Part shown: positions 1 through 64,000 of the stretch, piece after piece
How the letters are laid out: the number at the start of each line of letters is the position of its first letter
Numbering within the stretch: position 1 is the first letter of the stretch
DNA from: a virus
Reading direction: 5' to 3' (one strand)
IMG/VR virus record: IMGVR_UViG_3300027843_000001
DNA length: 64,000 nt
Translations under genes and position numbers: made by a program
Notes under the pieces: model-generated
The model's input: only the letters and a program-made list of their open reading frames with translations
What the model was told of the DNA's origin: nothing
Databases searched by the model: none

Positions 1-833
1 GTATCATCGTACACGATTAGGCCGGCGGAGGTTGTCCCTTTGGAGTAAGAGTACCGGTCGCCAAAGGTAGTCGGCGTATATTCATCAGAAAGGAAGGTTT
101 CTATCGCTTCTGATATAGAATAGCTCCTACAAAAAGCACCTATTATACCTTTTTTCGTTCTGGGGTCTTCTTGCTTCCTTACAGCGGTTTTTACGTCTTG
201 GAAGTTCTTATCGGCGGTAGGCCACAGGCTAGTGTCTGTCCAGTCTATGTAATAGCCAAGAACCTCATCCACATCTATCCAAGCGCCATCTTGGAATTCG
301 AAGGAGTAAGTAGAATCTTTAGGTGTAGAAGGCCAAAACATTAACCGGTTAACCTCAAAAGTAGTATTGTCGAAGAGGTCTATGCCTAATAGTCCTGCCA
401 CTTGTCGGGCAGTGGCCTCATATTCGTCTGGCGAACATTCGCGTGACAGGGGCATGACTAGCCGGTATCTGGGGTTGGCGTCGCAGTGCTTATGCGTAGA
501 GTGAAGGACTGCTGCGTTATCGAACTGCAACGTGAAATCATCCCAGAAGTCCTTAGTTGCAAAGTCTATGTCTAAGGTAAGGAGCTGTCGGTTGACAACA
601 TTTTCAGGCTTTCTACGGCCATTTCTCAGGTAGCCACCAACGTAGCCCCCAATGTCCTTAACACGAGATTGGTCTTCCTTTGAGGCATTGATAAATTCTT
701 TGTAGGTCTCGTTTGTCTTGAGTCCTTTTTCAAGCTTATCTACAAGTTCAGACCAAGAGAATACCTTATTTTTCCATAACTTTGATTTGGCACTCATTCC
801 GAGTGCAAGTGTAAAGGAACCGTCGTATATCAT
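1..833 (-). CDS. VirE-type (virulence-associated E) primase/helicase, 5' part; runs off the window
   Basis: Manual translation from ATG at 833: MIYDGSFTLALGMSAKSKLWKNKVFSWSELVDKL...KDIGGYVGGYLRNGRRKPENVVNRQLLTLDIDF, the typical N-terminus of phage VirE primase-helicases. Lies directly after the polymerase stop. Absent from the ORF track because it is incomplete. Confidence 0.8.
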   Translation of the reverse strand, partial: MIYDGSFTLALGMSAKSKLWKNKVFSWSELVDKLEKGLKTNETYKEFINASKEDQSRVKDIGGYVGGYLRNGRRKPENVVNRQLLTLDIDFATKDFWDDFTLQFDNAAVLHSTHKHCDANPRYRLVMPLSRECSPDEYEATARQVAGLLGIDLFDNTTFEVNRLMFWPSTPKDSTYSFEFQDGAWIDVDEVLGYYIDWTDTSLWPTADKNFQDVKTAVRKQEDPRTKKGIIGAFCRSYSISEAIETFLSDEYTPTTFGDRYSYSKGTTSAGLIVYDD

Positions 834-835
834 TG

Positions 836-2791
836 TTAGTCTTTTTTGTAAAATGGAGTAATATAACCGGCGGCGTTTAGTGGGAGTCCGGCAGCCCAAT
901 CAGGTACTATGCACATAGTTTTGCACATATCATCTAATTTAGCACTGGCCATATCGGACTCGACCTCACAAGCTACTTCATCGTGGACATGTAGAACCAT
1001 CTTGTAGTTCTTCCTATATAATCCTGCCATTGCTAAGGCCAGAAGGTCTCTTGAGATGCCTTGGATTATATTTTCGGTGAGTTTACCACCATAAGTTTCA
1101 AGGTCTTCCCATTTTTTAGTTTCTTGGTTCATGCCCTTGTAGATTACGCTGGCGTTACCAAAGCGGTTAGAACCCATTTTAGCATCTTGGTAAAACAACT
1201 TTCTTCCCGATGGCAGTTGAATTGTCATAGCCATATCGTCGCATTCAAAAAGAAGTGACCTTAATCTATAAGGCTTTTTAGATTCTACAGCCCTCTTAGC
1301 GGCTTTGTCAATGTCTGCCCACAGCTTAACTATTTTTGGATTAGCTTTTCTCCACCTGTCAACGATTATTTTCATTTCTGGTACGGACAACCCCATACGT
1401 TCACCGCCCATAGTCTTTAAGGCACCAACGGAACCTTCATATCCTAAGGCTAATTCTGCTACCTTGCCTTTTTGACGAAGTGGCGATCCTTTACCAATAG
1501 ACTCGATAGGTACCCCAAACATCATAGACGCAGAAGCCTCATATATCTTGCCATGAGTTCTAAATACGTCCAGTCTCCATTCTTCCCCCGCTAGCCAAGA
1601 CAAGACCCTTGCTTCGATAGCACTAAAATCTGCTACCGCAAAAACGTGTCCTTCCGGGGCAATAAGCGCAGTCCTTATTAGTTCAGAGAGTACGGTTGGA
1701 ATATTTCCGTACAGCATTTCTGCTAAGTCATAATCATTGTCGGATATAACGCTCCTCGCTAAATCCAAGTCCGGCATGTGGTTCTGTGGTAAATTCTGTA
1801 ACTGTATCAATCTGCCTGCCCATCGGCCAGTTCTCATTGCACCGTAGAACTGAAACAAGCCGTGCGCCCTGCTGTCTTTGCAAGCGCAAGACAGCATAGC
1901 ATTATATTTCTTCGTAGAGGATTTGGCCATAAGTGCCCGGCCTTTAAGAACATCCGAAGCAGCCCCAGCATCAATTTCTTTTAAAAGGTCTTGAACTGAA
2001 TCTTTTGCCAGTGATTGTATACTTTTTCCCGTGGCATTATTCAACCAAGCTTTTAATTGTGCGGGACTGTTCGGATTTTCTAGTCCAGTTAATTCCTTAA
2101 CTTTGCTGGAAATTTCTTCTTTAAAAATGGCATCAATGCGTACCGCGTTATTGGCCATATTAATATCAACCAATACGCCGGTATCGTTTATATGCTGATC
2201 TATTAGGTACGTTAATCTGTCAAACTCCGGTATATTATATCCTTCTAGTCTACGGCAAATCTCTCTTTCCGCTTCAACGTCATTTATGCAGTACCTTTTA
2301 AAGTCTGACCACTTTTCGAGATCGTGTTTGGGCAAATTTCTTTCCCTCATGTTGTTGGCCTTTGATGGCTTACAGGGAATGCTGAAATACCGGATAAGTG
2401 CTTTTCCTGTTGATAATTTCCCTTTCTCCTCTAATTGCATAGCTTTAGATACGCCATCCAAACTCAATGGCAGCCCACAATAAGCTGCTTTAACAGCAGA
2501 GCAGTACCACTGTTCTACAGGTACATTGAAACCATACTTTGCAAAAGACAAACGCTCAAATACGGCATTGTGCGCCCATTTTTCTATTTCGGGATCGTTC
2601 ATAGCCTCCACAAACTCTTCCGGAATAAGTTCTCCTTGCGCTAAATCTATAATCTTTATAGGCTCGTCATCCAAGGCGTAGGCTATAAGGAGTATCTCGA
2701 AATCGTCGGATTCTATATATTTATAGGCACCGCAGGATGCTATATCAGCAGAACTGAAAGTCTCTATATCAACGTGTAATTTTTTTGGCAT
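836..2791 (-). CDS. Phage DNA polymerase, family A
   Basis: Exonuclease motif LHVDIETFS, motif A ADFSAIEAR, motif B RQKGKVAELALGY, motif C LHVHDE. Probable start is MPKKL at 2791. The track's extension to 2941 runs through the tRNA-like element. Confidence 0.95.
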   Translation of the reverse strand: MPKKLHVDIETFSSADIASCGAYKYIESDDFEILLIAYALDDEPIKIIDLAQGELIPEEFVEAMNDPEIEKWAHNAVFERLSFAKYGFNVPVEQWYCSAVKAAYCGLPLSLDGVSKAMQLEEKGKLSTGKALIRYFSIPCKPSKANNMRERNLPKHDLEKWSDFKRYCINDVEAEREICRRLEGYNIPEFDRLTYLIDQHINDTGVLVDINMANNAVRIDAIFKEEISSKVKELTGLENPNSPAQLKAWLNNATGKSIQSLAKDSVQDLLKEIDAGAASDVLKGRALMAKSSTKKYNAMLSCACKDSRAHGLFQFYGAMRTGRWAGRLIQLQNLPQNHMPDLDLARSVISDNDYDLAEMLYGNIPTVLSELIRTALIAPEGHVFAVADFSAIEARVLSWLAGEEWRLDVFRTHGKIYEASASMMFGVPIESIGKGSPLRQKGKVAELALGYEGSVGALKTMGGERMGLSVPEMKIIVDRWRKANPKIVKLWADIDKAAKRAVESKKPYRLRSLLFECDDMAMTIQLPSGRKLFYQDAKMGSNRFGNASVIYKGMNQETKKWEDLETYGGKLTENIIQGISRDLLALAMAGLYRKNYKMVLHVHDEVACEVESDMASAKLDDMCKTMCIVPDWAAGLPLNAAGYITPFYKKD

Positions 2792-2810
2792 GTTTCGTGT
2801 GTATAAGTAG

Positions 2811-2903
2811 TAAGGGCGACCGGAGTCGAACCGGCACTTCCTCATTTGTCTTTTTGCATGAGTGTTAGCTGTTACAGCGTCTAACCAATTGCGCCACGCC
2901 CCT
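2811..2903 (-). ncRNA. tRNA-like RNA with non-canonical anticodon arm
   Basis: Acceptor stem AGGGGCG/CGCCCTT plus discriminator A, D arm GCG-CAATTGGTTAGA-CGC, T arm GCCGG-TTCGACT-CCGGT. The centre is CTCAT-12 nt-ATGAG preceded by 14 extra nt. No encoded CCA. Confidence 0.6.
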
Positions 2904-2946
2904 ATTTTTGAAAAGTTAAGCGGGTTTTGCCCGCTTAACAAATTGT

Positions 2947-3474
2947 TTAATCCAAGTCGTCTCCGAAATCTTCTTCGGCAGAAGAAGAACCTCCCCCGAG
3001 GCGTTCTCCATCTTCTAATTTTTGGAGGTTCTGTAAACCGGCAGCGACGCCTTTATTTCCACTCGTGTTGAAGGCAAAGAAATTTATTGACGCGCGCCCA
3101 TAGCAGCCCGAATAAAATTCGTCTTTGTCAAGTATGGCATTTAGGTTTTCATCGACCAAGCCGGGTTTGCGGGTAGAACTGGCATTGATGAAGTACGAAT
3201 TCGCGTATGTTTCATCATCCTCGCGTTCTACGTCACCATCGCGCAAAGGATTTTTATACTGCTTAGGGATTTTACCGCCAAACTTTTTGGCTTCTCCTTC
3301 TTGCAGGGCAGCTTGGATTGCCTTCTCAATTTTTGAGATTGTAACTTTATCCTTCTTGGGGATGATGATAGACACGCCATACTTTGCTTGCGAGTTGTCG
3401 TCCATTGCATGTGGTTCAAACACGTGTGCGTAGCTGAATCTTACTTTTCCTGTGATAACTTTTGTTTCTGACAT
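2947..3474 (-). CDS. Single-stranded DNA-binding protein (DUF2815 / gp2.5-like)
   Basis: VRFSYAHVFEP, NPLRDGD, FYSGCYGRASINF and DGERLGG motifs; acidic C-terminal tail. Confidence 0.9.
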   Translation of the reverse strand: MSETKVITGKVRFSYAHVFEPHAMDDNSQAKYGVSIIIPKKDKVTISKIEKAIQAALQEGEAKKFGGKIPKQYKNPLRDGDVEREDDETYANSYFINASSTRKPGLVDENLNAILDKDEFYSGCYGRASINFFAFNTSGNKGVAAGLQNLQKLEDGERLGGGSSSAEEDFGDDLD

Positions 3475-3496
3475 AATTTTTAAATTTAAAAGTGAA

Positions 3497-4681
3497 TTAT
3501 TTTGAAAAATCTATTTTTGCTTGTTCTACGCCCATAGCGGGTCTTTTATCGGATTCCAAAGCGAGTGTAGGTTTACCGGAAGGTATTACGATGAAGTCTC
3601 CTAATAGCGGATTGAAATTGTTTTTACCTACTAATTTTTCGATTGATGTTATACCCACCAGTTCGGTAGTCGTGAAATCTTTTTTAGCAAAGCCCTCCTT
3701 CTCCAATACGGTGGATACGTCTTCTAAGAGGGATTCGTCGTCAGACCATTTTCTCCGGCTTTTTCCTTCTACGAGTTTATATCCAGACCACTTTTTGCCT
3801 TTGAGTGCTTCTGCTAAAATGTATTCTCCTACTGAGTTAGCCCAATCGGTGAGCATTGGTATTTGTTTAAACACGCCTAGTAATTGCTCGTCACTTAAGA
3901 GGTATGGGTCTTTGAATTCGTGCTTTGCTAATTTGATATTTTCCTCGGCTAGAGAAGCGCACATAGCTTTAACTTTACACCACCGGCACCAACTACCCGC
4001 TTTCTGTTCACCCTCTCCACTATATGCCATTTCCGCTTTTGGCTTTACAACTTCTTCGCCCCATCTTATAAGGTCTTCGGTCGAAATTTCCCACGAAGAT
4101 ATGTGATCCAAACGGGGCTGGACTATTGTCAGCTTTACAGTCTGTATGTCGTACATGAGTTCGAATGCCCGTAACGCTCCTGAGCCGTACAATTTTAACT
4201 GTGAGTTTTCTTCGGCATCTACTGAAACGCCTTTCCCATATTTAAGGTCGATTATTTCAAGAGTCCCATCAGCAACAATGCAAGAGTCCCCGGTACCGAA
4301 TCCCTGCTCTACGAGATGGGAGAAATCTAATCTTTCTTCGATGAGAAGAACAGCATCAGGAGTTTTAACTTTGGCTGCAGCGTAGGTTTCCATAACGTAG
4401 GAAACGTATTTTTCGACCTCAGATTCCATTTCATCGCCGTATAACTTTGACTTTCTTAGCGTTTTAATTTCGGAGTTGAAAGTCTTTTTTTCTATTGAAC
4501 CAGATTTCAGTCGCAGGTTTAATTCCCCAAATTCGTGAGCCAGTGTGCCTTCTTCTGCGTAAGAGGAAGTGGATCCATCGAATTTCTCTTCCAGTCTTGC
4601 ACTGGGCGTACAATTAAGCCACCTCGAAGCTCCGGAAGCAGATAGAAGAGCGTGTTTTCTTTGCGAGTGTTCTACGGCCAT
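3497..4681 (-). CDS. DUF2800 Cas4-like PD-(D/E)xK nuclease
   Basis: HALLSASGASRWLNC, EEGTLAHE, FGTGD, IIDLKYGKG, QLKLYG and CRWCKVKAMC motifs; usual neighbour of DUF2815 and PolA. Confidence 0.9.
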   Translation of the reverse strand: MAVEHSQRKHALLSASGASRWLNCTPSARLEEKFDGSTSSYAEEGTLAHEFGELNLRLKSGSIEKKTFNSEIKTLRKSKLYGDEMESEVEKYVSYVMETYAAAKVKTPDAVLLIEERLDFSHLVEQGFGTGDSCIVADGTLEIIDLKYGKGVSVDAEENSQLKLYGSGALRAFELMYDIQTVKLTIVQPRLDHISSWEISTEDLIRWGEEVVKPKAEMAYSGEGEQKAGSWCRWCKVKAMCASLAEENIKLAKHEFKDPYLLSDEQLLGVFKQIPMLTDWANSVGEYILAEALKGKKWSGYKLVEGKSRRKWSDDESLLEDVSTVLEKEGFAKKDFTTTELVGITSIEKLVGKNNFNPLLGDFIVIPSGKPTLALESDKRPAMGVEQAKIDFSK

Positions 4682-5100
4682 TACTTCAAGGCATTAAGAT
4701 AATCGTAAAATTCCTGGTACTTATCAGTTGGTACAGAAGAAACATTCTTTGCGCCAAGGCCCTTTAGTTTGGCCTTAATTTCATCCCGGTGGGTATCCTT
4801 ATGCTTTGCCACCAAAATTCTGATGCCTTCGATCTTAATTTCTGATTCAGATTCTTTTGCTTCATCCGTAGAGGTTTCCGGTGTTGCTTCTTCTGGCACT
4901 TCTGGCTTTAATTCTTTCGGGGCATCCGGTTTTGATTCCTTTGACGGTTCGGGTTTCACTTCTTTTTCCGCGGTTGCTGGAGTGGGTTTTTTAATTGGTG
5001 CTTTCCGATCCGAACCTAAAGCCCCTAAGAAGGTTGTTAACGCTACAACTTGAGCGTAGTCGTCCACATCAATTGATACATTGATTTCTACTTTGTTCAT
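4681..5100 (-). CDS. Hypothetical protein of the replication module
   Basis: 139 aa, acidic/proline linker, C-terminal KLKGLGAKNVSSV motif typical of genes preceding DUF2800. Confidence 0.7.
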   Translation of the reverse strand: MNKVEINVSIDVDDYAQVVALTTFLGALGSDRKAPIKKPTPATAEKEVKPEPSKESKPDAPKELKPEVPEEATPETSTDEAKESESEIKIEGIRILVAKHKDTHRDEIKAKLKGLGAKNVSSVPTDKYQEFYDYLNALK

Positions 5101-5104
5101 GAGA

Positions 5105-5506
5105 CTATCTATTTTTAATGATGGTTTCTATTTCTTTTACATATTCACTTACCGGGATTGTTCCTTTGCAGATAACCGATTCGTGGAATAATGATTTATT
5201 GTGGAATATTTTTGTTATACCGGTATTGGTATCAAGTTCTGCGGTGAAATCTTCTTTAGTTATGGACACAACCCCTTTTTTATTTGAAGGCATCGCTGAC
5301 CAGCGATTAGTATACAGGTCTGTTATTTCTTTTCCGAGAAGCAATGCTAACTTGCTTATCTGCATAGAGCCTAAATCGCCTTCACCTTTTATCACACGAA
5401 GTAAAGCCTTAATAGGAAATTTATGGTCGGGAAATAGGGTTTTAGCTATCGTTTGATAATCGGCACCTGATTCTTTGAGTATTTTTTTTAAGTCTAGTGT
5501 TTGCAT
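5105..5506 (-). CDS. Hypothetical protein, possible HTH-like regulator
   Basis: 133 aa, first gene after a TATGTTTG promoter box; N-terminal helical pattern only. Confidence 0.55.
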   Translation of the reverse strand: MQTLDLKKILKESGADYQTIAKTLFPDHKFPIKALLRVIKGEGDLGSMQISKLALLLGKEITDLYTNRWSAMPSNKKGVVSITKEDFTAELDTNTGITKIFHNKSLFHESVICKGTIPVSEYVKEIETIIKNR

Positions 5507-5530
5507 TTTTGCTGTGTTGTTTTAACGGTA

Positions 5531-5538
5531 CAAACATA
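5531..5538 (-). promoter_or_regulatory. Bacteroidota -7 promoter box (TATGTTTG) of the replication operon
   Basis: Matches TAnnTTTG about 25 nt upstream of the ATG at 5506. Confidence 0.6.
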
Positions 5539-5587
5539 CAAAATAAAAATCATTTTCCTATAAAAAGTAAAATTATTTTCAATAAAA

Positions 5588-5613
5588 AAGCCTATCAAAT
5601 TAATGATAGGCTT
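5588..5613. terminator. Intrinsic terminator hairpin
   Basis: aagcctatca-aattaa-tgataggctt with an adjacent A run. Confidence 0.75.
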
Positions 5614-5647
5614 ATAACGAACCCGACTAAAGGACGTTATTTCGGCA

Positions 5648-5944
5648 CTATGCCGGTTTTTTCGTTGATAAGAATTTAATAATATTTTTCAGCCAGTTCC
5701 ATAAAGCGGCGAGCATAGAATTGCCCGGTACCCATTTTATAAGGGGTATAACTTGCTCCAAAATCCAAGCGATAAAAGTGATAATGCCAAACAGTTTCGC
5801 GTGGGTGGTGATGAAAGCTGGGAATAGATTCCAGATAGTGTCCAGAACACTTGTGTCGGCGACGATAGCCGTCGAATCGGTTTGCGCCATTGCGCAGACG
5901 AATGTGCATAAAATAAGCACAAAAAGGGCGATAAATTTTTTCAT
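5648..5944 (-). CDS. Small membrane protein, holin-like
   Basis: Signal-peptide-like N-terminus, a hydrophobic segment and a basic C-terminus. Confidence 0.55.
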   Translation of the reverse strand: MKKFIALFVLILCTFVCAMAQTDSTAIVADTSVLDTIWNLFPAFITTHAKLFGIITFIAWILEQVIPLIKWVPGNSMLAALWNWLKNIIKFLSTKKPA

Positions 5945-6231
5945 TTTTTGTTCAGTTTAATTATTAAATCGAGCTTCGTGTTTGTTTCTTCCCTCATATC
6001 ATCTACGGCCTTGACCATGCGGCTTTCGGTCATGTTTATTTCTTTTTTAACATCGGCTATTTGCTTATCAACATACGGGTATGGCGCCAACGTCTTTATT
6101 GTTTCATCGTTTCTATCGACCTTATTACCCGCCCTTGTGAATCCAAGTATCACTATCCCTACGAGTATCGGGCAAATTACCATTGCCAAAAGACCTTGCC
6201 AAACCTTCATCGTTCCATTCATTTGCGGCAT
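5941..6231 (-). CDS. Single-TM coiled-coil membrane protein
   Basis: N-terminal hydrophobic helix; ATGA overlap with its neighbour. Confidence 0.6.
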   Translation of the reverse strand: MPQMNGTMKVWQGLLAMVICPILVGIVILGFTRAGNKVDRNDETIKTLAPYPYVDKQIADVKKEINMTESRMVKAVDDMREETNTKLDLIIKLNKK

Positions 6232-6563
6232 TTATAGGTTAAAGAAATGAAAAATATGGTCATACAAATTGTTGTCGTAAAAATAGCAATTGTATCGTAG
6301 TTTTCAAACGATTTACCAAAAAATAGCAGGCCGTTATAGATTATTGATTCCACTTTAAATAGCAGAAGTCCGATAATGATTGAATATTCGGCCAAGGACT
6401 TGCATTTAGGGATTAGAATTAGCAATATAGCTGCTACGAGTAGGTGCTCTTTTAAATGAAACAAGCAGGCAAAATTGATAGACTTCGAGTTGAATAAAAG
6501 GTATGCGACGCTCAGGATTAAATAAATAACCCCAACGTCGCATATTTGCCTTAAAAATTTCAT
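6219..6563 (-). CDS. Multi-pass membrane protein
   Basis: 114 aa with about four hydrophobic segments. Confidence 0.6.
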   Translation of the reverse strand: MKFLRQICDVGVIYLILSVAYLLFNSKSINFACLFHLKEHLLVAAILLILIPKCKSLAEYSIIIGLLLFKVESIIYNGLLFFGKSFENYDTIAIFTTTICMTIFFISLTYKCRK

Positions 6564-6664
6564 TTGCGTTTAGGCTTTGGATCGGCCGTTGGCTCTGGTT
6601 CTGGATCAGTATCTGGACGACGAGCTTTAGAGCCTTTTTTTAACTGCATTTTTGTCTTCTTCAT
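6560..6664 (-). CDS. 34-aa basic/proline-rich peptide
   Basis: Manual translation MKKTKMQLKKGSKARRPDTDPEPEPTADPKPKRK; TGA overlaps the next ATG (ATGA); TATCTTTG box at 6687-6694 upstream. Confidence 0.5.
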   Translation of the reverse strand: MKKTKMQLKKGSKARRPDTDPEPEPTADPKPKRK

Positions 6665-6720
6665 AATAGTACGTTTAAGTGAGAAACAAAGATATATTCT
6701 ATTTTGGATTTCCCAAAGCG

Positions 6721-9108
6721 TTAATTTTCTCCGATATATTCTGCATTAAGATTTGCAAAAAAGGGTGTAAGATTTACAGAGGATGCGTTATCGTGGTGCG
6801 ATCTTAAATCTAAATCTACCGGGACACTCGTTACAGATATAAACCCAGACATTGATCCTGATGAGGTCTCATTCGGGTTTACTATTCGTCTGGATAGATG
6901 TATGCTCGGTACTTCTATGCCTCCTAAAAATACGGTTGTAAACCATGTTACAGAATTAGTATTTATTGAGCTGCTAAAATTAGCAGAAACTCTATATCTA
7001 CCTTTTTTTGTTATGGTTATCTTGTTATTAGCATAATCCGGAGTACAATTTGAGGATAAGCCATTTGTTAAAAATCCGGTTAACTTAGTGTATGTTGTGC
7101 CAGTTGGTATTGATTGCGCGGTTGTCCCATCGGCTATGTATATTTCAGCGTAAGCATTACGCTGTTGCACAATGCCATTACCCGTTATTTCAACTTTGGT
7201 AGCTAAATTATTACCGATTTGCACGATTGCAGCGGTATCATTTATTGTTGAATTAGTTGTATAGTAATAATTCCCACGGGTTAGGTTTGGGTTTGTCGAA
7301 GCATTTAATTTAGAATTGCTATAAAATCTTTGTGTGCCAAAGGCATCGAAATCTGTATAATACCCAGCTTTCCCAAAAATAGCTGAACGAGCTGTCGACC
7401 CGGTTGATACAGAATCAGCGCAAAATGATTTAATGCCATAATGGCTATTGCCATTGGTATTTAGAATAGTTATTCCATATAAATTATTAATATTTATTTT
7501 AAATCCTGTTCCATTGTTTAAATCTAAAGCATACCCTATTCCGGATGCCTTATTCTCATCTATAAGAGTTTGGGATGACGCATTAGAATTAATGTGAATT
7601 TGGGGTTGGTTATTATCGCCAACATATACCTGATTCCCAGAATTTGTAGGACAATAAAGCTGAGTGCCATAATTATTATCGCATGCTATTTGCCTTAAAT
7701 AGTTTTTTGATGCAAATATTTGATTGCCATTATTTATTTTAGTTTTAAATCCATAACTATCCTCAGAAATATTTGGCACACTAATACTCGTATCACTTCC
7801 CAGCCAGTTTTTAAAGCTATTAGCATATAAAGCACCATTCGTCGGATCGAATTCTATTTTTTTAACACCGGATTTATAAAAACGTTGCTGACCAGTTCGG
7901 AGGAAAATAGTAGAATCACCTGTACCGGTATTGCTACGCAATGTTAAAATGTTAGTACCTGATACGGCAAAAGCTTCTAAAGCTGTACCTGTCGAGGACT
8001 TAAAATAGCCCCCGTGGCCGCTTCCTGAAAATCCTTCTACCCCAATACCGGATGAAGATCGACCGTACAGGCCACTTTTAGTCAGGGAATAGGCCTTAAG
8101 GGAGCCTCCAAAGGCTACGGTAGAGTCGTTGCCGATTAATCCGTTATTGTTATTATCCCAATAGAATTTAGCTAAGGAACTAGATACATAAGGGTAAGGC
8201 GCTAATGTCCCGTTTACCGATTTAAAAATTCCTGAATTTAATGAAAAATTGTTATTTGATGACAAAACACCACTACCATCAATTGATAAACCAGTACCAA
8301 CTTTCACACCACCTAAAATTGTTGAACTTGCTGTTGGAAGTGAATAACCTGTTGTGTTAATTGGGACACCATTGATTTTATATCCACCTGTTACGTCAAC
8401 ATATCCTGTTGTTGGGTCTAATTCTATTTTTTTAACACCGGATTTGTAAAAACGCTGTTGACCAGTTCGGAGAAAGACAGTTGTATCACCGTTCAGATGC
8501 CCTAGTAATAAATTATTAGTACCATATTCGCTAAAAATAAAAGCACCTAATCCATAATAGCTTTCTATTATTGCGCCGTTAAAATTAGTACTCGCAAGCC
8601 AAGCTCCACTTTCATTTTCGCTCCATATATCCGCGCCTAATCCATTTCGACTGCCTGCGGTTAAGCCACTTTTATTTTTTGTATAAGCCCCAATTCCGCC
8701 ACTCCATTTTACAATGGTATCAGATGAGTAATTGCTGCTAAATTTATTGCCAAAGTCGTAGAACCATTTGGCCTTATTATTGACTCCTACCGTGTCAGGA
8801 TAGGGCTTAAAAGTTGACCCGTAAGCCTTGAATACCCCATCGGCTAATTGGGTACCAAATTGGGTTTTACTACTCAGCCATTTACTACCGACCTTAACTG
8901 AATCGGCCATTATGGCCTTGTTGAACCGAGAGAATTTCTTATTGGTGTAGTACCTTACGGAGTCCCCGGTAAGTATGGTATTTACGGTATCGCCTTTGTA
9001 CGTTTGACGTATTTCTTTATATGGCAATCTGCCTACATCTTGCCCTTTGGCTACAAAGGTTACAAACAATAGGGCTATTAAGCCCAGTATTCTAATATTC
9101 CTGTCCAT
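6721..9108 (-). CDS. Tail fibre / receptor-binding-like protein
   Basis: G/S/T/N-rich 795 aa; LPTASSTILGGVKVGTGLSID fibre motif; internal duplication FLRTGQQRFYKSGVKKIE; beta-rich C-terminal domain. Confidence 0.6.
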   Translation of the reverse strand: MDRNIRILGLIALLFVTFVAKGQDVGRLPYKEIRQTYKGDTVNTILTGDSVRYYTNKKFSRFNKAIMADSVKVGSKWLSSKTQFGTQLADGVFKAYGSTFKPYPDTVGVNNKAKWFYDFGNKFSSNYSSDTIVKWSGGIGAYTKNKSGLTAGSRNGLGADIWSENESGAWLASTNFNGAIIESYYGLGAFIFSEYGTNNLLLGHLNGDTTVFLRTGQQRFYKSGVKKIELDPTTGYVDVTGGYKINGVPINTTGYSLPTASSTILGGVKVGTGLSIDGSGVLSSNNNFSLNSGIFKSVNGTLAPYPYVSSSLAKFYWDNNNNGLIGNDSTVAFGGSLKAYSLTKSGLYGRSSSGIGVEGFSGSGHGGYFKSSTGTALEAFAVSGTNILTLRSNTGTGDSTIFLRTGQQRFYKSGVKKIEFDPTNGALYANSFKNWLGSDTSISVPNISEDSYGFKTKINNGNQIFASKNYLRQIACDNNYGTQLYCPTNSGNQVYVGDNNQPQIHINSNASSQTLIDENKASGIGYALDLNNGTGFKININNLYGITILNTNGNSHYGIKSFCADSVSTGSTARSAIFGKAGYYTDFDAFGTQRFYSNSKLNASTNPNLTRGNYYYTTNSTINDTAAIVQIGNNLATKVEITGNGIVQQRNAYAEIYIADGTTAQSIPTGTTYTKLTGFLTNGLSSNCTPDYANNKITITKKGRYRVSANFSSSINTNSVTWFTTVFLGGIEVPSIHLSRRIVNPNETSSGSMSGFISVTSVPVDLDLRSHHDNASSVNLTPFFANLNAEYIGEN

Positions 9109-11780
9109 GTTCCTTCAATTGGGTTGTTAAAATAAATAGTTACAGTATTTAAGTCAGTTGCCTGAAATATGCCCGCCGTTGGCTGCTCTATGCCATTATT
9201 ATCGTACAGACTGAGTCTTACTTTCTTGGTGTTCTTATTATGCGCATACGTGTAAGCGTAATTGCCATCGAGATTGGCATTTGTCACGCTAAGAAATATT
9301 GGTGGCGTTACTCCGGTTATGGAGACATATTGCCCTTGCTGATTAAGATATTTGTCAACAGCCCCATTAGTCACAATATAGGACGCCTTGTTCCAGGTTG
9401 TCACGTTGGAAGCGGTGATAGCCCTTACGGTATTATACGCGGAGAAATCGGATTTAAGGGCGTTGTAAGTCCCATCCATAAGGCTTGTTAGAGTTACAGC
9501 ATTTCCGCTATTAGCTACCGAATCTTGAAATGTAAGGTTACTACCTACGCCTCCGTATATTTTTACGGATGAATTTACGAATTGCAAACTGTAATTAGGG
9601 GCTATGACGGTATCGCAGTTAAACTGCCATAGGGCATTATTCAGTTCCCCGTAAACAAGCCCCCCGATATACAATTTGTTTTGCCCGGTCTCTGTGCTTC
9701 CAGCGGCGTTACCTATTAAGACATTACTGTTTGTGTATCTGTAAATGGAGCTTAGGAATTCATTTCCTGCTATGTCGCCATTTACGGTCAGAGCGTAATC
9801 TAAAGAGGTTGGGGAATTTACGCCCACAAATCCGGGATAGTCTATGCCACTGCCAAAAGCAGACCAATAGTTAGTTGCCCCCGATATTAATTGCGATAAT
9901 GTTTTGCTACCCACAGTAACGTCGGTAAACACCATATCATCACCGGCTTTCTTAATATTTACGGTACTAGCCCCTAAGTTTAGCTGCGTAGTAGCTAAAA
10001 TAGTTGGGGCGGATAATACATTTGACAAATAGTTAAGCCCTGAATCCCTCGACAGACCGTTATTGTATATTATCACATCGCCGTTGACCGCATTTTGAAC
10101 TGACAGTGCTTGGTAAGTACCATTATCGGCAAGAAAAGTATATCCTTGCCCTGAATTTATGATATTATCAAGTACGGTTTTGTTGGAATGTGTATGCGAA
10201 TTTGTTGCCGCAGAGTTCCAATTAGTTATATTGACTTGCGTTATGGTCTTAACATAAGATGGAACGGTAGGGTCGGTCTCGGTAAATACGGTTATAAAGC
10301 CGCTATCATTTGTGAATTGACTTAATTTTGTTGGTTTTCCACTCAATGAGTTCCAAGTCCCGTCAAAAAAGGTGGGCTTATTAGTTACGTTCCCCCAATG
10401 TACTTGTGCTTGACCGGAAGTTTGTAACTGGGTCTTTGTATAGAAATTGGAAGCTACGGCATAGCCTGCGCTTGCATGGTTTCCCCAGCTAAAAGCAGAA
10501 TTCCAATTAGCTATATTCGCTGCTGTGATTGCGGTTACCGATGCGTATGCTGAAAAATCCGATTTTAAAGCGTACCCGCTAAGGGACGCTCCGGTCAAAT
10601 AACCGGCTAAAGCATGGTTGCCCCAACCAAAAGCCGAATTCCAGTTGCTTAGGTTCTGCGTGGTTACTGCCGTAACAGCTCCGTAATCCGCAAAATCTGT
10701 TTTAAGGGCATAGCCCGTCGCCCCTGTAAGGGAATGATATTGACCATCACCTCCTAAGTAGTCACTTGCATTTCCCGATAATGCAGGGGTCATGCCCGGG
10801 GTTGACTGATTGGCCAATGCAAATGATAGTACTTGATTACCATTTATTGTGGTACCATAAGCACGATTAGCATCTATGGATACGGGGGAATGTGTCGAAC
10901 TAGAACCGTGATTGATGAATGGCGTTATTTCTTCTACACTTGGTGTCGGAATAACGTCATTTAATTGCTGCCATATATTTACGGCTTGCTGATAAGCAGC
11001 GTACAGGTCATTATAATACAGGGCTTGGTCATACTCCAAATAGGCGGAACCAATAAGAAGCATACGGTCTTTTAGGTTATACGCTAAATCCCTGTCCGTT
11101 TTAAGGGCATTATAGTATCTTAGCCTTAGCACTTCCACATACCCTCTTATAACATCCATATCTGGGTTATACGCAAATACAGTCTGCGTAGAACTCAGAG
11201 TCAATTGCAGGATTAAGTTGTTGTGCGTGTATTCGAGTACCGAAGATACGGAGGTAGTCCAAAGCCCCGACCAGATATTTGCAGAATACGATATTGCGCT
11301 ATTAGCCGACGTTTGAGGAGAAAGCGAACTACCCGTGGGGGGCGTAACCGTATGAGTCCTTGTCAGGGAATCGTAAGTACCATAATCCGTTGCATCCAAA
11401 GAGCCAAAAGTACTGTTGTAGCCGTCCGGTGTTTGCGTTATCGCTATTTCGGGCAATATGAAACTGTAAGTATAGGTCTGCGTTAAGGTCGTGACAGCGT
11501 TGTTTATGTTTACCGAATAGGTGATAACATACGTACCTTTAGAAGTATAACCCTTTACGTCAGGGGGCAGGGAGAAATATTGCGAAAATACTGACGAGGC
11601 GGGCGATATATCAGGTGAGTTGTAGTTCTCATTTTGGTATATCGCCCCCTTGGGCGTATTTATTGTAAGTACGCCCTTAACATCCGATAAAGACACGCCT
11701 TGCCCCAGATAATTGGACGTATCCTTAATCCTTACCTTTCGGGTGTTTAAGTCAAAGTATGTACTTATGGATATTATCAT
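9078..11780 (-). CDS. Large virion structural / fibre protein
   Basis: 900 aa with repeated ALKSDFSAY...NWNSAFxWGNHAxAGY units. Confidence 0.6.
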   Translation of the reverse strand: MIISISTYFDLNTRKVRIKDTSNYLGQGVSLSDVKGVLTINTPKGAIYQNENYNSPDISPASSVFSQYFSLPPDVKGYTSKGTYVITYSVNINNAVTTLTQTYTYSFILPEIAITQTPDGYNSTFGSLDATDYGTYDSLTRTHTVTPPTGSSLSPQTSANSAISYSANIWSGLWTTSVSSVLEYTHNNLILQLTLSSTQTVFAYNPDMDVIRGYVEVLRLRYYNALKTDRDLAYNLKDRMLLIGSAYLEYDQALYYNDLYAAYQQAVNIWQQLNDVIPTPSVEEITPFINHGSSSTHSPVSIDANRAYGTTINGNQVLSFALANQSTPGMTPALSGNASDYLGGDGQYHSLTGATGYALKTDFADYGAVTAVTTQNLSNWNSAFGWGNHALAGYLTGASLSGYALKSDFSAYASVTAITAANIANWNSAFSWGNHASAGYAVASNFYTKTQLQTSGQAQVHWGNVTNKPTFFDGTWNSLSGKPTKLSQFTNDSGFITVFTETDPTVPSYVKTITQVNITNWNSAATNSHTHSNKTVLDNIINSGQGYTFLADNGTYQALSVQNAVNGDVIIYNNGLSRDSGLNYLSNVLSAPTILATTQLNLGASTVNIKKAGDDMVFTDVTVGSKTLSQLISGATNYWSAFGSGIDYPGFVGVNSPTSLDYALTVNGDIAGNEFLSSIYRYTNSNVLIGNAAGSTETGQNKLYIGGLVYGELNNALWQFNCDTVIAPNYSLQFVNSSVKIYGGVGSNLTFQDSVANSGNAVTLTSLMDGTYNALKSDFSAYNTVRAITASNVTTWNKASYIVTNGAVDKYLNQQGQYVSITGVTPPIFLSVTNANLDGNYAYTYAHNKNTKKVRLSLYDNNGIEQPTAGIFQATDLNTVTIYFNNPIEGTWTGILEYWA

Positions 11781-12094
11781 TTTCCTACGCAGTAGGTAAG
11801 TGTTGTCGGTAAGGTTCCACCATCCGTACTCGCTCTAATCTGGATAAACAAAGCGGGCAGAAATTCCCAAGCTTGCAACGTTATTGTCCGGGCAGTTCCT
11901 TCCGGTGTTCTGGGTAATCTTGCTCTAAAGGTAGCAGGAGAATCGGAGGCATTTCTAATATTGAATTGCTCCCCCGCGAGGTCAAACCATTCTTGAGCCG
12001 GTACGGGGATCATATCCGACCAATTATACACATTGTATATTTCCTCAGTCCTTCTTGACTTAGCATCGAGTGTCCACGACGTAGTTACGGCCAT
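11777..12094 (-). CDS. Hypothetical protein
   Basis: 105 aa ORF coupled to the next gene by an ATGA overlap. Confidence 0.7.
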   Translation of the reverse strand: MAVTTSWTLDAKSRRTEEIYNVYNWSDMIPVPAQEWFDLAGEQFNIRNASDSPATFRARLPRTPEGTARTITLQAWEFLPALFIQIRASTDGGTLPTTLTYCVGK

Positions 12095-12161
12095 AGCATT
12101 AAAGTTTTTATTTACAAAAGTATAAAAATTAATACTATGGCCATTAATAAGGGCTGAAAAA

Positions 12162-12479
12162 TTATTTAGCCGCTAAGTATGCTTTCTCTACTTGCGCCCT
12201 ATCAATCTCCCCCGCAATGAATCCAACCACAATGGCGGAGAATAATTTACCGCAAGCCTCTTTTACGCGCATTACGTCGTCTTCACGCATTTCAAAATTG
12301 CCTTTCAACTGACTGGCAAATTTACTATCTGCTACCTTCTGATCGAAAGTTTTTTTGTCTTGGTCGTAATTGCAGATAGCCCATTGGATAGCACTACCAA
12401 CTGTCCAAATCCTGAATTCGTCCCTTTTGATAGGCGTACCGTCAAAGTCGGTGATGATCTTTTCACAATCAATGGTCAT
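12162..12479 (-). CDS. Hypothetical protein, possibly tail-fibre-associated chaperone
   Basis: 105 aa; position only. Confidence 0.6.
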   Translation of the reverse strand: MTIDCEKIITDFDGTPIKRDEFRIWTVGSAIQWAICNYDQDKKTFDQKVADSKFASQLKGNFEMREDDVMRVKEACGKLFSAIVVGFIAGEIDRAQVEKAYLAAK

Positions 12480-12595
12480 AATTTTTTCATTATAAAGTTT
12501 GGGTAAAAATACGGGCTTTATATTTTTTTTGCAATATGTTATAGAGCATATTTATTTTTGAAATTAAATACATATTTTTGAGAAAAATTAATTTT

Positions 12596-12841
12596 ATGGC
12601 TCAGATCATATATGCCGTCGAATACGACAAGTCTGTAAATCAAGAAGGTGACATACAAACTAACAGCAAGGAGCTGGATAAAGAATACTCGAATGAGTTT
12701 TCAGGCGAGGCGAGAAAAGTTACGGCCATAATGCAGGAATTTAGTTACGGCAATAGGACTGTCATAATTAATTTTGATAATGGCGAAAGCGAAGAAATTT
12801 TTGATATAAATAGAATTTTTAGAAAATACCAAACCATTTAA
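12596..12841 (+). CDS. Hypothetical protein
   Basis: Probable start MAQIIY at 12596, after TATTTTTG boxes at 12553 and 12573. Confidence 0.65.
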   Translation: MAQIIYAVEYDKSVNQEGDIQTNSKELDKEYSNEFSGEARKVTAIMQEFSYGNRTVIINFDNGESEEIFDINRIFRKYQTI

Positions 12842-12842
12842 C

Positions 12843-13589
12843 ATGGATGCACCTTTAGAATTGACTCCTGAGGAGCTTAATAATTTCAGAGTGAACGGAA
12901 ACTACGTTCTGGTCGAAATAACGCATCACGTGGCCGATGATAGAACCAAATCCGGTATCTACATTGTGAATGATATGTCTGAGATCAGAGCGAACAGCAT
13001 AGAGAGCGGGGAAGCCGTTGACCTGTCAGCGCATCTCGACCGCTTCGGCACGGTAGTAAAAGTACCCAGCACTTTAGCATTCTCCGGCGAAGGCAAGTTA
13101 GACCCCAATAAAATGGAGTGGAAAACTATGGTGGAGACCGAAATAGGCGATACCGTCTGGTTCGATTACCGCAATGGTTACTATTCGCAGCGTTTTAAGT
13201 GCGAAGGCAGGGACTTAAGGCTCATACCATATTCAGCTCTTATTGTAGCGAAGAAAAGCGACACAATAAAACCTTTGAACGGTTATGTTATATGTACCCG
13301 GATAAACGAAGGGTTAAAATCTAAATATCTTATTCTGGAAGAAAAGATAAATACCCAAAGGGGCATAGTTAAGTACGTTGGCAAACCCAACAAAGCTTAT
13401 GCCAACCCGAAGAACCCCATCATCAAAGAGGGGGCTATAAATGTAGGGGATACGGTCACTTTCTCGCAAAATTTTGAGGTACTGTTGGAAAATGTACTAC
13501 ATTTGCATTTAGACAATGACAAAGAAGAACTTAGGTGCATTCAAGACAGATACATAGTCGGAGTATATGGAAAAGAGGATAATAATTGA
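12843..13589 (+). CDS. Tandem GroES-like co-chaperonin protein
   Basis: Two GroES-like repeats: NYVLVE...RTKSGIYI...GTVVKVP...IGDTVWF and PLNGYVIC...GIVKYVG...VGDTVTF. Confidence 0.75.
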   Translation: MDAPLELTPEELNNFRVNGNYVLVEITHHVADDRTKSGIYIVNDMSEIRANSIESGEAVDLSAHLDRFGTVVKVPSTLAFSGEGKLDPNKMEWKTMVETEIGDTVWFDYRNGYYSQRFKCEGRDLRLIPYSALIVAKKSDTIKPLNGYVICTRINEGLKSKYLILEEKINTQRGIVKYVGKPNKAYANPKNPIIKEGAINVGDTVTFSQNFEVLLENVLHLHLDNDKEELRCIQDRYIVGVYGKEDNN

Positions 13590-13953
13590 GTTTACTGACG
13601 ATCTGAGTAAGATTAGAAATTCGGGAACGGGCGATTATTTCTATAACGAAGAAGGGCATCTTATAGTCAGGGCATGGCTTAAGGACGCGGACAGTTTAAA
13701 TGAGGCGTGGCTAATAGCTATGCACGAGCTGATTGAACAACGCCTTACAGAGAGTAGGGGCATAAAAGAAGAAACCATAGACGCCTTCGACAGAGCAATA
13801 GACGAAACGGGGGGCATTTCTGATGAAGCCGGCAATGAACCGGACTGTCCTTACAAGCAGGAACACCGGTTCGCAGAAAACGTGGAAAGGCAATTAGCCC
13901 TCGAGTTAGGGGTAGATTGGTTCGACTATTACGAAAATTATAATCCTTCATAG
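13567..13953 (+). CDS. Hypothetical protein with HExxE-like motif
   Basis: AMHELIEQ and a distal EHRFAENVE suggest possible metal ligands. Confidence 0.6.
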   Translation: MEKRIIIEFTDDLSKIRNSGTGDYFYNEEGHLIVRAWLKDADSLNEAWLIAMHELIEQRLTESRGIKEETIDAFDRAIDETGGISDEAGNEPDCPYKQEHRFAENVERQLALELGVDWFDYYENYNPS

Positions 13954-13956
13954 AAA

Positions 13957-16341
13957 ATGGCTAACCTTAAAGATAAGACAGTACTTGTTATTGATAACGG
14001 GCAGTTTCATTCGTTTGCCAGTCATTTGGCTTTGACTAAAGCTTTTAAGAAGGTTTATTACTATACGAGATTCGATTGCAAGGGATTTGCTAGTCCGAAC
14101 AATGCTTATCCTGGATTTGGCTTTGAAGAAATAGAAGTCGTACCCTACATGTTTGCGTATTCGACTAAAGAGAACGAATACTCATTCGATAAAGTAGATT
14201 TGTTCTGCTTTTTTGATTTGTATTACGGTGATATACAAGAGCATCTAAAGAGATTGGGTAAACGCGTATGGGGATCGGGCACGGGCGAAAAATTGGAACT
14301 CGACAGACAATTTTTTGAAAAGACACTCATCAAATACGATTTGCCGGTAGTACCCTATAAGCGCATAAAGGGCATTGAGAATTTAAGAGAGCATCTTAAA
14401 AATGTCAAGGATAAGTACGTTAAGCTATCAAAATATAGGGAGATACAAGAAACATTTCATCACGAAGATTATTTTTTGACAAAACCCATATTGGATAGAT
14501 TGCAAGTTAAATTGTCGCCCTTTATGTACACAAAGGACATGAACGCCTATGACATAGAGTTCATAGTTCAGGATTCCATAAATGCGATTGTAGAGTATGG
14601 GTATGACGGGTATGTAGTTAATGGAGATTATCCTAAGAAGTCCATGTTCGGTGTCGAGATAAAGGATTGCGCTTTCCTTATGAAGCACATGGATTATTAC
14701 GATTTACCGAAGCCCTTACTTGAAATAAATTCCGAATTTTCTGACTATTTTAAGAAAGTAGGTTATAACGGGCATTTTTCTACAGAGATAAGGGGCGTGA
14801 GTAAGAATAAAGGGTATTTCACTGACCCGACATGCTTCTCTAAAGACACGGAAGTATTAACAGATAATGGATGGAAATTTTTCTATGAATTGGGCAATCG
14901 GGATAGGGTATGTACTTTAAACCCTGAAAATAATAACATAGAGTATCACAAGCCAATAAATTATTTTGAGTATAATTTTAATGGCGATATGGTACTCCTA
15001 ACAAACAAGGCTAAGACGGTTGAGTGCTTAATCACTCCCGACCACAATGTTTGGCATTACAATAGACTTAAAAAGAACTTAAAATGTACTAAGGCCAAGG
15101 ATTTAAAAGATAGGATATACATACCCAGAACAGGAAATTGGATCGGCGAGGATACAAAGTATTTTGTATTACCCGAGTACCATAATGAATGGGATTCTGG
15201 CATGGATCATCAGATACATAAAGTAAAGCACTGTGAGCCAAAAAGTATTTTGATGGAAGACTGGCTTAGATTTTTAGCCCTGTATTTATCGGATGGAAGC
15301 ATCAGGGTCAAATCCAATCACCAGACGTCCATAGCCCAATTCGATAAAATAGAGGAATACGAATCGGTATTAGCTAAATTGCCATTCGAGTATAGTAGAA
15401 ACGAGGGGGGCTTCACGATCAGCGATGTGCAACTCACAACATACTTGAAACAATTCGGTAAATGCAATGAGAAATTTATACCCTCATTTATTAAATCCCT
15501 ATCAAGTAGATTGATAAATGTATTTTTAGAAGCCTACACATTAGCTGACGGTAGTAAAAGACCGGATAGAGTGAGTCCAAATATATTTTTCACCACCTCT
15601 AAGCAATTAGCCGATGACCTACAAGAGTTAATATTCAAAACCGGTAAGGTAGGATATATATCCCGTAAGAACACGGCCGGGACTACCATGGTGGCTCCTA
15701 TAGGAAAGACAAAGGATTATGTCAGAAATTATGATGGGTACGTTATATCTGAACGTACTAAGTATATCGACTTTTACGTAGATGTCACGGGAAAAAGATC
15801 CAAGGATTATGTAAAGAAAATTGCATACAACGATAAAGTATATGACGTGGAGGTTCCAAACCATATACTCTACGTCAGAAGAAATGGTAAACCTTTTTGG
15901 TCTGGCAATTGCAGACTCCCCAGCCCTCCCTCAGAATTATATCAAGAATTTATATCGAATTGGCCGGAGATAATATGGCACGGTAGCGAAGGCGTACTCG
16001 TAGAGCCAGAATATACAGCGAAGTATGCGGGTGAAGCTATAATGACATCGGAATGGCTATCGGATGACAACTGGCAGCCCATTAGCTTTCCCGAAAAAAT
16101 AAAGAAAAATGTTAAGCTGCGATACGCCTGTAAAATAGGAAAAGATTATTATTGCATACCGCAGGGGTTTCCTGAGGTTGGAGCTATAGTAGCGACGGGG
16201 GACTCCGTGGAGGAAGTGACCAGCAAATTATCTGAGATAGCGGATCAAATAAAGGGTTACGATATTAAGATAAAAACAGATAAATTAAAGGATGCTTCCG
16301 AGGCTGTTAAAAAGATGGAAATATTGGGCGTAAAATTTTAA
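13957..16341 (+). CDS. ATP-grasp (PurD-like) ligase containing an intein
   Basis: VWGSG...LELDR, YVKLS, FIVQD, EYGYDG and FSTEIR motifs; splices to about 435 aa. Confidence 0.8.
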   Translation: MANLKDKTVLVIDNGQFHSFASHLALTKAFKKVYYYTRFDCKGFASPNNAYPGFGFEEIEVVPYMFAYSTKENEYSFDKVDLFCFFDLYYGDIQEHLKRLGKRVWGSGTGEKLELDRQFFEKTLIKYDLPVVPYKRIKGIENLREHLKNVKDKYVKLSKYREIQETFHHEDYFLTKPILDRLQVKLSPFMYTKDMNAYDIEFIVQDSINAIVEYGYDGYVVNGDYPKKSMFGVEIKDCAFLMKHMDYYDLPKPLLEINSEFSDYFKKVGYNGHFSTEIRGVSKNKGYFTDPTCFSKDTEVLTDNGWKFFYELGNRDRVCTLNPENNNIEYHKPINYFEYNFNGDMVLLTNKAKTVECLITPDHNVWHYNRLKKNLKCTKAKDLKDRIYIPRTGNWIGEDTKYFVLPEYHNEWDSGMDHQIHKVKHCEPKSILMEDWLRFLALYLSDGSIRVKSNHQTSIAQFDKIEEYESVLAKLPFEYSRNEGGFTISDVQLTTYLKQFGKCNEKFIPSFIKSLSSRLINVFLEAYTLADGSKRPDRVSPNIFFTTSKQLADDLQELIFKTGKVGYISRKNTAGTTMVAPIGKTKDYVRNYDGYVISERTKYIDFYVDVTGKRSKDYVKKIAYNDKVYDVEVPNHILYVRRNGKPFWSGNCRLPSPPSELYQEFISNWPEIIWHGSEGVLVEPEYTAKYAGEAIMTSEWLSDDNWQPISFPEKIKKNVKLRYACKIGKDYYCIPQGFPEVGAIVATGDSVEEVTSKLSEIADQIKGYDIKIKTDKLKDASEAVKKMEILGVKF
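14833..15909 (+). mobile_element. Intein with LAGLIDADG homing endonuclease (359 aa)
   Basis: Starts CFSKDTEVLT, ends HILYVRRNGKPFWSGN followed by +1 Cys; LAGLIDADG-like motifs FLALYLSDGS and FLEAYTLADGS. Confidence 0.92.
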
Positions 16342-16360
16342 TTTTTAGTAATTTTGTGCT

Positions 16361-16804
16361 ATGGAATTCGTAAGAACCAATATAGAAAAAAGTTTTATTC
16401 GAAAATGTTTTTCGGAAGACGATAATTTTATCAAAAATACGTACGTTATTGACGATAAAACTGTGGAAGCTTGCGTGGCCGACATCGTTTCTAAGTTGAA
16501 AGAGAAAGACGATACGGGTAATCAGGCCGAATTCTATTTTATTATCGAAAATGATTTGAATATAGGCTTTTTTGCGATAAATTATTACAACGGGGTTAAA
16601 GTGCTAAGAACTTTTTTTATTCGTCCTGCTTACAGGGATAGGAAGAATGAGTTCCTGGATAAACTCAAAAAGCAAGGAAGTTTCGATGCAGTCATATACA
16701 ACCAAAATAAAAAGGCCGTAAGGTACTTCAATAATAACGGAGGGCTTATAACCGGTATTATTGAGGTTGAGGATGACTTAAAGGGACTAATTTTCAAATT
16801 CTAG
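16361..16804 (+). CDS. GNAT-like acetyltransferase-fold protein
   Basis: IGFFAI...LRTFFIRPAYR...NKKAVRYF pattern; sits just before the ejection proteins. Confidence 0.55.
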   Translation: MEFVRTNIEKSFIRKCFSEDDNFIKNTYVIDDKTVEACVADIVSKLKEKDDTGNQAEFYFIIENDLNIGFFAINYYNGVKVLRTFFIRPAYRDRKNEFLDKLKKQGSFDAVIYNQNKKAVRYFNNNGGLITGIIEVEDDLKGLIFKF

Positions 16805-16807
16805 GAC

Positions 16808-17479
16808 ATGCCATTAATAGGTGGAGCAATAGCAGGTGGTGTCGGTTTGGTTAAGACCGTCGGAGGACTTTTTCAATCGGGTGCTGCAAAAAGAAAAATG
16901 CGTCAATTAGAACGTAATAAGCCCATATACACTCGACCGGATGAGGCCAAACAGTATTTAGAATTGGCTAAGACGGGGGCTAATGCAAATATGCCGGGTA
17001 TGCAGCAAGCACAACAGAACTTAGAACAAAGTTCCGCCGCGGGCATGACTACCGCATCAGATATAGGAGGCGCGGCTGGTTTAGCTGCCGCTCAGAATCT
17101 TGCAAGGCAAGAGGCTGCCGCTTATTCGGGATTATCCGTTCAGAATGCTCAATTTCATCAACAAAACACGCAACGGTTAATGTCAGCTTTGCAAGAAAAT
17201 GCTAAGTATTCAGACCAAGAATTTGAATTTAACGTAAATCAACCTTGGCAGAGGGTATACAATCAAGCGATAGCTAAAAAGGAAGCGGGGCAGGGTATGT
17301 TGGAAAGTGGATTGAGCGGCTTGTCAAGCGCGGGGATGGGTCTGGCTACTTCAGGGGTGAACCTGCTCGGTGCAAAAGGTGGCGTTCCTACCAAAGAAGA
17401 TATTGCATTCGCTAAAAGTCCAGAAACTCAAATGGAGGCTCTAAAAACGCAGGCTCGGGATACGGGCTTAAAATATTAG
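16808..17479 (+). CDS. Putative internal virion (ejection) protein
   Basis: G/A/Q-rich amphipathic protein starting MPLIGGAIAGGVGLVK. Confidence 0.7.
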   Translation: MPLIGGAIAGGVGLVKTVGGLFQSGAAKRKMRQLERNKPIYTRPDEAKQYLELAKTGANANMPGMQQAQQNLEQSSAAGMTTASDIGGAAGLAAAQNLARQEAAAYSGLSVQNAQFHQQNTQRLMSALQENAKYSDQEFEFNVNQPWQRVYNQAIAKKEAGQGMLESGLSGLSSAGMGLATSGVNLLGAKGGVPTKEDIAFAKSPETQMEALKTQARDTGLKY

Positions 17480-17483
17480 CATA

Positions 17484-19127
17484 ATGGCAATAACCACCTA
17501 TACCCGTGCTCCAAAAGAGAGTGACTTTTCAGGGGTCGATCCTAGCAGGCAGTATGCTTCCTATATTGCGCAATTGCGCAAAGAAAAGATGGCGGAAGAG
17601 CAGAGGGTTTATGAGGAAGCTAAGGAAACCCGAAAAAGGAATGAGGCCGAATACATGGCATTGGCTAAAGACACCAAGCCTACCTTCACCATGTCAGAAT
17701 ATTGGCAGGGCAAACAAGTTGATTATATAAAGGACTTGACCGGTCGCCTTGGCGAAATATACCACCGGAATAACAATAAGCCTTCTTTAGATGATCGCGT
17801 GGAAGCACAAAATCTGATAAACGGTTTGGCTACATATCAGCAAAATTTACAGAAGCAGCAAAAAGATTACGAAGCAGCCCTACCCCTTATACAAAAGAAC
17901 CTTAAAGGCGATTTAGATCAGGATAAGTTTTCTGAAATAGTGGATAACTGGAAGAAAACGGGCAAGATGTTTTACAATGACATTGACGAAAAGGGAAATA
18001 AATATGAAGTGCCAGTAGATTCTTTTGTCCATCCAGCTAAATACGAAAATCTGGGGGGATATTTAGAAGGTAAAAAATTTGTAGCATCTAAAACCGAATC
18101 CCTAGTTAATAAACACGGGCAGAAAGAATACGTAACAGTAAACGCTAAACCTGAGGAAATAAAAGCCTTTATGGGCAACATACTCCAAGAGCCTAGGGTC
18201 ACTATGACGGTAATGGATGAGTTTAAGAAATTGCCCGTGCAAGAGAAAGCGAAATACTTGAAGCCGCATGAAGGCAAAGACCCTTCTGAGAATACGGCCA
18301 TACTCGATTATTTCTATGATAAATACAATCAGAATCTTTTGAAATATGACACAAAGCTCCAAAAGAAAAGTGGCCTCACAATCAATTTAGGCGGCGGTGC
18401 TTTAGGCCAGCAGGGCGAGGCGGTGTTGGCTAAGGGCGACGAACCTATAGATTATTCGACTGTAACAAGAAAAGAAGCTAAACTGTCACCCGTCAAAGTG
18501 GGTGGCGTATCTATATCCAATGAGAATGATTACGCCCGCATAAATGCTAAAGCCAGTAAGACTGAGGATGAAAAAGATGCCATACGTACTTGGGCTGCCC
18601 AAAAAGGGGGCATGGGGGAAATGACAAAAGCCGAGAAGGAATTACCTAATTGGGGGAATATACCACTTACGCAGGGGTCGGTTGTCAAGACCGGGGCGAC
18701 TAAGATGTTTGACAACGAAGGAAATCCGGTAAAACCTTTTGAGGGAGAGAAGTTATTACGCGACACAAAGATAGTTTACTACGCCTATAACCCTGAGACC
18801 GGTAAAATAGCCCTTAAAAATGAGCAGGGAGCCGGATGGGATAAGAGAGCGTTCTTACTTGGTAAATATAAAGAAGGAAGCAGAGAAAAGGAAGTGGCTG
18901 TTCCGCTTACCAAATCGCACGTAAGCGCGATAGTCAAACACGAGACGACGGTAACTGGCAAGTCAAAATTGCCAAAAGAAGGAATACGATTAAGCCTTGG
19001 GGGGTTTTCAGGTGAAGCACCGGCAGCGGAAGAAGAAACGCCTAAAACTAAGGAGGCGGTGCCAAAAGGCAAAGCAGTAGCACCAGAAGCTAAAAAGGGA
19101 TTGGATAGATTGGGATTGGGTATTTAA
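17484..19127 (+). CDS. Putative internal virion (ejection) protein
   Basis: Charged helical 547 aa protein within the ejection cluster. Confidence 0.6.
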   Translation: MAITTYTRAPKESDFSGVDPSRQYASYIAQLRKEKMAEEQRVYEEAKETRKRNEAEYMALAKDTKPTFTMSEYWQGKQVDYIKDLTGRLGEIYHRNNNKPSLDDRVEAQNLINGLATYQQNLQKQQKDYEAALPLIQKNLKGDLDQDKFSEIVDNWKKTGKMFYNDIDEKGNKYEVPVDSFVHPAKYENLGGYLEGKKFVASKTESLVNKHGQKEYVTVNAKPEEIKAFMGNILQEPRVTMTVMDEFKKLPVQEKAKYLKPHEGKDPSENTAILDYFYDKYNQNLLKYDTKLQKKSGLTINLGGGALGQQGEAVLAKGDEPIDYSTVTRKEAKLSPVKVGGVSISNENDYARINAKASKTEDEKDAIRTWAAQKGGMGEMTKAEKELPNWGNIPLTQGSVVKTGATKMFDNEGNPVKPFEGEKLLRDTKIVYYAYNPETGKIALKNEQGAGWDKRAFLLGKYKEGSREKEVAVPLTKSHVSAIVKHETTVTGKSKLPKEGIRLSLGGFSGEAPAAEEETPKTKEAVPKGKAVAPEAKKGLDRLGLGI

Positions 19128-19139
19128 TAAAATAGCATC

Positions 19140-22100
19140 ATGCCAAACGATAAACTTACGATAGATCAATTCGCTGAGAAAATAAAAGCAAAATATCCTG
19201 AATATAAAGAAGTAGATAATTCGGAACTTGCTAACAGAATAATTCAAAAATATCCTGAATATAAGGATGCCGTCGATTTACAATCGGCAAAAAAAAAAGT
19301 ATCTACTACCGAATCATTCACCTCTGGGATTCCATTACAAAAAGAGCGCGATATTACTGGCAAAAGCCCGTTAAAAGAGGCCGCCCAAGAACCAGAAAAA
19401 CCTACGAAGTCTTTGGCTACCGTATCCAAATCACAAAAACAAGAGTATGAGCCTTTAGAAAGCAGGATCGCAAGATTCAACCCTTCTAATGTTAACAACG
19501 ATATTTCTGCCCCCGTAACGGTCAACGATTTCCTTAAAAAGCATCAAGCTACTGAGGATGAAATTGATTACAGGGCGGGTAATATGGATAAGGTGTTACA
19601 ACCCGAAGACCAATTGGAATTACTTCGCAAGATTGACTTAAAGCGATCCATAAGAAAGGCAAACGAAGCGCAATTGCACAAACCCGAAGATAGTTACTTT
19701 TGGGGCTTCGTAAAAGGGGTCAATAAGCAATTGACTAGTACACTACGAGACGTTGTAGCCCCTGCCGAGCGCATAGTAAGGAATGCTATTATAACTACGA
19801 AATTTGGAACAGCGAGTGAGGCTATTAAGGAAAGGGCTAAAAAAGAGCCAACTATTTCAGAAAAATTAGCCGATGTTGGGGACGAACATTTGGTTAACAA
19901 TTTAGCCGATGCCCCGGATAATATTATGGGTAGGGTGGCGTCCTCGGTAGGTCAGATGGCAGTAGATGTACCCCTAATGATCGCAACTCCCGAAGTAAAA
20001 CTTAAATATATCGCGGAAGCTACTAACGGATTGGTTAAGAGCATACCGTCCGTTGTATCTTACCTTGCCCTCACCAATGCAGCAAAGACTTACGAAGACG
20101 AAAGTAAAAAGGGTACGCCCGAATTTCAAAAAATACTAAAATCGGCCCAATCCGCCCAGAGCGGAGCAGTAGAGGGCGCGGTTATGCACTCTTTCGGGCT
20201 TGTATCAGGTAAGACAGGCGAATTTGTGAAAGGTATTACCGGCAGCAATGTTGCAGACGTTATGAGCCGCATGGTGACAAACGCAGCGTCAGGGGCAGCG
20301 ATGACAGCCGGAGACCAATTATTACAAGGCAAAGAACTTGAAGGCAAAGAAATAGCGGCCAGTGCTGTTACTTTTGCAGCTATGGGACTTCCCGATGTAG
20401 CAAAGGCTTTTGCCAAGAAGGCGTCAGACAGATACTTCACGTCTTCCATTGACGACATAAAGAAGATAAATGATTTGCCTCAGTCCGTCAGCCAATTGCG
20501 TGAAAAGCAATTAGACATACAGACCAAAGCAGATGCAGAAACAGACCCCGTAAAGAAAGAGCAACTTCAAGTAGCGTCCAATAGCATAGACGCTGTTATA
20601 GATGTTAAGGCCGTAAACAATCAGGTGTTGTCCGATCCCGCGACGGCGATAAATTCCATAAAAGCGGATGAATCACTTACTCCGGAAGAAAAAGACTTCG
20701 GCATACAAAAAATAAATGAAGCCGTTGCCGGTACAGACCCCCGAATCCAAGCGGCGCAACCGATGATGGACGAAATGGAAAGGAACAAGCAGAACATAGA
20801 AGCTACGCAGAATAATACGGCTATGCCCGAAGTAACGAAGCAAGCTTTTATTAACTCCGCCAACAAAAGAAATGAAGAATTAGGTAAGTTAATAGAGAAG
20901 GAATTAAGTAAACCCTTAACTTTGGGGGAACTAAATAAACAATCAAAAATTGAAGACTATGAAGAAGGAAAAGCAGAAAACGGTGGCCCCGGCAGTGAGA
21001 CCGACATCTCGCGTAGGCGGGAAGGATATGAACCGCCCAGTAGAGAACTACGGGAAGAAATCGCAAGTAAAGAAAGCGAAAAAGTAGAACCCCGTGCCGC
21101 TAAAGAAGGGAAAATCGAAGAAGGTCGTGAGCGAGAATATAAAGGAATTCCACAAAGGGAAGACCTACCAATCGACCAAAAAGAAGTTCGGGAAACCGAA
21201 GGCGGACAAGCAGGCCGTGGCGGTAGCCTTGAGCGAGGCGCGGAGATCAAAGAAAAAGAAGTGAAGGAAGCCCCGGAAAAAATAGCCGGGGCTACTTCTG
21301 CAACTCCCAAAGAAGCAAAAAGCATTATCAAATCAACGGGTAAGAAAATATTATCCGATTTTGACGATACCCTGTTCGATACTAAGACGGAGGGATTAAC
21401 AGAGTTAGGAAAAGATGTTAAGAACCGTATAGCTGCGGGTGAAGAAGTCAAGGTATTAACACACAGAGAAGATACGCCCGAAAACAGGAAGCAAATATCC
21501 GATATGCTCGGCATAAAGGATGAAAATATAAAAATGGGGCTTTCCCCTGAGGCCAAAGCGGAGGAAGCTGCCAAAGAACAGGATGCCCTATTCCTCGATG
21601 ACAAATCTAAGAATATAGAGGCCGTTGCCGGCAAGGGCGTCGAAGCGGTTAAAGTAGAAGCTCCGGAAGAAGAAATAAAACCTGAAAAAGCTCCTAGAGA
21701 ATTATCTTTCGCGGAACAATCCTCGATTTCTAAGTCATTTGCCGCCATTGACAGTAAGAGCGAAAAATACAAAGAAAGATTAGCCACAGAAAAACAAAGA
21801 CTTAAAGACACGGTAAAGAGCCTCAAAGATAAATTCAGAGGGCAAAAGAAGGAATTGCGTGGTTCTCTTAAAGAAAAATACGAATCAAAATTAGCCGATC
21901 TTAAATCGCAGTACAAGAACAAAATTGCGTACGAAAAGAAAAAAGCCGAGTTAGACCGTACTTTTATGAAGGAAGAAGCCAAGGTGTCTGTCGAAATAGA
22001 GAAAAGCCGGATAAAGGTCTATAAGCAGCAAATAAATGACTTTTTAGAGGCCAACAAGGAATCCATTCGTAAAATGACAGGTGCAAAAGTGGACAGGCTG

Positions 22101-25100
22101 GCTAAAAAAGTAAATGGCGTATCTACTCAGCGACAATTAGAGAAAGCTCTCGATTGGATAGATAAGGCCGTATCCGATACGGAGTATCTTAAAAGTCTGG
22201 ACGAAATAAAAGGGCACCAAGAAACAATATCCAAATATCTAAAGAAGGGGGAATTTTCCAAAGGGGCTAGTGAATATTACGATATGGCCTCTAAAATAGT
22301 AGGCATAAGTAGTAAAATTATCGACAATATGCCTGCCGATATGCTAAAAGATTTAGCGTCCGTATCATCCGAACTGGCTAGGAAAAAGGTATCCGATGTT
22401 AAGAACTTGACCAAATTTTACAATGAGTACAAGGAATGGGCAGAGGACGTATATGATACACCAGAAGAATTTAAAGTAGCCACGGCAGATAGCCTCGGTA
22501 AGTTATCCAATTTGGTTACAGATTTTATAAAAACCGATACTTCTAAATTCACTTCTATAGAAGATTTCCTATCGCATAAAAGAAAAGCGGGGCTTATTCA
22601 GAAGAGGATAGAAGGGTTGTTGCTTGCAAAGGACTTATCATTCGTTGATGGCAAATTCGTAGGGGCTGACGGGAAGGACAGCTCTTATGAACCGGAGTTA
22701 GCGGAGGCCTATTCTAAATTAACGGATATTCTTAACGATAAGGACGCGCTTAATAAATTCTCTGCCGAAGAACTTAAAGCCGCTGAGGATGGGGTTAAGA
22801 GTAAATTACTTGACGAATCAAAACTTTATTTAGAAGTAAAAGGTAAGCGGTACACGAATATTGACAGAACTGATTTTAACGAGGCGGACAACGAATTAAT
22901 AGATAATCTATATTTGGCCTTCACCGATAAAAATGCTTCTTACTTGACCCTTAATGAAGCAGATTTGCTTAATAAGGTTGCAGAGCAGTTGACATACGGC
23001 AATGCCCCTTCTAAGCTGTCGGAAGTTATAAGGGCGCTCGACAGGGGGGACTATCAGGGCATGATTGAAAATAACTTCATAGGCGATATTCGCAGAATCT
23101 CGGCTTCCGAAGCAAGGGTTAAAAAAACCTTTGAGAATCTTAAACGTGGAGAATTCTATAAGCAATTAACAGGCATAACACAGAAAGGCCGCCAAGGGCA
23201 ACCCGCATACTTATCTGACATAGGCAAAAAATACGGTATAAACAAGACTTTTGGCCGCGTATTAGACTATGCAACGGAGAGGGCTTTTGCACAGTCGGAA
23301 TCAAAAACTAACGACCGTAAGAACGAATTGATGGATAAGTACCTCGCTAACGGTGCTATGCAAAAGCTATTCACTTACAAGTTGCCTTGGGGTAAACTGA
23401 TAGGCAAGGAAAAAATAGAACTCTACGAAAGGGAAGTCCAATTGATTCAAAAAATACTTAATTGGCAGACAAATATACCGGATGTTGCTCTTGAAAAGAT
23501 AGCAAAACGCTTTGATCTATCGTCTCCAAGCGAAGCCCTGCATTGGGGGGAATTGGCATTCGAATCCGATAAGGGGTCTAAAATATTTGCCGACCAAGAT
23601 AAGACTCTGCATTACACGCAGGAGCAGCACGATTGGGACAGGAAGGCTTACGACAATTTGAAAAAACGCAATGGCGGAAAGCCTATTCTGTTTGATAAGA
23701 ACCTATCCGATACGGAACTATTGGGGCAAGCCAAAAAACTCCTCTCAAATAACCAGTATAAGCATTTAACCTCTTTGATGGACGGGTACAAGGCTCAACT
23801 TAAAGAGACTATGGTCAATGCCAGAAATCAGGGTGTAGATTTTACAAGCCTTCGTTTCTATACTCCGGACAGGGTTATAGACAGAACGGTAGATGAGTGG
23901 GATGCCAATAAGGACTTTGTAGATCAGTTGAATGGTGGCTCTTACGTAAAACCCACCAATACTAATGGCCATGTGAATGAAAAAACATGGGACTTTCACT
24001 TTGTACGGTTAAACGCTACCGAGAATTTTAAGAATTACACTTCTCTCAATATGATGAACTACTTTATGAGGGAGCCGGTTAATTCGCTTCTCGGCGCTAT
24101 GGCCGCCACAAAAAATGCAGGCATAAAAAATGGGGATTTAAGCAATAAGGAAATTCAATTAGTATCGGAGTTGTCGCAGGGTTTGAAGCAACGGATGGTG
24201 ATGGCCTACGCCACTAAGCCGAATGTCGATGCCGTTACTAATGTTATGAGATGGGCATCCGAGGTTGGCCGTATCATCCTTATAAATCCTTTCAAAATAA
24301 CGTATGAGCATTTGTCTAATGCCTTAACGGCGGTAGGGCAAGTCAGAAACCCTTTAAAGTTAGCGGAACTGCTAGTCTTAAAAGCGGGGGATAAAGATAT
24401 AAATGCGTTAGCTAAAGAGGAAGGCGCGGTATTTGATACGAGTTTAGCTGCTGAGTATTCAGAAGATTCAAAAATGACCCGTAAGCAATTTGACTTTTTA
24501 AGCTTCTCGGATAGTAGAACGTCTCAAAAAGTATTTCACGATACTTTTGTAGATGCTTTTAAGCACTTCGCAGGATACGATATTGACCCGATTAGATACA
24601 GAGAAGATATGGAGTATAAGCGGGATAACCGGGAATATTTTAATAAGGCCATGGCCGAAGCACGGCACGCTGCTGTTGATATGTTCCCTTCTACCCTAAA
24701 GATCATAAACACCAAAAAACCGCCAACGAGTTTGGCCTTCTGGAATAATTTTATGATGTCATTCAATATGCGGGATGCGCATCGTTTTGTGGACGCTATA
24801 AGGGATATTCCACTAAATACAAATGAAGGCAGCCTAATAGCGGCTAAAAAGCTGGCCTCTTATTCAGCATCAGGGGTGCTGTACGGGATGGGTATGGTCG
24901 TTAATTCTGCTGCTATTGCTTACGCGGGCGGTGCGTTAATGACGGCATGGGATGAAGAGTCTGGCGAGAAAGTAAAGGAACGCGCCAAGAAAAAAGTAAG
25001 CCGTCTTAGCACCATGGATGGCCTCCTGGGAGAAACTTTTGCCGATGTATTGCAAATACCCATGGGTTATAAAGGCAATCTTATAAAGTATTCTGGCAAA

Positions 25101-25946
25101 GCCTTTTTATCTCTTGCCGATAACCTTATAGCCCAAGGTCGCTCTACGGAGCAATTACGCGATGAGATGCCTAACCTTATGGCCTTTAATGATTATATAA
25201 AAGAGCAGTTCTATATAACCCCGATAATGCTAAAGGATAAGCCTACTAAGCTAATCGAGAGTACCCTTGAGCTTGCTGGGCAGCTAAAACCAATAATAGA
25301 AACCATGGCTATCGGGGCTAACGATACTTACGTCATAGGTAAGAAACTTGTAGAAGGAGAGCAACTTAACAGTACCGACTATAACTTATACAGTGCTTTA
25401 CGGCTGGTTAATTGGGCTGTATCGGCTAAATGGATTCACATGGGTTCGGGCTTTGCAGAAAAAGAGCTGAGAACTTTGTCGTATGAGCAGCAGACCAAGA
25501 TGGCCTACGCCGGCAAAGAATGGCAATCAAAACAAAGAGAAATACTTAAAACGGGGGGCTATCAGGATATTATATTCAAGGCCGAAAAAGTTAAAGAGAA
25601 AGCAGAAACTCTCGCTAAGGAAAAAAGCGAAGAAGATGCGCTCAAGTATTTAAGAACAAATAGGCTTGAGGATTATTATTCCTTCGTAAAAAATAATTCC
25701 GAAGAAATCAATACACTTAAAAATGCTTCTAAAGTGCTATCCACCATGTCTCCTAAAGACCCGGATTACAAAGAATACGACAAAGCTTTGAAGCAGGATA
25801 TAGAAGATGCAACTAAGGCATTTAAGGATAAGGAACGGATAAAATTAAGCGAAGAAACTTACGACCTTGAGGCAAAACAAAGTGAAGAAAAAGCTAGGAA
25901 GGAAGAAGCCGTTGATAAATTACGAGGCGAGATTGGGGCTGATTAA
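19140..25946 (+). CDS. Giant (2268 aa) putative ejection / polyvalent protein with embedded HAD-like domain
   Basis: N-terminal KYPEY repeats, long coiled coils; HAD motifs DFDDT, VLTHR and FLDD at about 21345-21660. Confidence 0.7.
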   Translation: MPNDKLTIDQFAEKIKAKYPEYKEVDNSELANRIIQKYPEYKDAVDLQSAKKKVSTTESFTSGIPLQKERDITGKSPLKEAAQEPEKPTKSLATVSKSQKQEYEPLESRIARFNPSNVNNDISAPVTVNDFLKKHQATEDEIDYRAGNMDKVLQPEDQLELLRKIDLKRSIRKANEAQLHKPEDSYFWGFVKGVNKQLTSTLRDVVAPAERIVRNAIITTKFGTASEAIKERAKKEPTISEKLADVGDEHLVNNLADAPDNIMGRVASSVGQMAVDVPLMIATPEVKLKYIAEATNGLVKSIPSVVSYLALTNAAKTYEDESKKGTPEFQKILKSAQSAQSGAVEGAVMHSFGLVSGKTGEFVKGITGSNVADVMSRMVTNAASGAAMTAGDQLLQGKELEGKEIAASAVTFAAMGLPDVAKAFAKKASDRYFTSSIDDIKKINDLPQSVSQLREKQLDIQTKADAETDPVKKEQLQVASNSIDAVIDVKAVNNQVLSDPATAINSIKADESLTPEEKDFGIQKINEAVAGTDPRIQAAQPMMDEMERNKQNIEATQNNTAMPEVTKQAFINSANKRNEELGKLIEKELSKPLTLGELNKQSKIEDYEEGKAENGGPGSETDISRRREGYEPPSRELREEIASKESEKVEPRAAKEGKIEEGREREYKGIPQREDLPIDQKEVRETEGGQAGRGGSLERGAEIKEKEVKEAPEKIAGATSATPKEAKSIIKSTGKKILSDFDDTLFDTKTEGLTELGKDVKNRIAAGEEVKVLTHREDTPENRKQISDMLGIKDENIKMGLSPEAKAEEAAKEQDALFLDDKSKNIEAVAGKGVEAVKVEAPEEEIKPEKAPRELSFAEQSSISKSFAAIDSKSEKYKERLATEKQRLKDTVKSLKDKFRGQKKELRGSLKEKYESKLADLKSQYKNKIAYEKKKAELDRTFMKEEAKVSVEIEKSRIKVYKQQINDFLEANKESIRKMTGAKVDRLAKKVNGVSTQRQLEKALDWIDKAVSDTEYLKSLDEIKGHQETISKYLKKGEFSKGASEYYDMASKIVGISSKIIDNMPADMLKDLASVSSELARKKVSDVKNLTKFYNEYKEWAEDVYDTPEEFKVATADSLGKLSNLVTDFIKTDTSKFTSIEDFLSHKRKAGLIQKRIEGLLLAKDLSFVDGKFVGADGKDSSYEPELAEAYSKLTDILNDKDALNKFSAEELKAAEDGVKSKLLDESKLYLEVKGKRYTNIDRTDFNEADNELIDNLYLAFTDKNASYLTLNEADLLNKVAEQLTYGNAPSKLSEVIRALDRGDYQGMIENNFIGDIRRISASEARVKKTFENLKRGEFYKQLTGITQKGRQGQPAYLSDIGKKYGINKTFGRVLDYATERAFAQSESKTNDRKNELMDKYLANGAMQKLFTYKLPWGKLIGKEKIELYEREVQLIQKILNWQTNIPDVALEKIAKRFDLSSPSEALHWGELAFESDKGSKIFADQDKTLHYTQEQHDWDRKAYDNLKKRNGGKPILFDKNLSDTELLGQAKKLLSNNQYKHLTSLMDGYKAQLKETMVNARNQGVDFTSLRFYTPDRVIDRTVDEWDANKDFVDQLNGGSYVKPTNTNGHVNEKTWDFHFVRLNATENFKNYTSLNMMNYFMREPVNSLLGAMAATKNAGIKNGDLSNKEIQLVSELSQGLKQRMVMAYATKPNVDAVTNVMRWASEVGRIILINPFKITYEHLSNALTAVGQVRNPLKLAELLVLKAGDKDINALAKEEGAVFDTSLAAEYSEDSKMTRKQFDFLSFSDSRTSQKVFHDTFVDAFKHFAGYDIDPIRYREDMEYKRDNREYFNKAMAEARHAAVDMFPSTLKIINTKKPPTSLAFWNNFMMSFNMRDAHRFVDAIRDIPLNTNEGSLIAAKKLASYSASGVLYGMGMVVNSAAIAYAGGALMTAWDEESGEKVKERAKKKVSRLSTMDGLLGETFADVLQIPMGYKGNLIKYSGKAFLSLADNLIAQGRSTEQLRDEMPNLMAFNDYIKEQFYITPIMLKDKPTKLIESTLELAGQLKPIIETMAIGANDTYVIGKKLVEGEQLNSTDYNLYSALRLVNWAVSAKWIHMGSGFAEKELRTLSYEQQTKMAYAGKEWQSKQREILKTGGYQDIIFKAEKVKEKAETLAKEKSEEDALKYLRTNRLEDYYSFVKNNSEEINTLKNASKVLSTMSPKDPDYKEYDKALKQDIEDATKAFKDKERIKLSEETYDLEAKQSEEKARKEEAVDKLRGEIGAD

Positions 25947-25996
25947 AAAATATGAATTTTTTCATTGCCTCTGGGTAACAATCGGGCATAAAAAAA

Positions 25997-26019
25997 GCCG
26001 TTAGTCAATGATTAACGGC
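25997..26019. terminator. Terminator hairpin between convergent genes
   Basis: gccgtta-gtcaatgat-taacggc preceded by an A run. Confidence 0.65.
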
Positions 26020-26039
26020 CCTTGGTCAAAAGTTAAAGG

Positions 26040-26789
26040 CTAAATAATAGTATAAGTACTTATTATTTTTTTTGCTATTAATTTAGCCATTTTTTTTCTA
26101 CCTGTAATAGATGGATGAAGGCCATCATATAGGTCCTGCCCTTGAGATTGCCATATTTCTAAATCTTTAACTATCCCGCTTTCGTTAGTGGCATCTATTA
26201 TAATTATGTTGTATCTATTCGCCATTAATCTTATTGCATCATATAATGACTGCAATGATTTAGGTTCAGTATCAGCTCTTTGTATAGGTAAAATAGCATA
26301 CATTATAGCTTGAGGCCAATAAATTCTTGCTTGCCAATAATTATATCTTAAAGATTCGTATAATAGTGTTTTGTCTAAATCTGTAATTAATGTTTTAGCC
26401 ATAGCTGTATCATAGCTTCCTAGTAAAGTTATTCCATCATTAGTACCTGCCGAAAAAATAATAATATTAACATCCGTCTGAGAAGATGCTTGAGATAATT
26501 GGTATGTAATTTTTTGCCAATTAGTCACTCCATCTCTATCTCTATAAGCTGCCCCAGATTTAGCATAATTAGACCAATTTGTAATCCCTAGATAAGGTAT
26601 TGCATAATTAGGCCAATTATCACGAGGATTTAAAGCTTCTGTTGTTGTTTCGGTTATACTATCGCCGAATATTATTACTTTAGCTTCTGAAAAAGTAGCC
26701 GATTTATGTAGTTCATTTGCCATATTGTTTATTTCCGTAGCTGGCAAATTATCCAAAGAATTGTATGTTTTTAACGGAATGTAACTCAT
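26040..26789 (-). CDS. SGNH/GDSL hydrolase domain protein
   Basis: GDSIT, GTND and DGLHP blocks. Confidence 0.85.
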   Translation of the reverse strand: MSYIPLKTYNSLDNLPATEINNMANELHKSATFSEAKVIIFGDSITETTTEALNPRDNWPNYAIPYLGITNWSNYAKSGAAYRDRDGVTNWQKITYQLSQASSQTDVNIIIFSAGTNDGITLLGSYDTAMAKTLITDLDKTLLYESLRYNYWQARIYWPQAIMYAILPIQRADTEPKSLQSLYDAIRLMANRYNIIIIDATNESGIVKDLEIWQSQGQDLYDGLHPSITGRKKMAKLIAKKIISTYTII

Positions 26790-27637
26790 GATAGCATAAA
26801 GTCTTTAAATTGTGTTAATCCTAGTAATCCTAAAGGTTCAAAAAAAAAATAATTGCAATATTTATTTAATAAATTTTGAACTTTATTTGATATATTCGTA
26901 CTATCTAATGTATTTGATATTAGCAAAAAATATAAATCCATATTACTATAATAAACAAGCCCTCCAGTTGCTCCTAATGTTATTTTAGATAGAGTATTTG
27001 GGGTAATAGTTTGAGAAATTGGGGTATTTGTATTTAATTGAAATCTTGAAGCACCTGAATTATTTAAAATTCTAGTAATTAAAGAATTTGATGAAATTAA
27101 AGGGCTTATTCTTGATGTAAAAGATTGGGCAGAAATATCTGGAGTAGATACTGCTTGGAATAATCTACATGTATTATTTACTTGCCCATCCATAATCGTC
27201 GATCCGTCAGACCAAGCGTTCATTTTTACGCCTATATATTGCGAAGATACTGGCATTATATTACTTGTAGATACCGTATATTTTGTTCCATCAAAAATAG
27301 CCCTTGAAATACCATTGCTTAATAAATATGTTGGTCTCTTAGTTGGTGTAGCTTGAATAAAATTTGTTGAATCGTTTAAACTATAAATGATAGATCCATC
27401 TGATTTCATTCCAAATATTTGAGGAAACACTAATATATTTATATTAGATAGTGTTTTTGAATTATAAATTTTCATTAATTCATATAAAAAGTTAGTAATT
27501 AATGATAAACTTATAGTTGTCGTGCCTTGCGATTGAATAGATTGGTATCTTTGATTAGCTAGCGATCTAGCGGCTACCATAAAAGGGTCTATTCTACCCG
27601 CCCCAATCTCATTCCCAATTTTATTTATTATCGCCAT
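26786..27637 (-). CDS. Hypothetical beta-rich protein (possible lectin-like domain)
   Basis: 283 aa, S/N/T/I-rich, very AT-rich DNA. Confidence 0.55.
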   Translation of the reverse strand: MAIINKIGNEIGAGRIDPFMVAARSLANQRYQSIQSQGTTTISLSLITNFLYELMKIYNSKTLSNINILVFPQIFGMKSDGSIIYSLNDSTNFIQATPTKRPTYLLSNGISRAIFDGTKYTVSTSNIMPVSSQYIGVKMNAWSDGSTIMDGQVNNTCRLFQAVSTPDISAQSFTSRISPLISSNSLITRILNNSGASRFQLNTNTPISQTITPNTLSKITLGATGGLVYYSNMDLYFLLISNTLDSTNISNKVQNLLNKYCNYFFFEPLGLLGLTQFKDFMLS

Positions 27638-27639
27638 TT

Positions 27640-28161
27640 TTACAAGATTAAAAGTAAAATACCAACCCCGGAAGCTAAACCGCCACTAATCCATCCCAAA
27701 ACACGGCCTTTTTCTTTTAGCTTAATATTTTGCTGCGCCAACACCCAATTGACTGAATCTTTTTGTATCAAAGATTTTTTAATCGAATTTATCATTGAAT
27801 CTTTGATGTCATTAGAATTTTGGCAAACGACATAGGCTTTAATAGATGCAATTAAAGACGATTGAAGGTAAACTATTTTTGCGGTATCTGTTTTAATACT
27901 TTCGACAATCGGTTTAATCGTATCGGCGTTATTTAAGGTGGGTTTAAACTTAATAGCCTTTATTAAAGTTTTTTGCTTAATTCTTAAATAAGCGTTCAAT
28001 TTTACTATCGAATCCGATAATGCTTGCTGCTTTTCGGTAAGCCCCGAAGAAATGATAATAGGATTTCGGACGATTAATTTATCCGATTTTAAATGATATC
28101 CAATTGCGAAGCCTATTAAAAAAAATACAAATATTAGTAGGATATACCAGTACCATTTCAT
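27640..28161 (-). CDS. Membrane-anchored coiled-coil lysis accessory protein (spanin-like)
   Basis: N- and C-terminal hydrophobic segments; follows the endolysin. Confidence 0.5.
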   Translation of the reverse strand: MKWYWYILLIFVFFLIGFAIGYHLKSDKLIVRNPIIISSGLTEKQQALSDSIVKLNAYLRIKQKTLIKAIKFKPTLNNADTIKPIVESIKTDTAKIVYLQSSLIASIKAYVVCQNSNDIKDSMINSIKKSLIQKDSVNWVLAQQNIKLKEKGRVLGWISGGLASGVGILLLIL

Positions 28162-28652
28162 GCGAAGTACCCTCTTATTTTAGTGTTCATTTGATTTTTA
28201 AGTGCTGATTCTATCTCGCTTTTAAGTATCTGGCCATTTTTATCCAAGTCGAAAATTGGATTTTGTTTTGCCACTGTCGAATTACCTACTTTATAAGTAT
28301 TTGATTTACCAACGGCTGCCGGCCAAAAAATAGCACAATACAAATCAGTAATCGATTTATATTGACCTTTAAATCTGGATAGATGCTTTTTAACATAATC
28401 GAGCTGGTCAACGTTTGACATAATCTTTAGGGCTTCAACCGTTGTGCCCAAACCCTTAGCCGTGTCTGGCATGAATTGGATAAGCCCTGTTGCTTTAATG
28501 GAATTTTGGATATGACTATTTAAGGTGTGGGCTGTTTCAAACCACATCACGAACATAAGCCATTCCGGTTTTACCCCCAGATAGGCCGATATTTCTGTGA
28601 CTTTAGCAATAAAAGCCTCCTTATTTTCCTTTATCAGTTCGTCAAAAATCAT
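28158..28652 (-). CDS. Endolysin, lysozyme/lytic-transglycosylase-like
   Basis: MWFET and ATGLIQFMP motifs; probable start MIFDEL at 28652. Confidence 0.8.
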   Translation of the reverse strand: MIFDELIKENKEAFIAKVTEISAYLGVKPEWLMFVMWFETAHTLNSHIQNSIKATGLIQFMPDTAKGLGTTVEALKIMSNVDQLDYVKKHLSRFKGQYKSITDLYCAIFWPAAVGKSNTYKVGNSTVAKQNPIFDLDKNGQILKSEIESALKNQMNTKIRGYFA

Positions 28653-28751
28653 GGCTATATTTTTCTGTAAATATACAAAATTATTGTAACAGCCTAAAGC
28701 GAATTGCGCCTCATAAAAAGTTATTGAGTATCTTTGCAAAAAGCACAGACC

Positions 28752-31700
28752 ATGATAGATATTGTCCAATTTTCCCAAAGTGGCATCAACACCGACGCAG
28801 CCCCGGAACTGGTACCGAAAGGCGATTCCGATTATAGATTGAATTGCGTTATATCAAATAAAGGTAGATACGGGGTTATAACCAACATAAAAGGCAATGA
28901 AAAAATAACGGATATTTCTACGTGGTTTCCGGAAGGCAGTAACCCTACTTGCATTGGAAGTTGCTTGGACGAATCTCGGGATAGGATTATTTTCTTTGTA
29001 AAATCAGACACGGTTAATCACGCTATCTTCTATTTAGACGTAGCTACTCGTAACCTTGGACTTGTACTACAAGCATCTTACCTTGATTTCGGAGACTACG
29101 TAGAAGCTAATGTGGTACAGGATTATTTAATATGGACAGACGGTGTTAATGAGATAAGGGAGATAAATTATATTCGCGCCTATAATTATAATAATTCGGT
29201 ATCGACGACGTATATATACGACGCCATTGATGCGGATACGATATTACTGTACAAGAGGCCATACAATCTACCTTTGTATCCGGTAGGGAATGGGTCAACC
29301 TCCGGTAAACTCCGAGGCAAATCATTTCAGTTTGCTGTTAGGCTTGTTTATTTTGATGGCCAAAAGAGTGTTTTATCCCAATACTCTGGTTTATTCTGGG
29401 GGGACATATTTTCCAGTGTCAATGGCAAAGGGGATTATACAGAAGGGGATGCTTGGGATTCAATAGACCTGCCAATTTATCTCACATACAATGACCTAGA
29501 GAAGTGCGAAATACTCGTAAGGGATAACGAATTAAGCAATTGGTATTTGTACGACAGCGTGTCTGGGGCAGAAGGGAATTTTATTTACAATTTTGATGAT
29601 TCTAAATTAAGGCAGCAAGTCGATCAGAATGATCTAATCAGACCCTACGACTACATCCCTAAGCTGAATGGGCATCAAGAAATAATTGAAAAAAATAGAT
29701 TGTGTTTAGGACTTGTAACAGAGGGCTTTGCTCCGACAAACGTAGATGTTTCTGCCGGTCTTAACATAGTGGATGTGACAGACGTATTGGAGGGTAGGGT
29801 AGGCAGCGAATGGATACAGACTGACGGAAATGGTGACTACCATTATTTTACATACACGGGGTACTACCCTCAAAAAAGCACGTTCATTTTCAGCCTTTCC
29901 GTCTCCTGTTTTTCCAAAGTAATTAATGATCCGTGGCACATTATTGGCGTACCCCTCGCAGATGCGGCTACTCAAAACATGACCTTGACTTGGCAGTACA
30001 ACGCTTCTCCCAGCACAACGGTACATGATATAATGATGTACTTCCACAAACAATTACTTGCGTTATTCAACAACACATGGCAAGCTGTTTACCACTTAGA
30101 CCTTGGGAATTTCGGAGGTTACCCCGACGCCATCCGTATAAACCAGCACGTAGTGGCCATAGACCCTTCCAAGTTCAACGGCCTTGGTTATGTGCTTATA
30201 AGATCTGCCAACATATATAGCTTTGCTCCAAAGCGTACTGCCTACCCGACCGTGGTACCACTTGATAGTTATTTGGGGGAGATAACATATTACGACCGTA
30301 ATATGCGGTACTCAACAGCGAATAGATTCGCCACCCAAATAGACACCCCAAAGACTGTGTACAAAAGTGCGCTCAATTTTAAAATCAGAATAAAAAACAA
30401 GCCCCCTTTATGGGCGCACTATTACTCCGTAGGATTCTCTAAAAGGACTAAGAGGGGGTACTACGTGCAGTTAAAAATAAAGCAAGGGGACGATTATTTT
30501 TTCGGGGAAGACAGGCTGATGCGCATACGGGTGCAGTCCCTTATAAACTCCGCGCATACACTAAACCCAAATTGCAATATCGCCAATTATGAATATCAAG
30601 ATGGGGACAGGATTGTAATAAGAGAGTGCTTTTACGGGTCTGAATATTTCATATTGGCCACCTCGGAAACAGAATACTATGTGCAAGGGCAGGAATACCC
30701 CCAAGATGACCAATCTTACAAAAAGGATTACTCAACAAATAAAGCTTATTTGTTAGACGCGAACGGGAATAAAGTGTATGATACGTCGAGTACTTTTATA
30801 ATTGTTCCAATACTCGATACAACAACGTTCGATGGGTATGAGGCCTCTTGGTTTGGGTGGTTTTCCATAGAGCTGTACCGTCCGCAGAAGACTACGGACA
30901 AGCAGTTTTACTATCACGATAGTATATGCGCTATAGGAAACCCCGGAACGCCCCAAAATTATCACACGGGTAATATTCAAAACCAAAACCCGAACGCGCC
31001 CTCAGCAACACCAGCCATTTTTATTTCTAATTTTGCGGACTCCTATATAAAATTAAGGCTGTGCAAATACGTATTTGCCTGCTACGATTCAAATCATTCT
31101 GACTATCACGAATCCTCTTTTTACGGTTTTGGGCAGGCTAACTTCTATGACGAACACCAGAAAGAAAAAACATATTCAGAGAGGCTGCGATGGGGCGGCA
31201 AGATAGTAGAAGAATCCACCATAAACAATGTCAATAAATTTTTTGGGCTCGACTTTTTAGACCTAAGATCAAAGCACGGAAGTATTAACAGATTAGCAGA
31301 ATCGGGAGATATTCTCACCGTTCTTCAAGATAGAAAAGAATCCTCAATCTATGAGGGGCGTACTGAAATGATGAACGCTGATGGCTCTGGTAATGTGGTT
31401 GCTAATACCTCCGTATTAGGAACCGTCAATAGCAGGGACGAAGAATATGGGACTATTTTTGGTCAATCGGTTATCACTATAAACCGATCTACTTATTATT
31501 TTGACGTTTATAGTGCCGATGTGCTGCGGTCGTCCCCGAATGGAGCGATACCAATAGGTAGCAGATATGGGGCTTCCAAATACTTCACAACAAAATCCGC
31601 ACAGATACTTGCGGATGGTATTGACAATGTGAGCGTATTAGGCGGTTACGATAAGACAAATGAGATGTACGTACTTACTTTCGCTTTCAAACTCCACCCC

Positions 31701-32234
31701 GAGTACAACGAAACGATAGGTTTCTATGAGCCTCTTAACAAATGGGTTGGTATGTTCTCCTTCATCCCCGAAAACTATGCAAGGTCAGGCCAAGTCATGC
31801 TTTCGTTTGAGAATGGGAATGCCCTAATGCACAATTCTGACGCCGTTGCAAGATGCACTTTCAACGGAGTTAAATATCCTCAAGTGGTCAATTGGTATAG
31901 CAATGACCGAGGAGGAGTTAAGAAGATATTCAGAGCTTTGAGAATAAATAGCAACGTAGCTTGGAGCATCGACAATGTAACGATAGAACCAGATGCTACA
32001 TACGCGAGAGGGATGCAGTCCAAAATAGATAAGAAGCTGTTTAAGCTAAAAGAAGGTCATTTTGAGGCCCATTACATGAGAAACATGCTTACTAAGAACG
32101 GAAGTGCTTCGATGCTGCAATTAGTTAATGGTGATGAACTAAGGGGCTACTTTGTGAAAAACGAGATGTCTAATACTTCGGACGATGAAGTATGGCTGCT
32201 AGATATAGAAGTGAATTACCAAGACAGCTTATAA
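28752..32234 (+). CDS. Tail stabilisation / muzzle protein (crAss-like, P22 gp10-like)
   Basis: About 1160 aa beta-rich; N-terminal GINTD...DYRLNC...NIKGN and YLIWTDG motifs; C-terminal YFDVY and WVGMFSFIPE. TATCTTTG box at 28729-28736 argues for a start at 28752. Confidence 0.7.
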   Translation: MIDIVQFSQSGINTDAAPELVPKGDSDYRLNCVISNKGRYGVITNIKGNEKITDISTWFPEGSNPTCIGSCLDESRDRIIFFVKSDTVNHAIFYLDVATRNLGLVLQASYLDFGDYVEANVVQDYLIWTDGVNEIREINYIRAYNYNNSVSTTYIYDAIDADTILLYKRPYNLPLYPVGNGSTSGKLRGKSFQFAVRLVYFDGQKSVLSQYSGLFWGDIFSSVNGKGDYTEGDAWDSIDLPIYLTYNDLEKCEILVRDNELSNWYLYDSVSGAEGNFIYNFDDSKLRQQVDQNDLIRPYDYIPKLNGHQEIIEKNRLCLGLVTEGFAPTNVDVSAGLNIVDVTDVLEGRVGSEWIQTDGNGDYHYFTYTGYYPQKSTFIFSLSVSCFSKVINDPWHIIGVPLADAATQNMTLTWQYNASPSTTVHDIMMYFHKQLLALFNNTWQAVYHLDLGNFGGYPDAIRINQHVVAIDPSKFNGLGYVLIRSANIYSFAPKRTAYPTVVPLDSYLGEITYYDRNMRYSTANRFATQIDTPKTVYKSALNFKIRIKNKPPLWAHYYSVGFSKRTKRGYYVQLKIKQGDDYFFGEDRLMRIRVQSLINSAHTLNPNCNIANYEYQDGDRIVIRECFYGSEYFILATSETEYYVQGQEYPQDDQSYKKDYSTNKAYLLDANGNKVYDTSSTFIIVPILDTTTFDGYEASWFGWFSIELYRPQKTTDKQFYYHDSICAIGNPGTPQNYHTGNIQNQNPNAPSATPAIFISNFADSYIKLRLCKYVFACYDSNHSDYHESSFYGFGQANFYDEHQKEKTYSERLRWGGKIVEESTINNVNKFFGLDFLDLRSKHGSINRLAESGDILTVLQDRKESSIYEGRTEMMNADGSGNVVANTSVLGTVNSRDEEYGTIFGQSVITINRSTYYFDVYSADVLRSSPNGAIPIGSRYGASKYFTTKSAQILADGIDNVSVLGGYDKTNEMYVLTFAFKLHPEYNETIGFYEPLNKWVGMFSFIPENYARSGQVMLSFENGNALMHNSDAVARCTFNGVKYPQVVNWYSNDRGGVKKIFRALRINSNVAWSIDNVTIEPDATYARGMQSKIDKKLFKLKEGHFEAHYMRNMLTKNGSASMLQLVNGDELRGYFVKNEMSNTSDDEVWLLDIEVNYQDSL

Positions 32235-32249
32235 GCTGTCTTGGTAATT
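32214..32249. repeat. Perfect 36-bp palindrome centred next to the stop codon
   Basis: aattaccaagacagctta|taagctgtcttggtaatt. Confidence 0.9.
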
Positions 32250-32328
32250 TAAGTTTTTGTTCGCAAATCCTTAAAATTTCGTGGTGTTTCATGCTGATAC
32301 TCAGATTGGTTTAGATATATAATAGTTA
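32248..32328 (+). mobile_element. Platform A: attI-like site plus integrase 5' stub (81 bp)
   Basis: Copy of 46042-46122; encodes MKHHEILRICEQKLK on the minus strand; ends at the GTTA junction of the first cassette. Confidence 0.85.
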
Positions 32329-32332
32329 TGCT

Positions 32333-32635
32333 TCATGCTAAAGAAGCCTCTGCGATAATTTGGTCTGATAATGAATAAACCATTCTTTTAGCAGTTAAAA
32401 AAAGACTTCCAAAATCATCGGGTTGCCTTTGTCTTAGTTTTGCAAAGAATTTCATATCGGTTTTTACTTTGTCCAAAAATTCAGTTATCCAACCAACAGA
32501 AGTATCTCCTTGTGGTGGTAAATTACCATCGTGCATTACCCTGTAAAGTTCCACGCTCATCCAACTGTCAGTTGATTCCCACACATTATGAGATTCATTT
32601 ATTGAGTATTTCTCAAATAATTCTTGTTTTGTCAT
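32333..32635 (-). CDS. Cassette A1 gene 2, hypothetical
   Basis: Probable start MTKQELFEKY directly after the upstream TAA. Confidence 0.7.
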   Translation of the reverse strand: MTKQELFEKYSINESHNVWESTDSWMSVELYRVMHDGNLPPQGDTSVGWITEFLDKVKTDMKFFAKLRQRQPDDFGSLFLTAKRMVYSLSDQIIAEASLA

Positions 32636-32636
32636 T

Positions 32637-32855
32637 TTAGTAAATGTTATTTTCAGGTGTTTCAAAATCTTGTCTTTGTTCCAATCTGTCAGCAGTATCA
32701 CGCAAATGTTTAATCATATCCTCTCTATTTGCCGTTGATATGTAATTTGCTACTGCTGGGTTTCCATAAGGAAAAACTAAAATAGTACAACCGAAATCTT
32801 TAGGTAAGAATTTAAGCACACTATCTGCCATTTTTTGCATTGCTATTTTACTCAT
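32637..32855 (-). CDS. Cassette A1 gene 1, hypothetical
   Basis: 72 aa with an AT-rich leader. Confidence 0.7.
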   Translation of the reverse strand: MSKIAMQKMADSVLKFLPKDFGCTILVFPYGNPAVANYISTANREDMIKHLRDTADRLEQRQDFETPENNIY

Positions 32856-32901
32856 TTATATTTAGTTTTAAATTTATAATTAATTGAAATAAAGCACGAA
32901 A

Positions 32902-33030
32902 GCATAACACAAGCTATAACCAATAAAGGTTTTAGTGGTTTATTTAGCGTTGTAGCTCGCATCCAGTTCAGTATCGTTTGATAGCGCATCGTACCGTAAT
33001 CCTTTACTGGTCATAGCTTCAACGTTATAA
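32902..33030 (+). mobile_element. attC-like site A1 (129 bp)
   Basis: GCATAAC-ACAAG-CTATAACCAATAAAGG ... CCTTTACTGGTCATAG-CTTCAAC-GTTATAA. Confidence 0.85.
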
Positions 33031-33101
33031 GCAAGGCGGGGAAGTGCTTCTATTTAAGGTCATCGGTAATTTGATGAAAAATAAAAGCCCCCGCCAGCAA
33101 A

Positions 33102-33551
33102 TTAAGGAATGACAATACAATCAATTCCAAGTTCAACAGCAATATCATATTCCTCTTTTACGCCTTCAATCATATTACCAATAAATATTGCTACACCGTT
33201 TGTTTTCTTAATGTTTTCTAACATTAGCCTTCTATCCCAAACCAAAGCATCGCCGTCTAATGTTGTGCCGTACCAGCAAACAATGTGTTCAGATACCTTT
33301 TCCAAAAAATCCCAAACAGTTAATGGAATATTTTTTTCAATCAAAGTCTTTTTTGGTAAAAAGCAATGATGCAAAACTGAACGAGGTTCATCGTATTCCA
33401 TTTGAACATCATCCATTTTGTAACTTCTTTCTGAAAAATCAAATTGCCCTTGGTATTTATCACTTTCAAGCCATTCGTTAAATTTTTTATCTACACTTTC
33501 AACCGTTTGGTTTTTAATTGTGAAATGCAGCGAAATATCATACTTTTTCAT
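33102..33551 (-). CDS. Cassette A2 gene, hypothetical
   Basis: Probable start MKKYDISL; cassette ends GTTATAAGC / GCTTATAAC are complementary. Confidence 0.7.
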   Translation of the reverse strand: MKKYDISLHFTIKNQTVESVDKKFNEWLESDKYQGQFDFSERSYKMDDVQMEYDEPRSVLHHCFLPKKTLIEKNIPLTVWDFLEKVSEHIVCWYGTTLDGDALVWDRRLMLENIKKTNGVAIFIGNMIEGVKEEYDIAVELGIDCIVIP

Positions 33552-33633
33552 ATCGTTATGGGTTTTACAACGCCCGCCCAAGGCTTTTATTTTTAGTGTT
33601 TCAATTCAAGTTTAGTAAGTAAAATCGCCCAGC

Positions 33634-33763
33634 TTATAACACGTGGTATAAAACAAAGCGGTTTTAGTGGTTCTCTAAGCGTTGTACCCCGTACCATTTT
33701 TCCCTGCATCGGGAAAATGGTTTCTCCGCTCTCCGCTTCGATTTCATACCACAGCCGTTAGCT
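33634..33763 (+). mobile_element. attC-like site A2 (130 bp)
   Basis: TTATAAC-ACGTG-GTATAAAACAAAGCGG ... CCGCTTCGATTTCATAC-CACAGCC-GTTAGCT. Confidence 0.85.
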
Positions 33764-33770
33764 GCCATTC

Positions 33771-33841
33771 CTCAACAAATAAAGGTATTAATACCCGAAT
33801 AAAAAATATGTTATGCAGCACATAAAATTGGTATATTTGCA
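33771..33841 (+). promoter_or_regulatory. Promoter block (ATGTT-N4-AGCA motif plus TATATTTG)
   Basis: Related to the blocks at 48851-48917 and 52491-52557; precedes the ORF at 33864. Confidence 0.65.
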
Positions 33842-33863
33842 TAAACATTAATCCATTAGAACT

Positions 33864-34724
33864 ATGGCAAATTTAGTTAAATTAACCGTTTTAGACGGTG
33901 GTCGTTTGACCAGAAGGACGGGCAGCATGTACTTTAACACTTCCCGTATTATTAGTTTCAAAACTGTAACAGCCGGGACTTTGCTGTTCTACAATGACAA
34001 TCGTAACGGGTGGCGGGAAAAGCCCGCTAAGATTTTAGTTAGTGACTCGTATGCCACCATAGCCGCTGCCGCTGCCATCTATGCCCCCGGCAACCGAATC
34101 TCGGTCAGCATCTTACAGAAAGGTAGCGACGTTTATGCTTCGGCTGTAACCGGTAGTCTTTGCGTGGATGACATCGTACTGGCCTATGCCAACCCCGGAA
34201 ACACTTCTACCCAGACTTATTTGCTCTTGCAGCATGGTATTTGGACTGCTGTAGAATACGTTATAAGTTCTTCCATTGCTGCTTTCTACAATGCTTCTAA
34301 AAAGATTACCGATGGCGTTAATACTTTAGTGGTTACTATTGGTAGCATTGGATCGACTACGGACGACTACAAATTCACTTCCGCCGCAAATACCACTGAG
34401 CAGGTTATTACCCTTACAGGGGCTATCCCCGCTTTTGCTCGTATTTTGGATTGGGCGGTTATCACAACAACAGCTTTCACCGGTATAACCGGCCTCACTA
34501 CCGCAGTCGGTACAACCTCGAGTGGAACGGAATTGGTTACAGATACCTCCAACCTTGCTGCGAATACCATTCTCAGCGGAGCTATAGCTGGCGCGCCGTA
34601 CCTTGCGGGTTCTGCTACTGCGCAAAATATTTTCATCAGTTGTAACCCGACCGGTAACTGGTCAACTATGACGGGAGGGCAGTTGAAGGTAGTCATAACT
34701 TATGTTGATAGGGCTAATGCCTGA
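33864..34724 (+). CDS. Putative virion protein
   Basis: 286 aa, T/A/G-rich beta-type C-terminal domain; followed by a terminator. Confidence 0.6.
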   Translation: MANLVKLTVLDGGRLTRRTGSMYFNTSRIISFKTVTAGTLLFYNDNRNGWREKPAKILVSDSYATIAAAAAIYAPGNRISVSILQKGSDVYASAVTGSLCVDDIVLAYANPGNTSTQTYLLLQHGIWTAVEYVISSSIAAFYNASKKITDGVNTLVVTIGSIGSTTDDYKFTSAANTTEQVITLTGAIPAFARILDWAVITTTAFTGITGLTTAVGTTSSGTELVTDTSNLAANTILSGAIAGAPYLAGSATAQNIFISCNPTGNWSTMTGGQLKVVITYVDRANA

Positions 34725-34736
34725 TAACGCTTAACA

Positions 34737-34762
34737 GAAGGAGGCCGCCAACCTCCTTCTTC
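34737..34762 (+). terminator. Intrinsic terminator
   Basis: gaaggagg-ccgccaa-cctccttc. Confidence 0.65.
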
Positions 34763-34784
34763 ATTTCATAAAACACACGAACTT

Positions 34785-35468
34785 ATGGAGCTGACTAAAA
34801 AAGATATTAACGTATCCAAGCTAAAGTATGACCCTTTTGACCCGAAGACAGTCAAAGCTTTGCAGGAGTACGAGGAGTTTAAGCAGGATTTTGGGGTGGA
34901 TAAGCAAAAGTTGTTTGCGTACATAATTTTGATGTACGACATGGGTAGCGACTTACGCCATAAAATAGAATGGCTTAATCCCCGTAAAAAGCAAGCCGCG
35001 GAGCTTGCTAATTTTCCTAAAGCCGACAGGGGCAGCACATTTGAACCTAATTATGAGAATATCATCATAGGGGGCAACAAAAAAGCCAACTCGGCCATAT
35101 CCCGGTACATACGTCTATTTGCAAATCCAAAATACACGTTACTCATATATTATCAAACCATTTTAGCATCGGAGTTTGATAACCTTAATGACCGTAGCGC
35201 AAAATCTAGTGACTACAATAAGATACTCGGCAATATAAAAGCTTGCGATGCCGGCATAGAGAACTGTACTAGCGCATTATTTGGTGGTGATGAAGAAATA
35301 TCAAGCATAAAACTAGCCCTTTACGAAGACGCTGAGAGGGAAAACCTCGGCCTAAGACCAGAAGACGTAGCCTTAGACCTGAGTATCCTCGACGACATAA
35401 TAGCCAACAGTAATCCTTACGGCAAAGGTTATAAGCCAAGAGAATTAAAGTTTAAAGGGGATAAGTAG
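34785..35468 (+). CDS. Hypothetical protein, possible small terminase
   Basis: Helical 227 aa protein immediately upstream of TerL. Confidence 0.5.
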   Translation: MELTKKDINVSKLKYDPFDPKTVKALQEYEEFKQDFGVDKQKLFAYIILMYDMGSDLRHKIEWLNPRKKQAAELANFPKADRGSTFEPNYENIIIGGNKKANSAISRYIRLFANPKYTLLIYYQTILASEFDNLNDRSAKSSDYNKILGNIKACDAGIENCTSALFGGDEEISSIKLALYEDAERENLGLRPEDVALDLSILDDIIANSNPYGKGYKPRELKFKGDK

Positions 35469-35469
35469 T

Positions 35470-37785
35470 ATGAAATATAATTATCTACCCGCTGATGAGT
35501 CATTTGTGGTTAATAATGGGCATCCTAAAGGGATTGACCGGGATTCCTATCTAAAGCCAATCCGCGTATTACTCCCTGAACCGCCTCCTTTAGAACTTAT
35601 TGAAGGATACGGCCTCCCCCCGAAAGAACAGAGATGGAGACCCCCAAAAATGCCGGATAAATTAACCTTGCTGCAAAAAAAGATAATAAGGGATTTCAGC
35701 GATGACGATAAGCAGAAAAGCTATTACGTTGTTGTTGACAGGATATGGGAAGAAATAGAAAATAACCAGGAAGACTATAAGGACGAAATAGAATGGATAA
35801 AGTACCAATGGTATTATAGAACGCAAGGGTATTGGTTCTTTAACAACGGTAAGCCTACATATATAACCGGATGGCATTGGTTCTTTTTATCCTATTGGCA
35901 CTTGGAGGGGGTTAAATTACCGGAATACAGGGATAGGACTAGGCGTACTTTTCTGTTCTGGGATTACATATCTAAAACAAGGGAGTCTTTCAAGTATCTG
36001 GATGCTGATGGCAACGCCATATCCAATGACGACGGGACTTACGATATGATAGAAATGCCAGTACGTACCTTTTATGGCGTTGGTCAGGGCAAAGGCCGGC
36101 GGGAGGGCGTGTCCAATATGTCGCAAGCTGCCCAATTTGAGACCTGCTCACGGGAACAGGGAGCCATAGGCGCCATCTTTTCAATGAACGCTACGAGTGC
36201 ATACAAGTTGTTTTACGAAAAAACCGTACAAGCTTTTTCTAAGATACCTTTCTTTTTCCTGCCTAAGTGGGATGGCTACTTTAAGCAATCTACTTCTATC
36301 GACTTCGAAAATCCAAAAAATGTTACTTCTGGTTTGGAACTAAAAAGCGCAATATCTTATGCGCAGTCAGCTTTTGGCGATGCTTATGATGGCGGTAAAC
36401 TCCGGTTCGCCATATTTGATGAAAGTGGAAAGACTAAGGACTGCGATATAACAAAAAGATGGGATACACATAAGAGGGGGTTAGCCCTTGGTGAAGGTGC
36501 CAGCATATTTGGCTTTTGTATTCACCCATCTACTACCGAAGATATGGAACTTAAAGGTGGGGCTAATTATCAGAAATTTCTTATTGACTCGGATTTTTAT
36601 AACCGAAACCCTGTAAACGGGCAGACAAAAACGGGATGCGCTAATATCTTTCTACCTTTCTATGATGGTATGGAGAGTTTTATTGACCCTTTCGGTAACT
36701 CCATAATAGATGAACCAACGGATGAGCAAATAAAAACTGGTTTTAAGTTCCGGACAGGCTCCTACCAATTTCTTAAATCGGGCCGGGACAGACTCCTAAA
36801 CAGCAAAGACCCCAGAGATATGGTCAAATACAGGGAAATGGTAGTCAAGCAGCCCTTCAACTTTATGGAGATGTTCTCGCTGTCTTCCGGCAACCCTATT
36901 TTCAACCTTGACATAGTTAATAAGCGTTGCTCAGAGTTGGCCACAATGCCAGACCCTTATATACGTGGTAATTTTGAGTTCACGGGCGAAGAATTTAATA
37001 GTGACGTTAGGTTCATACCTTGCTCTGATGGCCGTTGTGAGGTATCACTCGTGCTATCCCCTGAGCAAGCCAATTTGCGGCATAAAGAGTTCATATTAGA
37101 CAGGTTCACTGGTGAACAACGCGAAGTATGGGCACCAAATTTACAGCATATTGGTGTCGTAGGCGTTGACCCTTATAAGTCAAGCGGGGGTGATAAAAAG
37201 ATGGCGGCCAAGACTGGTTACTATGCGTCAGATGGAGGCATAGCAGCTTTTAAGATAGGCGACAAATACGAACTTAGTGAGGAAGCATTATCATTCGAAT
37301 ACCCCAGGTTCGTTGTCGTTTACCGCAACAGGCCACTGAGTAAAATATTTTATAAAGATGCGATAGCTATTGCGCAATATTACGGGTTTATGATATATCC
37401 GGAAACCAACGTTGATCAGTTTCTTGATTTTGTATCTGACCATAACTACGACGGGTATTTCCTGTACGACTGGGACGAGAATAAGATGGACTTCAAGCAG
37501 AAGCCGGGGGTGTTTCAATTAACAGCCAGCAAAGAGATAGGCTGGGACGAAATACGTAATTATATAGAGTTCCGGGGTCATAAGGAACGGCATTCGTCTC
37601 TACTTAAAGAGTTTTCTCAACTTAGTACTTTCGAGGATTTAGGGCGCAATGACATGGCCGCTGCCGCATTGTGCGCGTTACTTGGAGCGCGAGGTTTGTC
37701 CCGACGATACAAAAGGGCTGAGATGGTAGAAGAAACAAACGGCTATGACGATTGGGCTTCTATGGATGATGACTTTATGCTGTAA
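35470..37785 (+). CDS. terL: Terminase large subunit (crAss-like type)
   Basis: GKGRREGVS ATPase motif, Walker B FAIFDESGK, nuclease motifs VGVDPY and IYPETN. Confidence 0.9.
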   Translation: MKYNYLPADESFVVNNGHPKGIDRDSYLKPIRVLLPEPPPLELIEGYGLPPKEQRWRPPKMPDKLTLLQKKIIRDFSDDDKQKSYYVVVDRIWEEIENNQEDYKDEIEWIKYQWYYRTQGYWFFNNGKPTYITGWHWFFLSYWHLEGVKLPEYRDRTRRTFLFWDYISKTRESFKYLDADGNAISNDDGTYDMIEMPVRTFYGVGQGKGRREGVSNMSQAAQFETCSREQGAIGAIFSMNATSAYKLFYEKTVQAFSKIPFFFLPKWDGYFKQSTSIDFENPKNVTSGLELKSAISYAQSAFGDAYDGGKLRFAIFDESGKTKDCDITKRWDTHKRGLALGEGASIFGFCIHPSTTEDMELKGGANYQKFLIDSDFYNRNPVNGQTKTGCANIFLPFYDGMESFIDPFGNSIIDEPTDEQIKTGFKFRTGSYQFLKSGRDRLLNSKDPRDMVKYREMVVKQPFNFMEMFSLSSGNPIFNLDIVNKRCSELATMPDPYIRGNFEFTGEEFNSDVRFIPCSDGRCEVSLVLSPEQANLRHKEFILDRFTGEQREVWAPNLQHIGVVGVDPYKSSGGDKKMAAKTGYYASDGGIAAFKIGDKYELSEEALSFEYPRFVVVYRNRPLSKIFYKDAIAIAQYYGFMIYPETNVDQFLDFVSDHNYDGYFLYDWDENKMDFKQKPGVFQLTASKEIGWDEIRNYIEFRGHKERHSSLLKEFSQLSTFEDLGRNDMAAAALCALLGARGLSRRYKRAEMVEETNGYDDWASMDDDFML

Positions 37786-37789
37786 AAAA

Positions 37790-37821
37790 ATCCCAAGTGA
37801 GCATCACTGCTGACTTGGGAT
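37790..37821. terminator. Bidirectional terminator hairpin
   Basis: atcccaagt ... acttgggat between convergent genes. Confidence 0.7.
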
Positions 37822-37894
37822 AACCAATAGTGTTGAAATGAAATGTAATTCTGAGAACAAAGTAAACTAATTTATGGTGAATAAAAAATATGTT

Positions 37895-38839
37895 TTACGG
37901 CATAGATTTTCGAGCCTTCATTAGACCTTCCACTCTTTTACGATAATCTTCGGGCTGCTTAGATAAGTCCACTTGCTCTACGTATTTAGATTTTATAGAA
38001 GCAGGCAACTTGTTAAACCCTTTCCATTTTTCGTATTCCGCTTCGTCTATGTCCTTAGTTGAACCGTCGTGATACTTTATTCTAAACCTCCTACCGGGTT
38101 TGTTCATACGGGTTTCCCCCTTATCATTAACAGAATAATAACTGTTGTCGTATGAGGGTTCTACACTCTCCACTTGTCGATAATAGCTTTCTGGACTTTT
38201 TTCCGATTCGGTACTCGTAAATTTTTGGGGCTTGTAATCGATAGCGGTGCCAGATATTATAATTGGATTACCCTGCGCGTCAATTTTATATTTTTCATAT
38301 TTACCCGTGGATTTGTTCTTTATGTAGGGGCCTTCCGCAAATTTTATCACGTCACTTTTATCATAATTGCCTTTCCCAAAAACGCCCGGCTGAGTACTAC
38401 TGTACTTACTCTCTAACTGCTTATATGTCGGATCATCAGACGCTATTTTGCGAAGCGATGGGGTCTCGGGGTCTAAGTAATAGCCTAATTTTTTGCCGAA
38501 GGTCTGGTTATACCGATCAATATATGATCGAGACAGGTTGGTAACTTTGGGCGCTTCATCCTCAGACGAGGGTCGAAACAGCACATGAGCATATCTATTT
38601 ATACTTTCGGGATCTCTGTATAAATTAGGATTAGATGCACCACCCGCTTCATTTATTTCCTTCGCCGCCTCATAGGACATAGATCCCTCTGGACGTGTAA
38701 TTAAAGATGCCTTATAAGCTGCGTCCCCCTTTAGCTTTGGGATCGGGTTCCGGTTAAAATAATCAGCAAATTGCGGATTCTTGTTTACAAAAGCCGCTAC
38801 CTCAGAATCGGAATACTCGTTTTTTTTATCTTCTGGCAT
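37895..38839 (-). CDS. Hypothetical protein
   Basis: 314 aa ORF following the portal gene. Confidence 0.7.
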   Translation of the reverse strand: MPEDKKNEYSDSEVAAFVNKNPQFADYFNRNPIPKLKGDAAYKASLITRPEGSMSYEAAKEINEAGGASNPNLYRDPESINRYAHVLFRPSSEDEAPKVTNLSRSYIDRYNQTFGKKLGYYLDPETPSLRKIASDDPTYKQLESKYSSTQPGVFGKGNYDKSDVIKFAEGPYIKNKSTGKYEKYKIDAQGNPIIISGTAIDYKPQKFTSTESEKSPESYYRQVESVEPSYDNSYYSVNDKGETRMNKPGRRFRIKYHDGSTKDIDEAEYEKWKGFNKLPASIKSKYVEQVDLSKQPEDYRKRVEGLMKARKSMP

Positions 38840-38843
38840 GACG

Positions 38844-41141
38844 TTATCTTTGTGGTTTTTGTTCTGCTTCTTTCTCTCTCATGTAGGCTTCGTGCTCTTG
38901 GGCGCGGCCTAATTGCTCCATCTTTCCTTCTTGTTTCTTGTCTTCTATCAACAATTGCCCCTGCGTTTTTAATTGCAATTTACCGGCCTCCCCCTGCGTT
39001 TTGGCCTCCGCATTCTGCTGATTAATCTGACCCTGATATTGCATATTCTGTTGCTGCAAAGCGTCCTGTCTTGCCTGCTCTTTATTTATTGCATTTGTAA
39101 GGTACCGACGTATCTGTCTTAAATTACCACCGTTAAGCAATTTCTCTATAAGGTAGAATTTAATATCAAAACGCAATAATGGCGACCCGTTTTTACCCGG
39201 GGCTGCTGCTCTCTCAATTTCCTGCAACAACATTTGTCTATCCTGCGTAGTGGGTCGTGGTATCATCTTAATACCTATTTCCCTTGCTTCGTATTCGCTG
39301 TCAACTAAGGCTTCGATGTCATTCTTGCCTATGATACGGGCATAGGAACTGTACACTTTCTTATCGTTTCTTACGCCCAGACGAATCGCCTCGGCCAGAA
39401 ATTCCGAAGATTTTTCCTTTAAGAATAAAATATTTGCCACTATTGGCTTCAATATTTTAGAAGTGGCCTGCATAGCTATCTCATTGGAGCCTACTTGAGA
39501 CGAATTTGAGGGCTGCTGGCCTAATGCTATTGGGTTGAAACCCGTTAACATTTCCACCATGCTTATACATTGATTAAAGGATTGCATGCACTCGTTGATG
39601 GCATTTAGCGTGGTGCTTGGTATCTTTTCGATAGGCTTAACATTTCCGCCCTCATACCTTCCCCTGAACCCTAATGACCTGTAAGGGAATACCCCTGTTC
39701 GCTTCATAAGGTCTATCAATCCCAGAAAATCCATTTTTTTACCCTTTATGTCAATCTTATCTATCATTGATAAATCGACAAGGAATATTTCGTCATGCAA
39801 TTGCTGTAACCTCTTCTGAAATTTAAGCCATGTGTTTTGAAACAAGTCATATACCGGCACTAGGCGGGGCGTTAAAGCCTGCTCATTGCCCACGTATATA
39901 TGATATGGCGAGATGGGCTTTTTCGAAGATGCATTAACCGGTTGGCTTGGCGACAATTTAACATCGTAAACCATATTTGTACCTATTAGCCAATTGGCTT
40001 GGTACATTCTCTTTACTGTGGTAACAACTGTTTTATTATTGTCAGTATTTTTATTCTTAGCCCATTTATCCTGCGAGAAAATGGTGCGCTTCCCGTATCT
40101 GTCCTTGTTCTCGATATACTTTTCATTATCATTTTCAATCCAATGAAAACTTAACACCCCTACTTTGTAAAAGTCATATAGCCAATTACCGTATCGGTCT
40201 AAATTGAGGTATTTATCCCATTCGTTAAGGGGCGGGTTTCCAGTTCCGGGGTACTGACTCCAAAGTTTACCGACCTGCTGTATTTCTTCCTGCGTATAAC
40301 CAGCGGCCTCAAGGCGTTGTCTAATATCCGATATTGGTATAAACTGAATATGCCCCCAATAACAAGAGTCATTGCAATCCCTTTTGTCACTGTATTGGAC
40401 TATTAAACGGGTTACATCAACATATTCGACTTTATATTTATCTTCCGTGTGATCGAACACTTCCCTTATCGCACAAGCATTAAAATCCCGAATATCCTTT
40501 ATCAGCTTAACCCTTATATAGTCCCAATCCGATACTTCAAAAGTATGCTTATTCAACTTCTCTAACGCGGAAGCTACGGAGGACTTAAAATCGCCCATAT
40601 CCTTCATAAGTTCTAACTCATCAAGGTCGGTGGGGTATAGCGTCGGCGATTCTGCGGGTATCCCGGCATTCTGCTTGATCCGCTTTATCTGCTCGTAATG
40701 CTGACCTATTGCATAAGCTTCGCTCGCTTTTTGTTCCTGCTCATATACCGAATCCGGGTCTATAAGATCAGCTACGACCTCATAATCTATTTCGGCTAAA
40801 TTACCTAATAAGGCATCGGTTATACGCGGAGCTATTGCAGCAATATCCCAATTAATGTTCCCTTCCCCCCTGCGGTCATACTCACTTGGAGAGTTACTGT
40901 TCTTCTTACCCTTAAATATTTCCTTATATTTATTCACATCCTGCTTTCCCTCCGCATAAGCCCTTATCCGGTCAAAATCATTGACCAATGAATACGGCAC
41001 AGCGCAGCCATCACCAACGTAAGTTGACAATATCGCTTCCCCCATTTTTCGGGCGTATTTGGGAGTTAATTTATCCTTCGGGTCTATGTTTGAAGATGGA
41101 AATACGAATCTCTCAGAACTGTATCGGCTAAATGCTTCCAT
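38844..41141 (-). CDS. Portal protein (crAss-like)
   Basis: 765 aa; R.YAEGKQDVNKYK and INWDIAAIAPRI N-terminal motifs; Q-rich C-terminus. Confidence 0.85.
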   Translation of the reverse strand: MEAFSRYSSERFVFPSSNIDPKDKLTPKYARKMGEAILSTYVGDGCAVPYSLVNDFDRIRAYAEGKQDVNKYKEIFKGKKNSNSPSEYDRRGEGNINWDIAAIAPRITDALLGNLAEIDYEVVADLIDPDSVYEQEQKASEAYAIGQHYEQIKRIKQNAGIPAESPTLYPTDLDELELMKDMGDFKSSVASALEKLNKHTFEVSDWDYIRVKLIKDIRDFNACAIREVFDHTEDKYKVEYVDVTRLIVQYSDKRDCNDSCYWGHIQFIPISDIRQRLEAAGYTQEEIQQVGKLWSQYPGTGNPPLNEWDKYLNLDRYGNWLYDFYKVGVLSFHWIENDNEKYIENKDRYGKRTIFSQDKWAKNKNTDNNKTVVTTVKRMYQANWLIGTNMVYDVKLSPSQPVNASSKKPISPYHIYVGNEQALTPRLVPVYDLFQNTWLKFQKRLQQLHDEIFLVDLSMIDKIDIKGKKMDFLGLIDLMKRTGVFPYRSLGFRGRYEGGNVKPIEKIPSTTLNAINECMQSFNQCISMVEMLTGFNPIALGQQPSNSSQVGSNEIAMQATSKILKPIVANILFLKEKSSEFLAEAIRLGVRNDKKVYSSYARIIGKNDIEALVDSEYEAREIGIKMIPRPTTQDRQMLLQEIERAAAPGKNGSPLLRFDIKFYLIEKLLNGGNLRQIRRYLTNAINKEQARQDALQQQNMQYQGQINQQNAEAKTQGEAGKLQLKTQGQLLIEDKKQEGKMEQLGRAQEHEAYMREKEAEQKPQR

Positions 41142-41163
41142 AAGGAATCAATAATTTATATCG

Positions 41164-41223
41164 CAAATGTATGATTTTTAACACAAAAATATATGCTCTA
41201 CAACATATAAAATACTATTTTTG
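41164..41223. promoter_or_regulatory. Divergent promoters for portal and scaffold, with a palindromic motif between them
   Basis: TACATTTG (minus, 41164-41171), TATTTTTG (plus, 41216-41223), atatgctctacaacatat at 41191-41208. Confidence 0.6.
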
Positions 41224-41251
41224 TGCTGTAAAACACATATAACACACGGAT

Positions 41252-42460
41252 ATGAGTATAGAACAGGAAATTTACAATGCCTATAAAAACTCCGGGGGCG
41301 GAAAATCCCCCGAGGGAGCCGAAGCTTCTGCCACTTCGGATAGTCAGGCGGCACCAACTGAAACGCAGCCGGAGCAAGTAAATGCTGCTGCGGCAAATAA
41401 CGAGGCGGCTAATACCGCGCCTGAGTTTGACCTGAGCGATTTTAACTCAAAGATTGGCCAGCATTTTGGCTATGAGGCCAAGTCCGCGGACGACTTAAAA
41501 TCACTGTTCGAATTAAGAACAAAGTATTCTGACCTTGAGAATCAGTTTAAAACTGCTGCGCAAGAGAAAGAATCCATCCAAACCGAATTCAGTTCTGCGA
41601 AAGAAAAATTTGAAAGCGTAGGAAAATATGTTGACATAAAAAGTTATTTTGCTAATGAGGAGCTTTTCAAAACAAATCAAATGCTGTTGAAGTATCCGGA
41701 TAAGGACGCTTCGATAATGGCTAAGATAAGCTCCATCAATTTGGCGGAGCCAAGTACCGATGTTTCCAAGAATATGGATTTGTTGGTGCTAAAGGAACGC
41801 TTAGATAGCCCGGAAGTCTATGCCGAAATGACGGATGAGGACGTAAGGGAGATCATAGCTTCTAATATGAATATTGATCTTGACGACATGGAATCTTTGG
41901 ATAAAGTCGCCAAAGCAAAACTACTCAAGGAAGCCAAAAATGCTCGCGAGGAATTCTTGGGCTACCAGAATGTAGAATTGCCAGATAAGGTCGATATTGA
42001 TAAGTTGCGAACAGATTGGGTCGCAGCGGAAGCCACCAAATTTGAATCAGCAAAAAAAACTGCGGAAACCGTTGTATCTAAAATGGTATCCGATTTTGGT
42101 TCTAAGGAATTGTCTATAAAAGATTCTGAGGGTAAGGAGTTACTATCTTTTAAAGTAACGCCCAACGAAGATTTTAACAGACAATTAAGCATCTACGTAG
42201 AAGGGCTTGCAAGGCAAGATATAGACTTTTCGGATGAGGGAAATGTTGCTGAAATATACGAGCAAATTCACCGTATAGCTGCTGCACAGTTTCTTCCCGA
42301 AATACTGCAAGCCAATTCAAAAAGAGTAGCTACCGAATCTTATGACCATTACCATAACAAGATACACAACGATGCTCCACTATCTAGTCAACAGCAAGTA
42401 AACACCGGTTCCGCTCAAAAAACGCAAGAGTGGATGACTAAAATTAACAAATACATTTAA
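41252..42460 (+). CDS. Putative scaffolding / head assembly protein
   Basis: Acidic helical 402 aa protein directly upstream of the capsid gene. Confidence 0.65.
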   Translation: MSIEQEIYNAYKNSGGGKSPEGAEASATSDSQAAPTETQPEQVNAAAANNEAANTAPEFDLSDFNSKIGQHFGYEAKSADDLKSLFELRTKYSDLENQFKTAAQEKESIQTEFSSAKEKFESVGKYVDIKSYFANEELFKTNQMLLKYPDKDASIMAKISSINLAEPSTDVSKNMDLLVLKERLDSPEVYAEMTDEDVREIIASNMNIDLDDMESLDKVAKAKLLKEAKNAREEFLGYQNVELPDKVDIDKLRTDWVAAEATKFESAKKTAETVVSKMVSDFGSKELSIKDSEGKELLSFKVTPNEDFNRQLSIYVEGLARQDIDFSDEGNVAEIYEQIHRIAAAQFLPEILQANSKRVATESYDHYHNKIHNDAPLSSQQQVNTGSAQKTQEWMTKINKYI

Positions 42461-42472
42461 AAATAGATAGCT

Positions 42473-43957
42473 ATGGCTTATACTCCTTACACTTCGAACT
42501 CTAGTTCGAATGCTCTTACCGAAAAAGAGCTGAGTTTATATTCCTATGAACTCCCCCCACAAGTCCTACAGGGTATTGTAAAAGGCTGGGGCGCAGGCTT
42601 TGACCTGTATGATTTCCTCAATATCGCCGGTTCCCGATTCGGACTTAAAGGCCGAAGCTTAAGAACTTTCGAAATTTACCCTTTCGAAAAACTTATCACA
42701 CTGGCCGATGTAGGGTCAGGGGTTGGTATTGCTACCAACAGTTCTGGTGCTGACATCACTTTCAAATTGGACTCCGGGGATTACGATTCCAACGGTAATG
42801 CCGTTCTTCGTGTATCAGACCATATCTTAGTACCATCGGCCTACATTTCCGGTAGCGTAAATGGTATGGACTACGAATACCGCATCAACTCTATCACTGG
42901 CTCAGGGGCAGCAAAAGTATATACCGCCAGTCCTCTTCTTGCTAATAGCTCGACTACCGGGTTTACCGCAGCTCAGATTACTGTTGCTGTTCCTATCGGA
43001 ACAAAATTGGCAATCACCACGGATTCGCATGGTCTCGGAACTGACGTTCCGAAAGGGCTTACTTCGCACTCCCTGTATTACGACTTTCTTACGGGTACTC
43101 ACAAATCTACTTTCCAGATTTCTGGCGGTATGCAATCGCAGGAAAGCTATCTGGAAAATGTACCTCTCCGGGGAGGCAAGGGAACAGGACGTGTCAACCT
43201 TTTAGCTATCCAACATCAATTTGACCACAACCGTAAGATCAATTACTCGATGTGGACTGGTCAAGAAAACGACAACAGCGCACTTACTGTTACCAATTTC
43301 AACGGTGAAACTGTAAAAGCCAATGCTACCCGTGGGTTATTGCCATGGCTGTATAAACGTGCCGGACAATACCAGTATCAGGATAAATTTGAGATTTTTG
43401 ATTTGGACGAAATCGCTCAGTATCATTTATCTCAAGGTGTACTTGCTCAGGAAGTAATGATCGGATGCGGCGACTTGGCTTATACCTCCATTGAGAATAG
43501 CAACTACTCTTTCATCAAAGAGTATGGCCATGACAATGTAATGACCAAAATGGATGAAATCGGTCTTAACTTCCGGGTTATTAAAAAGAACAACTTCAAC
43601 TATGTGATGAAGCAGTTCTGGACTCTCTCCAATCCTAACGGACTTGGTTCTGCCGCTTATGCTAACAAATACCGTAATATGATGTTTACCATCCCAATGG
43701 GTGAAAACAAAGTGACCATTGCCAATGGCCCTCTCATGGATGGTGAAGTTAAGCTCGGAAACCTCATGTTAGGGTATCCGGATCACGGTGGTGAAAATCG
43801 CGAATACCAAATTGAGTACTTCAACGGTATGACCGGTCTCGACGGTTTCGGAAAACCAGTTTGGACAGCAGACTGGGCAGAAGGTGTTATCCAATCGGAA
43901 CACATGCTCATCGCTACCAAGGTAAATCAAATGATGCTTATTCAGCAAGCACAATAA
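42473..43957 (+). CDS. Major capsid protein (crAss-like)
   Basis: 494 aa; strongly C/T-ending codon bias suggesting high expression; strong terminator downstream; position after the scaffold gene. Confidence 0.8.
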   Translation: MAYTPYTSNSSSNALTEKELSLYSYELPPQVLQGIVKGWGAGFDLYDFLNIAGSRFGLKGRSLRTFEIYPFEKLITLADVGSGVGIATNSSGADITFKLDSGDYDSNGNAVLRVSDHILVPSAYISGSVNGMDYEYRINSITGSGAAKVYTASPLLANSSTTGFTAAQITVAVPIGTKLAITTDSHGLGTDVPKGLTSHSLYYDFLTGTHKSTFQISGGMQSQESYLENVPLRGGKGTGRVNLLAIQHQFDHNRKINYSMWTGQENDNSALTVTNFNGETVKANATRGLLPWLYKRAGQYQYQDKFEIFDLDEIAQYHLSQGVLAQEVMIGCGDLAYTSIENSNYSFIKEYGHDNVMTKMDEIGLNFRVIKKNNFNYVMKQFWTLSNPNGLGSAAYANKYRNMMFTIPMGENKVTIANGPLMDGEVKLGNLMLGYPDHGGENREYQIEYFNGMTGLDGFGKPVWTADWAEGVIQSEHMLIATKVNQMMLIQQAQ

Positions 43958-43963
43958 TCAATT

Positions 43964-43996
43964 AGTAGGGTAGATTCCTTTCTACCCTACTTTTTT
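43964..43996 (+). terminator. Intrinsic terminator after the capsid gene
   Basis: agtagggtaga ... tctaccctact followed by a T run. Confidence 0.85.
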
Positions 43997-44026
43997 ATTC
44001 ACACACACGAACCAAAAAAATTATTT

Positions 44027-45046
44027 ATGCTGTACAAAAACGACGAGCGCGTCAACGTAAAGGAAGAATGCCCGGACGAATTTAAGGCCATACAAGGTCT
44101 TCCTTCCATAATCCGGATTATTTCAAAATCAAGAAAGGAAATGAACCCATCTGGTATGCCAGAACCCTATCCGCCATCTCGGTGGCCTTTTATCGCTACC
44201 GTTGAGGATGAAGACGGAATCCTTAATACATGGTCATATTCAAAAGCGGCCGTTAAAATGGTTGATGGCTTACCTGAGCTGTCCACAAAAGGTATTTGGG
44301 TGTATGATGGCCGCATTATCGTAGAACCCAAGAAGGACGTGGAATTAGCTTACTTCCTTTTATACCTTAGTCCTATTTGCCGGAGCGGTTTATTCGAACT
44401 TGAGGACTTAACCAAAGAGGCCAAAGCCAAAGTAGAAGAACTCTCGATAGAAGCCGAACTTCAATTCCTGCTTTTTGGAAAAAATTCGCCGCTTAACAAA
44501 TCGGAATCTAAGCTTAGACTTCTTGCAGGAGCTTGGGGCGTACCGAATGCTGACTCCCTTGATACAAACATGGTCAAGATAAAATTAAGGGACAGCGTAT
44601 TGCTGTCAGAAAAGAATTACAAAGTAACTGGCCGGGGCATCGCAGACTTCGTTAATGAAGCCAATCAAGATGATCCTATGAACGTTTTCCGTTCTACCGT
44701 CCAGTTTGCTATTGACAATAAGGTCATAACCTTTAACGAAAAGGAAGGAGGCTGGTTCTTTATTGATTCTAAAACTGGGGAACAAACGGGCTATATCTGC
44801 CCTGTTCTGATAACGCAGGTATCGCAGAAACGTGATATTCTTATTAGTTTCCTTAAGTATAAGCCAGAGGCTTTTGAAACGATGAAGCAGGCTATCCAGT
44901 TGTTTAAAAACTCGGAATCCTATAGGGACTTATCATGGCCTGAACTTAGAAAATTAGCAGTGGAAAAGGGATTGACTGTTCAGCCCAGTGAAAAAAGAGC
45001 TGACGTAGAGCGGAGACTACACGAGCTGGAAAATACATCCTTGTAG
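44027..45046 (+). CDS. Conserved post-capsid protein (crAss-like), C-terminal HeH/SAP-like motif
   Basis: 339 aa following MCP; ends LSWPELRKLAVEKGL. Confidence 0.6.
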   Translation: MLYKNDERVNVKEECPDEFKAIQGLPSIIRIISKSRKEMNPSGMPEPYPPSRWPFIATVEDEDGILNTWSYSKAAVKMVDGLPELSTKGIWVYDGRIIVEPKKDVELAYFLLYLSPICRSGLFELEDLTKEAKAKVEELSIEAELQFLLFGKNSPLNKSESKLRLLAGAWGVPNADSLDTNMVKIKLRDSVLLSEKNYKVTGRGIADFVNEANQDDPMNVFRSTVQFAIDNKVITFNEKEGGWFFIDSKTGEQTGYICPVLITQVSQKRDILISFLKYKPEAFETMKQAIQLFKNSESYRDLSWPELRKLAVEKGLTVQPSEKRADVERRLHELENTSL

Positions 45047-45072
45047 GTTTGTAGCTCGTGTGTTTTACTCTT

Positions 45073-45105
45073 GAACCCTGGGTCTGGCAACCCGGGGTTC
45101 TTTAT
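45073..45105. terminator. Terminator hairpin
   Basis: gaaccctggg ... cccggggttc followed by a T-rich tail. Confidence 0.7.
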
Positions 45106-45285
45106 TTTATGACAGATAGCAAAGTCCTGTCAGATAACTTCGCATGCTTACTGCAAACATTTATGATGTAGCTACAGTGCCTATCCGATACGGTCTTAGT
45201 TATAAGATTGGTGGCAGATAAACAATATAAGCAAGCGCCAGTGTCTAGTCTTTCTACTTTCAAAATAATATTTTTATGAGTGACG

Positions 45286-46086
45286 TCATAAAGGTAAAGC
45301 AATTTTTTGAAGCAACGCCGTTGATACATGCGTGTAAATCTCCGTTGTTTTACCGCTAGAATGCCCAGCCATTTTTTGAATAATCCGCAAATCCGTTCCG
45401 CTCTCTAAAAGGCTAGTAAAGCATGAATGCCTAAGTATATGGAAATGACTGTGACTATCAATATACTTTTTAAAAATTTTCTGACAACTACCTACAGAAT
45501 ATTTTGGTTCAAACTGGCCATTAAAAAGATATTCCTTAGGCTTAAACTGCCGATAATATTCACGGAGCAATAGCAGAATGTTTTCCGATAATGGCACGAT
45601 CCTATCTTTGCGGCCTTTACCATTCTTAATAGTTATCAGCATACGTTTGCTGTCAATATCTGTGAGTTTAAGATTAACCACTTCACTTACACGCAGTCCG
45701 ACCGAAAACGCAAGCGACAGAATTGCCCTATGCTTTATGTTTTCAATTTTGTTTATCTGGTTTATAATAAAGTTTTTATCAATAACTTGCGGAAGATGCC
45801 GCTCACTACGCGGACGCTCAAACGAAACCTTATCATACTTCTTATCCAGTACCTTTTCATAAAGGAACTTGATGGCATTAATGACTTGGTTTTGTTGCGA
45901 AATGGACGTGAACTTGAAAGCATCCAAATAAGTTTGAAAGTCCGCAGCAACAATATGCTGCGGGTATTTATCCACCTTTTCGAGAAATTTAATAATATAG
46001 TGCGAGTACATGTCTCGCGTCCTCGGCGAGTAGTTTAAGTATTTAAACTTTTGTTCGCAAATCCTTAAAATTTCGTGGTGTTTCAT
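45286..46086 (-). CDS. Tyrosine recombinase, integron-integrase-like
   Basis: Catalytic R (GLRVSE), K (GKGRKDR), HxxR (HILRHS), H (AGHSS) and Y (IYTHV); N-terminal SAM-like domain (NYSPRT...YSHYI, QNQVINAIKFLYE). Confidence 0.95.
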   Translation of the reverse strand: MKHHEILRICEQKFKYLNYSPRTRDMYSHYIIKFLEKVDKYPQHIVAADFQTYLDAFKFTSISQQNQVINAIKFLYEKVLDKKYDKVSFERPRSERHLPQVIDKNFIINQINKIENIKHRAILSLAFSVGLRVSEVVNLKLTDIDSKRMLITIKNGKGRKDRIVPLSENILLLLREYYRQFKPKEYLFNGQFEPKYSVGSCQKIFKKYIDSHSHFHILRHSCFTSLLESGTDLRIIQKMAGHSSGKTTEIYTHVSTALLQKIALPL

Positions 46087-46122
46087 GTTGATAATCAGAT
46101 GGGTTCAGATATATAATAGTTA
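46042..46122 (+). mobile_element. Platform B: attI-like site overlapping the integrase 5' end
   Basis: ...cagatatataataGTTAGCAAC; the first cassette junction is 33 nt from the integrase ATG. Confidence 0.85.
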
Positions 46123-46410
46123 GCAACAATTGTCTAAGACGGTTTTCCAGTCGATAGATTTTCCGCAATATGGGCAGAAATTAAATCTATGAATGTATCC
46201 CTTTCTACCATCGACAATTTGTTTTGCTGTTAATGGCTCGCCTTTTAATAATCCATATTTTTTTAGCTCTGGCTGCAATTTTACAACATCTTCAACCTGT
46301 CTTTTTATGTCGGAAAGTTTTATATCTTCTCCGCTCAAAAATCCGATGAAACAATCACAACTGTTGCTAACACTATGTATAAGCGATTTGAGTTTTACTG
46401 CGCTTGTCAT
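46120..46410 (-). CDS. Cassette B1 gene, small protein with CPYCG zinc-finger-like motif
   Basis: ATG lies inside the attC B1 loop; the TAA is the complement of the junction TTA. Confidence 0.65.
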   Translation of the reverse strand: MTSAVKLKSLIHSVSNSCDCFIGFLSGEDIKLSDIKRQVEDVVKLQPELKKYGLLKGEPLTAKQIVDGRKGYIHRFNFCPYCGKSIDWKTVLDNCC

Positions 46411-46492
46411 ATCCTGTGATTTTTATAAAATTATTACTGTGATATAGTTTGCGGCTTCTAATCCCAAACCGCTCATACATTTTTCGTTAGCC
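46365..46492 (+). mobile_element. attC-like site B1 (128 bp)
   Basis: TGCTAAC-ACTAT-GTATAAGCGATTTG ... CAAACCGCTCATAC-ATTTTTC-GTTAGCC. Confidence 0.85.
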
Positions 46493-46497
46493 ACAAT

Positions 46498-47121
46498 TTA
46501 GTCAATACCCAAAAAGAAGGCTCCGAGTTCACCCGAAGATATCTCTTCCTCTTTTTTAGGTTCTGATTGATTTTCTTGTGGTTGTTTAGGTTCTTCCTTT
46601 GGTGTGTTTTGAATAGCTTCAAATAGTTTCTTCATTTCACCAAGGCACATTGTAAAACCTTTTTTGTAATACCTAAACGCACGGCTCATTGAGCTTGCAG
46701 GATAAGTAATTTTATTTATCATTAATTGCCTTTTTGCAAGGTCAATAAACGTGGTTTCTCCGAGGTATATTTTTTCATGGTCAACAGCAAACATTGAAAC
46801 AGTAAAATCAAACGCCTCAATCGTTGTTTGCGGGTCTGCAAAAAACTTCTTTACAAGGTCGTAAGTACATTCTTTATATTTCATCTTGCAGCCGTTATTG
46901 CTTTCCCATTTTATTTCGCAGTCTTTTGCTTTAAAATATGTACGTGCCTTTTCGTACTCTATTTCATTTGGGAAAAACATATCGTAATCAGTTTTTACAG
47001 GCACACCCATAAAGTAATCACGTAAAGCACCGCCAGCAAGCCAACATTTTATATCAGCTTCTTTCATTTCGTTTAAAATAATCTTGCCATATCTTTGAAC
47101 GGCATTTTCAAATTGAATCAT
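46498..47121 (-). CDS. Cassette B2 gene: nucleotidyltransferase (CCA-adding / poly(A) polymerase head-like)
   Basis: LAGGALRD...DYDMFF and FDFTVSMFA motifs; probable start MIQFEN. Confidence 0.75.
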   Translation of the reverse strand: MIQFENAVQRYGKIILNEMKEADIKCWLAGGALRDYFMGVPVKTDYDMFFPNEIEYEKARTYFKAKDCEIKWESNNGCKMKYKECTYDLVKKFFADPQTTIEAFDFTVSMFAVDHEKIYLGETTFIDLAKRQLMINKITYPASSMSRAFRYYKKGFTMCLGEMKKLFEAIQNTPKEEPKQPQENQSEPKKEEEISSGELGAFFLGID

Positions 47122-47157
47122 ATCGTTTGTTATTAATAGTTTAAAAATAAAAACTGT

Positions 47158-47289
47158 GGCTAACACGGGCTCATACGCAACTGGGGTTTAAGTAGTTACG
47201 TCAAATGTACATCTTTTTTTTTACTTTGGTGTATGTTGAAAATTTAGTAGCTCCGATTCCCCAGCTGCGCATAGCCCCATCCGTTAGTG
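47158..47289 (+). mobile_element. attC-like site B2 (132 bp)
   Basis: GGCTAAC-ACGGG-CTCATACGCAACTGGGG ... CCCCAGCTGCGCATAG-CCCCATCC-GTTAGTG; unpaired C in the left arm. Confidence 0.88.
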
Positions 47290-47338
47290 GCAAGCGGAAG
47301 AACTGCTCCGATTGAACGTCCGTGCATTGGTAATTAAG

Positions 47339-47665
47339 TTACTTGTTTAAAACATTTGAAAGGAATCCGTGAAGAATTGGGTCGTTGTCAAATATTTCCA
47401 AGTCTTTGCCCGTAAACGAACTTCTTATTGTTGCTTCAATCGCAATCTTATTGTCATTATCAGCATTATTCCATTCATGGTGGTATTTAGCTAATTGCTG
47501 GCGTTTACCATCGTAGTAGCTTTGTGTTTGCTCAAATACCTCACGCCTTGCGTTTTCTTTACGTACACCCCAAAAGCGTGTACCAAATATTTCAAACTCG
47601 TTAGCTGCAAAAATCAAAGCAAATAAGCCAATAATTGAAGCAATTGTTATTAGTGCTATTTTCAC
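47339..47665 (-). CDS. Cassette B3 gene 2, membrane-anchored hypothetical
   Basis: N-terminal TM helix; 108 aa. Confidence 0.7.
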   Translation of the reverse strand: MKIALITIASIIGLFALIFAANEFEIFGTRFWGVRKENARREVFEQTQSYYDGKRQQLAKYHHEWNNADNDNKIAIEATIRSSFTGKDLEIFDNDPILHGFLSNVLNK

Positions 47666-47667
47666 GG

Positions 47668-48180
47668 CTATTGTAATTTAAAAGGTGAAACCAATACTTT
47701 AGGCTCAATATATACGGGTCTGGGCTGGTTATCATTTGGGTCAATCATCATTAACCAAGTTCCCTCAGCACTCGAAGGCATAAACAACCCGTTTGGGTCT
47801 GCTTGCGGCCTAACTGCACATCCTCGTTCTGAAATGCCAGGAGTTTCTAAAGTCATTGGGTTTGTGTATTGGGTTGCATAAGGTATACCATATCCGATAC
47901 ATTTACCTAAAAATACGGGCTCTCCAGTCATTTCAGGTACTATGTAAGCATAACAAATTAAGTTTTCTTGGTCACGTAGTTCTAAAATCATTTTCATAAG
48001 CTTGCGTTCCTGAAAGTTCTTAATTGCTGGCATTCCTACCTGTGCATTAGCCTCTTTCATTAAAACTTCTTGTTTTGCGGCTAATACATCATTAGTTGTT
48101 GGTTGTTGGTCACAACTCGAATTACTCATAAGTAGCATCATTATAGCTACTAAACTAAAAATTGAAATAGCTTTTTTCAT
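47668..48180 (-). CDS. Cassette B3 gene 1, lipoprotein-like hypothetical
   Basis: Signal peptide ending NSSC; CIGYGIPYATQYTNP and QADPNGLF motifs. Confidence 0.75.
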   Translation of the reverse strand: MKKAISIFSLVAIMMLLMSNSSCDQQPTTNDVLAAKQEVLMKEANAQVGMPAIKNFQERKLMKMILELRDQENLICYAYIVPEMTGEPVFLGKCIGYGIPYATQYTNPMTLETPGISERGCAVRPQADPNGLFMPSSAEGTWLMMIDPNDNQPRPVYIEPKVLVSPFKLQ

Positions 48181-48233
48181 TTTGTTTGTTTTAAATTATT
48201 AATATATAGTAAATTATAAATAAAATGCACTGG

Positions 48234-48324
48234 TACTAACACCGTATATAAAACATAGCCAGATAGTTTACTGCTTAATTGCAAGGCTTGTGCATGGCTA
48301 CGTTTCATATAAGAACCGTTGTGC
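48234..48324 (+). mobile_element. attC-like site B3 (91 bp)
   Basis: TACTAAC-ACCGT-ATATAAAACATAGCC ... GGCTACGTTTCATAT-AAGAACC-GTTGTGC. Confidence 0.85.
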
Positions 48325-48328
48325 GCAA

Positions 48329-48541
48329 TTAACCCAACTCCCAATATTCGATAGCTCTTTCTTTTCCTGTTGTATTCAAAAATTCAGTTTCTCCAAAATG
48401 AGAAATAACTTCTTCGATAGAGAAATGCTCGAGAATTTCCGATATACTTGCGCTATCAGCTTCTATTCTTACTTCACTTTTTCCATTTGGCTCAATTGTA
48501 CAATTTGAAGCTGAAAAACTTAAATCTACTTCTTCATTCAT
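48329..48541 (-). CDS. Cassette B4 gene, acidic hypothetical
   Basis: 70 aa; cassette ends GTTGTGCG / CGCACAAC are complementary. Confidence 0.7.
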   Translation of the reverse strand: MNEEVDLSFSASNCTIEPNGKSEVRIEADSASISEILEHFSIEEVISHFGETEFLNTTGKERAIEYWELG

Positions 48542-48587
48542 AATATTATATTTAATTTATTAACAATGATTTACAAACAATAACTAC

Positions 48588-48690
48588 GCACAACAAGCGG
48601 TCATAAAACAAAGCGGGTTAAGTGCAATTTACAAGTTCATTAACTCGCTCGTAGTTCGGTATCGGCGGATAGTTTCACAGCCCGTTCACC
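48588..48690 (+). mobile_element. Truncated attC-like site B4 (left arm only)
   Basis: GCACAAC-AAGCG-GTCATAAAACAAAGCGGG; complementarity stops after CCCG at about 48684. Confidence 0.65.
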
Positions 48691-48823
48691 GTACTCGGCC
48701 ATTACTCGGAACGAATATGTTATATTTCGTGGTACTCTTGTCCTTGCACCCTACGCTAGAAACTAACGCCAACCTAAAGCGCAGACAAATTGCTGCTGTA
48801 CTGATTAAATTTTTACGTTTCAT
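48686..48823 (-). CDS. 45-aa ORF, possible truncated lipoprotein
   Basis: Manual translation MKRKNLISTAAICLRFRLALVSSVGCKDKSTTKYNIFVPSNGRVR. Confidence 0.3.
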   Translation of the reverse strand: MKRKNLISTAAICLRFRLALVSSVGCKDKSTTKYNIFVPSNGRVR

Positions 48824-48850
48824 AAGTTTGTCGGTTTGTATTAAATCCAC

Positions 48851-48917
48851 CAACAAATTAACTTATTAATCCTCATATAAAAAATATGTTAGAAAGCATA
48901 AAAATTATACCTTTGCA
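48851..48917 (+). promoter_or_regulatory. 67-bp promoter block, repeated at 52491-52557
   Basis: caacaaattaact...atataaaaaatatgttagaaagcataaaaattaTACCTTTGca. Confidence 0.75.
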
Positions 48918-48938
48918 ATACACAATATTATAGGCGCT

Positions 48939-49688
48939 ATGACTTTAGACCAGATACTCCACTTAGTTAATTACGTCTGCGTGAAGGAACGCTCGGGGGG
49001 AACTCTATCGCCGGATCAGCTTAATTTTATACTGCCGGCGGCTAATATGAACATGTTCAACCGCAATGTCGAGGCTGCTCAGTTATACACCGTCCAGAAA
49101 AATATTCCTTTTATAGAAGGTATTTATGTCTTTAAATCATTAAATGATTTTCGCAGAAAGGTCGATATAACTTTTACTGCCGGCGCTTACGATTTGAGTA
49201 ATACTTCCGATTATGGCCATTACGCAAGTTTATTCACTAGCTACAATGGCGCTTATAGGCGCATAGACATCTTAACAGATTCCGGATTAGCTGAAAGGCG
49301 TAGCAATATGTTAGCCCCCCGGTTATCGGAGCATCCGGCAGCCGTTATAAATGGTACGGATATTCTCATATATCCCACAGATATTACCGCTGCCGAATTT
49401 ACTTACCTGAAACTACCCAGCATTCCGGTGTACGATTATTACCTGACCTCCTATGGTGAACAAATCGCTTTAGCGGCTGGTCAGACATACACTTTGCAAA
49501 CGGGTGAAATTGGCTCCGCCGGGCAGACTTCCGGTAGTGTGTCATCGACTACGGTAGAATTGGAATGGAGTCCACTATACCATATCGAATTTGCGAATGA
49601 ACTTCTAAAGATGGTGGGCGTAAATCTTAAAGACGAACAAGTGCGTCAATATGCTTCTGCCGCACAGCAAGATAATAGGCCAATATGA
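48939..49688 (+). CDS. Tail ring / head-tail connector protein (crAss-like)
   Basis: Paralogous to 52560-53240 (MTLDQIL vs MNLDSIL; ELEWSPLYH vs QFEWPEAYH). Confidence 0.65.
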   Translation: MTLDQILHLVNYVCVKERSGGTLSPDQLNFILPAANMNMFNRNVEAAQLYTVQKNIPFIEGIYVFKSLNDFRRKVDITFTAGAYDLSNTSDYGHYASLFTSYNGAYRRIDILTDSGLAERRSNMLAPRLSEHPAAVINGTDILIYPTDITAAEFTYLKLPSIPVYDYYLTSYGEQIALAAGQTYTLQTGEIGSAGQTSGSVSSTTVELEWSPLYHIEFANELLKMVGVNLKDEQVRQYASAAQQDNRPI

Positions 49689-50296
49689 CAAAAAACCAAA
49701 TCATAGAGCTGTATAGGCTACAAGTATTGGGGCAGTCATTAACCGATGACCAATCATTCAAAGCGGATGAGAGGGTTATTGAGCTAATGATAACGGCTGC
49801 TTTGAACGAAGTCTATTTTAAGATATTCAAGAAAGACCCTTCAAACTTTGACAGGTACTGTAAACTTTATAAGAATGTAGAGATAAAATACGATTCCGAC
49901 ATCGACCAATACTATTCCGACCTCCCCGCAAAAGTTATTCAGTATCCGATATTAGGCGATGGCGTTTGGAGCATAGGAACCATGCAAGGCTCTACCGTAG
50001 AGTTCGTACCCATATCGCAGGATGACGCAGAGGGCATGACCGGATCAGAATCCTTTCTCATTGACGACGTGGTAAAATATGCCGTTGTTGGCAACCAAGT
50101 CTATTACTTCGGTATAGACCCCGTGAATCCCATAACAGCAGTTAAGATGTTCCTTGTCGTCGAATTTACTGAATGGGGCGCTACGGAAAATGTGCCTATG
50201 CCCTCCGGGCAGGACTTCGATATTATGCAATTAGTTTTGCAGGGATACCGTGCTAAGGATAAGGACAAAGCGAATAATCAAAATAGTATAGCCTAA
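49685..50296 (+). CDS. Tail ring / connector protein
   Basis: 203 aa, translationally coupled within the structural operon. Confidence 0.55.
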   Translation: MTKNQIIELYRLQVLGQSLTDDQSFKADERVIELMITAALNEVYFKIFKKDPSNFDRYCKLYKNVEIKYDSDIDQYYSDLPAKVIQYPILGDGVWSIGTMQGSTVEFVPISQDDAEGMTGSESFLIDDVVKYAVVGNQVYYFGIDPVNPITAVKMFLVVEFTEWGATENVPMPSGQDFDIMQLVLQGYRAKDKDKANNQNSIA

Positions 50297-51006
50297 TGGA
50301 TACCCCCGGAGTACAGACAGTAAAACGCATAGTAACAGACATTGTTTTCTTTTGCCAACTTGGTAAGGATAAGTGGAATTTTGTGTATAAGTTGGTGATT
50401 GATGCCATAAGGGAAATACACATGTTCCACACCGATGAATACAAGGTGGTGAAGGTAAATGTCGATTCCGCACTTAATACGATAGACTGGCCGGATGACT
50501 ATCTGGGTTTTGTGTTCTTAGGGATTCCCCTTAATGGCACTATCTGGACGCTGACAAAGGATAACGACTTAATAACGACTACTACCCTTGTCAATGGGCA
50601 GGAAACCTTAGATAGCGAAGCGGGGGAGGGCGTAACAATTAGTAAACGAACCCGACCCGGATACGCAGTTAAGGGTGGGGTCAATAAATTTTACTACAAA
50701 GAAGACCCCGCCAACAGGCGCATATTCATAAACGGAATTAACCCAGCCAATGTCTTATTAGGGTACGTCAGCTCCGGCGTTACTGACGCAGGAACGTTAG
50801 TACCGATGAAGTACAAAAGCCTTATCGAGAACTATGTCCGGAGCAAATTATTTCTTCTTGGTGACAAACCAGATACCAACAGCTCCGAATATTTTCTTCG
50901 CCTGTATTATGATGAAGTGTCAAAACTCAAAATATTTGAAAGCCCAACCTTAGACGAGATTTATGATGGGCTATCGGAGATATTTACCGGAGTTATGACT
51001 AAATGA
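50296..51006 (+). CDS. Tail ring / tubular protein
   Basis: 236 aa; RRIFIN...VLLGYVSSG...VPMKYKSLIENYV pattern. Confidence 0.6.
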   Translation: MDTPGVQTVKRIVTDIVFFCQLGKDKWNFVYKLVIDAIREIHMFHTDEYKVVKVNVDSALNTIDWPDDYLGFVFLGIPLNGTIWTLTKDNDLITTTTLVNGQETLDSEAGEGVTISKRTRPGYAVKGGVNKFYYKEDPANRRIFINGINPANVLLGYVSSGVTDAGTLVPMKYKSLIENYVRSKLFLLGDKPDTNSSEYFLRLYYDEVSKLKIFESPTLDEIYDGLSEIFTGVMTK

Positions 51007-51017
51007 CGTAGAAAGTA

Positions 51018-51098
51018 TTTAAGTTTTTGTTCGCAAATCTTTAAAATTTCGTAGCGTTTCGTGCTGATACTTAGATTGGTTTAGATATGTAATAGTTA
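51018..51098 (+). mobile_element. Platform C: attI-like site plus integrase stub (start codon ATG changed to ACG)
   Basis: 81-bp copy, 6 mismatches to platform A. Confidence 0.85.
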
Positions 51099-51121
51099 TA
51101 TGCAAGGCTAAGACCGTGCAT

Positions 51122-51952
51122 TTAATCAACATTTGTGGGTTCATCCGTAAAAGAAAAAAGCCCACGCTCTTTTGCTTTTTCAAAGCAATTAGGGTTTATG
51201 TCGCAACCTATAAAGTTTCGTTTCAAATCTTTGCATACTTCGGCAGTTGTAAAACTTCCAGAATAAAAGTCTGCAACTAAATCTCCTTCATTGCTACTTG
51301 CTTTAATAATTCGCTCAATTAATGCTTTTGGTTTTTGGGTATCATATCCAAGTCTTTCAGAGTTAGTCGGCCCCAAATTATTCAATTCCCAAACATCATC
51401 AATAGGTGTTGAATCTTGTATTTTATAAACAACATCACCATTTTCGTCCCTTTTCATTACCTTTTTACCATCTTTCACATCTACTTTATTTTTCTTTCTT
51501 GGTGTCTCTAATGGCAATCTTAATTCATTAAATATTATTTTGTCAGTTTTGCCATAAAATATAAGTATATCGTGGTTTTTAGCAAACGCCTTTTGCTTTA
51601 TACTCCATTTATTGTAACTCCAAATAACCTCATTCACAAAATTATCGTATCCAAATATGTCATCCATTATACACCTAATCCAATGGTTTATTTTGGTATC
51701 CATTTGTAAATAAATACTTCCTGTTGGTTTCAATATTCGGTGCATTTCTTTTATTCGTGGTATATAGTGGCTTTCAATTTCACTTCTTATGGGTTTCAAA
51801 TCTTGGTAGTCTTTAAACTTCCTGCCAGTTCCATAAAGTATATCACAATAAATTAAGTCTATCGTGTTATCTTTAATTTCTGCCATCAATTCTAAATTGT
51901 CGCAAATTCTAAGGTCTAAAAAACCATCCCCATTTTTTTCTTTTACTATCAT
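51122..51952 (-). CDS. Cassette C1 gene: DNA methyltransferase (N6-A/N4-C, beta-type order)
   Basis: IYCDILYGTG, LKPTGSIY, NEVIW, YDTQKPKALIERII and ADFYSGSFTT motifs. Confidence 0.9.
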   Translation of the reverse strand: MIVKEKNGDGFLDLRICDNLELMAEIKDNTIDLIYCDILYGTGRKFKDYQDLKPIRSEIESHYIPRIKEMHRILKPTGSIYLQMDTKINHWIRCIMDDIFGYDNFVNEVIWSYNKWSIKQKAFAKNHDILIFYGKTDKIIFNELRLPLETPRKKNKVDVKDGKKVMKRDENGDVVYKIQDSTPIDDVWELNNLGPTNSERLGYDTQKPKALIERIIKASSNEGDLVADFYSGSFTTAEVCKDLKRNFIGCDINPNCFEKAKERGLFSFTDEPTNVD

Positions 51953-51993
51953 TTATTCATTTAATTAAGTTTCTACTAATTTTACCGCCCAGC

Positions 51994-52093
51994 ATATAAC
52001 ACGTTGTATATGTCAGTTTTGCCAATTGGCTTTCGTGCTTTGAATAGGAATGTGTGCGTGGCAAAACCGAACACATACAACCATCCGTTAGCG
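51994..52093 (+). mobile_element. attC-like site C1 (100 bp)
   Basis: ATATAAC-ACGTT-GTATATGTCAGTTTTGCC ... GGCAAAACCGAACACATAC-AACCATCC-GTTAGCG. Confidence 0.85.
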
Positions 52094-52402
52094 GGCATTG
52101 TAATGAACACAGCCGAACCAACTTTTAGTTGAATATTCAAATCCTAATCCATCATGAACACATATAGGATATGATTGCATTCCAGTTTTTTCAGTATCAG
52201 GGTATTCTTCTTTTGGATATGTTTTCCCCGTTATTTCAGTTCCATTTTCAATCCATTTTCCAGAAAGTATTAAGCATTCGCCCATATCTTTTGAATATTC
52301 GGATTCTTCTTTTTTATTCCAATTTTTACATGATAAACAACGACCCGCTAACACACGGTTAGCGCAATTGCCGTTTTTGTGGTTATTCGTAGTTTCTACC
52401 AT
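52088..52402 (-). CDS. Cassette C2 gene, Cys-containing hypothetical
   Basis: ATG inside the attC C2 loop; CLSCKNW and FGCVHY motifs; stop codon in the junction. Confidence 0.7.
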   Translation of the reverse strand: MVETTNNHKNGNCANRVLAGRCLSCKNWNKKEESEYSKDMGECLILSGKWIENGTEITGKTYPKEEYPDTEKTGMQSYPICVHDGLGFEYSTKSWFGCVHYNAR

Positions 52403-52476
52403 TTTATTAAGTTTTTAGTAAATTGATAATTAAGTTCTTTTTAGTCGGCAACTTCGCTAACCGTCAGCCGTTATCG
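52346..52476 (+). mobile_element. attC-like site C2 (131 bp)
   Basis: CGCTAAC-ACACG-GTTAGCGCAATTGCCG ... CGGCAACTTCGCTAAC-CGTCAGCC-GTTATCG. Confidence 0.85.
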
Positions 52477-52490
52477 CTCCTGTAATTACT

Positions 52491-52557
52491 CAACAAATTA
52501 ACTCGTTAATACACATATAAAAAATATGTTAGAAAGCATAAAAATTATACCTTTGCA
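52491..52557 (+). promoter_or_regulatory. 67-bp promoter block, repeat of 48851-48917
   Basis: Nearly identical copy; TACCTTTG at 52548-52555. Confidence 0.75.
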
Positions 52558-52559
52558 GT

Positions 52560-53240
52560 ATGAACTTAGACTCTATACTAAATACGGTCAGAACCATTAT
52601 TAACCAAGTAAGCCCTTCCTTACAGCTTACGGAGGATATGTTTTCGGACGTGTGCCAATTGGTCAACCTGGATTACTTCAAGTTGTGGTGCGGACTTCCG
52701 GAAGACTGGGCACCGGGGCAGCCGGTTTCCCGAAGGGGCTGGCAGGTGTCGAGCCAAAACACGGAAGCACTCAAGACGTTCTTAGTTGACGAGGCTACGT
52801 ACTCTGTCACCATAGCCGGTAAGTTGACATACCCCGCCAACTTTGTCCATATTGATCTTATAAAGTTCAACTACCAAGGCACTGAAATATCGGTCACAGA
52901 AAAGGATCATCAGGAAATAGGGAACTTACTTAAAAGCCCTATTCTTGCACCTACTTCGCAATACCCCATTTTCACCTATTACGGGGCTTACCTTCAATTT
53001 TATCCTAAGGATTTAGCCAATGTAACGATGAGCTACTTCCGGCTTCCTACGACCCCGAAATATGTCATAAAGGAGGAGAACGGGGTCAACGTATACGACC
53101 CTGATAATTCAGTTCAATTCGAATGGCCGGAGGCTTACCACAATGACTTGGTTAAAATGATTCTCTCCTATTTGGGCATAAGCTCAAAGGATGTCAATGT
53201 GGCTAATTACGCAGAAAGTGTTAAGGCTAAAGGGGCTTAA
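52560..53240 (+). CDS. Tail ring / connector protein, paralog of 48939-49688
   Basis: Shared N- and C-terminal motifs, and YFRLPTTP vs YLKLPSIP. Confidence 0.65.
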   Translation: MNLDSILNTVRTIINQVSPSLQLTEDMFSDVCQLVNLDYFKLWCGLPEDWAPGQPVSRRGWQVSSQNTEALKTFLVDEATYSVTIAGKLTYPANFVHIDLIKFNYQGTEISVTEKDHQEIGNLLKSPILAPTSQYPIFTYYGAYLQFYPKDLANVTMSYFRLPTTPKYVIKEENGVNVYDPDNSVQFEWPEAYHNDLVKMILSYLGISSKDVNVANYAESVKAKGA

Positions 53241-53250
53241 GCCCTTTTAG
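53227..53250. terminator. Stop-codon-centred palindrome (one G:T pair)
   Basis: ctaaaggggctt|aagcccttttag. Confidence 0.65.
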
Positions 53251-53269
53251 GAAAAATTTTATTGTATCC

Positions 53270-53512
53270 TCATCGATTGTACCAATCTTGCGAAGACTTT
53301 ATAATGTTTTTAAGCTCTGCTAGCTCTTTGGCAGAGGAACTTAACAGCGATGGCTCCCTCCACGTATAGGTTTTAACACCATCTTCTACTAAAATCCTTA
53401 CAAATCGGCGATACGGATATTTTGGACGTACGCTACATAACTGCTTAACTCTGTAGCTGTAAGCGAAGAAGGGATCTATCGCCTTTATTTCTTCTAGAAG
53501 TTCATCTTTCAT
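53270..53512 (-). CDS. Hypothetical protein
   Basis: Probable start MKDELLEE. Confidence 0.55.
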   Translation of the reverse strand: MKDELLEEIKAIDPFFAYSYRVKQLCSVRPKYPYRRFVRILVEDGVKTYTWREPSLLSSSAKELAELKNIIKSSQDWYNR

Positions 53513-53522
53513 AATAATCGGT

Positions 53523-53714
53523 TTATAGCGCCATAGGTGGATCAGTAACTTTGTATATGCAATACCCGTCGGCATCCGCCCTTTTTGCCGTTGGGTTCAT
53601 TATGTACTGGCGCCAGAGTTTATTGATTGTGTCCTCATCCGTTTGTACCCTTACGCCGTTGGCGTCTTCGTACCATTGATCCCGGCCTTTTTCACCAAAA
53701 ATATGTACTTCCAT
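53523..53714 (-). CDS. Hypothetical protein
   Basis: 63 aa; starts 5 nt from the platform D stub. Confidence 0.6.
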   Translation of the reverse strand: MEVHIFGEKGRDQWYEDANGVRVQTDEDTINKLWRQYIMNPTAKRADADGYCIYKVTDPPMAL

Positions 53715-53718
53715 AGGT

Positions 53719-53799
53719 TTTAAGTTTTTGTTCGCAAATCCTTAAAATTTCGTAGTGTTTCATGCTGATACTCAGATCGGTTTAGATATATAATAGTTA
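53719..53799 (+). mobile_element. Platform D: attI-like site plus integrase stub
   Basis: 81 bp, 2 mismatches to platform A. Confidence 0.88.
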
Positions 53800-53806
53800 T
53801 ATGAAA

Positions 53807-53992
53807 TTATTCAATCCACCGCCTAACAACTTCAAACTCATTGTTATTAGTCCAGCATTTCAAATAATCTCTTTCTAACAATATTTCAACTAATGAACTT
53901 ATTTCAAAGTCATCTAAATCAACTGTAATTTCAAACTGCTTATATTTTAAGCTTCCTGTATTTACTTTTATTTCATAATGTATGTTAATCAT
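53807..53992 (-). CDS. Cassette D1 gene, hypothetical
   Basis: Probable start MINIHY; cassette ends GTTATATG / CATATAAC. Confidence 0.6.
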   Translation of the reverse strand: MINIHYEIKVNTGSLKYKQFEITVDLDDFEISSLVEILLERDYLKCWTNNNEFEVVRRWIE

Positions 53993-54011
53993 ATATTTAA
54001 ATATAAACCTC

Positions 54012-54142
54012 ATATAACATCGGCTCATATTTCATAAGGGTTTAAGTGCGATGTGTAACTTTTCCCCTCGTAGGTAATTATTTGTAATTTGACAGGCTTG
54101 TGCTTCGATTACCCTTACGAAACATAGCCGTGTTCGTTAGCC
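54012..54142 (+). mobile_element. attC-like site D1 (131 bp)
   Basis: ATATAAC-ATCGG-CTCATATTTCATAAGGG ... CCCTTACGAAACATAG-CCGTGTTC-GTTAGCC. Confidence 0.88.
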
Positions 54143-54850
54143 ACCATATACAAACAGCCTTTCGACAGTTTTGTAAGTTAATGTGGTATTCATTGAATTT
54201 GTTACTTCTTTCGACCAAACACAAATAAAGTCATTTGGTGCTTGATATTCGGAAATAAATACTTTATGTCCTTGATTTGTCATATCTCTACACCATCCCC
54301 AAAATTTATTATGGTTAAAGTTTTTTGAAGTTGCATATTGTTTTGTGTTTTGGTACGGAATGTCGCAATAAATTATAGAATTTTCAAATAGTTCAATGTC
54401 AGAATAGTTTCCACTTATAAATATTGCACCTTTTAAAAATTCAACTTGTTTTAATGTATTTCTAATTTGTTCATCAACATAATCCCTTGTTGCTGTTTTA
54501 CCTGAATATCCACCATCGAAAAACCTACCATTAAAAGAAGCCATCCACCCAATCCACCCAATCATAAAATCGTCAAATTCTATGTTAGTCCCATTATTAT
54601 ATTCTGATCTTGCTTTTGAATATAACTCTTTCGATATTTCCATTGGTTTATCTCTATTTTCTTGCAATCCTTTCCACATTGCAATCAAATATTTGTTTTT
54701 ATCAATAGCAATCCTATTTCCAGAAACTTTGTCAAATGTTCCTAAACCACCACAAAACGGCTCAATATAGTATTGATTATCTTTTCTGTCTTTTAATATA
54801 ATCGGAAGTATTTCTTTTGCTATCCGATTTTTTGAACCCATGTATTTCAT
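54137..54850 (-). CDS. Cassette D2 gene: Dam-like (D12 class) DNA adenine methyltransferase
   Basis: YMGSKNRIAK, YIEPFCGG, IYCDIPY and VFISEY motifs; stop codon in the junction. Confidence 0.9.
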   Translation of the reverse strand: MKYMGSKNRIAKEILPIILKDRKDNQYYIEPFCGGLGTFDKVSGNRIAIDKNKYLIAMWKGLQENRDKPMEISKELYSKARSEYNNGTNIEFDDFMIGWIGWMASFNGRFFDGGYSGKTATRDYVDEQIRNTLKQVEFLKGAIFISGNYSDIELFENSIIYCDIPYQNTKQYATSKNFNHNKFWGWCRDMTNQGHKVFISEYQAPNDFICVWSKEVTNSMNTTLTYKTVERLFVYGG

Positions 54851-54883
54851 TTATCTATATTTTAATTTATTACTAAATACGGT

Positions 54884-55014
54884 GGCTAACAATGTGTAGC
54901 ACCAATAAGGGTTTTACTGCAAATTTTAAGCGTTGTAGTCCGCTTGTTGGTCGGTATAGTTTGATAGGTTTGAACTCCGCAATCCCTTACTTGTGCTACA
55001 CTCGTCCGTTATAA
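54884..55014 (+). mobile_element. attC-like site D2 (131 bp)
   Basis: GGCTAAC-AATGT-GTAGCACCAATAAGGG ... CCCTTACTTGTGCTAC-ACTCGTCC-GTTATAA. Confidence 0.88.
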
Positions 55015-55060
55015 CCAATGCAAGAACGCTCCTTGGATAGTTCCTGCATTAGATTAAAGT

Positions 55061-55540
55061 TTACTCTTTCAAAAGAAGTTTAGCAACATCTTCTTTTAAC
55101 ATTCCGTTTTCGTGCAATTTTGCTACAATTTGAGAAGCAAAAAGCATATCGTAACGGTCTTTAAGCTCTTTTGATATTTTATCAGAAGTTTTTGTCGTTT
55201 GAGAGTTTAAAAAATCTCTCAATTTGTTTTCGCTTAATTGCGTTCTTTCCAATTCTTCTGTTATCCATTCGGAAATAGAAATCATGTCATTGGAATTGTA
55301 ACGCTTTTTAACTTTGGCGTTTACAACAAGCTCATTTAAGGCACTTATTATAAATTGCTCCTTTTGCTTTTCAATTTCCGCAATCACGGCACTATTAAAT
55401 TCAGCACCTATTTTTGCTTTCCAATCGGCTAAAATTTGTTGCCTTACATTATAGGCAATTGCACTTTTAATTTGCTCCGAAAAAGAGCTTTCGTCTTCTG
55501 AATAAAAATCAGATAAATCTACTGTTACATTAATTTTCAT
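55061..55540 (-). CDS. Cassette D3 gene, helical hypothetical
   Basis: 159 aa; cassette ends GTTATAACCA / TGGTTATAAC. Confidence 0.75.
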   Translation of the reverse strand: MKINVTVDLSDFYSEDESSFSEQIKSAIAYNVRQQILADWKAKIGAEFNSAVIAEIEKQKEQFIISALNELVVNAKVKKRYNSNDMISISEWITEELERTQLSENKLRDFLNSQTTKTSDKISKELKDRYDMLFASQIVAKLHENGMLKEDVAKLLLKE

Positions 55541-55586
55541 TTCTTTAAGTATTTAGTTATTAATAATTTAAAATAAAATGCACTGG

Positions 55587-55717
55587 TTATAACACACGCT
55601 CATACGTAACGTTGGTTTTAGTGCCTATTTTATGCGGTCTGCTTCTAATTTAGTTCGGTAACGTGGGATAAGTAACCGCTTCGAAATCCCACGCTACGCA
55701 TAGCGGAAACGTTAAAT
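55587..55717 (+). mobile_element. attC-like site D3 (131 bp)
   Basis: TTATAAC-ACACG-CTCATACGTAACGTTGG ... CCACGCTACGCATAG-CGGAAAC-GTTAAAT. Confidence 0.85.
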
Positions 55718-55869
55718 ACACAATCACGCATTACATCTCTACCCGGAGCAATAACTAATAATGTTTTCATAATTTAAAATTTACTGTATTTTGATAAATA
55801 TGTTTTTCGATTTCCGATACTTTTCACAGAAACCAACAAATCGGGTTTTATAATATTCTGCTGTTTAGT

Positions 55870-56097
55870 TTAATTCTCCATATACCTTTTCTGATGCGCA
55901 ATTAAGTTGAGCATACCCGCAGAATTTTTTTCTGCTTCCGAAAATAATTCTGTTAGTGTTTTGTTATACACCTTATTTTGCTTTTCAAAATCCCTACTGA
56001 CTTTTCTGTTTGCAAAGAATATAGCCACTGCTGCTAATATGCCAACGGCATCTATGACAAGTGCTGTATAAGCTAATATGTCTATTACGTTTTTCAT
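55870..56097 (-). CDS. Small membrane protein
   Basis: N-terminal TM segment. Confidence 0.6.
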   Translation of the reverse strand: MKNVIDILAYTALVIDAVGILAAVAIFFANRKVSRDFEKQNKVYNKTLTELFSEAEKNSAGMLNLIAHQKRYMEN

Positions 56098-56306
56098 GCT
56101 TTCTCAAAATAAATTCTTAAGTCATAATGAATCCCGACATAATCCCAATTAAAGAAGCAAGTCTCTTTTGGTATAGGGTACTCTTGGAATCCGTAAACAG
56201 CCAAATCGCGTTTCAAATGGTCAAAGTTAAGGTAATCCTTAGATAACTCCCGGCCATTGCCGTATCGCTTTGTATCCAGTTTGGCATAATAAAAATTTTT
56301 CTCCAT
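56094..56306 (-). CDS. Hypothetical protein
   Basis: 70 aa; AAAGCCATG start context. Confidence 0.6.
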   Translation of the reverse strand: MEKNFYYAKLDTKRYGNGRELSKDYLNFDHLKRDLAVYGFQEYPIPKETCFFNWDYVGIHYDLRIYFEKA

Positions 56307-56333
56307 GGCTTTATTTATAATTTGTTTGCGTTA

Positions 56334-56690
56334 TTACAGCATTTGACCTTCGTGAGCGTTACCTAGTATAACATAACGTTCTGATTCAAATGAGTCGTTT
56401 AAGAATTGTTGGCCCCTAGATATTTCCGGATGCGGGTTACCAATAATTTTTATCCGGTTAGCAATTAATACGTAGCCCCTCCACTATATGAGGTATATAA
56501 CTGTCCCAGTCACAAGGTATTCTTTGTAAGGGTCTCTGCTACGCCCATCATACCCATCATAGTAATGATTATTCATTATTAGGGTCTCTGTAATAGCTGT
56601 GTAATCCCCCTCCCGCATAAGTTGGCCGTTCTTATCCTCGAAGGATGTTAAAAACAGGTGCCTACTGCTATCTAATTCTTTTTTCTCCAT
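56334..56690 (-). pseudogene. YopX-like gene interrupted by an in-frame TAG (56484-56486)
   Basis: FEDKNGQLMREGD before the TAG; the frame stays open for 49 codons after it and ends VILGNAHEGQML (YopX C-terminal IGNIHE-like). Confidence 0.7.
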
Positions 56691-56698
56691 GACTTTAT

Positions 56699-56938
56699 TT
56701 ATCTGTATTTTATTTTCAACATTAAAACATAATTCTCTACGCTCTTAAGCAAATCTGATTCGCTGCCCGGTACAAACTGCTTACCGTGCAAAGAACTCAA
56801 TGCTATTCTGTAGTACCTGAGGGCTTTTATTTCATCCCTCAGGCCGGTACCATTATCCGACAATGCTTTTTTATCTAATTGGGTTATGAACTTTGTCAGA
56901 TCATTTATGAATTTTTCTTTGTAGGTCATAGGTTCCAA
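56699..56938 (-). CDS. Hypothetical protein
   Basis: 79 aa ORF in the early operon. Confidence 0.6.
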   Translation of the reverse strand: MEPMTYKEKFINDLTKFITQLDKKALSDNGTGLRDEIKALRYYRIALSSLHGKQFVPGSESDLLKSVENYVLMLKIKYR

Positions 56939-57129
56939 CTTTTTATTTCTTTGACCATCCTTACGGAATCTTTACGGAATACCATAATAAAGGAATCCTT
57001 TTTCAACTTGTTGCATGACCCCTCAAGATAGCCATTTGTATAGATATACATTACGTTCGTTAATGCTAAATTCGATATTCGCGTACAGGATACGAGCGAT
57101 AAGGCAGCCATTGCTATAATCGTTTTCAT
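56926..57129 (-). CDS. Small lipoprotein-like protein
   Basis: Probable start MKTIIAMAALSLVSC. Confidence 0.55.
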   Translation of the reverse strand: MKTIIAMAALSLVSCTRISNLALTNVMYIYTNGYLEGSCNKLKKDSFIMVFRKDSVRMVKEIKSWNL

Positions 57130-57130
57130 A

Positions 57131-57325
57131 CTACCTACAATTAAATTCATCGTTTATGGGCATTGCGAAGCAAGTGGAAAACCTGCCCTCCCAGAACCGG
57201 CCATTGTGCGAAAACTTAGGCGGCTTTTGGGGCTTATCGGTAGAGGCAACATAGTGATGACCCTTTTCATCAATGGCCATTAGTGTCTGGCCAGATTTTG
57301 ATAACTCAAAAGTAAGTTTTTCCAT
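57131..57325 (-). CDS. Hypothetical protein
   Basis: 64 aa, directly after the platform E stub. Confidence 0.6.
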   Translation of the reverse strand: MEKLTFELSKSGQTLMAIDEKGHHYVASTDKPQKPPKFSHNGRFWEGRFSTCFAMPINDEFNCR

Positions 57326-57348
57326 GACGTTTTTATTTTAGTTTGTTG

Positions 57349-57410
57349 ATCCTTAAATTTTCGTGGTGTTTCATGCTGATACGCAGATTGGTTTAGATAT
57401 ATAATAGTTA
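57349..57410 (+). mobile_element. Platform E: attI-like site plus shortened integrase stub
   Basis: atccttaaattttcgtggtgtttcatgctgatacgcagattggtttagatatataataGTTA. Confidence 0.82.
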
Positions 57411-57417
57411 TGTGGCA

Positions 57418-57852
57418 TTAAAAGATCCACGCTTTGATAATTTCGTAAAGATTTAATTTTAAGTGATACGAATTAATTATTACGAACACGCCAAATACTA
57501 ATCCTACAACCGAATTTAACCAGTGTAATACCGTATATGCTGGGCTAAATTTAAACAGCTTACTTATTGGAGCTATTACAATAAAATTAAAAGCAATAAT
57601 TGAAACAAAGGCAACCCAATTAAATGTCAATAGTCCTGCAAACATCCATAAAGCAAATATTAAACTTGGCAGTCCTCGACTAATTAAAATGTCTTTATAA
57701 TCTTGTGGGTATTCATCCCACTTTTTGCCTTTATTTTGTTTCGTGAGTTCTTTGAATTTCTTTGATTTTTCAGTGTATTCAACTGGGCTTATTAGCCAAA
57801 GAACTTCATGTATTATAAAGCAAATTCCGATAAAATAAAAAATGTGTTTCAT
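57418..57852 (-). CDS. Cassette E1 gene, multi-pass membrane protein
   Basis: Probable start MKHIFYF; about four hydrophobic segments; cassette ends GTTATGTGGC / GCCACATAAC. Confidence 0.75.
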   Translation of the reverse strand: MKHIFYFIGICFIIHEVLWLISPVEYTEKSKKFKELTKQNKGKKWDEYPQDYKDILISRGLPSLIFALWMFAGLLTFNWVAFVSIIAFNFIVIAPISKLFKFSPAYTVLHWLNSVVGLVFGVFVIINSYHLKLNLYEIIKAWIF

Positions 57853-57893
57853 TGTTATAATTTTTAAGTTATTAATATTCAATAATTAACGCC

Positions 57894-58023
57894 ACATAAC
57901 ACGCGGTCATACGTAACTGGGACTTAATCAGTATGCGAGGCATGTAGCTCGTATTGTCGTTTGGTGTAAGTTGATAGTTCGTAGCTTCGATTACCTCAGC
58001 TACGCATACCGCAATCGTTAGCC
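57894..58023 (+). mobile_element. attC-like site E1 (130 bp)
   Basis: ACATAAC-ACGCG-GTCATACGTAACTGGG ... CTCAGCTACGCATAC-CGCAATC-GTTAGCC. Confidence 0.85.
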
Positions 58024-58028
58024 TAAAA

Positions 58029-58205
58029 TTATCGCTCCGATTTCAGTTTGTTCTTTAGCCTTTTAATTAGTTTCCTATAGTACCTTCTTTCTAAATAAGG
58101 CGCTATTATGTAAATGTAAAGGGCTATGCAGACACAAGCTACACCAATGAGTAGCCCGATAAGGACTACGACCGCGAAGAACAGCCAAATTATAAAATCT
58201 GTCAT
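58029..58205 (-). CDS. 58-aa single-TM protein
   Basis: Manual translation MTDFIIWLFFAVVVLIGLLIG...RKLIKRLKNKLKSER; ATGA overlap with the upstream gene. Confidence 0.6.
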   Translation of the reverse strand: MTDFIIWLFFAVVVLIGLLIGVACVCIALYIYIIAPYLERRYYRKLIKRLKNKLKSER

Positions 58206-58423
58206 TTGTATTCGATTAAAGGTTTGTCACTAAAGGCTATTACTTCACCCTGCGATAATTTTCTGTAAATATCGGCTATTGTCATGGAGTCAATATATAA
58301 TTTTTTGGTGTCTCCAGGGGTGTATCTGTCGTCTTCAATCTCCATTAAGGCCAGTATGACATCGGAAAAAGATGCCCGGCCTTTTTGGTAATTGTCAAAT
58401 ATACGTACGATTTTTTTCTCCAT
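58202..58423 (-). CDS. Hypothetical protein
   Basis: 73 aa early gene. Confidence 0.6.
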   Translation of the reverse strand: MEKKIVRIFDNYQKGRASFSDVILALMEIEDDRYTPGDTKKLYIDSMTIADIYRKLSQGEVIAFSDKPLIEYK

Positions 58424-58489
58424 GGCTTTATATATTAAATTGTGGTGCCATTATGCGTATTTGCACGAATTCATGCCCTACGCAGTTGT

Positions 58490-58777
58490 TTAAAAGTTAA
58501 GTACTGGAATACTCTTACCTATTTCTGTGCCTTCAAACGGCCTGTATCTGGGTATAGGCAAGCCGTTTTTAGTGAAGGTAAGATAATTGTATAGCCTTAA
58601 TTTTGCTTCGTACCGTGTGTCTATGAACACGGTTTTGGTTTGAACCAAACGAAAAGCTCCGGGTCTGTCGGGAACGGGTTCCCATGTTTGGATGTTGCGC
58701 AATGATGGTTCCGTGTTAGTCTCCGTTACCTGACGCGTTTTATCACAAATCGTTGTGTACTTATATGGTTTCTTCAT
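58490..58777 (-). CDS. Hypothetical protein
   Basis: 95 aa early gene. Confidence 0.6.
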   Translation of the reverse strand: MKKPYKYTTICDKTRQVTETNTEPSLRNIQTWEPVPDRPGAFRLVQTKTVFIDTRYEAKLRLYNYLTFTKNGLPIPRYRPFEGTEIGKSIPVLNF

Positions 58778-58781
58778 GGCT

Positions 58782-59354
58782 TTATATAGGATAATATATC
58801 CCGTCTGTTAAGATTTTCATATTACCTTCTATGAAAGCAAAGGTTTTAAAAGATTTTTCCTGTATCAAATACAATCCCATATTTGTTGGTTTGTATCCGA
58901 TTACTTTCTCCTTCGTCATTGCTTCTATTTCTTCAATAAAAGATCTAAATTTACTGCTTTCTTTAAGATGACTCGTTGTTTTAACTTCAAAAAAGTCTAA
59001 CATCTTTTGCAAGTCATTTCTCGCGGCATCTAAATTTTTAGTATAGCCTTTTATAGGGACGTTGTATTCTGCTTGGCCGTTATTCTGGAACGTTGGTATT
59101 TCGTTTTTGGTTTTCTTAGATCTAATAATTGTGTCCGTATCCTTTACTACTAGTATCCTGTTATATTCTAACTTGGTATTACCAGAATAATTGCGATGTA
59201 TTTTAATACTGCCATCCGTCAAACCCTTTTCTATGCGGTTTAACTCCTTAGCTCTGCGTTTAAGTTCGTTAATTATCTCAATATTTTGCCTGTCAAAATT
59301 GTATTCTGCTTTGTCGGTATTCTGGAACGTAGGTATTTCGTTTTTTGTCTTCAT
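58782..59354 (-). CDS. Hypothetical protein with duplicated N-terminal motif
   Basis: KTKNEIPTFQNxxxAEYN occurs twice. Confidence 0.65.
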   Translation of the reverse strand: MKTKNEIPTFQNTDKAEYNFDRQNIEIINELKRRAKELNRIEKGLTDGSIKIHRNYSGNTKLEYNRILVVKDTDTIIRSKKTKNEIPTFQNNGQAEYNVPIKGYTKNLDAARNDLQKMLDFFEVKTTSHLKESSKFRSFIEEIEAMTKEKVIGYKPTNMGLYLIQEKSFKTFAFIEGNMKILTDGIYYPI

Positions 59355-59367
59355 GGCTTTATTTATT

Positions 59368-59562
59368 TTAATGAAAATTATAATGGTTAAGTATGTGCTT
59401 TACTTTCTCCGCTGGGTCAGTGTCTTCTTTTATAAGGCACCCGATGAACGGGCTACGCTCTTTGCCCCTGTAAATGTGGAGCGTTATATTATAGCTGGAA
59501 TCCGTTTCAAAGTTCTTGAGATCAAACCTGTAGCTTTTATTTTTGTACTGTATCCGTTTCAT
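59368..59562 (-). CDS. Hypothetical protein
   Basis: Probable start MKRIQYK in an ATGA overlap. Confidence 0.55.
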   Translation of the reverse strand: MKRIQYKNKSYRFDLKNFETDSSYNITLHIYRGKERSPFIGCLIKEDTDPAEKVKHILNHYNFH

Positions 59563-59870
59563 TTTCTGATAAATTTTAAATATGTGCATCGGTAAACTTG
59601 TGGTAATGGGCTTTTGTGTAGCCCTAACCCCGTGAAAAATAATCCTATTTGGCAAGCCGGCGCGGAGGCTTTTAAATACTTTCGCCCGGTTTCGTCTTTC
59701 CTTAGTTCGTAATTAATGGATAACTTTTTAAGTTCATCGCAAATACCTTGTATTTGTTGATTAACGACCGGATAAATTTTTATTGCTATGTGTTCGGTTA
59801 TTGATAAGGATAATTGAACGGTTAAATCAGTTGTTAATGCGAACTTGTTATTGGATTGTTTGGCTATCAT
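59559..59870 (-). CDS. Hypothetical protein
   Basis: 103 aa, coupled to both neighbours. Confidence 0.55.
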   Translation of the reverse strand: MIAKQSNNKFALTTDLTVQLSLSITEHIAIKIYPVVNQQIQGICDELKKLSINYELRKDETGRKYLKASAPACQIGLFFTGLGLHKSPLPQVYRCTYLKFIRK

Positions 59871-60799
59871 TTTTCTAACTTAAAAGTTAAACCCATCAGC
59901 CCTTCGTCTGCATTAAAAGAATTCATTAATTGATTTAATTGTTCGGCTGTTATCTTTGCTGCATAACTTTTCCAGTTAAATTTAACTTCTTTAGAGTGCT
60001 GATAATAGATAAAGTTATCGAAGAACCAGCCGCCTGGAAAACCTAAAATTTCAGCTTTGTCCTTTATTTTGTTTTCAACATCCAACTCATTCAAAGAGTT
60101 TCGATAGTCTTTTTCTACTTTTTGAAGTGCTTCTTCTTTTGCCTTTTCAATTTTGGCTTTCCTTTCAGCTTTTACCCGCGCGGCTTTTACTTCGGAGTCG
60201 TAATAGCCATCCTCTTTATAGGCTCTAAACTTTTCTATTTCCTGATCGCACGGGGGCGTAAATTGCGATTTTTTGGAGTCAATTATAAATTCGTCCCCGG
60301 TCAAAGATTCTAATAATTTTATAGCGCTGTTTGCCTCTTCTTTCCACCGTGCTACAATGCCGCTGTCAATTAGAATCATCGCGAACTCAATTTCGTCCTC
60401 TGCGTATCTTAAAGCGTCATAATCCTCCGGTGTTACCCGGTAATAATCACAATACGCGCTTTTTTGCGTTTGCCCTGGTTCTAGCCTTTCAAAGCCTTTT
60501 CGGATATGATACAAACCATTTGCTTGCGGATACATTGGGGCGCCTAAATAGTCGCAAAGGTGCAATTTTATGAACGGTTTGAGGTGCGGAAAATGTTCGC
60601 CCAAAATTTCGTGAATACAACCGCCCAATGAGGGATTTCCTTTCCTATCCCCCAGAAAGTAAACCTCTCCGGTTATTGCAAAATCTTGATGTCCGTTTTT
60701 ACATTCATCGTTAAGCCTTACATTTGCAATAACTCTACATTCTTTACCGTCTATGATAATGGTTTTTGTTTCCTTGTACTTTAAAGAATTTGTTTTCAT
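59867..60799 (-). CDS. Hypothetical early protein
   Basis: 310 aa; LNDECKNGHQDFAITG and GGCIHE motifs. Confidence 0.75.
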   Translation of the reverse strand: MKTNSLKYKETKTIIIDGKECRVIANVRLNDECKNGHQDFAITGEVYFLGDRKGNPSLGGCIHEILGEHFPHLKPFIKLHLCDYLGAPMYPQANGLYHIRKGFERLEPGQTQKSAYCDYYRVTPEDYDALRYAEDEIEFAMILIDSGIVARWKEEANSAIKLLESLTGDEFIIDSKKSQFTPPCDQEIEKFRAYKEDGYYDSEVKAARVKAERKAKIEKAKEEALQKVEKDYRNSLNELDVENKIKDKAEILGFPGGWFFDNFIYYQHSKEVKFNWKSYAAKITAEQLNQLMNSFNADEGLMGLTFKLEK

Positions 60800-60876
60800 A
60801 ATTTCATTTTTTTTCTATTGGTTTGACGGCCTTATTAGGCCGTTTCGTCTTAATTTTCAAAGACTCATCGGAAACC

Positions 60877-61062
60877 TTAATTGAGTAATAATTTTTCGTT
60901 TAGTTTTGATTCTAGGGCTATTATCTTTGTCGCGCCCGTGTTCGTAATGTTTATCCAAGAGAGTGGTGTGATTTGTGAGCGCATAAATAGTAGAGCTGTG
61001 CAAATAGTGGGAAAGGTGCCGACCACTTTAGTTCGGTTAAATACTATAAAGGGAGTTTTCAT
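60877..61062 (-). CDS. Hypothetical protein
   Basis: 61 aa; AAAGCCATG start context. Confidence 0.5.
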   Translation of the reverse strand: MKTPFIVFNRTKVVGTFPTICTALLFMRSQITPLSWINITNTGATKIIALESKLNEKLLLN

Positions 61063-61291
61063 GGCTTTATTTATTATTGATTACAAGCGCAAAAGCGCCT
61101 AATGATATGGATATGATCGCGCCAAAAGAGGCCACGGGTGCGCTGGTAAATATGGCCGCGAATGTAAAATTTGGAAAAGTGAACAGAGCGACGGTCGCTA
61201 ATTTTTCTGATATGGCTAAAATCTTTGTTTTCATCGCGCTAAGTATTTAAAGAGGTTTGGGTGTATTTCGCGGGCTTGCTTTTCATGGCTT

Positions 61292-61843
61292 TCAAGCGTG
61301 ATTGAGGTTGTATTTTCCGTTTACAAAAAAGTCGGGGTTTTGGTCTATGACTTCAAAATAAACATTCCTGACGAGCGTGTAATTTTTACGATCTCCAAAA
61401 ATACGGGCAGCTCGATTTCCCCACCTTGTTCTTCGGGTGTGTGAATTACCTTCATTGCTCCGCCAGTCTGGTTTGTTTTTGTCTATGTAAGCAATTATGA
61501 CCTTCTTTAATTCTTCGGTTTCCTTCTCTGCTCGTTCCCTTAAGGCCTGTGCTTGTAGTTCTTTTTCATGCTTTTCATTCTGCAATCTGGTTTTTAAAAT
61601 TCTCAAATGCTTTTTAAAAGTGGCCTCTTTAACTTCTCTACCCGCAAAATAAAAATATTTTCCGTACGTTCTTTTTTCAATGATGATGCCATTGCTTTTG
61701 TAAATGGTGGCCGTTGAGCCACTGACCGAAACTAGGCAGTCGAATAGGTGGATGTCTGTGTAATTAAAAGATCTGCCCCTCTTTGTTGATTCAACATACT
61801 TTACAGTCGCTTTCACGTAGAAAGCTAAGGTTTGTTTTTTCAT
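61292..61843 (-). CDS. Hypothetical early protein
   Basis: 183 aa, basic. Confidence 0.65.
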   Translation of the reverse strand: MKKQTLAFYVKATVKYVESTKRGRSFNYTDIHLFDCLVSVSGSTATIYKSNGIIIEKRTYGKYFYFAGREVKEATFKKHLRILKTRLQNEKHEKELQAQALRERAEKETEELKKVIIAYIDKNKPDWRSNEGNSHTRRTRWGNRAARIFGDRKNYTLVRNVYFEVIDQNPDFFVNGKYNLNHA

Positions 61844-61848
61844 GACTA

Positions 61849-61995
61849 TTAGTTTTTTAGTGTTGGTTTAAAATGTACAAATCCGAAAATTTTGCCTTCG
61901 CACTCCAATTTGATAGGTGCGTTTTTGACCGTGGTTTCAATGTAACCGGCTGCTAACAGCTCTCTACGTTCGTTGATAAAATCTAAAGTTTTCAT
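61849..61995 (-). CDS. 48-aa hypothetical protein
   Basis: MKTLDFINERRELLAAGY...; leader and first codons duplicated from the gene at 62350. Confidence 0.5.
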   Translation of the reverse strand: MKTLDFINERRELLAAGYIETTVKNAPIKLECEGKIFGFVHFKPTLKN

Positions 61996-61999
61996 ATCG

Positions 62000-62350
62000 C
62001 TATTGGTTTTTCATGCCCCATATTTTTAAACCACCTCTACTTTTATAAACCCCTATAATGCAACTTGTTAGCAAGGCTTTGCCTCCGTAGCTATTAATAA
62101 GGGGTATAAGAAGGGGTATTTTGATGGTGCCCATTGATCTACCAACGTAGCCCCTGGTACCATAAGTTTCGTTCCAACTCACGCCGGTTTTAGGGTCACC
62201 AAAATCAAATCTTAGTCTTTCTTTTCTCGCCCCAAACCGGTTTCCTTCTAATAAATATATTAAACTATCCGGGGTTTCTGCATCATAATAAGTACCGTTA
62301 AGAACTTTGTACTGGTTACCTTTTAGAGTTATTACTTCTAAAGTTTTCAT
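62000..62350 (-). CDS. Hypothetical early protein
   Basis: 116 aa; GYVGRSMGTIKIPLL motif; TAAATTTG box at 62405-62412. Confidence 0.7.
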   Translation of the reverse strand: MKTLEVITLKGNQYKVLNGTYYDAETPDSLIYLLEGNRFGARKERLRFDFGDPKTGVSWNETYGTRGYVGRSMGTIKIPLLIPLINSYGGKALLTSCIIGVYKSRGGLKIWGMKNQ

Positions 62351-62422
62351 ATCGCTATTGGTTTTATTTGTTGATGTAAAGATAATGCGTATTACAACGT
62401 ATTACAAATTTATTTGTGTGTT

Positions 62423-62716
62423 CTACAACATGTTTTGCAATTTTCTTAATGCAAATAATGATTCCTTTAGGGCTTGTAAAAAGTCGAACTGCGCCGACGT
62501 CAGTTCTTTGGACTGAAATAGCTTTGCAGTTTCGTCCATATCGGATAAGAGGGAAGCGGCGGCAAATTTAAAAGTGTCTCCGTGTTCATGTACCTGCCGG
62601 ATAAGGGCGGGAATTATAAACGTAGTCAGTTCTTCGCCTTTGGCGGCGGCCAACAGGGTAAGTTCTTCTTTTAGTGGTTCCAGTACACGGATATTTATTG
62701 TAGCGGTTTTTCTCAT
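62423..62716 (-). CDS. Ribbon-helix-helix-like DNA-binding protein
   Basis: MRKTATINIRVLEPLKEELTLLAAAKGEELTTFI matches the RHH beta-alpha-alpha pattern. Confidence 0.65.
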   Translation of the reverse strand: MRKTATINIRVLEPLKEELTLLAAAKGEELTTFIIPALIRQVHEHGDTFKFAAASLLSDMDETAKLFQSKELTSAQFDFLQALKESLFALRKLQNML

Positions 62717-62896
62717 AGCATTATCATTTCGTCGTTTATTGCTTTCTCGATTATTTTCTTAATCCGATCTTTACCCAGGGCATCTATAATAGATGGTCGG
62801 ATATAGAAAGGAAATTGTATTTTTTTGTCAGGATTGGTTTTTCGTCCTCGCGTCATAGTGCTTATTTTTTAATTGTTTATGCAAATTTAAGTTATT

Positions 62897-63961
62897 TCAC
62901 AATAGATTAAATTAAATGAGGTATGTTGTGCAGCATGTTTCGGTATTTTATTGTTTACGGGAGGCTTTTAATTTAATCTATTGCGAAATTAATTTAATCT
63001 ATTGCAAAATTAGGTGCGTAAACAATAGAAACTACAAAGATAAACAATGGTCGTTTACATTGTTTACCGCTAAGGTCGGGGGATTAAGGCCAATAAACAA
63101 TGTAAACAATAAAGTACTATAAAACATAGCATAGTAATATTATTATATATTAGGTATATATAAATAGTAAATATAGGGATATTATATTTATTATATACGC
63201 AATATAGATTTATAGAAAACATTGTTTCTATTGTTTCATTGTTTACGCGATTGTTTACAGGGCTAAAAAGAGGGCTTTTTGTAGGTGTGTTAGTTGTTCC
63301 TAAATAGGAATGATCCTTACTTAGGAATGATTCCTATTTAGTAGATATTCTTATTTGAATGTAAATTATTGAGTAAAAGGATACTAGGGTATATAATAGG
63401 ATTTTTGGGAATAGGGGGATAAGATTTTTTACTCTTTTCCGCAAAATTCCCGCAAACTTTTGCATAGATTTGCGCTCAAACCTACAAGAATTGCAAGTCA
63501 TGAAAGCTAATTTCGTATTTATTGATTTAAAAACAATGGAAACAAGTGTGTCCTCTGACCTGTCAGCCCTAGCAAGGCATACGGGCGCCAGTTTATCCGC
63601 TTTATACAATGGTTTGAGGCATTCCAGAGTTCTTATAAAAAAGGATTACATTGTTTCCCGTGTTTCCAGCAGGGTACCGAGCGCCAGGGCGAAGGGCAAC
63701 CTTTACGGAAAAGGAACCTTTCGATGGACGCGTGAGCCAATCCCCCAACAAGGCGAATAGTTTTATTCAGCTCGTCGGAATGTTGACCAGCATAACACTG
63801 ACATAATTAGGTTTTTTAGTTGTTGATTATTTTTCCATGATTCATAAGCTTGTTACCTGCGAGGGCCACAAGCTTTTTTAATTTCGCAATAGATTAAATT
63901 AACCTAATTTCGTAATAGATTAAATTGAACCCCTTCACTTAATTTCGCAATAGATTAAATT
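62897..63961. repeat. AT-rich region with 22-bp repeats (TAATTTCGCAATAGATTAAATT) and TAAACAAT repeats
   Basis: Two minus-strand copies at 62969-63012, three plus-strand copies at 63879-63961, a partial copy at about 62897-62915, and about ten TAAACAAT/ATTGTTT copies at 62950-63260. Confidence 0.85.
63500..63760 (+). CDS. Small basic protein, possible HTH/NUMOD1-like DNA binder
   Basis: Probable start MKANFVFIDLK; SDLSALARHTGASLSALYNGL resembles an HTH. Confidence 0.5.
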   Translation: MKANFVFIDLKTMETSVSSDLSALARHTGASLSALYNGLRHSRVLIKKDYIVSRVSSRVPSARAKGNLYGKGTFRWTREPIPQQGE

Positions 63962-64000
63962 AGATTATCCACAAATTAACTTCGTTAAGCTTCCAAGAGT

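Follow-up and report, generated by a model that had tools for sequence, protein, structure and literature searches.

Probable translation starts within attC hairpins of inverted integron-like cassettes in a crAss-like phage

Known systems and the phage-borne arrays

The cassette of a textbook integron consists of a promoterless gene followed by its recombination site; expression is driven from the platform, and the hairpin formed by the site hinders translation. Such attC hairpins were reportedly characterised as translation obstacles by Jacquier et al. in 2009. As a rule, Bacteroidota initiate translation without a Shine-Dalgarno (SD) sequence, and the SD-independent, A-rich initiation regions of this phylum, which lie in ordinary 5' UTRs, are said to have been described by Baez et al. 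(2019, Nucleic Acids Res).

In mRNA, attC sites fold and interact with ribosome traffic, and polar effects are seen along arrays (Carvalho et al. 2024, PMC11511950). A start codon inside a recombination site is known from attI1 of class 1 integrons, where ORF-11, ORF-17 and ORF-18 aid the expression of captured genes (PMC8876359). These ORFs are located in the attI site of the platform, possess an SD sequence, span the crossover point and affect no more than the first cassette, mainly through translational coupling; in common with the phage ORFs described below, the core site can provide their stop codon and in-frame fusions to the cargo occur (PMC8876359). The published account of phage-borne integrons and CALINs makes no mention of crAss-like or Bacteroidota phages, nor of inverted cassette polarity (PMC9892861).

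The DNA analysed here (the window, 64,000 nt in full) derives from a 71-kb crAss-like phage of a wetland metagenome, and contains an integron-like system made up of one Xer-like tyrosine recombinase, five attI-like stubs and 12 attC hairpins. A megablast search of 18 kb against a collection of deposited phages returned no match. A recoded genetic code was considered and rejected, since long frames are intact under table 11 across the window.

The recombinase gene (45286..46086, minus strand), representing the integrase of the array, codes for a protein of 266 aa with Pfam matches to Phage_integrase (2e-35) and SAM_4 (7e-13); its top NCBIfam match is XerA_Arch (5e-50). Unlike the integrases of integrons (PMC9892861), this Xer-like protein stays below the integron-integrase cutoffs, reaching 139 bits with model TIGR02249 (cutoff 265, the match being split in two stretches) and 103 with PRK15417 (cutoff 435), and by these model scores it does not qualify as an integron integrase with the IntI-specific additional domain. 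The start of the gene is overlapped by an attI-like element, repeat D1 (46042..46122, plus strand), which ends in ...AATAG/TTA, the slash marking the junction. The other four copies end at 32328, 51098, 53799 and 57410, and the similarity of the five copies is lost exactly after GTTA. As in integrons, the insertion site adjoins the 5' end of the integrase gene and the arrays comprise small unrelated genes, while the presence of five attI-like platforms in one phage genome is unlike integrons. The core pattern of repeat D1 had no match among viral contigs outside the phage's own genome; arrays adjoin the recombinase in more than 30 contigs. Judged by its sequence organisation, the window holds a phage-borne integron-like system with cassettes of inverted polarity, in which recombination of the sites by the recombinase is putative.

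Hairpin family and cassette polarity

With covariance model R2, all 12 hairpins are recovered as one family on a single strand (E 8e-24 to 9e-4), and the model found no further match anywhere else in the window. The consensus structure of R2 was written by hand; model R1, obtained with RNAalifold from the hairpins as aligned by MAFFT, contained no consensus pairs and was dropped in favour of R2. Each of the 12 sites is an imperfect inverted repeat of the order R''(..AAC) L'' ... L' R'(GTT..) which folds as a single strand, including the degenerate attC B4 (48599..48709, plus strand; 30 bits, E 1e-4). The left arm of the plus strand has an additional C, equivalent to a bulged G on the minus strand, in attC B2, D1 (54010..54144, plus strand), D3 (55585..55719, plus strand) and E1 (57892..58025, plus strand). 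In a family set of 139 hairpins from related contigs, the gene strand, which is also the integrase or bottom strand, is the better-folding one in 118, and its 3' arm contains the bulged G. The phage sites therefore resemble integron attC in their imperfect AAC...GTT hairpins, in the extrahelical base confined to one ('') arm and in the greater stability of the bottom strand.

The polarity of the genes is different. In 112/118 cassettes the longest ORF occupies the bottom strand, and attC accordingly stands 5' of its own gene and not 3' as in integrons; the normal arrangement, with cargo on the top strand and attC at its 3' end, is not the one observed. The six nucleotides beyond the GTT of R'' are complementary to the six that precede AAC where the cargo ORF ends, on its far (3') side (4.84/6 matching), compared with only 2.68/6 for the R' of the same hairpin. 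This box test favours the far-end R' in 98 vs 9 cassettes (122 cassettes, Wilcoxon p=6e-16). In the window, the match is 6/6 for B2, C2, D2, D3 and A2, and B1 matches the attI junction at 6/6. The outer R' at the far end of a cassette thus fits its own R'', with the crossover at G/TT in R' as in integrons, which makes each hairpin of an array a hybrid. At the level of sequence, these matches show that the cassette of each gene includes the hairpin in front of it.

Read in the direction of the gene, a cassette comprises the C of the R' box, L', the loop, L'', R'', the ORF and the RYYYAA of its own R', with the gene placed on the recombinogenic 'bottom' strand of attC. Since the mRNA sense corresponds to the better-folding strand, every gene is preceded by a stable hairpin of its own. 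In canonical arrays the hairpin is the 3' element of the previous cassette and a hindrance (PMC11511950), whereas the phage hairpin is the 5' element of the gene itself, its loop being apparently adapted as a ribosome landing site.

Start codons in the attC loop

Gene B1 (46120-46410, minus strand) codes for a small Cys-rich protein of 96 aa, and its ATG is located 47 nt inside attC B1 (46363..46494, plus strand; 100 bits with R2, supported by the fold). Gene C2 (52088-52402, minus strand; 104 aa) starts 58 nt inside attC C2 (52344..52478, plus strand; 110 bits). The preliminary description had placed both ATGs in the attC loop, and its coordinates and N-terminal peptides proved exact. Residues 1-16 of B1 are encoded by the loop and the L''/R'' arm, and residues 1-19 of C2 are attC-encoded. 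It had also noted that the stop codons of B1 (46120-46122), C2 (52088-52090, in attC C1) and the D2 cargo (54137-54139) coincide with the TTA of the G/TTA junction, which is correct; here, too, the core site supplies stop codons as in integrons. The D2 cargo is a DNA methyltransferase (54137-54850, minus strand) which starts 32 nt past attC D2 (54882..55016, plus strand). Neither B1 nor C2 had a match in Pfam or PHROGs. In the structure model of B1, residues 1-15 have pLDDT below 50; the model of C2 is unusable (mean pLDDT 39).

In 29 homologues of B1 a nearly invariant core, C-x-C-F-I-G-F (CDCFIGF in B1), begins two codons after R'', and the loop ATG at 46410 is the only in-frame ATG, GTG or TTG upstream of this core. 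Homologues located in tight operons without attC begin M-K-x-C-D-C-F, with no leader, which shows, as far as homologue comparison goes, that the leader is dispensable for the B1 protein family. A survey of homologue N-termini, which had been suggested as a check, found attC over the start of the leader-bearing B1 homologues, at -62 to -65, and in 3/3 of the C2 loci fetched, where the ATG lies at -58; these N-termini come from automatic gene calls, which are biased to long frames. All six C2 homologues have an in-frame leader, and in the C2 loci the leaders are strongly diverged, yet contain no indel between the ATG and R''. The conserved cores of B1 and C2 begin 2-5 codons past the hairpin. 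By inspection of the reading frames, the only canonical start covering the conserved core is within the hairpin in both genes, with the exception of an in-frame GTG at codon 17 of C2, which is itself located within the stem.

In the B1 family the leader has diverged to the similarity seen for attC in general (65.7%, with a baseline of 63.6%), while about 88% identity is retained in the cargo. As the hairpins of the window and of locus L057 are only 65.7% alike, replacement of the hairpin upstream of B1 by recombination at R'' was considered. It was rejected: neutral divergence at the level of the cargo's synonymous changes explains the figure equally well, and the box test backs the canonical crossover.

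Among the 139 hairpins of the family set, a loop ATG with a frame open past the arm occurs in 63% on the gene strand vs 15% on the other strand. Frames extending at least 40 codons beyond R'' were found for 50/96 with a loop ATG vs 26/321 without (OR 12.3, p=1.7e-19), although the hairpins are homologous and the counts therefore not fully independent. In the opposite-strand control a loop ATG had no effect (3/35 vs 31/370). Loop ATGs are present in 90/120 (75%) of the phage-type hairpins vs 6/53 (11%) of hairpins of the same attC family in Flavobacteriia chromosomes (p=2e-15), whose genes have normal polarity. Loop-initiated genes therefore exceed chance. An all-against-all comparison of cargo DNA detected only two cross-contig pairs of homologous cassettes. 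The pattern accounts for 25-50% of the cassettes in related arrays; in the majority of all cassettes the start lies downstream of the hairpin, and, on the predicted starts, initiation in the loop is an option and not a rule.

The loop ATGs have a mean predicted unpaired probability of 0.68 and are thus predicted to be accessible. The tight stem occupies positions -20..-5 and -110..-100, and starts avoid -24..+16, clustering either within the loop or at +17..+40. The 20 nt that precede the loop ATGs consist of 56% A and 6% G, a base composition that indicates no SD sequence; the A-rich, G-poor and unstructured stretch resembles the initiation regions of Bacteroidota, although a start placed in the loop of a hairpin for recombination is unlike their ordinary 5' UTRs. 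The loop ATG and open frame also distinguish these hairpins from integron attC. Compared with the attI1 ORFs, the phage start lies downstream of the crossover point, flanked by L' and L'' in the attC of the cassette itself, travels with the gene, is not preceded by an SD sequence, and is mostly fused to the cargo.

Taken together, the cargo of these inverted cassettes probably has its translation initiation region within its own attC, which accompanies it when the cassette moves. In long hairpins of about 135 nt, such as those of B1 and C2, the ATG would lie in a large, A-rich, mostly unpaired loop, where the ribosome could load without SD and then melt the 3' arm during elongation; the translated arm would form a hydrophilic, disordered N-terminal leader of about 15-20 residues. 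Other cassettes would start at least 17 nt beyond the stem. The loop ATG is presumably the codon actually used, with its placement in the loop serving to escape the hairpin.

It is unlikely that the loop starts are an artefact of ORF calling, the real starts being at or just past R'' (an ATG directly after GTT, a GTG or TTG of the arm, or non-canonical codons) and the open frame a by-product of an A-rich, stop-poor hairpin. Such codons do exist: in the common attC subtype the frame-0 leaders contain an in-frame TTG in the arm and often an ATG directly after the GTT of R'', C2 has its GTG, 26/76 of the frames crossing R'' lack a loop ATG, and the leaders lack codon periodicity. However, B1 offers no other canonical start upstream of its conserved core, the loop ATG is tied to a long cargo frame on the gene strand only, cellular hairpins of the same family mostly lack loop ATGs, and the alternative codons are located in the tightly paired arm (unpaired probability 0.04-0.17).

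It is conceivable, though rather doubtful, that the long loop has evolved into a portable, SD-independent ribosome landing pad, making the cassette a self-contained unit of site, start and gene. If so, any captured frame in phase behind R'' would be translated in a Bacteroidota host, and the folding of the hairpin in mRNA would set the strength of expression.

What differs here from the textbook integron is an attC-type site standing before its own gene and apparently encoding its start and N-terminus, in the phage and many related uncultured elements. Two constraints would then act on one segment, that of a folded recombination substrate and that of a translation initiation region. Such arrays will be mis-annotated by gene callers and integron finders, as these expect genes on the other strand and may trim or extend N-termini. 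The expression of inverted cassettes is now directly testable, and mobile, self-translating gene units for Bacteroidota might be modelled on this natural arrangement.

Leader peptides, short loop ORFs and the promoter-like box

The leader comprises about 20 aa, is hydrophilic (GRAVY -0.68) and predicted to be disordered. Its codons show no periodicity (entropy at positions 1, 2 and 3 of 1.44, 1.40 and 1.32), which fits an unconstrained peptide and provides no positive coding signal. One subtype of attC contributes the leader E-E-Q-N-L-N-E-A-x-K-P-Q-L-N-I-G-A-V to at least seven unrelated cargos on different contigs, as would be expected of a peptide with a function, such as a signal for targeting, packaging or processing common to cassette proteins. 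Such a function is highly improbable, given that third codon positions are not freer than the others, that the B1-family leader has decayed to background while its cargo is conserved, that leaderless homologues exist, and that disorder is predicted; a sequence-specific leader peptide was rejected on account of the missing periodicity. N-terminal extensions of about 20 residues in cassette proteins are best treated as derived from the site and outside the fold.

Several short ORFs also begin in attC. The 36-aa ORF in the loop of attC A1 (32900..33032, plus strand) and the 34-aa ORF whose ATG lies in the loop of attC A2 (33632..33765, plus strand) exist as previously described (32852-32962 and 33593-33697, both minus strand), as does the ATGA overlap of the former with the ATG of the ORF at 32637-32855; with an upstream ATG at 32989 as its start, the A1 ORF would comprise 45 aa. 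The proposal that the two form a related functional device is not supported. Their common PLKPL results when the conserved GGTTTTAGTGG stretch of attC (repeat D7, 73% nucleotide identity) is translated, and is therefore not independent evidence. In the short-class hairpins, the 43-aa B3 ORF (48177-48308, minus strand; attC B3 at 48232..48326, plus strand) overlaps its cargo (47668-48180) by ATGA, and the 39-aa C1 ORF (51957-52076, minus strand; attC C1 at 51992..52095, plus strand) stops 4 nt before a methyltransferase start at 51952. A 73-aa ORF (53807-54028, minus strand) starts at the L'' box ATG of attC D1.

With the A1, B3 and C1 ORFs ending at or next to a cargo start, loop ORFs might be read, by analogy with ORF-11 and ORF-17 of attI1, as mainly upstream ORFs whose translation opens the hairpin and allows termination-reinitiation at the cargo, in-frame fusions being incidental. 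This reading has little probability. Of the out-of-frame loop ORFs, 10/29 have their stop within -25..+4 of the cargo ATG vs 69/191 among frames lacking a loop ATG (p=1), and 5/29 vs 23/191 have it within -8..+4 (p=0.39), and the ATGs of the B3 and C1 ORFs are placed in the paired 5' stem arm, not in the loop. Translational coupling as a family-wide trait was rejected, as stops of loop ORFs are no closer to cargo starts than those of control frames.

A TACATTTG box facing its gene had been reported in attC B2 (47156..47291, plus strand). It is indeed present at 47202-47209 on the minus strand, but the motif, as a candidate promoter, occurs at chance level: the window contains 104 copies vs 77.5 expected, and TAnnTTTG is depleted on the gene strand of the hairpins (5 vs 17 expected in 158 hairpins), so a sense promoter borne by attC was rejected. 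Of the earlier proposal that site and gene are interlocked, the comparative data support the presence of the hairpin in the gene's own cassette and of the start in the hairpin; coupling of short-ORF stops to cargo starts, the box and a role for the leader sequence were not borne out, neither the box nor the coupling exceeding chance.

In contigs from four DNA runs of two samples, no gain or loss of cassettes was seen in the phage over 45200-58200. Most contig joints in this interval are assembly breaks at repeats D1 and D2, and in one contig of low depth the B2 cargo is joined to a hairpin resembling E1.

Phage genome, recombinase and attC hairpins

The window, 64 kb from a virus record of 71,116 bp that is rated complete, is present nearly whole in a wetland metagenome run. 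A 1166-aa ORF has a weak match, below the Pfam cutoff, to the muzzle protein of crAss viruses (C-terminal domain), and the cellular relatives of the encoded recombinase are almost all from Bacteroidota; on these two grounds the window is read as DNA of a crAss-like phage infecting Bacteroidota. The long frames of the window are intact under the standard code.

The recombinase (45286-46086, 266 aa) is Xer-like and does not reach the integron-integrase cutoffs. An element of about 81 nt is present in five copies, each ending in ...AATAG|TTA, where the similarity stops exactly, and one copy overlaps the recombinase start. Taken with the hairpins, this arrangement has the geometry of an integrase, an attI and an array. 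The decamer TTATCGCTCC occurs at 52471-52480, directly after the last hairpin of array C, and at 58029-58038, 11 nt after that of array E, and may be the ancestral right half of the attI-like platform. Viral contigs contain 47 relatives of the recombinase at 53-70% identity. The covariance model of the hairpin family identified 146 sites in these contigs, all of them, like those of the window, located upstream of the start of the recombinase gene, to which they are antiparallel; family statistics were calculated on 139 and later 158 sites after removal of duplicate contigs.

The 12 hairpins of arrays A-E, located between 32900 and 58025, belong to one family, have the same orientation on the plus strand and display the anatomy of integron attC sites, namely, a left ..TAAC, a right GTTA.., a paired L box and a middle part that is long and variable. 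On the plus strand an extra C is present in the left arm of B2, D1, D3 and E1, and the conserved A.C mismatches of this strand become G.T pairs on the minus strand. The better fold is that of the minus strand at 10 of the 12 sites and, in the wider family, that of the equivalent strand (integrase orientation) at 118 of 139, which identifies the minus strand as the canonical bottom strand. Two length classes, of roughly 135 and 97 nt, can be distinguished, the shorter one including the hairpins at 48232-48326 and 51992-52095 and many related sites.

Cassette polarity and the mobile unit

Of 118 cassettes, 112 have their longest ORF on the recombinase strand, which is the bottom strand. The hairpins of an integron array are hybrids, the outer R' box of each cassette being located at the far end of that cassette. 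The 6 nt beyond the GTT of the R'' box were therefore compared with the reverse complement of the 6 nt preceding AAC in two places, the hairpin itself and the 3' end of the cargo ORF. Agreement averaged 4.84/6 with the cargo 3' end and 2.68/6 with the own hairpin, the former being better in 98 cassettes and the latter in 9 (p=6e-16). In the window, five cassettes matched at 6/6, and B1 matched at 6/6 against the attI junction. Since the R'' flank pairs far better with the cargo 3' end than with its own hairpin, the crossover is placed at AA|C of R', and each gene would move together with the L' box, loop, L'' box and R'' box ahead of it. The premise of the preliminary description that a gene is accompanied by its own attC was therefore right.

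The stops of B1, C2 and D2 do coincide with the TTA of the junctions, and the junction forms the stop codon in about one-sixth of the family cassettes, most of the remaining stops lying no more than 13 nt away. In gene C2 (52088-52402, minus strand; hairpin 52344-52478), the complementary halves of the recombination box each encode one end of the protein: V-L-A-G is specified by GTGTTAGCGGG in R'', and A-R-stop by GCCCGCTAA in the R' of the same cassette, at its far end. The C2 frame thus occupies the cassette all the way from loop to crossover point.

A low-depth contig from another, aquatic sample (run X3) contains a cargo about 97% identical to that of B2, joined exactly at the TAAC of R'' to a hairpin nearer to E1 than to B2, so that window position 47160 is linked to 57897. 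Divergence of the hairpin, an exchange at R'' or chimeric assembly may explain this joint.

Probable translation starts within the hairpin loop

The observation that genes B1 (46120-46410, minus strand, 96 aa) and C2 (104 aa) have their ATG in the attC loop was confirmed, with all coordinates and peptides in agreement: the ATG of B1 lies 47 nt inside its hairpin (46363-46494) and that of C2 58 nt inside its own. In 29 homologues of B1 a near-invariant core, C-x-C-F-I-G-F, begins two codons past the R'' box, and the window contains no further in-frame ATG, GTG or TTG upstream of this conserved core. Homologues with a short N-terminus (M-K-x-C-D-C-F) are found in tight operons without any hairpin; in those with leaders of 13-22 residues the start, at -62 to -65, is covered by a hairpin. 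The B1 leader varies by lineage. Between the window and the related locus L057, the B1 hairpins are 65.7% alike, against a cross-contig baseline of 63.6 +/- 4.2%, and the cargo DNA about 88%; the ATG and frame are kept despite the divergence of the leader. For C2, the in-frame leader is kept in six homologues, and all three fetched loci have a hairpin with an ATG at -58 and no indel up to R'' despite strong divergence. An in-frame GTG at codon 17 of C2, a possible alternative start, is located within the tightly paired arm.

The link between loop ATG and cargo frame extends to the family. On the gene strand, 63% of hairpins have a loop ATG whose frame remains open beyond the arm, versus 15% on the other strand. 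When each of the three frames crossing R'' was counted separately, at least 40 further codons followed in 50 of 96 frames with a loop ATG and in 26 of 321 without one (odds ratio 12.3, p=1.7e-19); on the other strand, used as a control, the proportions were flat (3/35 versus 31/370). Depending on the gene-picking rule, 25% (34/137) to 48% (54/112) of cassettes start in the loop, and such starts are nearly limited to long hairpins (54/95 versus 1/25 in the short class). Short hairpins almost never contain the start codon, and their cargo often begins some 17-19 nt past the GTT of R''.

The predicted fold of the gene-sense RNA has a tight stem at about -110 to -100 and -20 to -5 relative to the G of this GTT, the 70 nt between being mostly unpaired; the mean unpaired probability of loop ATGs is 0.68. 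In the window and related loci, the 41 nt from -24 to +16 contain just 9 start codons; starts are frequent in the loop and again at +17 to +40 (30 starts), with a pile-up at +17 to +20. A ribosome needing about 15 unstructured nt before the start would be expected to produce such a gap and pile-up. The 20 nt preceding loop ATGs consist of 56% A and 6% G, a composition matching the A-rich, SD-less initiation regions that Baez et al. reportedly described in Bacteroidota in 2019.

The leader has a mean length of 20 residues and is hydrophilic; residues 1-15 of B1 are predicted to be disordered (pLDDT below 50), and codon periodicity is absent from the leader (entropies 1.44, 1.40 and 1.32). Selection appears to act on the ATG and the open frame and not on the peptide. 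The comparative evidence supports the proposal that recombination site and gene are interlocked through a start in the gene's own attC; the side claims attached to it, on ORF coupling and a promoter box, were not supported.

A natural control is provided by chromosomes of Flavobacteriia (L068-L128; Polaribacter, Tenacibaculum, Nonlabens, Wocania and others), which bear the same hairpin family in mirrored geometry, the sites being downstream of, and co-oriented with, a recombinase of 33-45% identity. Their genes mostly occupy the top strand (39 versus 16), which is the normal cassette polarity. Among long hairpins, 6 of 53 sites of Flavobacteriia have a loop ATG with a frame that continues open beyond the arm, versus 90 of 120 of the phage type (p=2e-15), and the loops of Flavobacteriia are less A-rich on that strand (36% versus 47%). 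The rarity of loop ATGs in normal-polarity cellular hairpins ties the loop start to inverted polarity. In both geometries the genes run with the recombinase gene, the hairpin alone being flipped.

The known mechanism nearest to these loop starts, ORF-11/17/18 of attI1, differs in location, ownership, SD use and mode of action. No account of integron-type cassettes systematically antisense to attC, or starting inside attC, was found in the open-access PMC and bioRxiv papers searched. A paper on phage integrons (PMC9892861) mentions neither crAss-like phages, Bacteroidota phages nor inverted polarity; IntegronFinder 2.0 reported just isolated integrons in Bacteroidetes, and the single crAss paper mentioning integrons merely applied the finder.

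Short loop ORFs and the promoter-like box

The loop ORF of A1 does end in an ATGA overlap with the next ORF, and two similar cases were missing from the preliminary description, B3 (ATGA overlap) and C1 (4-nt gap), with their ATGs in the paired 5' arm. The loop ORFs of A1 and A2 had been described as related; their similarity is that of homologous attC sites. Translational coupling by short loop ORFs was not supported across the family, as their stops are no nearer to cargo starts (10 of 29 out-of-frame loop ORFs versus 69 of 191 frames without a loop ATG).

The TACATTTG box facing the gene in attC B2 was not supported as a promoter: the window contains 104 occurrences of TAnnTTTG versus 77.5 expected, and the gene strand of 158 hairpins 5 versus 17 expected. 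Transcription presumably enters the cassette from outside. On the top (antisense) strand of the hairpins TAnnTTTG is mildly enriched (28 versus 17 expected), 10 of the 28 occurrences being at one position, in the region 60-69 from the R'' end; either an antisense promoter or no more than the conserved motif TTTGATAG could account for this. Beyond the cassette arrays, at least seven small minus-strand genes between 56300 and 61300 share the start context AATAAAGCC-ATG (plus-strand form CATGGCTTTAT), a putative repeated initiation or promoter-proximal motif.

Follow-up and report, generated by a model that had tools for sequence, protein, structure and literature searches.

In integron biology, the I2 domain of the integrase is viewed as having co-evolved with the extrahelical bases of attC sites. 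I2 of IntI recognises these bases and blocks the second cleavage, and the origin of the pair has been described as a chicken-and-egg paradox (Escudero et al., PMC4792948). Clusters of attC sites without an integrase (CALINs) occur in phages, including a Polaribacter phage, with methyltransferases among their cargo, and IntI1 recombines some of these phage attC sites (Qi et al. 2023, PMC9892861). In Bacteroidales, recombinase-associated acquired interbacterial defence arrays (rAID-1) have been described (Ross et al. 2019, bioRxiv 10.1101/471110; PMC12247911). They are defined operationally by a recombinase more than 44% identical to BF9343_RS08045, located at the 5' end and followed by at least two co-directional low-GC genes with conserved intergenic motifs (Ross et al. 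2019), and the mechanism of rAID biogenesis was still called open in a 2025 preprint.

Here, we analysed a 64,000-nt stretch of viral DNA (the window), which covers almost the entire length of an IMG/VR virus record of 71,116 bp that CheckV rated as complete. With a probability of roughly 0.7, we propose from sequence comparisons that its int gene codes for a site-specific recombinase dedicated to an integron-like gene-cassette system in Bacteroidota-type phages. As in integrons and CALINs, int lies next to a fixed insertion site that is followed by an array of cassettes, and orphan DNA methyltransferases are found among the cargo. The cassettes end in an imperfect palindrome with AAC...GTT cores and a G|TT crossover and have a start complementary to their own end, and the folded site is predicted to consist of an R stem, an unpaired spacer and an L stem, with the bottom strand folding better, all as in integrons. 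Unlike integron integrases, Int has no IntI domain (53 versus 100 residues), scores below the IntI profile cut-offs and falls outside the IntI clade. The R stem of the sites is ~14-15 bp long instead of the 7 bp of classical attC and carries a fixed C·A (T·G) pair at position 11, the unpaired spacer of 5 x 2 nt also sets the sites apart from classical attC, the ORFs of the phage cassettes are inverted relative to attC and point to int, and the window phage has five attI platforms for a single int. With XerA, XerC and XerD, Int shares the two-domain architecture and the size class, and its best sequence and fold matches are the XerA structures 4a8e and 5hxy; however, it scores under all Xer cut-offs, lies outside the XerC/D clade, and is carried by phages and linked with cassette arrays instead of a dif site. 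Integron-type gene capture may therefore be able to proceed without the extra domain of IntI.

Int is a complete tyrosine recombinase without the IntI-specific insertion

The int ORF is open and encodes 266 aa in the window translation:

45286-46086, minus strand: int, a 266-aa simple tyrosine recombinase with a SAM-like N domain and a catalytic domain, without the IntI insertion

Pfam matches covered residues 11-85 (PF13495, SAM-like N domain) and 110-255 (PF00589, catalytic domain), and int was the only PF00589 gene, and thus the only tyrosine recombinase, of the 71-kb phage. In a 73-sequence alignment, residues R132, K157/K160, H216, R219, H242 and Y251 were conserved in 19/19 members of the Int clade, and the catalytic set R-K-H-R-H/W-Y of tyrosine recombinases is complete in Int. 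Strong purifying selection acts on the protein.

Measured between the same residues in this alignment, the R162-H216 interval comprised 53 aa in all 19 phage-clade members, 58-59 aa in chromosomal relatives, 62-70 aa in XerC/D and 100 aa in 13/13 canonical IntI proteins. The extra sequence of IntI is made up of two blocks, one of 31 aa with a KYPNA-type motif just N-terminal of the YLF equivalent and one of ~10 aa after it, both of which aligned to gaps in the window Int. Comparison with VchIntIA (2a3v) matched Int residues 17-178 to chain positions 16-181 and residues 214-255 to 265-306; the alignment broke over IntIA 182-264, where 35 residues of Int face 83 of IntIA. With XerA (4a8e), Int was collinear from end to end of the match (20-261 versus 26-271). 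An AlphaFold2 model of Int (mean pLDDT 86) gave XerA and VchIntIA as best structural matches; in it, helices 168-181 and 198-208 are joined by a loop only, with no additional helix.

The original prediction described a protein of 266 aa with about 30 residues between YLF and HILRH that lacks the IntI-specific insertion. The length was exact, the gap between YLF (residues 186-188) and HILRH (216-220) measured 27 residues, and the absence of the insertion was borne out by the 53 versus 100 aa, by the break in the 2a3v alignment and by the model without an extra helix; the alignment revealed no segment equivalent to I2, both IntI blocks being gapped. The proposed position of the missing segment was only partly right: just the ~10-aa block belongs between YLF and HILRH, and the 31-aa block lies N-terminal of YLF.

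Int belongs to a phage clade separate from IntI and XerC/D

Against the integron integrase model TIGR02249, Int reached 139.3 bits in two separate stretches (cut-off 265), and against NF011946 it reached 103.4 (cut-off 435). The best NCBIfam match was the archaeal XerA model NF040815 (170.4 bits; cut-off 220), and the XerD and XerC models gave ~133 bits each, far under their cut-offs (TIGR02225, 133.7, cut-off 329.6; TIGR02224, 132.9, cut-off 335). Tools that detect integrons by requiring the IntI domain overlook such systems, as had been anticipated for IntI-profile-based tools.

The best PHROG matches of Int were 'integrase' families, and its nearest named relatives were integrases of Cellulophaga and Polaribacter phages with ~40% identity. 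Among thousands of relatives in a protein database, the best 120 were 263-348 aa long (most of them 263-270), showed 66-80% identity and were mostly either unnamed or annotated as XerD. IMG/VR contained 47 loci with Int relatives, many of them on contigs of 100-360 kb. In 185,579 species genomes (one per species), the best match had 58% identity and was located on a 30-kb MAG contig, and the remaining matches, mainly from Flavobacteriaceae, were at most 46% identical. Because close relatives are virtually absent from these genomes, the clade with 60-80% identity to Int is essentially phage-borne.

An IQ-TREE phylogeny grouped the 266-aa phage proteins in a clade (support 100/95) separate from IntI and XerC/D, with supports of 100/99 for canonical IntI and 99/98 for XerC. 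The IntI set passed the TIGR02249 cut-off and consisted of one gammaproteobacterial sequence and 12 from the phylum of Polaribacter; the XerC/D sequences were taken from the genomes that supplied IntI. In the best tree, the phage clade was joined, weakly (78/37), to a chromosomal type from Flavobacteriaceae and Bacteroidales. This tree places the short-Int group outside the sampled IntI and not nested within them, and, being unrooted, leaves undecided whether the group is ancestral to IntI, Xer-derived or independent. The idea of a distinct recombinase clade, put forward on the basis of the protein alone, thus matches a phage clade that falls in neither IntI nor XerC.

Full-length canonical IntI (TIGR02249, 270-497 bits) was present in 113 of 401 sampled genomes of the Polaribacter phylum, more than expected. 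The chromosomal Int homologues of Flavobacteriaceae and Bacteroidales (loci L051-L116) had ORFs of ~385-540 aa (e.g. L068, 7640-8843; L057, 1337-2953), with an N-terminal extension of ~100 aa or longer that is missing from the 266-aa phage clade.

An attI-like block with the int 5' end is present in five copies

Five copies of a block of ~85 nt, composed of ~40 nt upstream of int and the first ~15 int codons, were found at 32.3, 46.1, 51.1, 53.8 and 57.4 kb, all in one orientation. The full int gene continues from the 46.1-kb copy only, and every copy ends ...TAATAG|TTA on the plus strand:

32248-32325, minus strand: attI and int 5' stub A, a repeat copy
46040-46122, minus strand: attI-like block of array B, comprising the motif, a leader of ~33 nt and the first ~15 int codons
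51018-51095, minus strand: attI and int 5' stub C, with the ATG changed to ACG
53719-53796, minus strand: attI and int 5' stub D, a repeat copy
57343-57407, minus strand: attI and shorter int 5' stub E, a repeat copy

On the top strand, the attI motif of array B reads ...ATATATAATAG|TTA, with the crossover after G46119. Of the 42 related phage loci, whose Int proteins are just 55-70% identical, 36 carried the motif TAACTATNATATAT upstream of int, at 46-64 nt from its start. Synonymous conservation, calculated as identical codons among identical residues, was 0.81 for int codons 1-10 versus 0.37-0.62 for the rest of the gene. These patterns fit a function at the DNA level, i.e. an attI with accessory binding sites that would reach into the int ORF; translation-start constraints could contribute to the conservation of the 5' codons. 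Since a search of ±10 kb around int in 41 further phage loci gave no int stubs, the five-platform layout may be special to the window phage. At the 3' end of a 1166-aa plus-strand gene, a perfect 18+18-nt palindrome (32214-32249) directly abuts stub A on its inner side; it is probably a bidirectional terminator.

Each attI-like block is followed by an array of cassettes

Twelve cassette units were delineated in five arrays, one to four per block copy:

32326-33757, minus strand: array A, with cassettes A1 (32326-33024) and A2 (33025-33757)
46120-48700, minus strand: array B, with cassettes B1 (46120-46486), B2 (46487-47283), B3 (47284-48318) and B4 (48319 to ~48700, right end approximate)
51096-52470, minus strand: array C, with cassettes C1 (51096-52087) and C2 (52088-52470)
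53797-55711, minus strand: array D, with cassettes D1 (53797-54136), D2 (54137-55008) and D3 (55009-55711)
57408-58017, minus strand: array E, with the single cassette E1

Each unit has the form G|TTR-(10-12 nt)...minus-strand gene...(reverse complement of those 10-12 nt)-YAAC, after which a spacer, an inner arm, a loop, the other inner arm and a second spacer lead to the next G|TT. All ORFs of array B lie on the minus strand and are directed at int, and the single cassette E1 has a start complementary to its own end, with C·A at position 11. Among the cargo, C1 encodes an N6_N4 DNA methyltransferase, D2 a D12/Dam-type methyltransferase and B2 a nucleotidyltransferase-like protein; the remaining window cassettes matched no family. 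The GC content was 0.33-0.37 in the window arrays versus ~0.40-0.44 elsewhere. An Rfam scan of the window at gathering thresholds returned zero families, and a megablast search with 10 kb of the window gave no match in phage records.

At the distal ends of arrays A, B and C, a block of ~70 nt recurs (33773-33842, 48851-48920 and 52491-52560), which precedes the next plus-strand structural gene and ends TAccTTTG. The Bacteroidota -7 promoter consensus is TAnnTTTG, and the block probably restarts rightward transcription. Because of such TAnnTTTG-type promoter blocks, together with relatives in Flavobacteriia and Bacteroidales, a Bacteroidota host of the phage is plausible. Outside the arrays, the short motif TCTCCATGGCTTTATWTAT is repeated before several small minus-strand genes at 56291-59372 and may represent a translation-start or promoter region common to the genes of an early block.

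Hairpin sites accumulate upstream of int and pair cassette ends with their own starts

Sites in related phage loci were collected with a home-made hairpin detector that required AAC and GTT 45-170 nt apart and an ungapped inner stem with at least 13/16 Watson-Crick pairs. It recovered about half of the 12 sites of the window and gave ~0.3 matches per 64 kb in the shuffled window. Two fold-based site finders were dropped as too noisy or too strict, with 1-12 matches in shuffles.

In the related phage loci, 147 sites were located in 215 kb upstream of int versus 13 in 329 kb downstream, corresponding to a ~17-fold higher density, and arrays comprised up to 17 sites. In 88 of 196 sites, the 10 nt that precede AAC were complementary, at 9/10 positions, to the 10 nt that follow an upstream GTT, compared to 1 of 176 in the downstream control; none of the 196 sites reached 10/10. 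A single mismatch at position 11 from the crossover was seen in 87 of the 88 and consisted of C opposite A in 85, which reads as a T·G wobble on the complementary strand. This predicted pairing of cassette ends with their own starts is the logic of a circular cassette. Together with the attI motif in 36/42 loci and the one-sided hairpin sites, it gives substance to the description of Int as cassette-associated in the original prediction. The AAC-to-GTT length was 80-89 nt in 54 and 120-129 nt in 78 of 190 sites (loci L002-L048 and the window), with few between.

Distant Int homologues in Flavobacteriaceae and Bacteroidales chromosomes also adjoin such arrays, in another layout: in Flavobacteriaceae, the arrays lie downstream of int and carry their genes on the top strand. 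The pairing of int and array thus survives rearrangement. No canonical IntI was detected in the phage or in four genomes bearing arrays next to a short int. Cellulophaga phage Ingeline, the int of which is ~41% identical, showed no clear array upstream of int and one weak site.

The bottom strand folds better irrespective of transcription direction

Folded in circular form, the bottom strands of the window sites were predicted to form an R stem of about 14-16 bp, an unpaired 5 x 2-nt spacer, an L stem of 18-20 bp and a variable tip; in several of these sites, the L stem has one bulged base at a depth of 5 bp. Of the two strands, the bottom one was predicted to be the more stable in 169/190 sites (p = 4e-25) and, upon circular-form folding, in 82 of 83. 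Phage and chromosomal sets differ in gene orientation:

Phage set: 78 cassettes; ORFs on the bottom strand in 58/58; int on the bottom strand; bottom strand more stable in 77/78
Chromosomal set: 47 cassettes; ORFs on the top strand in 42/44; int on the top strand; bottom strand more stable in 46/47

The asymmetry in folding tracks the polarity of the site and not the direction of transcription, which favours a folded DNA strand over an mRNA structure. We infer that the substrate form of these sites is folded single-stranded DNA.

Cassettes occur in other metagenomes without the phage backbone

The phage was found in two wetland metagenomes from different studies, one of them probably the source. 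Biogas and landfill metagenomes contained cassette segments only (B2, C1, D3 and parts of others), with zero depth of the backbone over the structural genes between the arrays. As contigs and not reads were searched, these data speak to presence and breakpoints, not to frequencies. Cassettes have spread to other backgrounds. A 464-nt contig of the biogas metagenome X3 was identical to window positions 51095-51328 in 233/234 nt and diverged exactly at 51095, the predicted attI|C1 crossover; the X3 joint 48261->51095, one side of which spans just 26 nt, was read for the breakpoint at 51095 alone. Joints between repeat copies in contigs of the source metagenome were not counted as rearrangements, because they reflect ambiguities of the assembly graph where stubs and promoter blocks are repeated. 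Copies of B2, C1 and D3 (46385-47338, 51155-52108 and 54971-55447) with 88-99% identity were present in biogas, landfill and wastewater metagenomes without the backbone.

A model for cassette recombination and its alternatives

In our model, a circular cassette would carry an imperfect palindrome of ~80-130 nt, the bottom strand of which would fold into an R stem of ~14-15 bp ending TAA|C with a T·G wobble at position 11, an asymmetric unpaired spacer of ~5 x 2 nt, an L stem of ~18-20 bp and a variable tip, and would thereby mimic a core recombination site. Int would cut the conserved AA|C / G|TT and swap a strand with the double-stranded attI-like site, which would start ~33-50 nt upstream of the int start codon and seemingly extend into the first ~10-15 codons. 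Through the four further attI copies, each with a dead int 5' stub, one enzyme would serve five platforms, and the junction would presumably be resolved by replication. Because Int has no I2 helix, the choice of strand and the silencing of the L-bound monomer would have to rest on other features; candidate substitutes for I2 are the length of the R stem, the fixed mismatch and a single base, 5 bp into the L stem, that is bulged in some sites. We infer that Int recombines these hairpin sites, and it may handle attC-like hairpins differently from IntI. An enzyme without I2 might, on the other hand, act only on double-stranded sites. The broader proposal, that I2-less Xer-like recombinases run true integron-type capture of single-stranded hairpins in Bacteroidota and their phages, with inverted polarity and either as a proto-integron or as an independent invention, is in our estimate an even bet.

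Because canonical IntI was frequent in the phylum sample (113/401 genomes above the cut-off), the main rival explanation is that a canonical host IntI with I2 moves genuine cassettes in trans, while the short Int is a passenger or acts on double-stranded attI copies only, e.g. by rearranging the five platforms. In E. coli, several attC sites from phages were indeed recombined as bottom strands by IntI1 (PMC9892861), and I2 is held to be necessary for the handling of attC (PMC4792948). We nevertheless consider an IntI acting in trans unlikely: canonical IntI is missing from the phage and from the four genomes with short-int arrays, the linkage of int, attI and array is kept in two architectures, and the site grammar, with its long R stem and C·A at position 11, is unlike that of classical attC. 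The strong purifying selection on the protein also argues against this rival.

An ordinary phage integrase or Xer-type resolvase, serving attP x attB lysogeny or dimer resolution next to unrelated morons with terminator hairpins, would agree with the PHROG 'integrase' matches, with the ~40% identity to Cellulophaga and Polaribacter phage integrases and with XerA as the nearest solved structure by sequence. It is hard to reconcile with an attI motif and one-sided hairpin arrays that recur in 36-40 loci, and with a strand asymmetry independent of transcription direction; terminators give no reason for a cassette's own start and end to be complementary to each other with a mismatch that is fixed. 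Many of the carriers are phage contigs of 100-360 kb, and close relatives are virtually absent from the 185,579 species genomes, contrary to what is expected of a prophage integrase. This role by itself is improbable, and a dual role of Int, in cassette recombination as well as in ordinary phage integration or resolution, is possible. Finally, it is very improbable that the hairpins are RNA elements (terminators or processing and translation signals) and that the repeats owe their spread to duplication or homologous recombination, with site-specific recombination playing no part: although the better-folding strand in the phage is the mRNA-sense strand, the bottom strand folds better in 46/47 chromosomal cassettes with genes on the opposite strand, the complementarity spans whole cassettes and is cassette-specific, and homology breaks at the exact junction in another metagenome.

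Relation to rAID-1 arrays and phage attC clusters

The proposed cassette system probably extends to a rAID-1-like locus of a Bacteroidales MAG (L057), which encodes a relative of the window Int with 39% identity inside the short-Int group. This locus shows the rAID-1 layout with co-directional low-GC downstream genes (GC 39% vs 33%), and it has ~123-nt sites and the same R-box grammar; the layout also fits the chromosomal relative L068. In the phage, low GC and conserved intergenic sites are present, but the cassettes, although co-directional with int, lie upstream of it. Unlike the phage system, rAID-1 arrays are chromosomal, with the recombinase at the 5' end and T6SS immunity genes as co-directional cargo, and their recombinases appear to be longer than the window Int, given the N-terminal extension of ~100 aa or more in chromosomal relatives. 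Judging by the layout and sites of L057, arrays of the rAID type are probably part of one broad system with the phage arrays. In literature of incomplete coverage, we found no published account of the cassette grammar or its fixed mismatch, of the strand asymmetry, or of a phage-borne int-attI-array unit, and a literature search for a Xer-like integron in Bacteroidota or phages gave only rAID-1 and CALIN reports.

The loci collected here represent a large natural family of I2-less recombinases tightly linked to attC-like, strand-asymmetric hairpin cassettes. If Int is active on these sites, hairpin cassettes can exist without I2, which opens the I2 paradox to direct testing. Were the proposed mechanism true, the I2 domain would not be required for recombination of single-stranded DNA hairpins, Bacteroidales rAID arrays would gain a mechanism, one class of phage attC clusters that appear 'integrase-less' (CALINs) would be explained, and phages would swap accessory genes such as orphan methyltransferases by cassette exchange.

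Cultured Flavobacteriia and their phages could serve as laboratory models, with a site of Polaribacter phage P12002L as a possible substrate. This cultured, integrase-less phage carries at least one ~122-nt site of the window's family, at 14503-14624, with C·A at position 11. The two P12002L attC sites of Qi et al. are shorter and are other sites, so that the IntI1 assay has no direct bearing on this family. The site at 14503-14624 bounds a 573-nt cassette around P12002L_0024.
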